Positions 1 to 64,000 of a DNA stretch of 64,000 bases are shown here, one piece after another. The notes beneath the pieces were generated by a model. The model saw nothing but the letters and a program-made list of their open reading frames with translations, searched no databases and was not told the origin of the DNA. A program made the translations under genes and the position numbers. The first letter of the stretch is position 1. Every line of letters begins with the position of its first letter. Source of the stretch: Auanema rhodensis (lineage: Eukaryota; Animalia; Nematoda); assembly GCA_964057225.1 (NCBI GenBank), contig OZ059900.1:8432001-8496000 (forward strand), given 5' to 3'.

Positions 1-3000
1 CATATTTCAATCAGTTTCGATATTCGTGCAAAATACACCTATATGAACATTCTTTGACAGTATTTCATACATTTAGTCGTTTTAGAAGAAAAAAATATGC
101 TTAAGATCAAAAGTTTGACTGATTTTGCCAAAATGCCCTTCAAACCCCAAAAAACCAATAATTCTTGATATTTTCGGTCCTTTTTGACCAAAGTGGTTAA
201 AATTGGACATATATATGTAAAAATAGTCAAAGTTTATGAATCCTGAATTTCAAATCCATATCTCAAAGGGTCTGATCAAAACATACAGTTTTCACATGTT
301 TTGTACCCAAAATCGTTGAATATATGGCGTTTTGAGCATAAAAAGGCCCATATTTCAATCAGTTTTGATATTCGTGCAAAATACACCTATATGAACATTC
401 TATGACAGTATTTCATACATTTAGTCGTTTTAGAAGAAAAAAATATGCTTAAGATCAAAAGTTTGACTGATTTTGCCATAATGCCCTTCAATCCCCAAAA
501 AACCAATAATTCTTGATATTTTCGTTCCTTTTTGACCAAAGTGGTTAAAATTGAACATATATATGTGAAAATAGTCGAAGTTTATGAATCCTGAATTCAA
601 AATCCATATCTCAAAGGGTCTGATCAAAACATACAGTTTTCACATGTTTTGTACCCAAAATCGTTGAATATATGGCGTTTTGAGCATAAAAAGGCCAATA
701 TTTCAATCAGTTTTGATATTCGTGCAAAATACACCTATATGAACATTCTATGACAGTCTTCCATACATTTAGTCGTTTTAGAAGAAAAAAATATGCTTAA
801 GATCAAAAGTTTGACTGATTTTGCCAAAATGCCCTTCAATCCCCAAAAAACCAATAATTCTTGATATTTTTGGTCCTTTTTGACCAAAGTGGTTAAAATT
901 GGACATATATATGTGAAAATAGTCAAACTTTATGAATCCTGAATTTCAAATCCATATCTCAAAGGGTCTGATCAAAACATAGAGTTTTCACATGTTTTGT
1001 ACCCAAAATCGTTGAATATATGGCGTTTTGAGCATAAAAAGGCCCATATTTCAATCAGTTTCGATATTCGTGCAAAATACACCTATATCAACATTCTATG
1101 ACAGTATTTCATACATTTAGTCGTTTTAGAAGAAAAAAATATGCTTAAGATCAAAAGTTTGACTGATTTTGCCAAAATGCCCTTCAATCTCCAAAAAACC
1201 AATAATTCTTGATATTTTCGGTCCTTTTTGACCAAAATTGGTTAAAATTGGACATATATATGTGAAAATAGTCAAAGTTTATGAATCCTGAATTTCGAAT
1301 CCATATCTGAAAGGGTCTGATCAAAACATACAGTTTTCACATGTTTTGTACCCAAAATCGTTGAATGTATGGCGTTTTGAGCATAAAAAGGCCCATATTT
1401 CAATCAGTTTTGATAATCGTGCAAAATACACCTATATGAACATTCTATGACAGTATTTCATAAATTTAGTCGTTTTAGAAGAAAAAAATATGCTTAAGAT
1501 CAAAAGTTTGACTGATTTTGCCAAAATGTCCTTCAAACCCCAAAAAACCAATAATTCTTGATATTTTCGGTCCTTTTTGACCAAAGTGGTTGAAATTGAA
1601 CATATATATGTGAAAATAGTCAAAGTTTATGAATACTGAATTTCAAATCCATATCTCAAAGGGTCTGATCAAAACATACAGTTTTCACATGTTTTGTACC
1701 CAAAATCGTTGAATATATGGCGTTTTGAGCATAAAAAGGCCCATATTTCAATCAGTTTTGATATTCGTGCAAAATACACCTATATCAACATTCTATGACA
1801 GTATTCCATACATTTAGTCGTTTTAGAAGATAAAAATATGCTTAAGATCAAAAGTTTGACTGATTTAGCCAAAATGCCCTTCAAACCCCAAAAAACCAAT
1901 AATTCTTGATATTTTCGGTCCTTTTTGACCAAAGTGGTTAAAATTGGACATATATATGTAAAAATAGTCGAAGTTTATGAATCCCTAATTTCAAATCCAT
2001 ATCTCAAAGGGTCTGATCAAAACATACAGTTTTCACATGTTTTGTACCCAAAATCGTTGAATATATGGCGTTTTGAGCATAAAAAGGCCCATATTTCAAT
2101 CAGTTTTGATATTCGTGCAAAATACACCTATATCAACATTTTATGACAGTATTCCATACATTTAGTCGTTTTAGAAGAAAAAAATATGCTTAAGATCAAA
2201 AGTTTGACTGATTTAGCCAAAATGCCCTTCAAACCCCAAAAAACCAATAATTCTTGATATTTTCGGTCCTTCTTGACCAAAGTGGTTAAAATTGAACATA
2301 TATATGTAAAAATAGTCAAAGTTTATGAATCCTGAATTTCAAATCCATATCTCAAAGGGTCTGAACAAAACATACAGTTTTCACATGTTTTGTACCCAAA
2401 ATCGTTGAATATATGGCGTTTTGAGCATAAAAAGGCCCATATTTCAATCAGTTTTGATATTCGTGCAAAATACACCTATATGAACATTCTATGACAGTAT
2501 TTCATACATTTAGTCGTTTTAGAAGAAAAAAATATGCTTAAGATCAAAAGTTTGACTGATTTTGCCAAAATGCCCTTCAAACCCCAAAAAACCAATAATT
2601 CTTGATATTTTCGGTCCTTTTTGACCAAAGTGGTTAAAATTGGACATATATATGTGAAAATAGTCGAAGTTCATGAATTCTGAATTTCAAATCCATATCT
2701 CAAAGGGTCTGATCAAAACATACAGTTTTCACATGTTTTGTACCCAAAATCGTTGAATATATGGCGTTTTGAGCATAAAAAGGCCCATATATCAATCAGT
2801 TTTGATATTCGTGCAAAATACACCTATATGAACATTCTATGACAGTATTTCATACATTTAGTCGTTTTAGAAGAAAAAAATATGCTTAAGATCAAAAGTT
2901 TGACTGATTTAGCCAAAATGCCCTTCAAACCCCAAAAAACCAATAATTCTTGATATTTTCGGTCTTTTTTGACCAAAGTGGTTACAATTGAACATATATA

Positions 3001-4278
3001 TGTAAAAATAGTCAAAGTTTATGAATCCTGAATTTCAAATCCATACCTCAAAGGGTCTGATCAAAACATACAGTTTTCACATGTTTTGTACCCAAAATCG
3101 TTGAATATATGGCGTTTTGAGCATAAAAAGGCCCATATTTCAATCAGTTTCGATATTCGTGCAAAATACACCTATAACAACATTCTATGACAGTATTCCA
3201 TACATTTAGTCGTTTTAGAAGAAAAAAATATGCTTAAGATCAAAAGTTTGACTGATTTAGCCAAAATGTCCTTCAAACCCCAAAAAACCAATAATTCTTG
3301 ATATTTTCGGTCCTTTTTGACCAAAGTGGTTAAAATTGAACATATATATGTAAAAATAGTCAAAGTTTATGAATCCTGAATTTCAAATCCATATCTCAAA
3401 GGGTCTGATCAAAACATACAGTTTTCACATGTTTTGTACCCAAAATCGTTGAATATATGGCGTTTTGAGCATAAAAAGGCCCATATTTCAATCAGTTTTG
3501 ATATTCGTGCAAAATACACCTATATGAACATTCTTTGACAGTATTTCATACATTTAGTCGTTTTAGAAGAAAAAAATATGCTTAAGATCAAAAGTTTGAC
3601 TGATTTTGCCAAAATGCCCTTCAAACCCCAAAAAACCAATAATTCTTGATATTTTCGGTCCTTTTTGACCAAAGTGGTTAAAATTGGACATATATATGTG
3701 AAAATAGTCGAAGTTCATGAATTCTGAATTTCAAATCCATATCTCAAAGGGTCTGATCAAAACATACAGTTTTCACATGTTTTGTACCCAAAATCGTTGA
3801 ATATATGGCGTTTTGAGCATAAAAAGGCCCATATATCAATCAGTTTTGATATTCGTGCAAAATACACCTATATGAACATTCTATGACAGTATTTCATACA
3901 TTTAGTCGTTTTAGAAGAAAAAAATATGCTTAAGATCAAAAGTTTGACTGATTTAGCCAAAATGCCCTTCAAACCCCAAAAAACCAATAATTCTTGATAT
4001 TTTCGGTCTTTTTTGACCAAAGTGGTTACAATTAAACATATATATGTAAAAATAGTCAAAGTTTATGAATCCTGAATTTCAAATCCATATCTCAAAGGGT
4101 CTGATCAAAACATACAGTTTTCACATGTTTTGTACCCAAAATCGTTGAATATATGGCGTTTTGAGCATAAAAAGGCCCATATTTCAATCAGTTTTGATAT
4201 TTCTGCAAAATACACCTATATGAACATTCTATGACAGTATTTCATACATTTAGTCGTTTTAGAAGAAAAAAATATGCT
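1..4278 (+). repeat. Left satellite block, orientation A (CATATTTCAATC... on + strand), ~12.3 monomers
   Basis: Head-to-tail monomers. The last monomer starts at 4178 and is cut at monomer position 101 (...AAAATATGCT, 4278). One 349-bp monomer (ACCAAAATTGG near 1236). Confidence 0.95.
4261..4278 (+). repeat. Left copy of 18-bp direct repeat AGAAGAAAAAAATATGCT flanking the inverted block (TSD-like)
   Basis: Monomer positions 84-101 are present immediately before the left junction and again immediately after the right junction. The sequence is directly visible; the TSD interpretation is inference. Confidence 0.6.
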
Positions 4279-4287
4279 AACAAATAA
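4279..4287. other. 9-bp junction filler AACAAATAA
   Basis: Between ...AATATGCT (orientation A) and CACGAATATC (orientation B). It does not continue either arm (expected TAAGATC and GTATTTTG respectively). It could also be read as a 1-bp deletion plus a 7-bp filler. Confidence 0.85.
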
Positions 4288-7200
4288 CACGAATATCGAA
4301 ACTGATTGAAATATGGGCCTTTTTATGCTCAAAACGCCATATATTCAACGATTTTGGGTACAAAACATGTGAAAACTGTATGTTTTGATCAGACCCTTTG
4401 AGATATGGATTTGAAATTCAGGATTCATAAACTTTGACTATTTTCACATATATATGTTCAATTTTAACCACTTTGGTCAAAAAGGACCGAAAATATCAAG
4501 AATTATTGGTTTTTTGGGGTTTGAAGGACATTTTGGCTAAATCAGTCAAACTTTTGATCTTAAGCATATTTTTTTCTTCTAAAACGACTAAATGTATGAA
4601 ATACTGTCATAGAATGTTCATATAGGTGTATTTTGCACGAATATCGAAACTGATTGAAATATGGGCCTTTTTATGCTCAAAACGCCATATATTCAACGAT
4701 TTTGGGTACAAAACATGTGAAAACTGTATGTTTTGATCAGACCCTTTGAGATATGGATTTGAAATTCAGGATTCATAAACTTTGACTATTTTCACATATA
4801 TATGTTCAATTTTAACCACTTTGGTCAAAAAGGACCGAAAATATCAAGAATTATTGGTTTTTTGGGGTTTGAAGGGCATTTTGGCTAAATCAGTCAAACT
4901 TTTGGCATATTTTTTTCTTCTAAAACGACTAAATGTTAGGAATACTGTCATAGAATGTTGATATAGGTGTATTTTGCACGGATATCAAAACTGATTGAAA
5001 TATGGGCCTTTTTATGCTCAAAACGCCATATATTCAACAATTTTGGGTACAAAACATGTGAAAACTGTATGTTTTGATCAGACCCTTTGAGATATGGATT
5101 TGAAATTCAGGATTCATAAACTTTGACTATTTTCACATATATATGTTCAATTTTAACCACTTTGGTCAAAAAGGACCGAAAATATCAAGAATTATTGGTT
5201 TTTTGGGGTTTGAAGGACATTTTGGCTAAATCAGTCAAACTTTTGATCTTAAGCATATTTTCTTCTTCTAAAACGACTAAATGTATGAAATACTGTCATA
5301 AAATGTTCATATAGGTGTATTTTGCACGAATATCAAAACTGATTGAAATATGGGCCTTTTTATGCTCAAAACGCCATATATTCAACGATTTTGGGTACAA
5401 AACATGTGAAAACTGTATGTTTTGATCAGACCCTTTGAGATATGGATTTGAAGTTCAGGATTCATAAACTTTGACTATTTTCACATATATATGTTCAATT
5501 TTAACCACTTTGGTCAAAAAGGACCGAAAATATCAAGAATTATTGGTTTTTTGGGGTTTGAAGGGCATTTTGGCTAAATCAGTCAAACTTTTGGCATATT
5601 TTTTTCTTCTAAAACGACTAAATGTTAGGAATACTGTCATAGAATGTTGATATAGGTGTATTTTGCACGAATATCGAAACTGATTGAAATATGGGCCTTT
5701 TTATGCTCAAAACGCCATATATTCAACGATTTTGGGTACAAAACATGTGAAAACTGTATGTTTTGATCAGACCCTTTGAGATATGGATTTGAAATTCAGG
5801 ATTCATAAACTTTGACTATTTTCACATATATATGTTCAATTTTAACCACTTTGGTCAAAAAGGACCGAAAATATCAAGAATTATTGGTTTTTTGGGGTTT
5901 GAAGGACATTTTGGCTAAATCAGTCAAACTTTTGATCTTAAGCATATTTTTTTCTTCTAAAACGACTAAATGTATGAAATACTGTCATAGAATGTTCATA
6001 TAGGTGTATTTTGCACGAATATCGAAACTGATTGAAATATGGGCCTTTTTATGCTCAAAACGCCATATATTCAACGATTTTGGGTACAAAACATGTGAAA
6101 ACTGTATGTTTTGATCAGACCCTTTGAGATATGGATTTGAAATTCAGGATTCATAAACTTTGACTATTTTCACATATATATGTTCAATTTTAACCACTTT
6201 GGTCAAAAAGGACCGAAAATATCAAGAATTATTGGTTTTTTGGGGTTTGAAGGGCATTTTGGCTAAATCAGTCAAACTTTTGGCATATTTTTTTCTTCTA
6301 AAACGACTAAATGTTAGGAATACTGTCATAGAATGTTGATATAGGTGTATTTTGCACGGATATCAAAACTGATTGAAATATGGGCCTTTTTATGCTCAAA
6401 ACGCCATATATTCAACAATTTTGGGTACAAAACATGTGAAAACTGTATGTTTTGATCAGACCCTTTGAGATATGGATTTGAAATTCAGGATTCATAAACT
6501 TTGACTATTTTCACATATATATGTTCAATTTTAACCACTTTGGTCAAAAAGGACCGAAAATATCAAGAATTATTGGTTTTTTGGGGTTTGAAGGACATTT
6601 TGGCTAAATCAGTCAAACTTTTGATCTTAAGCATATTTTCTTCTTCTAAAACGACTAAATGTATGAAATACTGTCATAAAATGTTCATATAGGTGTATTT
6701 TGCACGAATATCAAAACTGATTGAAATATGGGCCTTTTTATGCTCAAAACGCCATATATTCAACGATTTTGGGTACAAAACATGTGAAAACTGTATGTTT
6801 TGATCAGACCCTTTGAGATATGGATTTGAAGTTCAGGATTCATAAACTTTGACTATTTTCACATATATATGTTCAATTTTAACCACTTTGGTCAAAAAGG
6901 ACCGAAAATATCAAGAATTATTGGTTTTTTGGGGTTTGAAGGGCATTTTGGCTAAATCAGTCAAACTTTTGGCATATTTTTTTCTTCTAAAACGACTAAA
7001 TGTTAGGAATACTGTCATAGAATGTTGATATAGGTGTATTTTGCACGAATATCGAAACTGATTGAAATATGGGCCTTTTTATGCTCAAAACGCCATATAT
7101 TCAACGATTTTGGGTACAAAACATGTGAAAACTGTATGTTTTGATCAGACCCTTTGAGATATGGATTTGAAATTCAGGATTCATAAACTTTGACTATTTT

Positions 7201-8110
7201 CACATATATATGTTCAATTTTAACCACTTTGGTCAAAAAGGACCGAAAATATCAAGAATTATTGGTTTTTTGGGGTTTGAAGGACATTTTGGCAAAATCA
7301 GTCAAACTTTTGATCTTAAGCATATTTTTTTCTTCTAAAACGACTAGATGTATGGAATACTGTCATAGAATGTTGATATAGGTGTATTTTGCACGAATAT
7401 CGAAACTGATTGAAATATGGGCCTTTTTATGCTCAAAACGCCATATATTCAACGATTTTGGGTACAAAACATGTGAAAACTGTATGTTTTGATCAAACCC
7501 TTTGAGATATGGATTTGAAATTCAGGATTCATAAACTTTGACTATTTTCACATATATATGTTCAATTTTAACCACTTTGGTCAAAAAGGACCGAAAATAT
7601 CAAGAATTATTGGTTTTTTGGGGTTTGAAGGGCATTTTGGCTAAATCAGTCAAACTTTTGGCATATTTTTTTCTTCTAAAACGACTAAATGTTAGGAATA
7701 CTGTCATAGAATGTTGATATAGGTGTATTTTGCACGGATATCAAAACTGATTGAAATATGGGCCTTTTTATGCTCAAAACGCCATATATTCAACAATTTT
7801 GGGTACAAAACATGTGAAAACTGTATGTTTTGATCAGACCCTTTGAGATATGGATTTGAAATTCAGGATTCATAAACTTTGACTATTTTCACATATATAT
7901 GTTCAATTTTAACCACTTTGGTCAAAAAGGACCGAAAATATCAAGAATTATTGGTTTTTTGGGGTTTGAAGGACATTTTGGCAAAATCAGTCAAACTTTT
8001 GATCTTAAGCATATTTTTTTCTTCTAAAACGACTAGATGTATGGAATACTGTCATAGAATGTTGATATAGGTGTATTTTGCACGAATATCGAAACTGATT
8101 GAAATATGGG
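4288..8110 (-). repeat. 689-bp dimeric higher-order repeat (348 + 341 bp), partly organised as a 1378-bp tetramer
   Basis: Intact ORFs at 4434, 5123, 5812, 6501, 7190 and 7879 (spacing 689). Alternate monomers read AAACTTTTGGCATAT instead of AAACTTTTGATCTTAAGCATAT. Markers CACGGATATC and GAAGTTCAGG recur at 1378-bp spacing. Confidence 0.9.
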
Positions 8111-8453
8111 CCTTTTTATGCTCAAAACGCCATATATTCAACGATTTTGGGTACAAAACATGTGAAAACTGTATGTTTTGATCAAACCCTTTGAGATATG
8201 GATTTGAAATTCAGGATTCATAAACTTCGACTATTTCTACAAATATATGTCCAATTTTAACCACTTTGGTCAAAAAGGACCGAAAATATCAAGAATTATT
8301 GGTTTTTTGGGGTTTGAAGGGCATTTTGGCAAAATCAGACAAACTTTTGATCTTAAGCATATTTTTTTCTTCTAAAACGACTAAATGTATGAAATACTGT
8401 CAAAGAATGTTCATATAGGTGTATTTTGCACGAATATCGAAACTGATTGAAAT

Positions 8454-8626
8454 ATGGGCCTTTTTATGCTCAAAACGCCATATATTCAACGATTTTGGGT
8501 ACAAAACATGTGAAAACTGTATGTTTTGAACAGACCCTTTGAGATATGGATTTGAAAATCAGGATTCATAAACTTTGACTATTTTTACATATATATGTTC
8601 AATTTTAACCACTTTGGTCAAAAAGG
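8454..8626 (-). repeat. 173-bp truncated monomer (175-bp deletion)
   Basis: Novel junction GGTCAAAAAGG-ATGGGCC at 8626/8627; ATGGGCC recurs after 173 bp. Confidence 0.92.
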
Positions 8627-10004
8627 ATGGGCCTTTTTATGCTCAAAACGCCATATATTCAACGATTTTGGGTACAAAACATGTGAAAACTGTATGTTTT
8701 GATCAGACCCTTTGAGATATGGATTTGAAATTCAGGATTCATAAACTTTGACTATTTTCACATATATATGTTCAATTTTAACCACTTTGGTCAAAAAGGA
8801 CCGAAAATATCAAGAATTATTGGTTTTTTGGGGTTTGAAGGGCATTTTGGCTAAATCAGTCAATCTTTTGGCATATTTTTTTCTTCTAAAACGACTAAAT
8901 GTTAGGAACACTGTCATAGAATGTTGATATAGGTGTATTTTGCACGAATATCAAAACTGATTGAAATATGGGCCTTTTTATGCTCAAAACGCCATATATT
9001 CAACAATTTTGGGTACAAAACATGTGAAAACTGTATGTTTTGATCAGACCCTTTGAGATATGGATTTGAAATTCAGGATTCATAAACTTTGACTATTTTC
9101 ACATATATATGTTCAATTTTAACCACTTTGGTCAAAAAGGACCGAAAATATCAAGAATTATTGGTTTTTTGGGGTTTGAAGGACATTTTGGCTAAATCAG
9201 TCAAACTTTTGATCTTAAGCATATTTTCTTCTTCTAAAACGACTAAATGTATGAAATACTGTCAAAGATTGTTCATATAGGTGTATTTTGCACGAATATC
9301 AAAACTGATTGAAATATGGGCCTTTTTATGCTCAAAACGCCATATATTCAACGATTTTGGGTACAAAACATGTGAAAACTGTATGTTTTGATCAGACCCT
9401 TTGAGATATGGATTTGAAATTCAGGATTCATAAACTTTGACTATTTTCACATATATATGTTCAATTTTAACCACTTTGGTCAAAAAGGACCGAAAATATC
9501 AAGAATTATTGGTTTTTTGGGGTTTGAAGGGCATTTTGGCTAAATCAGTCAAACTTTTGATCTTAAGCATATTTTCTTCTTCTAAAACGACTAAATGTAT
9601 GAAATACTGTCATAAAATGTTCATATAGGTGTATTTTGCACGAATATCAAAACTGATTGAAATATGGGCCTTTTTATGCTCAAAACGCCATATATTCAAC
9701 GATTTTGGGTACAAAACATGTGAAAACTGTATGTTTTGATCAGACCCTTTGAGATATGGATTTGAAATTCAGGATTCATAAACTTTGACTATTTTCACAT
9801 ATATATGTTCAATTTTAACCACTTTGGTCAAAAAGGACCGAAAATATCAAGAATTATTGGTTTTTTGGGGTTTGAAGGGCATTTTGGCTAAATCAGTCAA
9901 ACTTTTGGCATATTTTTTTCTTCTAAAACGACTAAATGTTAGGAACACTGTCATAGAATGTTGATATAGGTGTATTTTGCACGAATATCAAAACTGATTG
10001 AAAT

Positions 10005-10177
10005 ATGGGCCTTTTTATGCTCAAAACGCCATATATTCAACAATTTTGGGTACAAAACATGTGAAAACTGTATGTTTTGCTCAGACCCTTTGAGATATGG
10101 ATTTGAAATTCAGGATTCATAAACTTTGACTATTTTCACATATATATGTTCAATTTTAACCACTTTGGTCAAAAAGG
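10005..10177 (-). repeat. 173-bp truncated monomer
   Basis: Same AAAAAGG-ATGGGCC junction at 10177/10178. Confidence 0.92.
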
Positions 10178-13100
10178 ATGGGCCTTTTTATGCTCAAAAC
10201 GCCATATATTCAACGATTTTGGGTACAAAACATGTGAAAACTGTATGTTTTGATCAGACCCTTTGAGATATGGATTTGAAATTCAGGATTCATAAACTTT
10301 GACTATTTTCACATATATATGTTCAATTTTAACCACTTTGGTCAAAAAGGACCGAAAATATCAAGAATTATTGGTTTTTTGGGGTTTGAAGGACATTTTG
10401 GCTAAATCAGTCAAACTTTTGATCTTAAGCATATTTTCTTCTTCTAAAACGACTAAATGTATGAAATACTGTCATAAAATGTTCATATAGGTGTATTTTG
10501 CACGAATATCAAAACTGATTGAAATATGGGCCTTTTTATGCTCAAAACGCCATATATTCAACGATTTTGGGTACAAAACATGTGAAAACTGTATGTTTTG
10601 ATCAGACCCTTTGAGATATGGATTTGAAATTCAGGATTCATAAACTTTGACTATTTTCACATATATATGTTCAATTTTAACCACTTTGGTCAAAAAGGAC
10701 CGAAAATATCAAGAATTATTGGTTTTTTGGGGTTTGAAGGGCATTTTGGCTAAATCAGTCAAACTTTTGGCATATTTTTTTCTTCTAAAACGACTAAATG
10801 TTAGGAACACTGTCATAGAATGTTGATATAGGTGTATTTTGCACGAATATCAAAACTGATTGAAATATGGGCCTTTTTATGCTCAAAACGCCATATATTC
10901 AACAATTTTGGGTACAAAACATGTGAAAACTGTATGTTTTGATCAGACCCTTTGAGATATGGATTTGAAATTCAGGATTCATAAACTTTGACTATTTTCA
11001 CATATATATGTTCAATTTTAACCACTTTGGTCAAAAAGGACCGAAAATATCAAGAATTATTGGTTTTTTGGGGTTTGAAGGACATTTTGGCTAAATCAGT
11101 CAAACTTTTGATCTTAAGCATATTTTCTTCTTCTAAAACGACTAAATGTATGAAATACTGTCAAAGATTGTTCATATAGGTGTATTTTGCACGAATATCA
11201 AAACTGATTGAAATATGGGCCTTTTTATGCTCAAAACGCCATATATTCAACGATTTTGGGTACAAAACATGTGAAAACTGTATGTTTTGATCAGACCCTT
11301 TGAGATATGGATTTGAAATTCAGGATTCATAAACTTTGACTATTTTCACATATATATGTTCAATTTTAACCACTTTGGTCAAAAAGGACCGAAAATATCA
11401 AGAATTATTGGTTTTTTGGGGTTTGAAGGGCATTTTGGCTAAATCAGTCAAACTTTTGATCTTAAGCATATTTTCTTCTTCTAAAACGACTAAATGTATG
11501 AAATACTGTCATAAAATGTTCATATAGGTGTATTTTGCACGAATATCAAAACTGATTGAAATATGGGCCTTTTTATGCTCAAAACGCCATATATTCAACG
11601 ATTTTGGGTACAAAACATGTGAAAACTGTATGTTTTGATCAGACCCTTTGAGATATGGATTTGAAATTCAGGATTCATAAACTTTGACTATTTTCACATA
11701 TATATGTTCAATTTTAACCACTTTGGTCAAAAAGGACCGAAAATATCAAGAATTATTGGTTTTTTGGGGTTTGAAGGGCATTTTGGCTAAATCAGTCAAA
11801 CTTTTGGCATATTTTTTTCTTCTAAAACGACTAAATGTTAGGAACACTGTCATAGAATGTTGATATAGGTGTATTTTGCACGAATATCAAAACTGATTGA
11901 AATATGGGCCTTTTTATGCTCAAAACGCCATATATTCAACAATTTTGGGTACAAAACATGTGAAAACTGTATGTATTGATCAGACCCTTTGAGATATGGA
12001 TTTGAAATTCAGGATTCATAAACTTTGACTATTTTTACATATTTATGTCCAATTTTAACCACTTTGGTCAAAAAGGACCGAAAATATCAAGAATTATTGG
12101 TTTTTTGGGGTTTGAAGGACATTTTGGCTAAATCAGTCAAACTTTTGATCTTAAGCATATTTTCTTCTTCTAAAACGACTAAATGTATGAAATACTGTCA
12201 AAGATTGTTCATATAGGTGTATTTTGCACGAATATCAAAACTGATTGAAATATGGGCCTTTTTATGCTCAAAACGCCATATATTCAACGATTTTGGGTAC
12301 AAAACATGTGAAAACTGTATGTTTTGATCAGACCCTTTGAGATATGGATTTGAAATTCAGGATTCATAAACTTTGACTATTTTCACATATATATGTTCAA
12401 TTTTAACCACTTTGGTCAAAAAGGACCGAAAATATCAAGAATTATTGGTTTTTTGGGGTTTGAAGGACATTTTGGCTAAATCAGTCAAACTTTTGATCTT
12501 AAGCATATTTTTTTCTTCTAAAACGACTAAATGTATGAAATACTGTCATAGAATGTTCATATAGGTGTATTTTGCACGAATATCGAAACTGATTGAAATA
12601 TGGGCCTTTTTATGCTCAAAACGCCATATATTCAACGATTTTGGGTACAAAACATGTGAAAACTGTATGTTTTGATCAGACCCTTTGAGATATGGATTTG
12701 AAATTCAGGATTCATAAACTTTGACTATTTTCACATATATATGTTCAATTTTAACCACTTTGGTCAAAAAGGACCGAAAATATCAAGAATTATTGGTTTT
12801 TTGGGGTTTGAAGGACATTTTGGCTAAATCAGTCAAACTTTTGATCTTAAGCATATTTTTTTCTTCTAAAACGACTAAATGTATGAAATACTGTCATAGA
12901 ATGTTCATATAGGTGTATTTTGCACGAATATCGAAACTGATTGAAATATGGGCCTTTTTGTGCTCAAAACGCCATATATTCAACGATTTTGGGTACAAAA
13001 CATGTGAAAACTGTATGTTTTGATCAGACCCTTTGAGATATGGATTTGAAATTCAGGATTCATAAACTTTGACTATTTTCACATATATATGTTCAATTTT

Positions 13101-16100
13101 AACCACTTTGGTCAAAAAGGACCGAAAATATCAAGAATTATTGGTTTTTTGGGGTTTGAAGGGCATTTTGGCTAAATCAGTCAAACTTTTGGCATATTTT
13201 TTTCTTCTAAAACGACTAAATGTTAGGAATACTGTCATAGAATGTTGATATAGGTGTATTTTGCACGGATATCAAAACTGATTGAAATATGGGCCTTTTT
13301 ATGCTCAAAACGCCATATATTCAACAATTTTGGGTACAAAACATGTGAAAACTGTATGTTTTGATCAGACCCTTTGAGATATGGATTTGAAATTCAGGAT
13401 TCATAAACTTTGACTATTTTCACATATATATGTTCAATTTTAACCACTTTGGTCAAAAAGGACCGAAAATATCAAGAATTATTGGTTTTTTGGGGTTTGA
13501 AGGACATTTTGGCTAAATCAGTCAAACTTTTGATCTTAAGCATATTTTCTTCTTCTAAAACGACTAAATGTATGAAATACTGTCATAAAATGTTCATATA
13601 GGTGTATTTTGCACAAATATCAAAACTGATTGAAATATGGGCCTTTTTATGCTCAAAACGCCATATATTCAACGATTTTGGGTACAAAACATGTGAAAAC
13701 TGTATGTTTTGATCAGACCCTTTGAGATATGGATTTGAAATTCAGGATTCATAAACTTTGACTATTTTCACATATATATGTTCAATTTTAACCACTTTGG
13801 TCAAAAAGGACCGAAAATATCAAGAATTATTGGTTTTTTGGGGTTTGAAGGGCATTTTGGCTAAATCAGTCAAACTTTTGGCATATTTTTTTCTTCTAAA
13901 ACGACTAAATGTTAGGAATACTGTCATAGAATGTTGATATAGGTGTATTTTGCACGAATATCAAAACTGATTGAAATATGGGCCTTTTTATGCTCAAAAC
14001 GCCATATATTCAACAATTTTGGGTACAAAACATGTGAAAACTGTATGTTTTGATCAGACCCTTTGAGATATGGATTTGAAATTCAGGATTTATAAACTTT
14101 GACTATTTTTACATATATATGTTCAATTTTAACCACTTTGGTCAAAAAGGACCGAAAATATCAAGAATTATTGGTTTTTTGGGGTTTGAAGGGCATTTTG
14201 GCTAAATCAGTCAAACTTTTGGCATATTTTTTTCTTCTAAAACGACTAAATGTTAGGAATACTGTCATAGAATGTTGATATAGGTGTATTTTGCACGGAT
14301 ATCAAAACTGATTGAAATATGGGCCTTTTTATGCTCAAAACGCCATATATTCAACAATTTTGGGTACAAAACATGTGAAAACTGTATGTTTTGATCAGAC
14401 CCTTTGAGATATGGATTTGAAATTCAGGATTCATAAACTTTGACTATTTTCACATATATATGTTCAATTTTAACCACTTTGGTCAAAAAGGACCGAAAAT
14501 ATCAAGAATTATTGGTTTTTTGGGGTTTGAAGGACATTTTGGCTAAATCAGTCAAACTTTTGATCTTAAGCATATTTTCTTCTTCTAAAACGACTAAATG
14601 TATGAAATACTGTCATAAAATGTTCATATAGGTGTATTTTGCACGAATATCAAAACTGATTGAAATATGGGCCTTTTTATGCTCAAAACGCCATATATTC
14701 AACGATTTTGGGTACAAAACATGTGAAAACTGTATGTTTTGATCAGACCCTTTGAGATATGGATTTGAAGTTCAGGATTCATAAACTTTGACTATTTTCA
14801 CATATATATGTTCAATTTTAACCACTTTGGTCAAAAAGGACCGAAAATATCAAGAATTATTGGTTTTTTGGGGTTTGAAGGGCATTTTGGCTAAATCAGT
14901 CAAACTTTTGGCATATTTTTTTCTTCTAAAACGACTAAATGTTAGGAATACTGTCATAGAATGTTGATATAGGTGTATTTTGCACGAATATCGAAACTGA
15001 TTGAAATATGGGCCTTTTTATGCTCAAAACGCCATATATTCAACGATTTTGGGTACAAAACATGTGAAAACTGTATGTTTTGATCAGACCCTTTGAGAAA
15101 TGGATTTGAAATTCAGGATTCATAAACTTTGACTATTTTCACATATATATGTTCAATTTTAACCACTTTGGTCAAAAAGGACCGAAAATATCAAGAATTA
15201 TTGGTTTTTTGGGGTTTGAAGGACATTTTGGCAAAATCAGTCAAACTTTTGATCTTAAGCATATTTTTTTCTTCTAAAACGACTAGATGTATGGAATACT
15301 GTCATAGAATGTTGATATAGGTGTATTTTGCACGAATATCGAAACTGATTGAAATATGGGCCTTTTTATGCTCAAAACGCCATATATTCAACGATTTTGG
15401 GTACAAAACATGTGAAAACTGTATGTTTTGATCAAACCCTTTGAGATATGGATTTGAAATTCAGGATTCATAAACTTTGACTATTTTCACATATATATGT
15501 TCAATTTTAACCACTTTGGTCAAAAAGGACCGAAAATATCAAGAATTATTGGTTTTTTGGGGTTTGAAGGGCATTTTGGCTAAATCAGTCAAACTTTTGG
15601 CATATTTTTTTCTTCTAAAACGACTAAATGTTAGGAATACTGTCATAGAATGTTGATATAGGTGTATTTTGCACGGATATCAAAACTGATTGAAATATGG
15701 GCCTTTTTATGCTCAAAACGCCATATATTCAACAATTTTGGGTACAAAACATGTGAAAACTGTATGTTTTGATCAGACCCTTTGAGATATGGATTTGAAA
15801 TTCAGGATTCATAAACTTTGACTATTTTCACATATATATGTTCAATTTTAACCACTTTGGTCAAAAAGGACCGAAAATATCAAGAATTATTGGTTTTTTG
15901 GGGTTTGAAGGACATTTTGGCTAAATCAGTCAAACTTTTGATCTTAAGCATATTTTCTTCTTCTAAAACGACTAAATGTATGAAATACTGTCATAAAATG
16001 TTCATATAGGTGTATTTTGCACGAATATCAAAACTGATTGAAATATGGGCCTTTTTATGCTCAAAACGCCATATATTCAACGATTTTGGGTACAAAACAT

Positions 16101-19100
16101 GTGAAAACTGTATGTTTTGATCAGACCCTTTGAGATATGGATTTGAAGTTCAGGATTCATAAACTTTGACTATTTTCACATATATATGTTCAATTTTAAC
16201 CACTTTGGTCAAAAAGGACCGAAAATATCAAGAATTATTGGTTTTTTGGGGTTTGAAGGGCATTTTGGCTAAATCAGTCAAACTTTTGGCATATTTTTTT
16301 CTTCTAAAACGACTAAATGTTAGGAATACTGTCATAGAATGTTGATATAGGTGTATTTTGCACGAATATCGAAACTGATTGAAATATGGGCCTTTTTATG
16401 CTCAAAACGCCATATATTCAACGATTTTGGGTACAAAACATGTGAAAACTGTATGTTTTGATCAGACCCTTTGAGATATGGATTTGAAATTCAGGATTCA
16501 TAAACTTTGACTATTTTCACATATATATGTTCAATTTTAACCACTTTGGTCAAAAAGGACCGAAAATATCAAGAATTATTGGTTTTTTGGGGTTTGAAGG
16601 ACATTTTGGCAAAATCAGTCAAACTTTTGATCTTAAGCATATTTTTTTCTTCTAAAACGACTAGATGTATGGAATACTGTCATAGAATGTTGATATAGGT
16701 GTATTTTGCACGAATATCGAAACTGATTGAAATATGGGCCTTTTTATGCTCAAAACGCCATATATTCAACGATTTTGGGTACAAAACATGTGAAAACTGT
16801 ATGTTTTGATCAAACCCTTTGAGATATGGATTTGAAATTCAGGATTCATAAACTTCGACTATTTCTACAAATATATGTCCAATTTTAACCACTTTGGTCA
16901 AAAAGGACCGAAAATATCAAGAATTATTGGTTTTTTGGGGTTTGAAGGGCATTTTGGCAAAATCAGACAAACTTTTGATCTTAAGCATATTTTTTTCTTC
17001 TAAAACGACTAAATGTATGAAATACTGTCAAAGAATGTTCATATAGGTGTATTTTGCACGAATATCGAAACTGATTGAAATATGGGCCTTTTTATGCTCA
17101 AAACGCCATATATTCAACGATTTTGGGTACAAAACATGTGAAAACTGTATGTTTTGAACAGACCCTTTGAGATATGGATTTGAAAATCAGGATTCATAAA
17201 CTTTGACTATTTTTACATATATATGTTCAATTTTAACCACTTTGGTCAAAAAGGATGGGCCTTTTTATGCTCAAAACGCCATATATTCAACGATTTTGGG
17301 TACAAAACATGTGAAAACTGTATGTTTTGATCAGACCCTTTGAGATATGGATTTGAAATTCAGGATTCATAAACTTTGACTATTTTCACATATATATGTT
17401 CAATTTTAACCACTTTGGTCAAAAAGGACCGAAAATATCAAGAATTATTGGTTTTTTGGGGTTTGAAGGACATTTTGGCTAAATCAGTCAAACTTTTGAT
17501 CTTAGGCATATTTTCTTCTTCTAAAACGACTAAATGTATGAAATACTGTCATAAAATGTTCATATAGGTGTATTTTGCACGAATATCAAAACTGATTGAA
17601 ATATGGGCCTTTTTATGCTCAAAACGCCATATATTCAACGATTTTGGGTACAAAACATGTGAAAACTGTATGTTTTGATCAGACCCTTTGAGATATGGAT
17701 TTGAAATTCAGGATTCATAAACTTTGACTATTTTCACATATATATGTTCAATTTTAACCACTTTGGTCAAAAAGGACCGAAAATATCAAGAATTATTGGT
17801 TTTTTGGGGTTTGAAGGGCATTTTGGCTAAATCAGTCAAACTTTTGGCATATTTTTTTCTTCTAAAACGACTAAATGTTAGGAACACTGTCATAGAATGT
17901 TGATATAGGTGTATTTTGCACGAATATCAAAACTGATTGAAATATGGGCCTTTTTATGCTCAAAACGCCATATATTCAACAATTTTGGGTACAAAACATG
18001 TGAAAACTGTATGTTTTGATCAGACCCTTTGAGATATGGATTTGAAATTCAGGATTCATAAACTTTGACTATTTTCACATATATATGTTCAATTTTAACC
18101 ACTTTGGTCAAAAAGGACCGAAAATATCAAGAATTATTGGTTTTTTGGGGTTTGAAGGACATTTTGGCTAAATCAGTCAAACTTTTGATCTTAAGCATAT
18201 TTTCTTCTTCTAAAACGACTAAATGTATGAAATACTGTCAAAGATTGTTCATATAGGTGTATTTTGCACGAATATCGAAACTGATTGAAATATGGGCCTT
18301 TTTATGCTCAAAACGCCATATATTCAACGATTTTGGGTACAAAACATGTGAAAACTGTATGTTTTGATCAGACCCTTTGAGATATGGATTTGAAATTCAG
18401 GATTCATAAACTTTGACTATTTTCACATATATATGTTCAATTTTAACCACTTTGGTCAAAAAGGACCGAAAATATCAAGAATTATTGGTTTTTTGGGGTT
18501 TGAAGGGCATTTTGGCTAAATCAGTCAAACTTTTGATCTTAAGCATATTTTCTTCTTCTAAAACGACTAAATGTATGAAATACTGTCATAAAATGTTCAT
18601 ATAGGTGTATTTTGCACGAATATCAAAACTGATTGAAATATGGGCCTTTTTATGCTCAAAACGCCATATATTCAACGATTTTGGGTACAAAACATGTGAA
18701 AACTGTATGTTTTGATCAGACCCTTTGAGATATGGATTTGAAATTCAGGATTCATAAACTTTGACTATTTTCACATATATATGTTCAATTTTAACCACTT
18801 TGGTCAAAAAGGACCGAAAATATCAAGAATTATTGGTTTTTTGGGGTTTGAAGGGCATTTTGGCTAAATCAGTCAAACTTTTGGCATATTTTTTTCTTCT
18901 AAAACGACTAAATGTTAGGAACACTGTCATAGAATGTTGATATAGGTGTATTTTGCACGAATATCAAAACTGATTGAAATATGGGCCTTTTTATGCTCAA
19001 AACGCCATATATTCAACAATTTTGGGTACAAAACATGTGAAAACTGTATGTTTTGCTCAGACCCTTTGAGATATGGATTTGAAATTCAGGATTCATAAAC

Positions 19101-21170
19101 TTTGACTATTTTCACATATATATGTTCAATTTTAACCACTTTGGTCAAAAAGGACCGAAAATATCAAGAATTATTGGTTTTTTGGGGTTTGAAGGACATT
19201 TTGGCTAAATCAGTCAAACTTTTGATCTTAAGCATATTTTCTTCTTCTAAAACGACTAAATGTATGAAATACTGTCAAAGATTGTTCATATAGGTGTATT
19301 TTGCACGAATATCAAAACTGATTGAAATATGGGCCTTTTTATGCTCAAAACGCCATATATTCAACGATTTTGGGTACAAAACATGTGAAAACTGTATGTT
19401 TTGATCAGACCCTTTGAGATATGGATTTGAAATTCAGGATTCATAAACTTTGACTATTTTCACATATATATGTTCAATTTTAACCACTTTGGTCAAAAAG
19501 GACCGAAAATATCAAGAATTATTGGTTTTTTGGGGTTTGAAGGACATTTTGGCTAAATCAGTCAAACTTTTGATCTTAAGCATATTTTTTTCTTCTAAAA
19601 CGACTAAATGTATGAAATACTGTCATAGAATGTTCATATAGGTGTATTTTGCACGAATATCGAAACTGATTGAAATATGGGCCTTTTTATGCTCAAAACG
19701 CCATATATTCAACGATTTTGGGTACAAAACATGTGAAAACTGTATGTTTTGATCAGACCCTTTGAGATATGGATTTGAAATTCAGGATTCATAAACTTTG
19801 ACTATTTTCACATATATATGTTCAATTTTAACCACTTTGGTCAAAAAGGACCGAAAATATCAAGAATTATTGGTTTTTTGGGGTTTGAAGGACATTTTGG
19901 CTAAATCAGTCAAACTTTTGATCTTAAGCATATTTTTTTCTTCTAAAACGACTAAATGTATGAAATACTGTCATAGAATGTTCATATAGGTGTATTTTGC
20001 ACGAATATCGAAACTGATTGAAATATGGGCCTTTTTGTGCTCAAAACGCCATATATTCAACGATTTTGGGTACAAAACATGTGAAAACTGTATGTTTTGA
20101 TCAGACCCTTTGAGATATGGATTTGAAATTCAGGATTCATAAACTTTGACTATTTTCACATATATATGTTCAATTTTAACCACTTTGGTCAAAAAGGACC
20201 GAAAATATCAAGAATTATTGGTTTTTTGGGGTTTGAAGGGCATTTTGGCTAAATCAGTCAAACTTTTGGCATATTTTTTTCTTCTAAAACGACTAAATGT
20301 TAGGAATACTGTCATAGAATGTTGATATAGGTGTATTTTGCACGGATATCAAAACTGATTGAAATATGGGCCTTTTTATGCTCAAAACGCCATATATTCA
20401 ACAATTTTGGGTACAAAACATGTGAAAACTGTATGTTTTGATCAGACCCTTTGAGATATGGATTTGAAATTCAGGATTCATAAACTTTGACTATTTTCAC
20501 ATATATATGTTCAATTTTAACCACTTTGGTCAAAAAGGACCGAAAATATCAAGAATTATTGGTTTTTTGGGGTTTGAAGGACATTTTGGCTAAATCAGTC
20601 AAACTTTTGATCTTAAGCATATTTTCTTCTTCTAAAACGACTAAATGTATGAAATACTGTCATAAAATGTTCATATAGGTGTATTTTGCACGAATATCAA
20701 AACTGATTGAAATATGGGCCTTTTTATGCTCAAAACGCCATATATTCAACGATTTTGGGTACAAAACATGTGAAAACTGTATGTTTTGATCAGACCCTTT
20801 GAGATATGGATTTGAAATTCAGGATTCATAAACTTTGACTATTTTCACATATATATGTTCAATTTTAACCACTTTGGTCAAAAAGGACCGAAAATATCAA
20901 GAATTATTGGTTTTTTGGGGTTTGAAGGGCATTTTGGCTAAATCAGTCAAACTTTTGGCATATTTTTTTCTTCTAAAACGACTAAATGTTAGGAATACTG
21001 TCATAGAATGTTGATATAGGTGTATTTTGCACGAATATCAAAACTGATTGAAATATGGGCCTTTTTATGCTCAAAACGCCATATATTCAACAATTTTGGG
21101 TACAAAACATGTGAAAACTGTATGTTTTGATCAGACCCTTTGAGATATGGATTTGAAATTCAGGATTCAT
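10178..21170 (-). repeat. Intra-array duplication, ~3.9-kb segment repeated at offset 7077 (approx. 10178-14090 and 17255-21170)
   Basis: ORF variants pair in order: 10299/17376, 10988/18065, 11336/18413, 12025/19102, 12373/19450, 12721/19798, 13410/20487. The rare variant CTTTTTGTGC occurs at ~12960 and ~20037. Ends are approximate. Confidence 0.8.
17082..17254 (-). repeat. 173-bp truncated monomer
   Basis: Same junction at 17254/17255, with the same linked SNPs as the 8454 copy. Confidence 0.92.
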
Positions 21171-21499
21171 AAACTTTGACTATTTTCACATATATATGTC
21201 CAATTTTAACCACTTTGGTCAAAAAGGACCGAAAATATCAAGAAGTATTGGTTTTTTGGGGTTTGAAGGGCATTTTGGCAAAATCAGACAAACTTTTGAT
21301 CTTAAGCATATTTTTTTCTTCTAAAACGACTAAATGTATGAAATACTGTCAAAGAATGTTCATATAGGTGTATTTTGCACGAATATCAAAACTGATTGAA
21401 ATATGGGCCTTTTTATGCTCAAAACGCCATATATTCAACAATTTTGGGTACAAAACATGTGAAAACTGTATGTTTTGATCAGACCCTTTGAGATATGGA

Positions 21500-24400
21500 T
21501 TTGAAATTCAGGATTCATAAACTTTGACTATTTTCACATATATATGTTCAATTTTAACCACTTTGGTCAAAAAGGACCGAAAATATCAAGAATTATTGGT
21601 TTTTTGGGGTTTGAAGGACATTTTGGCTAAATCAGTCAAACTTTTGATCTTAAGCATATTTTCTTCTTCTAAAACGACTAAATGTATGAAATACTGTCAT
21701 AAAATGTTCATATAGGTGTATTTTGCACGAATATCAAAACTGATTGAAATATGGGCCTTTTTATGCTCAAAACGCCATATATTCAACGATTTTGGGTACA
21801 AAACATGTGAAAACTGTATGTTTTGATCAGACCCTTTGAGATATGGATTTGAAATTCAGGATTCATAAACTTTGACTATTTTCACATATATATGTTCAAT
21901 TTTAACCACTTTGGTCAAAAAGGACCGAAAATATCAAGAATTATTGGTTTTTTGGGGTTTGAAGGGCATTTTGGCTAAATCAGTCAAACTTTTGGCATAT
22001 TTTTTTCTTCTAAAACGACTAAATGTTAGGAATACTGTCATAGAATGTTGATATAGGTGTATTTTGCACGAATATCAAAACTGATTGAAATATGGGCCTT
22101 TTTATGCTCAAAACGCCATATATTCAACAATTTTGGGTACAAAACATGTGAAAACTGTATGTTTTGATCAGACCCTTTGAGATATGGATTTGAAATTCAG
22201 GATTCATAAACTTTGACTATTTTCACATATATATGTTCAATTTTAACCACTTTGGTCAAAAAGGACCGAAAATATCAAGAATTATTGGTTTTTTGGGGTT
22301 TGAAGGACATTTTGGCTAAATCAGTCAAACTTTTGATCTTAAGCATATTTTCTTCTTCTAAAACGACTAAATGTATGAAATACTGTCATAGAATGTTCAT
22401 ATAGGTGTATTTTGCACGAATATCAAAACTGATTGAAATATGGGCCTTTTTATGCTCAAAACGCCATATATTCAACGATTTTGGGTACAAAACATGTGAA
22501 AACTGTATGTTTTGATCAGACCCTTTGAGATATGGATTTGAAATTCAGGATTCATAAACTTTGACTATTTTCACATATATATGTTCAATTTTAACCACTT
22601 TGGTCAAAAAGGACCGAAAATATCAAGAATTATTGGTTTTTTGGGGTTTGAAGGACATTTTGGCTAAATCAGTCAAACTTTTGATCTTAAGCATATTTTT
22701 TTCTTCTAAAACGACTAAATGTATGAAATACTGTCATAGAATGTTCATATAGGTGTATTTTGCACGAATATCAAAACTGATTGAAATATGGGCCTTTTTA
22801 TGCTCAAAACGCCATATATTCAACGATTTTGGGTACAAAACATGTGAAAACTGTATGTTTTGATCAGACCCTTTGAGATATGGATTTGAAATTCAGGATT
22901 TATAAACTTTGACTATTTTTACATATATATGTTCAATTTTAACCACTTTGGTCAAAAAGGACCGAAAATATCAAGAATTATTGGTTTTTTGGGGATTGAA
23001 GGGCATTTTGGCAAAATCAGTCAAACTTTTGATCTTAAGCATATTTTTTTCTCCTAAAACGACTAGATGTATGGAATACTGTCATAGAATGTTGATATAG
23101 GTGTATTTTGCACGAATATCGAAACTGATTGAAATATGGGCCTTTTTATGCTCAAAACGCCATATATTCAACGATTTTGGGTACAAAACATGTGAAAACT
23201 GTATGTTTTGATCAAACCCTTTGAGATATGGATTTGAAATTCAGGATTCATAAACTTCGACTATTTCTACAAATATATGTCCAATTTTAACCACTTTGGT
23301 CAAAAAGGACCGAAAATATCAAGAAGTATTGGTTTTTTGGGGTTTGAAGGGCATTTTGGCAAAATCAGACAAACTTTTGATCTTAAGCATATTTTTTTCT
23401 TCTAAAACGACTAAATGTATGAAATACTGTCAAAGAATGTTCATATAGGTGTATTTTGCACGAATATCAAAACTGATTGAAATATGGGCCTTTTTATGCT
23501 CAAAACGCCATATATTCAACAATTTTGGGTACAAAACATGTGAAAACTGTATGTTTTGATCAGACCCTTTAAAGATATGGATTTGAAATTCAGGATTCAT
23601 AAACTTCGACTATTTCTACATATATATGTCCAATTTTAACCACTTTGGTCAAAAAGGACCGAAAATATCAAAAATTATTGGTTTCTTGGGGTTTGAAGGG
23701 CATTTTGGCAAAATCAGTCAAACTTTTGATCTTAAGCATATTTTTTTCTTCTAAAACGACTAAATGTTAGGAATACTGTCATAGAATGTTGATATAGGTG
23801 TATTTTGCACGAATATCAAAACTGATTGAAATATGGGCCTTTTTAGGCTCAAAACGCCATATATTCAACGATTTTGGGTACAAAACATGTGAAAACTGTA
23901 TGTTTTGATCAGACCCTTTGAGATATGGATTTGAAATTCAGGATTCATAAACTTTGACTATTTTCACATATATATGTTCAATTTTAACCACTTTGGTCAA
24001 AAAGGACCGAAAATATCAAGAATTATTGGTTTTTTGAGGTTTGAAGGGCATTTTGGCTAAATCAGTCAAACTTTTGATCTTAAGCATATTTTTTTCTTCT
24101 AAAACGACTAAATGTATGAAATACTGTCATAGAATGTTCATATAGGTGTATTTTGCACGAATATCAAAACTGATTGAAATATGGGCCTTTTTATGCTCAA
24201 AACGCCATATATTCAACGATTTTGGGTACAAAACATGTGAAAACTGTATGTTTTGATCAGACCCTTTGAGATATGGATTTGAAATTCAGGATTCATAAAC
24301 TTTGACTATTTTTACATATATATGTCCAATTTTAACCACTTTGGTCAGAAAGGACCGAAAATATCAAGAATTATTGGTTTTTTGGGGTTTGAAGGGCATT

Positions 24401-27400
24401 TTGGCAAAATCAGTCAAACTTTTGATCTTAAGCATATTTTTTTCTTCTAAAACGACTAAATGTTAGGAATACTGTCATAGAAGGTTGATATAGGTGTATT
24501 TTGCACGAATATCAAAACTGATTGAAATATGGGCCTTTTTATGCTCAAAACGCCATATATTCAACGATTTTGGGTACAAAACATGTGAAAACTGTATGTT
24601 TTGATCAGACTCTTTGAGATATGGATTTGAAATTCAGGATTCATAAACTTTGACTATTTTCACATATATATGTTCAATTTTAACCACTTTGGTCAAAAAG
24701 GACCGAAAATATCAAGAATTATTGGTTTTTTGGGGTTTGAAGGGCATTTTGGCTAAATCAGTCAAACTTTTGATCTTAAGCATATTTTTTTCTTCTAAAA
24801 CGACTAAATGTATGGAAGACTGTCATAGAATGTTCATATAGGTGTATTTTGCACGAATATCAAAACTGATTGAAATATGGGCCTTTTTATGCTCAAAACG
24901 CCATATATTCAACGATTTTGGGTACAAAACATGTGAAAACTGTATGTTTTGATCAGACCCTTTGAGATATGGATTTGAAATTCAGGATTCATAAACTTTG
25001 ACTATTTTTACATATTTATGTCCAATTTTAACCACTTTGGTCAAAAAGGACCAAAAATATCAAGAATTATTGGTTTTTTGGGTATTGAAGGGCATTTTGG
25101 CAAAATCAGTCAAACTTTTGATCTTAAGCATATTTTTTTCTTCTAAAACGACTAAATGTTAGGAATACTGTCATAGAATGTTGATATAGGTGTATTTTGC
25201 ACGAATATCAAAACTGATTGAAATATGGGCCTTTTTATGCTCAAAACGCCATATATTCAACGATTTTGGGTACAAAACATGTGAAAACTGTATGTTTTGA
25301 TCAGACCCTTTGAGATATGGATTTGAAATTCAGGATTCATAAACTTTGACTATTTTCACATATATATGTTCAATTTTAACCACTTTGGTCAAAAAGGACC
25401 GAAAATATCAAGAATTATTGGTTTTTTGAGGTTTGAAGGGCATTTTGGCTAAATCAGTCAAACTTTTGATCTTAAGCATATTTTTTTCTTCTAAAACGAC
25501 TAAATGTATGAAATACTGTCATAGAATGTTCATATAGGTGTATTTTGCACGAATATCAAAACTGATTGAAATATGGGCCTTTTTATGCTCAAAACGCCAT
25601 ATATTCAACGATTTTGGGTACAAAACATGTGAAAACTGTATGTTTTCATCAGACCCTTTGAGATATGGATTTGAAATTCAGGATTCATAAACTTTGACTA
25701 TTTTTACATATATATGTCCAATTTTAACCACTTTGGTCAAAAAGGACCGAAAATATCAAGAATTATTGGTTTTTCGGGGTTTGAAGGGCATTTTGGCAAA
25801 ATCAGTCAAACTTTTGATCTTAAGCATATTTTTTTCTTCTAAAACGACTAAATGTTAGGAATACTGTCATAGAATGTTGATATAGGTGTATTTTGCACGA
25901 ATATCAAAACTGATTGAAATATGGGCCTTTTTATGCTCAAAACGCCATATATTCAACGATTTTGGGTACAAAACATGTGAAAACTGTATGTTTTGATCAG
26001 ACTCTTTGAGATATGGATTTGAAATTCAGGATTCATAAACTTTGACTATTTTCACATATATATGTTCAATTTTAACCACTTTGGTCAAAAAGGACCAAAA
26101 ATATCAAGAATTATTGGTTTTTTGGGTATTGAAGGGCATTTTGGCAAAATCAGTCAAACTTTTGATCTTAAGCATATTTTTTTCTTCTAAAACGACTAAA
26201 TGTATGGAATACTGTCATAGAATGTTGATATAGGTGTATTTTGCACGAATATCGAAACTGATTGAAATATGGGCCTTTTTATGCTCAAAACGCCATATAT
26301 TCAACGATTTTGGGTACAAAACATGTGAAAACTGTATGTTTTGACCAGACCCTTTGAGATATGGATTTGAAATTCAGGATTCATAAACTTTGACTATTTT
26401 CACATATATATGTTCAATTTTAACCACTTTGGTCAAAAAGGACCAAAAATATCAAGAATTATTGGTTTTTTGGGTATTGAAGGGCATTTTGGCAAAATCA
26501 GTCAAACTTTTGATCTTAAGCATATTTTTTTCTTCTAAAACGACTAAATGTTAGGAATACTGTCATAGAATGTTGATATAGGTGTATTTTGCACGAATAT
26601 CAAAACTGATTGAAATATGGGCCTTTTTATGCTCAAAACGCCATATATTCAACGATTTTGGGTACAAAACATGTGAAAACTGTATGTTTTGATCAGACTC
26701 TTTGAGATATGGATTTGAAATTCAGGATTCATAAACTTTGACTATTTTCACATATATATGTTCAATTTTAACCACTTTGGTCAAAAAGGACCGAAAATAT
26801 CAAGAATTATTGGTTTTTTGGGGTTTGAAGGACATTTTGGCTAAATCAGTCAAACTTTTGATCTTAAGCATATTTTCTTCTTCTAAAACGACTAAATGTA
26901 TGAAATACTGTCATAAAATGTTCATATAGGTGTATTTTGCACGAATATCAAAACTGATTGAAATATGGGCCTTTTTATGCTCAAAACGCCATATATTCAA
27001 CGATTTTGGGTACAAAACATGTGAAAACTGTATGTTTTGATCAGACCCTTTGAGATATGGATTTGAAATTCAGGATTCATAAACTTTGACTATTTTCACA
27101 TATATATGTTCAATTTTAACCACTTTGGTCAAAAAGGACCGAAAATATCAAGAATTATTGGTTTTTTGGGGTTTGAAGGGCATTTTGGCTAAATCAGTCA
27201 AACTTTTGGCATATTTTTTTCTTCTAAAACGACTAAATGTTAGGAATACTGTCATAGAATGTTGATATAGGTGTATTTTGCACGAATATCAAAACTGATT
27301 GAAATATGGGCCTTTTTATGCTCAAAACGCCATATATTCAACAATTTTGGGTACAAAACATGTGAAAACTGTATGTTTTGATCAGACCCTTTGAGATATG

Positions 27401-30283
27401 GATTTGAAATTCAGGATTCATAAACTTTGACTATTTTCACATATATATGTTCAATTTTAACCACTTTGGTCAAAAAGGACCGAAAATATCAAGAATTATT
27501 GGTTTTTTGGGGTTTGAAGGACATTTTGGCTAAATCAGTCAAACTTTTGATCTTAAGCATATTTTCTTCTTCTAAAACGACTAAATGTATGAAATACTGT
27601 CATAGAATGTTCATATAGGTGTATTTTGCACGAATATCAAAACTGATTGAAATATGGGCCTTTTTATGCTCAAAACGCCATATATTCAACGATTTTGGGT
27701 ACAAAACATGTGAAAACTGTATGTTTTGATCAGACCCTTTGAGATATGGATTTGAAATTCAGGATTCATAAACTTTGACTATTTTCACATATATATGTTC
27801 AATTTTAACCACTTTGGTCAAAAAGGACCGAAAATATCAAGAATTATTGGTTTTTTGGGGTTTGAAGGACATTTTGGCTAAATCAGTCAAACTTTTGATC
27901 TTAAGCATATTTTTTTTTTCTAAAACGACTAAATGTATGAAATACTGTCATAGAATGTTCATATAGGTGTATTTTGCACGAATATCAAAACTGATTGAAA
28001 TATGGGCCTTTTTATGCTCAAAACGCCATATATTCAACGATTTTGGGTACAAAACATGTGAAAACTGTATGTTTTGATCAGACCCTTTGAGATATGGATT
28101 TGAAATTCAGGATTTATAAACTTTGACTATTTTTACATATATATGTTCAATTTTAACCACTTTGGTCAAAAAGGACCGAAAATATCAAGAATTATTGGTT
28201 TTTTGGGGATTGAAGGGCATTTTGGCAAAATCAGTCAAACTTTTGATCTTAAGCATATTTTTTTCTCCTAAAACGACTAGATGTATGGAATACTGTCATA
28301 GAATGTTGATATAGGTGTATTTTGCACGAATATCGAAACTGATTGAAATATGGGCCTTTTTATGCTCAAAACGCCATATATTCAACGATTTTGGGTACAA
28401 AACATGTGAAAACTGTATGTTTTGATCAAACCCTTTGAGATATGGATTTGAAATTCAGGATTCATAAACTTCGACTATTTCTACAAATATATGTCCAATT
28501 TTAACCACTTTGGTCAAAAAGGACCGAAAATATCAAGAAGTATTGGTTTTTTGGGGTTTGAAGGGCATTTTGGCAAAATCAGACAAACTTTTGATCTTAA
28601 GCATATTTTTTTCTTCTAAAACGACTAAATGTATGAAATACTGTCAAAGAATGTTCATATAGGTGTATTTTGCACGAATATCAAAACTGATTGAAATATG
28701 GGCCTTTTTATGCTCAAAACGCCATATATTCAACAATTTTGGGTACAAAACATGTGAAAACTGTATGTTTTGATCAGACCCTTTAAAGATATGGATTTGA
28801 AATTCAGGATTCATAAACTTCGACTATTTCTACATATATATGTCCAATTTTAACCACTTTGGTCAAAAAGGACCGAAAATATCAAAAATTATTGGTTTCT
28901 TGGGGTTTGAAGGGCATTTTGGCAAAATCAGTCAAACTTTTGATCTTAAGCATATTTTTTTCTTCTAAAACGACTAAATGTTAGGAATACTGTCATAGAA
29001 TGTTGATATAGGTGTATTTTGCACGAATATCAAAACTGATTGAAATATGGGCCTTTTTAGGCTCAAAACGCCATATATTCAACGATTTTGGGTACAAAAC
29101 ATGTGAAAACTGTATGTTTTGATCAGACCCTTTGAGATATGGATTTGAAATTCAGGATTCATAAACTTTGACTATTTTCACATATATATGTTCAATTTTA
29201 ACCACTTTGGTCAAAAAGGACCGAAAATATCAAGAATTATTGGTTTTTTGAGGTTTGAAGGGCATTTTGGCTAAATCAGTCAAACTTTTGATCTTAAGCA
29301 TATTTTTTTCTTCTAAAACGACTAAATGTATGAAATACTGTCATAGAATGTTCATATAGGTGTATTTTGCACGAATATCAAAACTGATTGAAATATGGGC
29401 CTTTTTATGCTCAAAACGCCATATATTCAACGATTTTGGGTACAAAACATGTGAAAACTGTATGTTTTGATCAGACCCTTTGAGATATGGATTTGAAATT
29501 CAGGATTCATAAACTTTGACTATTTTTACATATATATGTCCAATTTTAACCACTTTGGTCAAAAAGGACCGAAAATATCAAGAATTATTGGTTTTTTGGG
29601 GTTTGAAGGGCATTTTGGCAAAATCAGTCAAACTTTTGATCTTAAGCATATTTTTTTCTTCTAAAACGACTAAATGTTAGGAATACTGTCATAGAATGTT
29701 GATATAGGTGTATTTTGCACGAATATCAAAACTGATTGAAATATGGGCCTTTTTATGCTCAAAACGCCATATATTCAACGATTTTGGGTACAAAACATGT
29801 GAAAACTGTATGTTTTGATCAGACTCTTTGAGATATGGATTTGAAATTCAGGATTCATAAACTTTGACTATTTTCACATATATATGTTCAATTTTAACCA
29901 CTTTGGTCAAAAAGGACCAAAAATATCAAGAATTATTGGTTTTTTGGGTATTGAAGGGCATTTTGGCAAAATCAGTCAAACTTTTGATCTTAAGCATATT
30001 TTTTTCTTCTAAAACGACTAAATGTATGGAATACTGTCATAGAATGTTGATATAGGTGTATTTTGCACGAATATCGAAACTGATTGAAATATGGGCCTTT
30101 TTATGCTCAAAACGCCATATATTCAACGATTTTGGGTACAAAACATGTGAAAACTGTATGTTTTGACCAGACCCTTTGAGATATGGATTTGAAATTCAGG
30201 ATTCATAAACTTTGACTATTTTCACATATATATGTTCAATTTTAACCACTTTGGTCAAAAAGGACCGAAAATATCAAGAATTA
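21500..30283 (-). repeat. 5214-bp (15-monomer) tandem duplication; second copy lacks 4 monomers and ends at the right junction
   Basis: ORF variant pairs 21524/26738, 22213/27427, 22561/27775, 22909/28123. The insertion CCCTTTAAAGAT occurs at ~23570 and ~28784. The pair 26042/29864 has offset 3822 = 5214 - 4x348. Ends are approximate. Confidence 0.82.
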
Positions 30284-30301
30284 AGAAGAAAAAAATATGC
30301 T
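30284..30301 (+). repeat. Right copy of 18-bp direct repeat AGAAGAAAAAAATATGCT (TSD-like)
   Basis: Begins at the first base after the inverted block ends (30283); identical to 4261-4278. Confidence 0.6.
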
Positions 30302-33300
30302 TAAGATCAAAAGTTTGACTGATTTTGCCAAAATGCCCTTCAATCCCCAAAAAACCAATAATTCTTGATATTTTCGGTCCTTTTTGACCAAAGTGGTTAA
30401 AATTGGACATAAATATGTAAAAATAGTCAAAGTTTATGAATCCTGAATTTCAAATCCATATCTCAAAGGGTCTGATCAAAACATACAGTTTTCACATGTT
30501 TTGTACCCAAAATCGTTGAATATATGGCGTTTTGAGCATAAAAAGGCCCATATTTCAATCAGTTTCGATATTCGTGCAAAATACACCTATAACAACATTC
30601 TATGACAGTATTCCATACATTTAGTCGTTTTAGAAGAAAAAAATATGCTTAAGATCAAAAGTTTGACTGATTTTGCCAAAATGCCCTTCAATCCCCAAAA
30701 AACCAATAATTCTTGATATTTTCGGTCCTTTTTGACCAAAGTGGTTAAAATTGGACATAAATATGTAAAAATAGTCAAAGTTTATGAATCCTGAATTTCA
30801 AATCCATATCTCAAAGGGTCTGATCAAAACATACAGTTCTCACATGTTTTGTACCCAAAATCGTTGAATATATGGCGTTTTGAGCATAAAAAGGCCCATA
30901 TTTCAATCAGTTTCGATATTCGTGCAAAATACACCTATAACAACATTCTATGACAGTATTCCATACATTTAGTCGTTTTAGAAGAAAAAAATATGCTTAA
31001 GATCAAAATTTTGACTGATTTTGCCAAAATGCCCTTCAATCCCCAAAAAACCAATAATTCTTGATATTTTCAGTCCTTTTTGACCAAAGTGGTTAAAATT
31101 GGACATAAATATGTAAAAATAGTCAAAATTTATGAATCCTGAATTTCAAATCCATATCTCAAAGGGTCTGATCAAAACATACAGTTTTCACATGTTTTGT
31201 ACCCAAAATCGTTGAATATATGGCGTTTTGAGCATAAAAAGGCCCATATTTCAATCAGTTTTGATTTTTGTGCAAAATACACCTATATGAACATTCTATG
31301 ACAGTATTTCATACATTTAGTCGTTTTAGAAGAAAAAAATATGCTTAAGATCAAAAGTTTGACTGATTTTGCCAAAATGCCCTTCAATCCCCAAAAAACC
31401 AATAATTCTTGATATTTTCGGTCCTTTTTGACCAAAGTGGTTAAAATTGGACATAAATATGTAAAAATAGTCAAAGTTTATGAATCCTGAATTTCAAATC
31501 CATATCTCAAAGGGTCTGATCAATACATACAGTTTTCACATGTTTTGTACCCAAAATCGTTGAATATATGGCGTTTAGAGCATAAAAAGGCCCATATTTC
31601 AATCAGTTTCGATATTCGTGCAAAATACACCTATATCAACATTCTATGACAGTATTCCATACATTTAGTCGTTTTAGAAGAAAAAAATATGCTTAAGATC
31701 AAAAGTTTGACTGATTTTGCCAAAATGCCCTTCAATCCCCAAAAAACCAATAATTCTTGATATTTTCGGTCCTTTTTGACCAAAGTGGTTAAAATTGGAC
31801 ATAAATATGTAAAAATAGTCAAAGTTTATGAATCCTGAATTTCAAATTCATATCTCAAAGGGTCTGATCAATACATACAGTTTTCACATGTTTTGTACCC
31901 AAAATCGTTGAATATATGGCGTTTAGAGCATAAAAAGGCCCATATTTCAATCAGTTTCGATATTCGTGCAAAATACACCTATATCAACATTCTATGACAG
32001 TATTCCATACATTTAGTCGTTTTAGAAGAAAAAAATATGCTTAAGATCAAAAGTTTGACTGATTTTGCCAAAATGCCCTTCAATCCCCAAAAAACCAATA
32101 ATTCTTGATATTTTCGGTCCTTTTTGACCAAAGTGGTTAAAATTGGACATAAATATGTAAAAATAGTCAAAATTTATGAATCCTGAATTTCAAATCCATA
32201 TCTCAAAGGGTCTGATCAAAACATACAGTTTTCACATGTTTTGTACCCAAAATCGTTGAATATATGGCGTTTTGAGCATAAAAAGGCCCATATTTCAATC
32301 AGTTTTGATTTTTGTGCAAAATACACCTATATGAACATTCTATGACAGTATTTCATACATTTAGTCGTTTTAGAAGAAAAAAATATGCTTAAGATCAAAA
32401 GTTTGACTGATTTTGCCAAAATGCCCTTCAATCCCCAAAAAACCAATAATTCTTGATATTTTCGGTCCTTTTTGACCAAAGTGGTTAAAATTGGACATAA
32501 ATATGTAAAAATAGTCAAAGTTTATGAATCCTGAATTTCAAATCCATATCTCAAAGGGTCTGATCAATACATACAGTTTTCACATGTTTTGTACCCAAAA
32601 TCGTTGAATATATGGCGTTTAGAGCATAAAAAGGCCCATATTTCAATCAGTTTCGATATTCGTGCAAAATACACCTATATCAACATTCTATGACAGTATT
32701 CCATACATTTAGTCGTTTTAGAAGAAAAAAATATGCTTAAGATCAAAAGTTTGACTGATTTTGCCAAAATGCCCTTCAATCCCCAAAAAACCAATAATTC
32801 TTGATATTTTCGGTCCTTTTTGACCAAAGTGGTTAAAATTGGACATAAATATGTAAAAATAGTCAAAGTTTATGAATCCTGAATTTCAAATTCATATCTC
32901 AAAGGGTCTGATCAATACATACAGTTTTCACATGTTTTGTACCCAAAATCGTTGAATATATGGCGTTTTGAGCATAAAAAGGCCCATATTTTAATCAGTT
33001 TCGATATTCGTGCAAAATACACCTATATCAACATTCTATGACAGTATTCCATACATTTAGTCGTTTTAGAAGAAAAAAATAGGCTTAAGATCAAAAGTTT
33101 GACTGATTTTGCCAAAATGCCCTTCAATCCCCAAAAAACCAATAATTCTTGATATTTACGGTCCTTTTTGACCAAAGTGGTTAAAATTATACATAAATAT
33201 GTAAAAATAGTCAAAGTTTATGAATCCTGAATTTCAAATCCATATCTCAAAGGGTCTGATCAAAACATACAGTTTTCACATGTTTTGTACCCAAAATCGT

Positions 33301-33335
33301 TGAATATATGGCGTTTTGAGCATAAAAAGGCCCAT

Positions 33336-33508
33336 CCTTTTTGACCAAAGTGGTTAAAATTGAACATATATATGTAAAAATAGTCAAAGTTTATGAATCC
33401 TGATTTTCAAATCCATATCTCAAAGGGTCTGTTCAAAACATACAGTTTTCACATGTTTTGTACCCAAAATCGTTGAATATATGGCGTTTTGAGCATAAAA
33501 AGGCCCAT
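33336..33508 (+). repeat. 173-bp truncated monomer in orientation A
   Basis: Junction GGCCCAT-CCTTTTTGACC at 33335/33336, the reverse complement of the junctions in the inverted block. ORF spacing 33023 to 33544 = 348+173. Confidence 0.92.
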
Positions 33509-33853
33509 ATTTCAATCAGTTTCGATATTCGTGCAAAATACACCTATATGAACATTCTTTGACAGTATTTCATACATTTAGTCGTTTTAGAAGAAAAAAA
33601 TATGCTTAAGATCAAAAGTTTGACTGATTTTGCCAAAATGCCCTTCAAACCCCAAAAAACCAATAATTCTTGATATTTTCGGTCCTTTTTGACCAAAGTG
33701 GTTAAAATTGGACATATATATGTAAAAATAGTCAAAGTTTATGAATCCTGAATTTCAAATCCATATCTCAAAGGGTCTGATCAATACATACAGTTTTCAC
33801 ATGTTTTGTACCCAAAATCGTTGAATATATGGCGTTTTGAGCATAAAAAGGCC

Positions 33854-36800
33854 CATATTTCAATCAGTTTCGATATTCGTGCAAAATACACCTATATGAA
33901 CATTCTTTGACAGTATTTCATACATTTAGTCGTTTTAGAAGAAAAAAATATGCTTAAGATCAAAAGTTTGACTGATTTTGCCAAAATGCCCTTCAAACCC
34001 CAAAAAACCAATAATTCTTGATATTTTCGGTCCTTTTTGACCAAAGTGGTTAAAATTGGACATATATATGTAAAAATAGTCAAAGTTTATGAATCCTGAA
34101 TTTCAAATCCATATCTCAAAGGGTCTGATCAAAACATACAGTTTTCACATGTTTTGTACCCAAAATCGTTGAATATATGGCGTTTTGAGCATAAAAAGGC
34201 CCATATTTCAATCAGTTTTGATATTCGTGCAAAATACACCTATATGAACATTCTATGACAGTATTTCATACATTTAGTCGTTTTAGAAGAAAAAAATATG
34301 CTTAAGATCAAAAGTTTGACTGATTTTGCCAAAATGCCCTTCAATCCCCAAAAAACCAATAATTCTTGATATTTTCGTTCCTTTTTGACCAAAGTGGTTA
34401 AAATTGAACATATATATGTGAAAATAGTCGAAGTTTATGAATCCTGAATTCAAAATCCATATCTCAAAGGGTCTGATCAAAACATACAGTTTTCACATGT
34501 TTTGTACCCAAAATCGTTGAATATATGGCGTTTTGAGCATAAAAAGGCCAATATTTCAATCAGTTTTGATATTCGTGCAAAATACACCTATATGAACATT
34601 CTATGACAGTCTTCCATTTATTTAGTCGTTTTAGAAGAAAAAAATATGCTTAAGATCAAAAGTTTGACTGATTTTGCCAAAATGCCCTTCAATCCCCAAA
34701 AAACCAATAATTCTTGATATTTTTGGTCCTTTTTGACCAAAGTGGTTAAAATTGGACATATATATGTGAAAATAGTCAAACTTTATGAATCCTGAATTTC
34801 AAATCCATATCTCAAAGGGTCTGATCAAAACATAGAGTTTTCACATGTTTTGTACCCAAAATCGTTGAATATATGGCGTTTTGAGCATAAAAAGGCCCAT
34901 ATTTCAATCAGTTTCGATATTCGTGCAAACTACACCTATATCAACATTCTATGACAGTATTTCATACATTTAGTCGTTTTAGAAGAAAAAAATATGCTTA
35001 AGATCAAAAGTTTGACTGATTTTGCCAAAATGCCCTTCAATCCCCAAAAAACCAATAATTCTTGATATTTTCGGTCCTTTTTGACCAAAATTGGTTAAAA
35101 TTGGACATATATATGTGAAAATAGTCAAAGTTTATGAATCCTGAATTTCGAATCCATATCTGAAAGGGTCTGATCAAAACATACAGTTTTCACATGTTTT
35201 GTACCCAAAATCGTTGAATGTATGGCGTTTTGAGCATAAAAAGGCCCATATTTCAATCAGTTTTGATAATCGTGCAAAATACACCTATATGAACATTCTA
35301 TGACAGTATTTCATAAATTTAGTCGTTTTAGAAGAAAAAAATATGCTTAAGATCAAAAGTTTGACTGATTTTGCCAAAATGTCCTTCAAACCCCAAAAAA
35401 CCAATAATTCTTGATATTTTCGGTCCTTTTTGACCAAAGTGGTTGAAATTGAACATATATATGTGAAAATAGTCAAAGTTTATGAATACTGAATTTCAAA
35501 TCCATATCTCAAAGGGTCTGATCAAAACATACAGTTTTCACATGTTTTGTACCCAAAATCGTTGAATATATGGCGTTTTGAGCATAAAAAGGCCCATATT
35601 TCAATCAGTTTTGATATTCGTGCAAAATACACCTATATCAACATTCTATGACAGTATTCCATACATTTAGTCGTTTTAGAAGATAAAAATATGCTTAAGA
35701 TCAAAAGTTTGACTGATTTAGCCAAAATGCCCTACAAACCCCAAAAAACCAATAATTCTTGATATTTTCGGTCCTTTTTGACCAAAGTGGTTAAAATTAG
35801 ACATATATATGTAAAAATAGTCGAAGTTTATGAATCCTGAATTTCAAATCCATATCTCAAAGGGTCTGATCAAAACATACAGTTTTCACATGTTTTGTAC
35901 CCAAAATCGTTGAATATATGGCGTTTTGAGCATAAAAAGGCCCATATTTCAATCAGTTTTGATATTCGTGCAAAATACACCTATATCAACATTTTATGAC
36001 AGTATTCCATACATTTAGTCGTTTTAGAAGAAAAAAATATGCTTAAGATCAAAAGTTTGACTGATTTAGCCAAAATGCCCTTCAAACCCCAAAAAACCAA
36101 TAATTCTTGATATTTTCGGTCCTTCTTGACCAAAGTGGTTAAAATTGAACATATATATGTAAAAATAGTCAAAGTTTATGAATCCTGAATTTCAAATCCA
36201 TATCTCAAAGGGTCTGAACAAAACATACAGTTTTCACATGTTTTGTACCCAAAATCGTTGAATATATGGCGTTTTGAGCATAAAAAGGCCCATATTTCAA
36301 TCAGTTTTGATATTCGTGCAAAATACACCTATATGAACATTCTTTGACAGTATTTCATACATTTAGTCGTTTTAGAAGAAAAAAATATGCTTAAGATCAA
36401 AAGTTTGACTGATTTTGCCAAAATGCCCTTCAAACCCCAAAAAACCAATAATTCTTGATATTTTCGGTCCTTTTTGACCAAAGTGGTTAAAATTGGACAT
36501 ATATATGTGAAAATAGTCGAAGTTCATGAATTCTGAATTTCAAATCCATATCTCAAAGGGTCTGATCAAAACATACAGTTTTCACATGTTTTGTACCCAA
36601 AATCGTTGAATATATGGCGTTTTGAGCATAAAAAGGCCCATATATCAATCAGTTTTGATATTCGTGCAAAATACACCTATATGAACATTCTATGACAGTA
36701 TTTCATACATTTAGTCGTTTTAGAAGAAAAAAATATGCTTAAGATCAAAAGTTTGACTGATTTAGCCAAAATGCCCTTCAAACCCCAAAAAACCAATAAT

Positions 36801-38040
36801 TCTTGATATTTTCGGTCTTTTTTGACCAAAGTGGTTACAATTGAACATATATATGTAAAAATAGTCAAAGTTTATGAATCCTGAATTTCAAATCCATATC
36901 TCAAAGGGTCTGATCAAAACATACAGTTTTCACATGTTTTGTACCCAAAATCGTTGAATATATGGCGTTTTGAGCATAAAAAGGCCCATATTTCAATCAG
37001 TTTCGATATTCGTGCAAAATACACCTATAACAACATTCTATGACAGTATTCCATACATTTAGTCGTTTTAGAAGAAAAAAATATGCTTAAGATCAAAAGT
37101 TTGACTGATTTAGCCAAAATGTCCTTCAAACCCCAAAAAACCAATAATTCTTGATGTTTTCGGTCCTTTTTGACCAAAGTGGTTAAAATTGAACATATAT
37201 ATGTAAAAATAGTCAAAGTTTATGAATCCTGAATTTCAAATCCATATCTCAAAGGGTCTGATCAAAACATACAGTTTTCACATGTTTTGTACCCAAAATC
37301 GTTGAATATATGGCGTTTTGAGCATAAAAAGGCCCATATTTCAATCAGTTTTGATATTCGTGCAAAATACACCTATATGAACATTCTTTGACAGTATTTC
37401 ATACATTTAGTCGTTTTAGAAGAAAAAAATATGCTTAAGATCAAAAGTTTGACTGATTTTGCCAAAATGCCCTTCAAACCCCAAAAAACCAATAATTCTT
37501 GATATTTTCGGTCCTTTTTGACCAAAGTGGTTAAAATTGGACATATATATGTGAAAATAGTCGAAGTTCATGAATTCTGAATTTCAAATCCATATCTCAA
37601 AGGGTCTGATCAAAACATACAGTTTTCACATGTTTTGTACCCAAAATCGTTGAATATATGGCGTTTTGAGCATAAAAAGGCCCATATATCAATCAGTTTT
37701 GATATTCGTGCAAAATACACCTATATGAACATTCTATGACAGTATTTCATACATTTAGTCGTTTTAGAAGAAAAAAATATGCTTAAGATCAAAAGTTTGA
37801 CTGATTTAGCCAAAATGCCCTTCAAACCCCAAAAAACCAATAATTCTTGATATTTTCGGTCTTTTTTGACCAAAGTGGTTACAATTGAACATATATATGT
37901 AAAAATAGTCAAAGTTTATGAATCCTGAATTTCAAATCCATATCTCAAAGGGTCTGATCAAAACATACAGTTTTCACATGTTTTGTACCCAAAATCGTTG
38001 AATATATGGCGTTTTGAGCATAAAAAGGCCCATATTTCAA
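33854..38040 (+). repeat. Near-identical copy of window positions ~1-4190 (offset 33853)
   Basis: ORF variants pair at a constant offset: 39/33892, 430/34283, 1432/35285, 2128/35981, 2824/36677, 3172/37025, 3868/37721. Shared rare variants include GGCCAATA, CATAGAG, ACCAAAATTGG, GATAATCG and AGAAGATAAAA. Confidence 0.9.
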
Positions 38041-41000
38041 TCAGTTTCGATATTCGTGCAAAATACACCTATAACAACATTCTATGACAGTATTCCATAC
38101 ATTTAGTCGTTTTAGAAGAAAAAAATATGCTTAAGATCAAAAGTTTGACTGATTTAGCCAAAATGTCCTTCAAACCCCAAAAAACCAATAATTCTTGATA
38201 TTTTCGGTCCTTTTTGACCAAAGTGGTTAAAATTGAACATATATATGTAAAAATAGTCAAAGTTTATGAATCCTGAATTTCAAATCCATATCTCAAAGGG
38301 TCTGATCAAAACATACAGTTTTCACATGTTTTGTACCCAAAATCGTTGAATATATGGCGTTTTGAGCATAAAAAGGCCCATATTTCAATCAGTTTTGATA
38401 TTTGTGCAAAATACACCTATATGAACATTCTATGACAGTATTTCATACATTTAGTCGTTTTAGAAGAAAAAAATATGCTTAAGATCAGAAGTTTGACTGA
38501 TTTTGCCAAAATGCCCTTCAATCCCCAAAAAACCAATAATTCTTGATATTTTCGGTCCTTTTTGACCAAAGTGGTTAAAATTGGACATAAATATGTAAAA
38601 ATAGTCAAAGTTTATGAATCCTGAATTTCAAATCCATATCTCAAAGGGTCTGATCAAAACATACAGTTTTCACATGTTTTGTACCCAAAATCGTTGAATA
38701 TATGGCGTTTTGAGCATAAAAAGGCCCATATTTCAATCAGTTTCGATATTCGTGCAAAATACACCTATATCAACATTCTATGACAGTATTCCATACATTT
38801 AGTCGTTTTAGAAGAAAAAAACATGCTTAAGATCAAAAGTTTGACTGATTTAGCCAAAATGCCCTTCAAACCCCAAAAAACCAATAATTCTTGATATTTT
38901 CGGTCCTTTTTGACCAAAGTGGTTAAAATTGAACATATATATGTGAAAATAGTCAAAGTTTATGAATCCTGAATTTCAAATCCATATCTCAAAGGGTCTG
39001 ATCAAAACATACAGTTTTCACATGTTTTGTACCCAAAATTGTTGAATATATGGCGTTTTGAGCATAAAAAGGCCCATATTTCAATCAGTTTCGATATTCG
39101 TGCAAAATACACCTATAACAACATTCTATGACAGTATTCCATACATTTAGTCGTTTTAGAAGAAAAAAATATGCTTAAGATCAAAAGTTTGACTGATTTA
39201 GCCAAAATGTCCTTCAAACCCCAAAAAACCAATAATTCTTGATATTTTCGGTCCTTTTTGACCAAAGTGGTTAAAATTGAACATATATATGTAAAAATAG
39301 TCAAAGTTTATGAATCCTGAATTTCAAATCCATATCTCAAAGGGTCTGATCAAAACATACAGTTTTCACATGTTTTGTACCCAAAATCGTTGAATATATG
39401 GCGTTTTGAGCATAAAAAGGCCCATATATCAATCAGTTTTGATATTCGTGCAAAATACACCTATATGAACATTCTATGACAGTATTTCATACATTTAGTC
39501 GTTTTAGAAGAAAAAAATATGCTTAAGATCAAAAGTTTGACTGATTTAGCCAAAATGCCCTTCAAACCCCAAAAAACCAATAATTCTTGATATTTTCGGT
39601 CTTTTTTGACCAAAGTGGTTACAATTGAACATATATATGTAAAAATAGTCAAAGTTTATGAATCCTGAATTTCAAATCCATATCTCAAAGGGTCTGATCA
39701 AAACATACAGTTTTCACATGTTTTGTACCCAAAATCGTTGAATATATGGCGTTTTGAGCATAAAAAGGCCCATATTTCAATCAGTTTCGATATTCGTGCA
39801 AAATACACCTATAACAACATTCTATGACAGTATTCCATACATTTAGTCGTTTTAGAAGAAAAAAATATGCTTAAGATCAAAAGTTTGACTGATTTAGCCA
39901 AAATGTCCTTCAAACCCCAAAAAACCAATAATTCTTGATATTTTCGGTCCTTTTTGACCAAAGTGGTTAAAATTGAACATATATATGTAAAAATAGTCAA
40001 AGTTTATGAATCCTGAATTTCAAATCCATATCTCAAAGGGTCTGATCAAAACATACAGTTTTCACATGTTTTGTACCCAAAATCGTTGAATATATGGCGT
40101 TTTGAGCATAAAAAGGCCCATATTTCAATCAGTTTTGATATTTGTGCAAAATACACCTATATGAACATTCTATGACAGTATTTCATACATTTAGTCGTTT
40201 TAGAAGAAAAAAATATGCTTAAGATCAGAAGTTTGACTGATTTTGCCAAAATGCCCTTCAATCCCCAAAAAACCAATAATTCTTGATATTTTCGGTCCTT
40301 TTTGACCAAAGTGGTTAAAATTGGACATAAATATGTAAAAATAGTCAAAGTTTATGAATCCTGAATTTCAAATCCATATCTCAAAGGGTCTGATCAAAAC
40401 ATACAGTTTTCACATGTTTTGTACCCAAAATCGTTGAATATATGGCGTTTTGAGCATAAAAAGGCCCATATTTCAATCAGTTTCGATATTCGTGCAAAAT
40501 ACACCTATATCAACATTCTATGACAGTATTCCATACATTTAGTCGTTTTAGAAGAAAAAAACATGCTTAAGATCAAAAGTTTGACTGATTTAGCCAAAAT
40601 GCCCTTCAAACCCCAAAAAACCAATAATTCTTGATATTTTCGGTCCTTTTTGACCAAAGTGGTTAAAATTGAACATATATATGTGAAAATAGTCAAAGTT
40701 TATGAATCCTGAATTTCAAATCCATATCTCAAAGGGTCTGATCAAAACATACAGTTTTCACATGTTTTGTACCCAAAATTGTTGAATATATGGCGTTTTG
40801 AGCATAAAAAGGCCCATATTTCAATCAGTTTCGATATTCGTGCAAAATACACCTATAACAACATTCTATGACAGTATTCCATACATTTAGTCGTTTTAGA
40901 AGAAAAAAATATGCTTAAGATCAAAAGTTTGACTGATTTAGCCAAAATGTCCTTCAAACCCCAAAAAACCAATAATTCTTGATATTTTCGGTCCTTTTTG

Positions 41001-41160
41001 ACCAAAGTGGTTAAAATTGAACATATATATGTAAAAATAGTCAAAGTTTATGAATCCTGAATTTCAAATCCATATCTCAAAGGGTCTGATCAAAACATAC
41101 AGTTTTCACATGTTTTGTACCCAAAATCGTTGAATATATGGCGTTTTGAGCATAAAAAGG
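37680..41160 (+). repeat. Tandem duplication of a 1740-bp (5-monomer) unit
   Basis: ORF variants pair at +1740 (37721/39461, 38417/40157, 38765/40505, 39113/40853). Markers AAACATGCTT at 38821/40561 and AAGATCAGAA at 38481/40221. Confidence 0.88.
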
Positions 41161-44100
41161 CCCATATTTCAATCAGTTTTGATATTCGTGCAAAATACAC
41201 CTATATGAACATTCTTTGACAGTATTTCATACATTTAGTCGTTTTAGAAGAAAAAAATATGCTTAAGATCAAAAGTTTGACTGATTTTGCCAAAATGCCC
41301 TTCAAACCCCAAAAAACCAATAATTCTTGATATTTTCGGTCCTTTTTGACCAAAGTGGTTAAAATTGGACATATATATGTGAAAATAGTCGAAGTTCATG
41401 AATTCTGAATTTCAAATCCATATCTCAAAGGGTCTGATCAAAACATACAGTTTTCACATGTTTTGTACCCAAAATCGTTGAATATATGGCGTTTTGAGCA
41501 TAAAAAGGCCCATATATCAATCAGTTTTGATATTCGTGCAAAATACACCTATATGAACATTCTATGACAGTATTTCATACATTTAGTCGTTTTAGAAGAA
41601 AAAAATATGCTTAAGATCAAAAGTTTGACTGATTTAGCCAAAATGCCCTTCAAACCCCAAAAAACCAATAATTCTTGATATTTTCGGTCTTTTTTGACCA
41701 AAGTGGTTACAATTGAACATATATATGTAAAAATAGTCAAAGTTTATGAATCCTGAATTTCAAATCCATATCTCAAAGGGTCTGATCAAAACATACAGTT
41801 TTCACATGTTTTGTACCCAAAATCGTTGAATATATGGCGTTTTGAGCATAAAAAGGCCCATATTTCAATCAGTTTCGATATTCGTGCAAAATACACCTAT
41901 AACAACATTCTATGACAGTATTCCATACATTTAGTCGTTTTAGAAGAAAAAAATATGCTTAAGATCAAAAGTTTGACTGATTTAGCCAAAATGTCCTTCA
42001 AACCCCAAAAAACCAATAATTCTTGATATTTTCGGTCCTTTTTGACCAAAGTGGTTAAAATTGAACATATATATGTAAAAATAGTCAAAGTTTATGAATC
42101 CTGAATTTCAAATCCATATCTCAAAGGGTCTGATCAAAACATACAGTTTTCACATGTTTTGTACCCAAAATCGTTGAATATATGGCGTTTTGAGCATAAA
42201 AAGGCCCATATTTCAATCAGTTTTGATATTTGTGCAAAATACACCTATATGAACATTCTATGACAGTATTTCATACATTTAGTCGTTTTAGAAGAAAAAA
42301 ATATGCTTAAGATCAGAAGTTTGACTGATTTAGCCAAAATGCCCTTCAAACCCCAAAAAACCAATAATTCTTGATATTTTCGGTCCTTTTTGACCAAAGT
42401 GGTTAAAATTGAACATATATATGTAAAAATAGTCAAAGTTTATGAATCCTGAATTTCAAATCCATATCTCAAAGGGTCTGATCAAAACATACAGTTTTCA
42501 CATGTTTTGTACCCAAAATCGTTGAATATATGGCGTTTTGAGCATAAAAAGGCCCATATTTCAATCAGTTTTGATATTCGTGCAAAATACACCTATATGA
42601 ACATTCTTTGACAGTATTTCATACATTTAGTCGTTTTAGAAGAAAAAAATATGCTTAAGATCAAAAGTTTGACTGATTTTGCCAAAATGCCCTTCAAACC
42701 CCAAAAAACCAAAAATTCTTGATATTTTCGGTCCTTTTTGACCAAAGTGGTTAAAATTGGACATATATATGTAGAAATAGTCGAAGTTTATGAATCCTGA
42801 ATTTCAAATCTATATCTCAAAGGGTCTGATCAAAACATACAGTTTTCACATGTTTTGTACCCAAAATCGTTGAATATATGGCGTTTTGAGCATAAAAAGG
42901 CCCATATTTCAATCAGTTTTGATATTCGTGCAAAATACACCTATATGAACATTCTATGACAGTCTTCCATACATTTAGTCGTTTTAGAAGAAAAAAATAT
43001 GCTTAAGATCAAAAGTTTGACTGATTTTGCCAAAATGCCCTTCAATCCCCAAAAAACCAATAATTCTTGATATTTTCGGTCCTTTTTGACCAAAGTGGTT
43101 AAAATTGGACATATATATGTGAAAATAGTCAAAGTTTATGAATCCTGAATTTCAAATCCATATCTCAAAGGGTCTGATCAAAACATACAGTTTTCACATG
43201 TTTTGTACCCAAAATCGTTGAATATATGGCGTTTTGAGCATAAAAAGGCCCATATTTCAATCAGTTTTGATATTCGTGCAAAACACACCTATATGAACAT
43301 TCTATGACAGTATTTCATACATTTAGTCGTTTTAGAAGAAAAAAATATGCTTAAGATCAAAAGTTTGACTGATTTTGCCAAAATGTCCTTCAAACCCCAA
43401 AAAACCAATAATTCTTGATATTTTCGGTCCTTTTTGACCAAAGTGGTTAAAATTGGACATATATATGTAAAAATAGTCAAAGTTTATGAATCCTGAATTT
43501 AAAATCCATATCTCAAAGGGTCTGATCAAAACATACAGTTTTCACATGTTTTGTACCCAAAATCGTTGAATATATGGCGTTTTGAGCATAAAAAGGCCCA
43601 TATTTCAATCAGTTTTGATATTCGTGCAAAATACAACTATATCAACATTCTATGACAGTATTCCATACATTTAGTCGTTTTAGAAGAAAAAAATATGCTT
43701 AAGATCAAAAGTTTGACTGATTTAGCCAAAATGCCCTTCAAACCCCAAAAAACCAATAATTCTTGATATTTTCGGTCCTTTTTGACCAAAGTGGTTAAAA
43801 TTGGACATATATATGTAAAAATAGTCGAAGTTTATGAATCCTGAATTTCAAATCCATATCTCAAAGGGTCTGATCAAAACATACAGTTTTCACATGTTTT
43901 GTACCCAAAATCGTTGAATATATGGCGTTTTGAGCATGAAAAGGCCCATATTTCAATCAGTTTTGATATTCGTGCAAAATACACCTATATGAACATTCTT
44001 TGACAGTATTTCATACATTTAGTCGTTTTAGAAGAAAAAAATATGCTTAAGATCAAAAGTTTGACTGATTTTGCCAAAATGCCCTTCAAACCCCAAAAAA

Positions 44101-47100
44101 CCAAAAATTCTTGATATTTTCGGTCCTTTTTGACCAAAGTGGTTAAAATTGGACATATATATGTAGAAATAGTCGAAGTTTATGAATCCTGAATTTCAAA
44201 TCCATATCTCAAAGGGTCTGATCAAAACATACAGTTTTCACATGTTTTGTACCCAAAATCGTTGAATATATGGCGTTTTGAGCATAAAAAGGCCCATATT
44301 TCAATCAGTTTTGATATTCGTGCAAAATACACCTATATGAACATTCTATGACAGTCTTCCATACATTTAGTCGTTTTAGAAGAAAAAAATATGCTTAAGA
44401 TCAAAAGTTTGACTGATTTTGCCAAAATGCCCTTCAATCCCCAAAAAACCAATAATTCTTGATATTTTCGGTCCTTTTTGACCAAAGTGGTTAAAATTAG
44501 ACATATATATGTGAAAATAGTCAAAGTTTATGAATCCTGAATTTCAAATCCATATCTCAAAGGGTCTGATCAAAACATACAGTTTTCACATGTTTTGTAC
44601 CCAAAATCGTTGAATATATGGCGTTTTGAGCATAAAAAGGCCCATATTTCAATCAGTTTTGATATTCGTGCAAAATACAACTATATCAACATTCTATGAC
44701 AGTATTCCATACATTTAGTCGTTTTAGAAGAAAAAAATATGCTTAAGATCAAAAGTTTGACTGATTTAGCCAAAATGCCCTTCAAACCCCAAAAAACCAA
44801 TAATTCTTGATATTTTCGGTCCTTTTTGACCAAAGTGGTTAAAATTGGACATATATATGTAAAAATAGTCGAAGTTTATGAATCCTGAATTTCAAATCCA
44901 TATCTCAAAGGGTCTGATCAAAACATACAGTTTTCACATGTTTTGTACCCAAAATCGTTGAATATATGGCGTTTTGAGCATAAAAAGGCCCATATTTCAA
45001 TCAGTTTTGATATTCGTGCAAAATACACCTATATGAACATTCTATGACAGTATTTCATACATTAAGTCGTTTTAGAAGAAAAAAATATGCTTAAGATCAA
45101 AAGTTTGACTGATTTAGCCAAAATGCCCTTCAAACCCCAAAAAACCAATAATTCTTGATATTTTCGGTCTTTTTTGACCAAAGTGGTTAAAATTGAACAT
45201 ATATATGTAAAAATAGTCAAAGTTTATGAATCCTGAATTTAAAATCCATATCTCAAAGGGTCTGATCAAAACATACAGTTTTCACATGTTTTGTACCCAA
45301 AATCGTTGAATATATGGCGTTTTGAGCATAAAAAGGCCCATATTTCAATCAGTTTTGATATTCGTGCAAAATACACCTATATGAACATTCTATGACAGTA
45401 TTTCATACATTTAGTCGTTTTAGAAGAAAAAAATATGCTTAAGATCAAAAGTTTGACTGATTTAGCCAAAATGCTCTTCAAACCCCAAAAAACCAATAAT
45501 TCTTGATATTTTCGGTCCTTTTTGACCAAAGTGGTTAAAATTGAACATATATATGTAAAAATAGTCAAAGTTTATGAATCCTGAATTTCAAATCCATATC
45601 TCAAAGGGTCTGATCAAAACATACAGTTTTCACATGTTTTGTACCCAAAATCTCGTTGAATATATGGCGTTTTGAGCATAAAAAGGCCCATATTTCAATC
45701 AGTTTCGATATTCGTGCAAAATACACCTATATCAACATTCTATGACAGTATTCCATACATTTAGTCGTTTTAGAAGAAAAAAATATGCTTAAGATCAAAA
45801 GTTTGACTGATTTAGCCAAAATGTCCTTCAAACCCCAAAAAACCAATAATTCTTGATATTTTCGGTCCTTTTTGACCAAAGTGGTTAAAATTGAACATAT
45901 ATATGTAAAAATAGTCAAAGTTTATGAATCCTGAATTTCAAATCCATATCTCAAAGGGTCTGATCAAAACATACAGTTTTCACATGTTTTGTACCCAAAA
46001 TCTCGTTGAATATATGGCGTTTTGAGCATAAAAAGGCCCATATTTCAATCAGTTTTGATATTTGTGCAAAATACACCTATATGAACATTCTATGACAGTA
46101 TTTCATACATTTAGTCGTTTTAGAAGAAAAAAATATGCTTAAGATCAGAAGTTTGACTGATTTTGCCAAAATGCCCTTCAAACCCCAAAAAACCAATAAT
46201 TCTTGATATTTTCGGTCCTTTTTGACCAAAGTGGTTAAAATTGGACATAAATATGTAAAAATAGTCAAAGTTTATGAATCCTGAATTTCAAATCCATATC
46301 TCAAAGGGTCTGATCAAAACATACAGTTTTCACATGTTTTGTACCCAGAATCGTTGAAAATATGGCGTTTTGAGCATAAAAAGGCCCATATTTCAATCAG
46401 TTTCGATATTTGTGCAAAATACACCTATATCAACATTCTATGAAAGTATTCCATACATTTAGTCGTTTTAGAAGAAAAAAATATGCTTAAGATCAAAAGT
46501 TTGACTGATTTTGCCAAAATGCCCTTCAATCCCCAAAAAACCAATAATTCTTGATATTTTCGGTCCTTTTTGACCAAAGTGGTTAAAATTGAACATATCT
46601 ATGTAAAAATAGTCAAAGTTTATGAATCCTGAATTTCAAATCCATATCTCAAAGGTTCTGATCAAAACATACAGTTTTCACATGTTTTGTACCCAAAATC
46701 GTTGAATATATGGCGTTTTGAGCATAAAAAGGCCCATATTTCAATCAGTTTTGATATTTGTGCAAAATACACCTATATGAACATTCTATGACAGTATTCC
46801 ATACATTTAGTCGTTTTAGAAGAAAAAAATATGCTTAAGATCAAAAGTTTGACTGATTTTGCCAAAATGCCCTTCAATCCCCAAAAAACCAATAATTCTT
46901 GATATTTTCGGTCCTTCTTGACCAAAGTGGTTAAAATTGGACATAAATATGTAAAAATAGTCAAAGTTTATGAATCCTGAATTTTAAATCCATATCTCAA
47001 AGGGTCTGATCAAAACATACAGTTTTCACATGTTTTGTACCCAAAATCGTTGAATATATGGCGTTTTGAGCATAAAAAGGCCCATATTTCAATCAGTTTC

Positions 47101-49949
47101 GATATTCGTGCAAAATACACCTATATCAACATTCTATGACAGTATTCCATACATTTAGTCGTTTTAGAAGAAAAAAATATGCTTAAGATCAAAAGTTTGA
47201 CTGATTTTGCCAAAATGCCCTTCAATCCCCAAAAAACCAATAATTCTTGATATTTTCGGTCCTTTTTGACCAAAGTGGTTAAAATTGAACATATATATGT
47301 AAAAATAGTCAAAGTTTATGAATCCTGAATTTCAAATCCATATCTCAAAGGGTCTGATCAAAACATACAGTTTTCACATGTTTTGTACCCAAAATCGTTG
47401 AATATATGGCGTTTTGAGCATAAAAAGGCCCATATTTCAATCAGTTTTGATATTTGTGCAAAATAGACCTATATGAACATTCTATGACAGTATTTCATAC
47501 ATTTAGTCGTTTTAGAAGAAAAAAATATGCTTAAGATCAAAAGTTTGACTGATTTTGCCAAAATGCCCTTCAATCCCCAAAAAACCAATAATTCTTGATA
47601 TTTTCGGTCCTTTTTGACCAAAGTGGTTAAAATTGAACATATCTATGTAAAAATAGTCAAAGTTTTTGAATCCTGAATTTCAAATCCATATCTCAAAGGG
47701 TCTGATCAAAACATACAGTTTTCACATGTTTTGTACCCAAAATCGTTGAATATATGGCGTTTTGAGCATAAAAAGGCCCATATTTCAATCAGTTTTGATA
47801 TTTGTGCAAAATACACCTATATGAACATTCTATGACAGTATTCCATACATTTAGTCGTTTTAGAAGAAAAAAATATGCTTAAGATCAAAAGTTTGACTGA
47901 TTTTGCCAAAATGCCCTTCAATCCCCAAAAAACCAATAATTCTTGATATTTTCGGTCCTTCTTGACCAAAGTGGTTAAAATTGGACATAAATATGTAAAA
48001 ATAGTCAAAGTTTATGAATCCTGAATTTCAAATCCATATCTCAAAGGGTCTGATCAAAACATACAGTTTTCACATGTTTTGTACCCAAAATCGTTGAATA
48101 TATGGCGTTTTGAGCATAAAAAGGCCCATATTTCAATCAGTTTCGATATTCGTGCAAAATACACCTATATCAACATTCTATGACAGTATTCCATACATTT
48201 AGTCGTTTTAGAAGAAAAAAATATGCTTAAGATCAAAAGTTTGACTGATTTTGCCAAAATGCCCTTCAATCCCCAAAAAACCAATAATTCTTGATATTTT
48301 CGGTCCTTTTTGACCAAAGTGGTTAAAATTGGACATATATATGTAAAAATAGTCAAAGTTTATGAATCCTGAATTTCAAATCCATATCTCAAAGGGTCTG
48401 ATCAAAACATACAGTTTTCACATGTTTTGTACCCAAAATCGTTGAATATATGGCGTTTTGAGCATAAAAAGGCCCATATTTCAATCAGTTTCGATATTCG
48501 TGCAAAATACACCTATATCAACATTCTATGACAGTATTCCATACATTTAGTCGTTTTAGAAGAAAAAAATATGCTTAAGATCAAAAGTTTGACTGATTTT
48601 GCCAAAATGCCCTTCAATCCCCAAAAAACCAATAATTCTTGATATTTTCGGTCCTTTTTGACCAAAGTGGTTAAAATTGAACATATATATGTAAAAATAG
48701 TCAAAGTTTATGAATCCTGAATTTCAAATCCATATCTCAAAGGGTCTGATCAAAACATACAGTTTTCACATGTTTTGTACCCAAAATCGTTGAATATATG
48801 GCGTTTTGAGCATAAAAAGGCCCATATTTCAATCAGTTTTGATATTTGTGCAAAATACACCTAGATGAACATTCTATGACAGTATTCCATACATTTAGTC
48901 GTTTTAGAAGAAAAAAATATGCTTAAGATCAAAAGTTTGACTGATTTTGCCAAAATGCCCTTCAATCCCCAAAAAACCAATAATTCTTGATATTTTCGGT
49001 CCTTTTTGACCAAAGTGGTTAAAATTGGACATAAATATGTAAAAATAGTCAAAGTTTATGAATCCTGAATTTCAAATCCATATCTCAAAGGGTCTGATCA
49101 AAACATACAGTTTTCACATGTTTTGTACCCAAAATCGTTGAATATATGGCGTTTTGAGCATAAAAAGGCCCATATTTCAATCAGTTTCGATATTCGTGCA
49201 AAATACACCTATATCAACATTCTATGACAGTATTCCATACATTTAGTCGTTTTAGAAGAAAAAAATATGCTTAAGATCAAAAGTTTGACTGATTTTGCCA
49301 AAATGCCCTTCAATCCCCAAAAAACCAATAATTCTTGATATTTTCGGTCCTTTTTGACCAAAGTGGTTAAAATTGGACATATATATGTAAAAATAGTCAA
49401 AGTTTATGAATCCTGAATTTCAAATCCATATCTCAAAGGGTCTGATCAAAACATACAGTTTTCACATGTTTTGTACCCAAAATCGTTGAATATATGGCGT
49501 TTTGAGCATAAAAAGGCCCATATTTCAATCAGTTTTGATATTTGTGCAAAATAGACCTATATGAACATTCTATGACAGTATTTCATACATTTAGTCGTTT
49601 TAGAAGAAAAAAATATGCTTAAGATCAAAAGTTTGACTGATTTTGCCAAAATGCCCTTCAATCCCCAAAAAACCAATAATTCTTGATATTTTCGGTCCTT
49701 TTTGACCAAAGTGGTTAAAATTGGACATATATATGTAAAAATAGTCAAAGTTTATGAATCCTGAATTTCAAATCCATATCTCAAAGGGTCTGATCAAAAC
49801 ATACAGTTTTCACATGTTTTGTACCCAAAATCGTTGAATATATGGCGTTTTGAGCATAAAAAGGCCCATATTTCAATCAGTTTCGATATTCGTGCAAAAT
49901 ACACCTATATCAACATTCTATGACAGTATTCCATACATTTAGTCGTTTT

Positions 49950-52900
49950 AGAAGAAAAAAATATGCTTAAGATCAAAAGTTTGACTGATTTTGCCAAAAT
50001 GCCCTTCAATCCCCAAAAAACCAATAATTCTTGATATTTTCGGTCCTTTTTGACCAAAGTGGTTAAAATTGGACATATATATATATGTAAAAATAGTCAA
50101 AGTTTATGAATCCTGAATTTCAAATCCATATCTCAAAGGGTCTGATCAAAACATACAGTTTTCACATGTTTTGTACCCAAAATCGTTGAATATATGGCGT
50201 TTTGAGCATAAAAAGGCCCATATTTCAATCAGTTTTGATATTTGTGCAAAATACACCTATATCAACATTCTATGACAGTATTCCATACATTTAGTCGTTT
50301 TAGAAGAAAAAAATATGCTTAAGATCAAAAGTTTGACTGATTTTGCCAAAATGCCCTTCAATCCCCAAAAAACCAATAATTCTTGATATTTTCGGTCCTT
50401 CTTGACCAAAGTGGTTAAAATTGGACATAAATATGTAAAAATAGTCAAAGTTTATGAATCCTGAATTTCAAATCCATATCTCAAAGGGTCTGATCAAAAC
50501 ATACAGTTTTCACATGTTTTGTACCCAAAATCGTTGAATATATGGCGTTTTGAGCATAAAAAGGCCCATATTTCAATCAGTTTCGATATTCGTGCAAAAT
50601 ACACCTATATCAACATTCTATGACAGTATTCCATACATTTAGTCGTTTTAGAAGAAAAAAATATGCTTAAGATCAAAAGTTTGACTGATTTTGCCAAAAT
50701 GCCCTTCAATCCCCAAAAAACCAATAATTCTTGATATTTTCGGTCCTTTTTGACCAAAGTGGTTAAAATTGAACATATATATGTAAAAATAGTCAAAGTT
50801 TATGAATCCTGAATTTCAAATCCATATCTCAAAGGGTCTGATCAAAACATACAGTTTTCACATGTTTTGTACCCAAAATCGTTGAATATATGGCGTTTTG
50901 AGCATAAAAAGGCCCATATTTCAATCAATTTTGATATTTGTGCAAAATACACCTAGATGAACATTCTATGACAGTATTCCATACATTTAGTCGTTTTAGA
51001 AGAAAAAAATATGCTTAAGATCAAAAGTTTGACTGATTTTGCCAAAATGCCCTTCAATCCCCAAAAAACCAATAATTCTTGATATTTTCGGTCCTTTTTG
51101 ACCAAAGTGGTTAAAATTGGACATAAATATGTAAAAATAGTCAAAGTTTATGAATCCTGAATTTCAAATCCATATCTCAAAGGGTCTGATCAAAACATAC
51201 AGTTTTCACATGTTTTGTACCCAAAATCGTTGAATATATGGCGTTTTGAGCATAAAAAGGCCCATATTTCAATCAGTTTCGATATTCGTGCAAAATACAC
51301 CTATATCAACATTCTATGACAGTATTCCATACATTTAGTCGTTTTAGAAGAAAAAAATATGCTTAAGATCAAAAGTTTGACTGATTTTGCCAAAATGCCC
51401 TTCAATCCCCAAAAAACCAATAATTCTTGATATTTTCGGTCCTTTTTGACCAAAGTGGTTAAAATTGGACATATATATGTAAAAATAGTCAAAGTTTATG
51501 AATCCTGAATTTCAAATCCATATCTCAAAGGGTCTGATCAAAACATACAGTTTTCACATGTTTTGTACCCAAAATCGTTGAATATATGGCGTTTTGAGCA
51601 TAAAAAGGCCCATATTTCAATCAGTTTTGATATTTGTGCAAAATAGACCTATATGAACATTCTATGACAGTATTTCATACATTTAGTCGTTTTAGAAGAA
51701 AAAAATATGCTTAAGATCAAAAGTTTGACTGATTTTGCCAAAATGCCCTTCAATCCCCAAAAAACCAATAATTCTTGATATTTTCGGTCCTTTTTGACCA
51801 AAGTGGTTAAAATTGGACATATATATGTAAAAATAGTCAAAGTTTATGAATCCTGAATTTCAAATCCATATCTCAAAGGGTCTGATCAAAACATACAGTT
51901 TTCACATGTTTTGTACCCAAAATCGTTGAATATATGGCGTTTTGAGCATAAAAAGGCCCATATTTCAATCAGTTTCGATATTCGTGCAAAATACACCTAT
52001 ATCAACATTCTATGACAGTATTCCATACATTTAGTCGTTTTAGAAGAAAAAAATATGCTTAAGATCAAAAGTTTGACTGATTTTGCCAAAATGCCCTTCA
52101 ATCCCCAAAAAACCAATAATTCTTGATATTTTCGGTCCTTGTTGACCAAAGTGGTTAAAATTGAACATTTATATGTAAAAATAGTCAAAGTTTATGAATC
52201 CTGAATTTCAAATCCATATCTCAAAGGGTCTGATCAAAACATACAGTTTTCACATGTTTTGTACCCAAAATCGTTGAATATATGGCGTTTTGAGCATAAA
52301 AAGGCCCATATTTCAATCAGTTTTGATATTTGTGCAAAATAGACTTATATGAACATTCTATGACAGTATTTCATACATTTAGTCGTTTTAGAAGAAAAAA
52401 ATATGCTTAAGATCAAAAGTTTGACTGATTTTGCCAAAATGCCCTTCAATCCCCAAAAAACCAATAATTCTTGATATTTTCGGTCCTTTTTGACCAAAGT
52501 GGTTAAAATTGGACATATATATGTAAAAATAGTCAAAGTTTATGAATCCTGAATTTCAAATCCATATCTCAAAGGGTCTGATCAAAACATACAGTTTTCA
52601 CATGTTTTGTACCCAAAATCGTTGAATATATGGCGTTTTGAGCATAAAAAGGCCCATATTTCAATCAGTTTCGATATTCGTGCAAAATACACCTATATCA
52701 ACATTCTATGACAGTATTCCATACATTTAGTCGTTTTAGAAGAAAAAAATATGCTTAAGATCAAAAGTTTGACTGATTTTGCCAAAATGCCCTTCAATCC
52801 CCAAAAAACCAATAATTCTTGATATTTTCGGTCCTTTTTGACCAAAGTGGTTAAAATTGAACATATATATGTAAAAATAGTCAAAGTTTATGAATCCTGA

Positions 52901-55900
52901 ATTTCAAATCCATATCTCAAAGGGTCTGATCAAAACATACAGTTTTCACATGTTTTGTACCCAAAATCGTTGAATATATGGCGTTTTGAGCATAAAAAGG
53001 CCCATATTTCAATCAGTTTTGATATTTGTGCAAAATACACCTATATGAACATTCTATGACAGTATTCCATACATTTAGTCGTTTTAGAAGAAAAAAATAT
53101 GCTTAAGATCAAAAGTTTGACTGATTTTGCCAAAATGCCCTTCAATCCCCAAAAAACCAATAATTCTTGATATTTTCGGTCCTTTTTGACCAAAGTGGTT
53201 AAAATTGGACATAAATATGTAAAAATAGTCAAAGTTTATGAATCCTGAATTTCAAATCCATATCTCAAAGGGTCTGATCAAAACATACAGTTTTCACATG
53301 TTTTGTACCCAAAATCGTTGAATATATGGCGTTTTGAGCATAAAAAGGCCCATATTTCAATCAGTTTGGATATTCGTGCAAAATACACCTATATCAACAT
53401 TCTATGACAGTATTCCATACATTTAGTCGTTTTAGAAGAAAAAAATATGCTTAAGATCAAAAGTTTGACTGATTTTGCCAAAATGCCCTTCAATCCCCAA
53501 AAAACCAATAATTCTTGATATTTTCGGTCCTTTTTGACCAAAGTGGTTAAAATTGAACATATATATGTGAAAATAGTCAAAGTTTATGAATCCTGAATTT
53601 CAAATCCATATCTCAAAGGGTCTGATCAAAACATACAGTTTTCACATGTTTTGTACCCAAAATCGTTGAATATATGGCGTTTTGAGCATAAAAAGGCCCA
53701 TATTTCAATCAGTTTTGATATTTGTGCAAAATAGACCTATATGAACATTCTATGACAGTATTTCATACATTTAGTCGTTTTAGAAGAAAAAAATATGCTT
53801 AAGATCAAAAGTTTGACTGATTTTGCCAAAATGCCCTTCAATCCCCAAAAAACCAATAATTCTTGATATTTTCGGTCCTTTTTGACCAAAGTGGTTAAAA
53901 TTGGACATATATATGTAAAAATAGTCAAAGTTTATGAATCCTGAATTTCAAATCCATATCTCAAAGGGTCTGATCAAAACATACAGTTTTCACATGTTTT
54001 GTACCCAAAATCGTTGAATATATGGCGTTTTGAGCATAAAAAGGCCCATATTTCAATCAGTTTCGATATTCGTGCAAAATACACCTATATCAACATTCTA
54101 TGACAGTATTTCATACATTTAGTCGTTTTAGAAGAAAAAAATATGCTTAAGATCAAAAGTTTGACTGATTTTGCCAAAATGCCCTTCAATCCCCAAAAAA
54201 CCAATAATTCTTGATATTTTCGGTCCTTTTTGACCAAAGTGGTTAAAATTGGACATATATATGTAAAAATAGTCAAAGTTTATGAATCCTGAATTTCAAA
54301 TCCATATCTCAAAGGGTCTGATCAAAACATACAGTTTTCACATGTTTTGTACCCAAAATCGTTGAATATATGGCGTTTTGAGCATAAAAAGGCCCATATT
54401 TCAATCAGTTTCGATATTCGTGCAAAATACACCTATATCAACATTCTATGACAGTATTCCATACATTTAGTCGTTTTAGAAGAAAAAAATATGCTTAAGA
54501 TCAAAAGTTTGACTGATTTAGCCAAAATGTCCTTCAAACCCCAAAAAACCAATAATTCTTGATATTTTCGGACCTTTTTGACCAAAGTGGTTAAAATTGA
54601 ACATATATATGTAAAAATAGTCAAAGTTTATGAATCCTGAATTTCAAATCCATATCTCAAAGGGTCTGATCAAAACATACAGTTTTCACATGTTTTGTAC
54701 CCAAAATCGTTGAATATATGGCGTTTTGAGCATAAAAAGGCCCATATTTCAATCAGTTTTGATATTCGTGCAAAATACACCTATATGAACATTTTTTGAC
54801 AGTATTTCATACATTTAGTCGTTTTAGAAGAAAAAAATATGCTTAAGATCAAAAGTTTGACTGATTTTGCCAAAATGCCCTTCAATCCCCAAAAAACCAA
54901 TAATTCTTGATATTTTCGGTCCTTTTTGACCAAAGTGGTTAAAATTGGACATATATATATATGTAAAAATAGTCAAAGTTTATGAATCCTGAATTTCAAA
55001 TCCATATCTCAAAGGGTCTGATCAAAACATACAGTTTTCACATGTTTTGTACCCAAAATCGTTGAATATATGGCGTTTTGAGCATAAAAAGGCCCATATT
55101 TCAATCAGTTTGGATATTTGTGCAAAATACACCTATATGAACATTCTATGACAGTCTTCCATACATTTAGTCGTTTTAGAAGAAAAAAATATGCTTAAGA
55201 TCAAAAGTTTGACTGATTTTGCCAAAATGCCCTTCAATCCCCAAAAAACCAATAATTCTTGATATTTTCGGTCCTTTTTGACCAAAGTGGTTAAAATTGG
55301 ACATATATATGTGAAAATAGTCAAAGTTTATGAATCCTGAATTTCAAATCCATATCTCAAAGGGTCTGATCAAAACATACAGTTTTCACATATTTTGTAC
55401 CCAAAATCGTTGAATATATGGCGTTTTGAGCATAAAAAGGCCCATATTTCAATCAGTTTTGATATTTGTGCAAAACACACCTATATGAACATTCTATGAC
55501 AGTATTTCATACATTTAGTCGTTTTAGAAGAAAAAAATATGCTTAAGATCAAAAGTTTGACTGATTTTGCCAAAATGTCCTTCAAACCCCAAAAAACCAA
55601 TAATTCTTGATATTTTCGGTCCTTTTTGACCAAAGCGGTTAAAATTGAACATATATATGTGAAAATAGTCAAAGTTTATGAATCCTGAATTTCAAATCCA
55701 TATCTCAAAGGGTCTGATCAAAACATACAGTTTTCACATGTTTTGTACCCAAAATCGTTGAATATATGGCGTTTTGAGCATAAAAAGGCCCATATTTCAA
55801 TCAGTTTTGATATTTGTGCAAAATAGACCTATATGAACATTCTATGACAGTATTTCATACATTTAGTCGTTTTAGAAGAAAAAAATATGCTTAAGATCAA

Positions 55901-58900
55901 AAGTTTGACTGATTTTGCCAAAATGCCCTTCAATCCCCAAAAAACCAATAATTCTTGATATTTTCGGTCCTTTTTGACCAAAGTGGTTAAAATTGGACAT
56001 ATATATATATGTAAAAATAGTCAAAGTTTATGAATCCTGAATTTCAAATCCATATCTCAAAGGGTCTGATCAAAACATACAGTTTTCACATGTTTTGTAC
56101 CCAAAATCGTTGAATATATGGCGTTTTGAGCATAAAAAGGCCCATATTTCAATCAGTTTTGATATTTGTGCAAAATACACCTATATCAACATTCTATGAC
56201 AGTATTCCATACATTTAGTCGTTTTAGAAGAAAAAAATATGCTTAAGATCAAAAGTTTGACTGATTTTGCCAAAATGCCCTTCAATCCCCAAAAAACCAA
56301 TAATTCTTGATATTTTCGGTCCTTCTTGACCAAAGTGGTTAAAATTGGACATAAATATGTAAAAATAGTCAAAGTTTATGAATCCTGAATTTCAAATCCA
56401 TATCTCAAAGGGTCTGATCAAAACATACAGTTTTCACATGTTTTGTACCCAAAATCGTTGAATATATGGCGTTTTGAGCATAAAAAGGCCCATATTTCAA
56501 TCAGTTTCGATATTCGTGCAAAATACACCTATATCAACATTCTATGACAGTATTCCATACATTTAGTCGTTTTAGAAGAAAAAAATATGCTTAAGATCAA
56601 AAGTTTGACTGATTTTGCCAAAATGCCCTTCAATCCCCAAAAAACCAATAATTCTTGATATTTTCGGTCCTTTTTGACCAAAGTGGTTAAAATTGGACAT
56701 ATATATGTAAAAATAGTCAAAGTTTATGAATCCTGAATTTCAAATCCATATCTCAAAGGGTCTGATCAAAACATACAGTTTTCACATGTTTTGTACCCAA
56801 AATCGTTGAATATATGGCGTTTTGAGCATAAAAAGGCCCATATTTCAATCAGTTTCGATATTCGTGCAAAATACACCTATATCAACATTCTATGACAGTA
56901 TTCCATACATTTAGTCGTTTTAGAAGAAAAAAATATGCTTAAGATCAAAAGTTTGACTGATTTTGCCAAAATGCCCTTCAATCCCCAAAAAACCAATAAT
57001 TCTTGATATTTTCGGTCCTTTTTGACCAAAGTGGTTAAAATTGAACATATATATGTAAAAATAGTCAAAGTTTATGAATCCTGAATTTCAAATCCATATC
57101 TCAAAGGGTCTGATCAAAACATACAGTTTTCACATGTTTTGTACCCAAAATCGTTGAATATATGGCGTTTTGAGCATAAAAAGGCCCATATTTCAATCAA
57201 TTTTGATATTTGTGCAAAATACACCTAGATGAACATTCTATGACAGTATTCCATACATTTAGTCGTTTTAGAAGAAAAAAATATGCTTAAGATCAAAAGT
57301 TTGACTGATTTTGCCAAAATGCCCTTCAATCCCCAAAAAACCAATAATTCTTGATATTTTCGGTCCTTTTTGACCAAAGTGGTTAAAATTGGACATAAAT
57401 ATGTAAAAATAGTCAAAGTTTATGAATCCTGAATTTCAAATCCATATCTCAAAGGGTCTGATCAAAACATACAGTTTTCACATGTTTTGTACCCAAAATC
57501 GTTGAATATATGGCGTTTTGAGCATAAAAAGGCCCATATTTCAATCAGTTTCGATATTCGTGCAAAATACACCTATATCAACATTCTATGACAGTATTCC
57601 ATACATTTAGTCGTTTTAGAAGAAAAAAATATGCTTAAGATCAAAAGTTTGACTGATTTTGCCAAAATGCCCTTCAATCCCCAAAAAACCAATAATTCTT
57701 GATATTTTCGGTCCTTTTTGACCAAAGTGGTTAAAATTGGACATATATATGTAAAAATAGTCAAAGTTTATGAATCCTGAATTTCAAATCCATATCTCAA
57801 AGGGTCTGATCAAAACATACAGTTTTCACATGTTTTGTACCCAAAATCGTTGAATATATGGCGTTTTGAGCATAAAAAGGCCCATATTTCAATCAGTTTT
57901 GATATTTGTGCAAAATAGACCTATATGAACATTCTATGACAGTATTTCATACATTTAGTCGTTTTAGAAGAAAAAAATATGCTTAAGATCAAAAGTTTGA
58001 CTGATTTTGCCAAAATGCCCTTCAATCCCCAAAAAACCAATAATTCTTGATATTTTCGGTCCTTTTTGACCAAAGTGGTTAAAATTGGACATATATATGT
58101 AAAAATAGTCAAAGTTTATGAATCCTGAATTTCAAATCCATATCTCAAAGGGTCTGATCAAAACATACAGTTTTCACATGTTTTGTACCCAAAATCGTTG
58201 AATATATGGCGTTTTGAGCATAAAAAGGCCCATATTTCAATCAGTTTCGATATTCGTGCAAAATACACCTATATCAACATTCTATGACAGTATTCCATAC
58301 ATTTAGTCGTTTTAGAAGAAAAAAATATGCTTAAGATCAAAAGTTTGACTGATTTTGCCAAAATGCCCTTCAATCCCCAAAAAACCAATAATTCTTGATA
58401 TTTTCGGTCCTTGTTGACCAAAGTGGTTAAAATTGAACATTTATATGTAAAAATAGTCAAAGTTTATGAATCCTGAATTTCAAATCCATATCTCAAAGGG
58501 TCTGATCAAAACATACAGTTTTCACATGTTTTGTACCCAAAATCGTTGAATATATGGCGTTTTGAGCATAAAAAGGCCCATATTTCAATCAGTTTTGATA
58601 TTTGTGCAAAATAGACCTATATGAACATTCTATGACAGTATTTCATACATTTAGTCGTTTTAGAAGAAAAAAATATGCTTAAGATCAAAAGTTTGACTGA
58701 TTTTGCCAAAATGCCCTTCAATCCCCAAAAAACCAATAATTCTTGATATTTTCGGTCCTTTTTGACCAAAGTGGTTAAAATTGGACATATATATGTAAAA
58801 ATAGTCAAAGTTTATGAATCCTGAATTTCAAATCCATATCTCAAAGGGTCTGATCAAAACATACAGTTTTCACATGTTTTGTACCCAAAATCGTTGAATA

Positions 58901-61900
58901 TATGGCGTTTTGAGCATAAAAAGGCCCATATTTCAATCAGTTTCGATATTCGTGCAAAATACACCTATATCAACATTCTATGACAGTATTCCATACATTT
59001 AGTCGTTTTAGAAGAAAAAAATATGCTTAAGATCAAAAGTTTGACTGATTTTGCCAAAATGCCCTTCAATCCCCAAAAAACCAATAATTCTTGATATTTT
59101 CGGTCCTTGTTGACCAAAGTGGTTAAAATTGAACATTTATATGTAAAAATAGTCAAAGTTTATGAATCCTGAATTTCAAATCCATATCTCAAAGGGTCTG
59201 ATCAAAACATACAGTTTTCACATGTTTTGTACCCAAAATCGTTGAATATATGGCGTTTTGAGCATAAAAAGGCCCATATTTCAATCAGTTTTGATATTTG
59301 TGCAAAATAGACCTATATGAACATTCTATGACAGTATTTCATACATTTAGTCGTTTTAGAAGAAAAAAATATGCTTAAGATCAAAAGTTTGACTGATTTT
59401 GCCAAAATGCCCTTCAATCCCCAAAAAACCAATAATTCTTGATATTTTCGGTCCTTTTTGACCAAAGTGGTTAAAATTGGACATATATATGTAAAAATAG
59501 TCAAAGTTTATGAATCCTGAATTTCAAATCCATATCTCAAAGGGTCTGATCAAAACATACAGTTTTCACATGTTTTGTACCCAAAATCGTTGAATATATG
59601 GCGTTTTGAGCATAAAAAGGCCCATATTTCAATCAGTTTCGATATTCGTGCAAAATACACCTATATCAACATTCTATGACAGTATTCCATACATTTAGTC
59701 GTTTTAGAAGAAAAAAATATGCTTAAGATCAAAAGTTTGACTGATTTTGCCAAAATGCCCTTCAATCCCCTAAAAACCAATAATTCTTGATATTTTCGGT
59801 CCTTTTTGACCAAAGTGGTTAAAATTGAACATATATATGTAAAAATAGTCAAAGTTTATGAATCCTGAATTTCAAATCCATATCTCAAAGGGTCTGATCA
59901 AAACATACAGTTTTCACATGTTTTGTACCCAAAATCGTTGAATATATGGCGTTTTGAGCATAAAAAGGCCCATATTTCAATCAGTTTTGATATTTGTGCA
60001 AAATACACCTATATGAACATTCTATGACAGTATTCCATACATTTAGTCGTTTTAGAAGAAAAAAATATGCTTAAGATCAAAAGTTTGACTGATTTTGCCA
60101 AAATGCCCTTCAATCCCCAAAAAACCAATAATTCTTGATATTTTCGGTCCTTTTTGACCAAAGTGGTTAAAATTGGACATAAATATGTAAAAATAGTCAA
60201 AGTTTATGAATCCTGAATTTCAAATCCATATCTCAAAGGGTCTGATCAAAACATACAGTTTTCACATGTTTTGTACCCAAAATCGTTGAATATATGGCGT
60301 TTTGAGCATAAAAAGGCCCATATTTCAATCAGTTTGGATATTCGTGCAAAATACACCTATATCAACATTCTATGACAGTATTCCATACATTTAGTCGTTT
60401 TAGAAGAAAAAAATATGCTTAAGATCAAAAGTTTGACTGATTTTGCCAAAATGCCCTTCAATCCCCAAAAAACCAATAATTCTTGATATTTTCGGTCCTT
60501 TTTGACCAAAGTGGTTAAAATTGAACATATATATGTGAAAATAGTCAAAGTTTATGAATCCTGAATTTCAAATCCATATCTCAAAGGGTCTGATCAAAAC
60601 ATACAGTTTTCACATGTTTTGTACCCAAAATCGTTGAATATATGGCGTTTTGAGCATAAAAAGGCCCATATTTCAATCAGTTTTGATATTTGTGCAAAAT
60701 AGACCTATATGAACATTCTATGACAGTATTTCATACATTTAGTCGTTTTAGAAGAAAAAAATATGCTTAAGATCAAAAGTTTGACTGATTTTGCCAAAAT
60801 GCCCTTCAATCCCCAAAAAACCAATAATTCTTGATATTTTCGGTCCTTTTTGACCAAAGTGGTTAAAATTGGACATATATATGTAAAAATAGTCAAAGTT
60901 TATGAATCCTGAATTTCAAATCCATATCTCAAAGGGTCTGATCAAAACATACAGTTTTCACATGTTTTGTACCCAAAATCGTTGAATATATGGCGTTTTG
61001 AGCATAAAAAGGCCCATATTTCAATCAGTTTCGATATTCGTGCAAAATACACCTATATCAACATTCTATGACAGTATTTCATACATTTAGTCGTTTTAGA
61101 AGAAAAAAATATGCTTAAGATCAAAAGTTTGACTGATTTTGCCAAAATGCCCTTCAATCCCCAAAAAACCAATAATTCTTGATATTTTCGGTCCTTTTTG
61201 ACCAAAGTGGTTAAAATTGGACATATGTATGTAAAAATAGTCAAAGTTTATGAATCCTGAATTTCAAATCCATATCTCAAAGGGTCTGATCAAAACATAC
61301 AGTTTTCACATGTTTTGTACCCAAAATCGTTGAATATATGGCGTTTTGAGCATAAAAAGGCCCATATTTCAATCAGTTTCGATATTCGTGCAAAATACAC
61401 CTATATCAACATTCTATGACAGTATTCCATACATTTAGTCGTTTTAGAAGAAAAAAATATGCTTAAGATCAAAAGTTTGACTGATTTAGCCAAAATGTCC
61501 TTCAAACCCCAAAAAACCAATAATTCTTGATATTTTCGGACCTTTTTGACCAAAGTGGTTAAAATTGAACATATATATGTAAAAATAGTCAAAGTTTATG
61601 AATCCTGAATTTCAAATCCATATCTCAAAGGGTCTGATCAAAACATACAGTTTTCACATGTTTTGTACCCAAAATCGTTGAATATATGGCGTTTTGAGCA
61701 TAAAAAGGCCCATATTTCAATCAGTTTTGATATTCGTGCAAAATACACCTATATGAACATTCTTTGACATTATTTCATACATTTAGTCGTTTTAGAAGAA
61801 AAAAATATGCTTAAGATCAAAAGTTTGACTGATTTTGCCAAAATGCCCTTCAATCCCCAAAAAACCAATAATTCTTGATATTTTCGGTCCTTTTTGACCA

Positions 61901-62790
61901 AAGTGGTTAAAATTGGACATATATATATATGTAAAAATAGTCAAAGTTTATGAATCCTGAATTTCAAATCCATATCTCAAAGGGTCTGATCAAAACATAC
62001 AGTTTTCACATGTTTTGTACCCAAAATCGTTGAATATATGGCGTTTTGAGCATAAAAAGGCCCATATTTCAATCAGTTTGGATATTTGTGCAAAATACAC
62101 CTATATGAACATTCTATGACAGTCTTCCATACATTTAGTCGTTTTAGAAGAAAAAAATATGCTTAAGATCAAAAGTTTGACTGATTTTGCCAAAATGCCC
62201 TTCAATCCCCAAAAAACCAATAATTCTTGATATTTTCGGTCCTTTTTGACCAAAGTGGTTAAAATTGGACATATATATGTGAAAATAGTCAAAGTTTATG
62301 AATCCTGAATTTCAAATCCATATCTCAAAGGGTCTGATCAAAACATACAGTTTTCACATATTTTGTACCCAAAATCGTTGAATATATGGCGTTTTGAGCA
62401 TAAAAAGGCCCATATTTCAATCAGTTTTGATATTTGTGCAAAACACACCTATATGAACATTCTATGACAGTATTTCATACATTTAGTCGTTTTAGAAGAA
62501 AAAAATATGCTTAAGATCAAAAGTTTGACTGATTTTGCCAAAATGTCCTTCAAACCCCAAAAAACCAATAATTCTTGATATTTTCGGTCCTTTTTGACCA
62601 AAGCGGTTAAAATTGAACATATATATGTGAGAATAGTCAAAGTTTATGAATCCTGAATTTCAAATCCATATCTCAAAGGGTCTGATCAAAACATACAGTT
62701 TTCACATGTTTTGTACCCAAAATCGTTGAATATATGGCGTTTTGAGCATAAAAAGGCCCATATTTCAATCAGTTTTGATATTTGTGCAAA
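49950..62790 (+). repeat. Tandem duplication of a 5924-bp (17-monomer) unit; second copy expanded to 6968 bp (20 monomers)
   Basis: Offsets step from 5924 (50257/56181) to 6272 (50953/57225, 51997/58269) to 6968 (54433/61401, 55133/62101, 55481/62449). TA-expanded monomers occur at ~50071/55995 and ~54947/61915. Ends are approximate. Confidence 0.85.
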
Positions 62791-64000
62791 ATAGACCTAT
62801 ATCAACATTCTATGACAGTATTCCATACATTTAGTCGTTTTAGAAGAAAAAAATATGCTTAAGATCAAAAGTTTGACTGATTTTGCCAAAATGCCCTTCA
62901 ATCCCCAAAAAACCAATAATTCTTGATATTTTCGGTCCTTTTTGACCAAAGTGGTTAAAATTGGACATATATATGTAAAAATAGTCAAAGTTTATGAATC
63001 CTGATTTTCAAATCCATATCTCAAAGGGTCTGATCAAAACATACAGTTTTCAAATGTTTTGTACCCGAAATCGTTGAATATATGGCGTTTTGAGCATAAA
63101 AAGGCCCATATTTCAATCAGTTTGGATATTTGTGCAAAATACACCTATATGAACATTCTATGACAGTCTTCCATACATTTAGTCGTTTTAGAAGAAAAAA
63201 ATATGCTTAAGATCAAAAGTTTGACTGATTTTGCCAAAATGCCCTTCAATCCCCAAAAAACCAATAATTCTTGATATTTTCGGTCCTTTTTGACCAAAGT
63301 GGTTAAAATTTGACATATATATGTGAAAATAGTCAAAGTTTATGAATCCTGAATTTCAAATCCATATCTCAAAGGGTCTGATCAAAACATACAGTTTTCA
63401 CATGTTTTGTACCCAAAATCGTTGAATATATGGCGTTTTGAGCATAAAAAGGCCCATATTTCAATCAGTTTCGATATTCTTGCAAAATACACCTATATCA
63501 ACATTCTATGACAGTATTCCATACATTTAGTCGTTTTAGAAGAAAAAAATATGCTTAAGATCAAAAGTTTGACTGATTTTGCCAAAATGCCCTTCAATCC
63601 CCAAAAAACCAATAATTCTTGATATTTTCGGTCCTTCTTGACCAAAGTGGTTGAAATTGAACATATATATGTAAAAATAGTCAAAGTTTATAAATCCTGA
63701 ATTTCAAATCCATATCTCAAAGGGTCTGATCAAAACATACAGTTTTCACATGTTTTGTACCCAAAATCGTTGAATATATGGCGTTTTGAGCATAAAAAGG
63801 CCCATATTTCAATCAGTTTTGATATTCGTGCAAAATACACCTATATGAACATTCTTTGACAGTATTTCATACATTTAGTCGTTTTAGAAAAAAAAAATAT
63901 GCTTAAGATCAAAAGTTTGACTGATTTTGCCAAAATGCCCTTCAATCCCCAAAAAACCAATAATTCTTGATATTTTCGGTCCTTTTTGACCAAAGTGGTT

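Follow-up and report, generated by a model that had tools for sequence, protein, structure and literature searches.

How did a 26.0-kb block come to lie backwards inside an array of its own satellite: was it turned round where it stood, or was it brought in from elsewhere? The window (the whole 64-kb stretch of DNA analyzed) consists of a single array of a 348-bp satellite, whose monomer consensus is numbered from the A of AGAAGAAAAAAATATGCT as position 1. The sign of the GC skew switches at approximately 4.3 kb and 30.3 kb, marking the strand flip, and the opposite-strand bases (4288–30283, 25,996 bp) lie inside the block's own 348-bp array. The features used in the analysis were the following:

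1–4278, forward strand: left flank L, 12.3 monomers of 348 bp, last base at consensus position 18
4261–4278, forward strand: direct repeat AGAAGAAAAAAATATGCT of 18 bp, left-hand copy, covering consensus positions 1–18
4279–4287, strand not applicable: filler AACAAATAA, 9 bp, at the head-to-head junction
4288–30283, reverse strand: inverted block B, 25,996 bp, approximately 74.7 monomers, running on its own strand from position 76 to position 293
30284–30301, forward strand: direct repeat AGAAGAAAAAAATATGCT of 18 bp, right-hand copy, with a blunt joint to the block and no microhomology
30284–64000, forward strand: right flank R, 348-bp monomers from consensus position 1
30284–33588, forward strand: sub-array R1 at the start of R, 3.3 kb, local A129 type, 3-monomer period
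33068–33588, forward strand: rare 521-bp monomer in R, consensus positions 95–268 duplicated
33854–38131, forward strand: segment X, partner of the left-flank duplication, at an offset of 33,853 bp

A 27-nt FISH probe has been published for the XR-1 repeat of Auanema rhodense (bioRxiv 10.64898/2026.08.27.747507). This probe matched the window exactly at 48 sites, and the strand of the match tracked the orientation of the array. The satellite is identified by this probe match as XR-1 of Auanema rhodense and, the match being exact, would be an X-linked, somatically retained repeat. An influence of the repeats of the repeat-rich Auanema X on the unusual meiotic behavior of this chromosome has already been proposed. 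The block was rejected as a transposable element, since no ORF of at least 90 aa was found anywhere in the window and its content is plain satellite monomers. Known RNAs gave sub-threshold plant-miRNA hairpin hits only, centred on the head-to-head junction, and these were regarded as an artefact because of the inverted arms at that point. The satellites of the Mesorhabditis and Caenorhabditis DNA-elimination papers did not match the 348-bp satellite.

Junctions and their phases

The left flank ends at position 18 (4278) and the block begins at 4288 with position 293 on the minus strand; at the other side, the block ends at position 76 (30283) and the right flank starts at position 1 (30284). 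An earlier reading made from the sequence alone had described the same 18 bp on both sides of the block, and the 18-mers at 4261–4278 and 30284–30301 were indeed identical (18/18) and unextendable, the neighbouring base on each side being mismatched. On the left side, nine filler bases intervene between this repeat and the block, and on the right side the repeat abuts the block directly. No microhomology was present at the junctions, the right one being blunt and the left one carrying nine non-matching bases. Microhomology through intramonomer inverted repeats was also considered and rejected, as positions 13–21 pair with 249–257, which misfits the junction at position 293. The filler matched neither the flanks nor the block. 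When compared with the monomer at a maximum of one mismatch, it gave one match (8/9 letters, rough chance 5–10%) at positions 70–78, AACCAATAA, a stretch that straddles the other breakpoint of the block (75|76). The left and right junction sequences occurred once each within the window.

Relative to a clean inversion, the phases leave gaps of 57 bp (positions 19–75) and 55 bp (positions 294–348), and misses of this size rule out a clean in-place flip. The chance of an overlap of 0–18 bp arising from two random break phases was calculated analytically as 19/348 (5.5%), and that of an offset within ±18 bp as 37/348 (10.6%). The 18-bp overlap is suggestive, not significant, and cannot be told from chance using the window alone. 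The sequence-only reading had seen in it a possible target-site duplication (TSD) of a staggered break, with the caveat that overlapping phases in a tandem array mimic a TSD; the claim is not upheld by an overlap within tandem-array chance (6–11%).

Mirror comparisons across the junctions gave 10/291, 6/293, 8/293 and 5/273 mismatches, the median of the background being 6 mismatches per 293. As mirror identity was at background level at both junctions, a recent fold-back and a staggered-break inversion are excluded, and both models were rejected.

The left junction, with the exact nine-letter filler, was present in contigs of the short-read run X1, where the filler separates phase 18 from reverse phase 293. 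These contigs contain TruSeq adaptor and GATC ligation joints and were built apart from the assembly, possibly from the same sample. The left junction is genuine and does not exist only in the assembly, and the strand switch in the XR-1 satellite is regarded as a genuine structure. Read support, named earlier as the way to confirm the junctions, was obtained for the left junction alone, filler included; for the right junction (30283|30284) no bridging piece was found among the X1 read pieces listed. The contig depth at the left junction was 835.7, a value uncalibrated for copy number (the repeat sums to approximately 10^7, and Hi-C-type ligation joints are similarly deep). Additionally, words sampled from 4215–4350 were found at 9/9 in X1 and at 5–6/9 in other runs of the species; approximately 3.3 of the sampled words were expected to be junction-specific, about as many as the other runs lacked. 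The words missing in the other runs fit a young or polymorphic junction, perhaps restricted to the sample of X1.

Content of the block and continuity of the flanks

The 341-bp variant reported for the block was confirmed: monomers of this length numbered 20 in the whole window, and every one of them lies in B. They form 341/348 dimers and are marked by a TTAAGAT deletion. The variants G8 and TA332–333 are likewise private to the block within the window. Most block monomers differ by at least four mismatches from any flank monomer and by 0–1 from another monomer of the block. In a tree built from 176 monomers, the labels for block and flank changed 10 times, compared with 48 when shuffled; the same-strand halves of R gave 12 changes versus 28 when shuffled. 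In composition, the block is foreign to L and R alike, as far as the junctions themselves.

A monomer-level diagonal scan of the window found no inverted runs of two or more monomers (at most two mismatches each) matching B to the flanks, so that the block was rejected as a recent inverted copy of its neighbourhood. A forward source of the block was also absent from the 64-kb window. The block contains its own internal segmental duplications, with duplicates approximately 0% diverged, and the joint of the 521-bp monomer recurs in it three times (8374–8887, 9925–10445, and 17002–17522). The stretch 33204–33622 in R, 419 bp of the 521-bp monomer region, is identical in reverse complement to 8340–8758 and 16968–17386 of the block. 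The rare 521-bp monomer and this exact 419-bp tract, both common to B and R, make the block close kin of this array. An origin as an excised circle had been suggested for such a tract, and no sign of it was seen: running from position 76 to position 293, the block would need 130 bp more to reach a whole monomer count.

Regarding the flanks, removal of 4279–30301 restores one intact monomer, as had been noted earlier, and brings back the 348-bp spacing, although in a tandem array any monomer resembles an unoccupied site. Around the restored joint, 300 bp have two mismatches to 31196–31495 and two to 38330–38629. The likeness to monomer types near 31250 and 38380 that the sequence-only reading had pointed out was thus real, and its weight as evidence was small. 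In a local join test with the lost bases masked, the best matches of the L|R joint and of the two inversion joints had 4, 7, and 4 mismatches per 500 bp, respectively. Since the rival join (block end to right flank) matches equally well, the restored-monomer match does not discriminate between insertion and inversion. Over a longer stretch, L 4035–4278 followed by R 30302–30591 showed two mismatches in 534 bp to 38236–38769, and the R-start type followed the L-end type at 4/6 of the closest boundaries versus 22/106 overall. Judged from these monomer types, flanks that were contiguous before the block arrived are favored by approximately 3:1 only. The SNVs local to this site lie at 4203, 4221–4242 and 30310.

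The left flank has a close twin on the other side of the block. L (1–4278) and 33854–38131 are 99.56% identical, with 19 mismatches and no gap over 4278 bp, versus approximately 97.5% for other registers; six of the 19 mismatches are clustered at 4195–4242. The offset of 33,853 bp becomes 7,830 bp after taking out 4279–30301, that is, a tandem period of 7,830 bp. This homology stops within approximately 250 bp of the block; were duplication and insertion independent, such a coincidence would have a probability of approximately 8%. A left flank that is a copy of 33854–38131, with the homology ending at the block, hints at a history more complex than one insertion.

Possible histories of the block

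The explanation tentatively favored, at a little under even chances, is that the block was placed as an insertion, from elsewhere rather than flipped in place. We infer that the flanks were once contiguous and that the block came from another location. A 26.0-kb sub-array, belonging to another domain of the same satellite family, would have been set backwards within one monomer of the host array, placed as a unit during the repair of a chromosome break. Capture of a fragment, linear or extrachromosomal, may have supplied this sub-array, as may copying from some other part of the XR-1 arrays. End joining would have closed the joints on both sides, blunt on the right and with the nine-nucleotide filler on the left, leaving host ends that overlap by 18 bp. 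The earlier claim that the block was inserted and not flipped stands in part: the phases, the foreign block and the single flank lineage agree with it; the 18-bp overlap, being within chance, adds little, and the history is perhaps more complex. Duplication of the 18 bp through filling-in of staggered ends, giving a true TSD, seems improbable. A stagger of 18 nt is unusual for spontaneous breaks, which counts against the insertion reading. The full proposal, that blocks of tens of kb move within and between XR-1 arrays without transposase and that this one was captured at a staggered break with a true 18-bp TSD, was considered at least as doubtful.

An inversion in place by two breaks, in which a forward block was cut at both ends and rejoined backwards by end joining, is unlikely on balance. 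It also needs the loss of approximately 57 and 55 bp and the gain of the nine-nucleotide filler, and the 18-bp overlap becomes a coincidence of phases. In its favor, the two gaps are small and alike, and on random insertion phases gaps as small as these have a chance of approximately 3%, which speaks against insertion. The resemblance of the filler to forward positions 70–78 (8/9) is what would be expected if four ends had met in one event, the same-strand sub-blocks of the array are compartmentalized too, and the rare 521-bp monomer is common to B and R. Strand switches are, moreover, common and stochastic-looking in the human satellites betaSat and HSat3 (bioRxiv 10.64898/2026.07.22.740206). 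However, the likeness of the block ends to the sequences they would once have adjoined did not exceed background, and the left flank has its 99.6% twin across the block, in a homology that stops at the break. If the inversion were young, both breakpoints must have fallen on pre-existing sharp domain borders; if old, other samples of the species should also contain the junction words, which are apparently missing there.

Another candidate history is a multi-step or replicative rearrangement, in which the 18 bp would be meaningless. This could have been a DUP–inverted segment–DUP template switch that copied segment X, then a reversed distant template, and returned 7.83 kb back; alternatively, a 33.85-kb unit already holding the inverted block was tandemly duplicated, or two inversions were nested. 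Such a history would link the duplication and the boundary, since L copies 33854–38131 with a homology that stops no more than approximately 250 bp from the block and the 7,830-bp tandem period appears once the block is removed, and the junction depth in X1 is compatible with more than one copy. Against it, the junctions lack microhomology (one blunt, one with filler), which is atypical for microhomology-mediated template switching (FoSTeS/MMBIR), and the forward source of the block is absent from the window. With L and X 0.3% diverged and the internal duplicates of the block at approximately 0%, a single recent event is not obvious, and a rearrangement of this kind appeared distinctly unlikely. 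An assembly artefact, with the block mis-oriented by the assembler within a long satellite array, is very improbable. Long near-identical arrays are error-prone in assembly, and the X1 read pieces listed did not include the right junction; but the left junction and its exact filler were recovered in contigs of X1 (possibly the sample used for the assembly), and the block has its own variants and internal structure, unlike a mis-oriented piece of the local array.

Strand switches in known satellite systems

Satellite strand switches occur by the hundred in complete arrays and are nearly always called inversions without base-level analysis. Phase bookkeeping combined with haplotypes of monomer variants is able to tell in-place flips from blocks of outside origin, and for the XR-1 block the evidence leans toward an outside origin. 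Taken as one locus, the structure is of an ordinary kind, and its mechanism is unproven. If capture at a staggered break with a TSD were true, satellite strand switches would often be insertions and not inversions; and if small flank overlaps were the rule genome-wide, large satellite blocks would have a repair-based way of moving, with a bearing on array homogenization, the stability of long inverted repeats and the evolution of the Auanema X.

For the staggered-break inversions of Drosophila, the model expects the duplicated stretch to be inverted at the two ends of the inversion. Short duplications accompany an inverted segment there as here, but the XR-1 repeat is direct and lies outside the block, and its mirror tests were at background. 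Fold-back inverted duplications, also called palindromic, share with XR-1 the head-to-head arrangement around a short spacer (82 and 75 nt in XR-1); unlike in fold-backs, the XR-1 arms adjoining the junction do not mirror each other, with 8/293 and 5/273 mismatches, the background level.

A precedent for the insertion reading comes from Drosophila simulans and D. mauritiana, where Rsp-like satellite has been inserted into 1.688 arrays; 32 bp of the host monomer are duplicated around some of these insertions, and the routes discussed include eccDNA and template switching (PMC7403614). If the XR-1 block was inserted, the likeness lies in a satellite block inserted into an array by break repair, with a flanking duplication in some cases. 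The Rsp-like insertions involve a different satellite, small clusters and microhomology of 4–7 bp, whereas the XR-1 block belongs to the same family as its host, spans 26 kb, is reversed and has no microhomology.

Finally, a human survey reported hundreds of strand switches per array type as by-products of array expansion, and one inverted HOR array that had moved between chromosomes (bioRxiv 10.64898/2026.07.22.740206). As in human alpha-satellite HOR, betaSat and HSat3 arrays, a reversed block of the same satellite lies in the XR-1 array without a transposon and may differ between samples of the species. Unlike in the human arrays, the host is an X-chromosome repeat of a nematode, both junctions are base-resolved (one blunt, one with a nine-nucleotide filler), the flanks overlap by 18 bp, and the block carries variants foreign to both flanks.

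Array identity and anatomy of the inverted block

The whole 64-kb window was occupied by a single tandem array, AT-rich (about 30.5% G+C) and with a unit of 348 bp. No ORF of at least 90 aa was found in the whole window, and the RNA family search of the window returned no credible family. The 27-nt FISH probe for XR-1 (X-retain), published in the Methods of a preprint on DNA elimination in Auanema rhodense (bioRxiv 10.64898/2026.08.27.747507), matched 48 monomers exactly, at 4603-4629 and at 47 other sites, and the strand of the match changed with the orientation of the array. XR-1 is described there as an X-chromosome repeat retained in somatic cells; judged by these 48 exact matches, the array is this X-linked, somatically kept satellite.

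Positions below refer to a 348-bp consensus whose position 1 is the A of AGAAGAAAAAAATATGCT, equal to monomer position 84 in the numbering of the earlier, sequence-only reading. When this consensus was aligned to the window by BLAST, monomers tiled it without remainder except for nine junction bases, and the sign of the GC skew flipped near 4.3 kb and 30.3 kb.

Segments of the window in the consensus BLAST
to 4278 (position 18), + strand: forward monomers, left flank
4279-4287: nine unaligned bases
4288 (position 293) to 30283 (position 76), - strand: inverted monomers (the block)
from 30284 (position 1), + strand: forward monomers, right flank

The block proper measures 25,996 bp. The sequence-only reading had described the same 18-bp repeat on either side of it, and this direct repeat was found at 4261-4278 and 30284-30301, could be extended in neither direction, and each junction string occurred once in the window. 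As that reading had also held, removal of 4279-30301 gave back one 348-bp monomer; the surrounding 300 bp differed by 2 mismatches from both places it had named (~31250 and ~38380), among others. Its caveat that phase overlap in an array can mimic a target-site duplication (TSD) was well placed. If the two break phases in a 348-bp unit are independent, 5.5% of cases would overlap by 0-18 bp and 10.6% would have an offset within +/-18 bp, so the 18-bp overlap by itself cannot establish a TSD.

Monomer length variants served as markers of segmental duplications. They were caused by insertion of ATAT at position 129, of TC at position 229, or of a single T at position 111 or 179.

Monomer length variants and their window positions
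352-bp monomers: 49950, 54826, 55874, 61794
350-bp monomers: 45422, 45772
349-bp monomers: 1128, 34981, 23404, 28618

The start of the right flank (30284-33335) had a higher-order period of 3 monomers (1044 bp), and 51694-54477 and 58662-61445 were related by a 20-monomer segmental duplication, with 3 mismatches over 8 successive monomers.

Relationship of the block to its flanks

The block is foreign to its neighbouring flanks. All 20 monomers of 341 bp, which carry a clean TTAAGAT deletion at positions 18-24, lay within 4288-30283 (one at 4581-4921); G at position 8 and TA at 332-333 were likewise confined to the block, and monomers of the A129 and T309 types, characteristic of the right flank, were nearly missing from it. 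Most block monomers had a twin with 0-1 mismatch inside the block, but their nearest flank monomer was 4 or more mismatches away. Direct segmental duplications were plentiful inside each compartment, the array being composed of nested multi-monomer duplications, and no inverted run of two or more monomers linked block and flanks in the window-wide comparison. In a tree of the 176 full monomers, the block/flank label switched 10 times, compared with 48 in shuffles; when the right flank was split into two halves of the same strand there were 12 changes compared with 28, and for two halves of the block 9 compared with 17. The borders were sharp, resolved to one or two monomers. The left edge of the 341-bp deletion (17|18) was 1 bp off the left-flank break (18|19), within the palindrome CTTAAG, which may be a fragile site or a coincidence.

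The block is also close kin of the array around it. A block monomer (29315-29662) was identical with those at 84 and 33937, and a rare 521-bp monomer, with positions 95-268 duplicated, was common to the block and the right flank. The 419 bp at 33204-33622, which take in the rare 268|95 duplication joint, were identical as reverse complement to 8340-8758 and 16968-17386 in the block; gene conversion across the inverted arrays could account for this, as could a common origin.

The left flank (1-4278) aligned without gaps to 33854-38131 at 99.56% identity (other registers, ~97.5%), with 13 mismatches in the first 4034 bp and then 6 at 4195-4242; from ~4035 on it tracked the register one monomer further. 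With the block removed, 4035-4278 joined to 30302-30591 matched 38236-38769 with 2 mismatches in 534 bp, followed by background divergence, and the two copies would stand in tandem at a spacing of 7,830 bp (21 x 348 + 522). Of 106 forward monomer boundaries, 22 had a right side that differed from the right-flank start by no more than 1 mismatch; of the 6 whose left side was closest to the left-flank end, 4 did. These proportions favour the two flanks as former neighbours about threefold.

Junction structure and read support

The right joint was blunt, and the left joint carried a 9-base filler, AACAAATAA. At no more than 1 mismatch, the filler had exactly one site per monomer, forward positions 70-78 (AACCAATAA), which spans the other breakpoint of the block, 75|76. 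The estimated chance of such a placement is ~5-10%, and it would fit a repair event holding all ends together; since the template is present in every monomer, the filler cannot choose between models. Microhomology was absent from the junctions, so end joining fits better than microhomology-mediated template switching. The head-to-head arms at the left junction could form a hairpin with a loop of ~82 nt, and the right-junction spacer is 75 nt. Inverted repeats that extend over kilobases at 97% identity and are separated by so little sequence are usually unstable. At 4124-4369 Rfam gave sub-threshold matches to plant miRNA precursors (81 bits at most, where the gathering score is 249). These had the left junction at their centre, reflect this hairpin and were rejected.

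Nine words were sampled from 4215-4350, of which ~3.3 were expected to be junction-specific because 39 of 106 31-mers touch the filler. All nine were present in X1, a coded sequencing run possibly from the source sample, and 4-6 in each of five further runs of this organism. In runs from several other coded organisms the count was 2-4; the satellite is seemingly common to related species.

Contigs of four runs were aligned to the right-junction stretch 29950-30650. An X1 contig passed from 30649 (forward, position 18) to 30066 (reverse, position 293) with AACAAATAA between, at a depth of 835.7, a value not convertible to copy number of the left junction. This joint with the exact filler is the left junction, which is therefore real in X1; it seems missing from, or unassembled in, the other samples. 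The contigs derive from short reads (Illumina-type data, TruSeq adaptor, many GATC ligation joints). Of ~98,000 pieces, the few that were listed did not include one across 30283|30284, which neither confirms the right junction nor counts against it.

In X5, a run from another sample, a joint aligned at 30073 and 30369 passed from forward position ~88 (..TTCTTGATAT) to reverse CGAAACTGATTGAAATA (~284 downward), its sides sharing ATAT and its breakpoints within ~10 bp of the block-end positions (76, 293). The array family thus has polarity switches at other phases too. Many joints began or ended at GATC (e.g., 30308 to 30439/30474), only in the two 2023 runs, X1 and X5. These joints resemble Hi-C ligation products, and chimeric joints in X1 and X5 should therefore be read with caution.

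Possible histories of the block

A clean two-break inversion predicts a block from position 19 to 348; the actual 76 to 293 would imply 57 and 55 bp lost. The mirror copies of flank ends predicted by a staggered-break inversion showed 10/291 and 6/293 mismatches, and the mirror identity predicted over each junction by a fold-back showed 8/293 and 5/273, against a background median of 6. A clean inversion, or a recent duplicative one, is excluded by the phases and these background-level mismatches.

An insertion-like placement from elsewhere has a little less than an even chance of being correct. It is favoured because the block is foreign with sharp borders, because the flanks seem to have been continuous (about threefold), because of the 18-bp overlap (few-fold), and because the left junction may be young. 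The earlier proposal of a block inserted at a staggered break rather than flipped thus gained from foreignness, phase gaps and flank continuity, but the overlap lay within chance, and a true staggered-break TSD is improbable. An excised circle, which it also suggested, is even less likely, since the block misses a whole number of monomers by 130 bp.

A two-break inversion in place with ~55 bp lost per joint is rather unlikely. Its strongest argument is that both gaps are small and similar, expected in ~3% of cases under random insertion phases; the filler resembling the block's other breakpoint, the rare variants common to block and flank, and the frequency of strand switches in satellites generally (bioRxiv 10.64898/2026.07.22.740206) also speak for it, but the start of the block was at background divergence from the continuation of the left-flank lineage. 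Somewhat less likely again is a complex or multi-step history, either a replicative duplication plus an inverted segment or the duplication of a 33.85-kb unit already containing the block. It draws on the homology of 1-4278 with 33854-38131, which stops no more than ~250 bp from the block; any simple model has to take this as a coincidence. An assembly artefact is very improbable.

Drosophila offers a parallel to placement from elsewhere: satellite blocks are described as inserted into arrays via repair, sometimes with a 32-bp host duplication, and eccDNA has been discussed as a route (PMC7403614). Inverted blocks within satellite arrays are well documented (bioRxiv 10.64898/2026.07.22.740206). 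The block adds a new and well-resolved case, from an X-linked repeat of a nematode, to a kind of structure already known.
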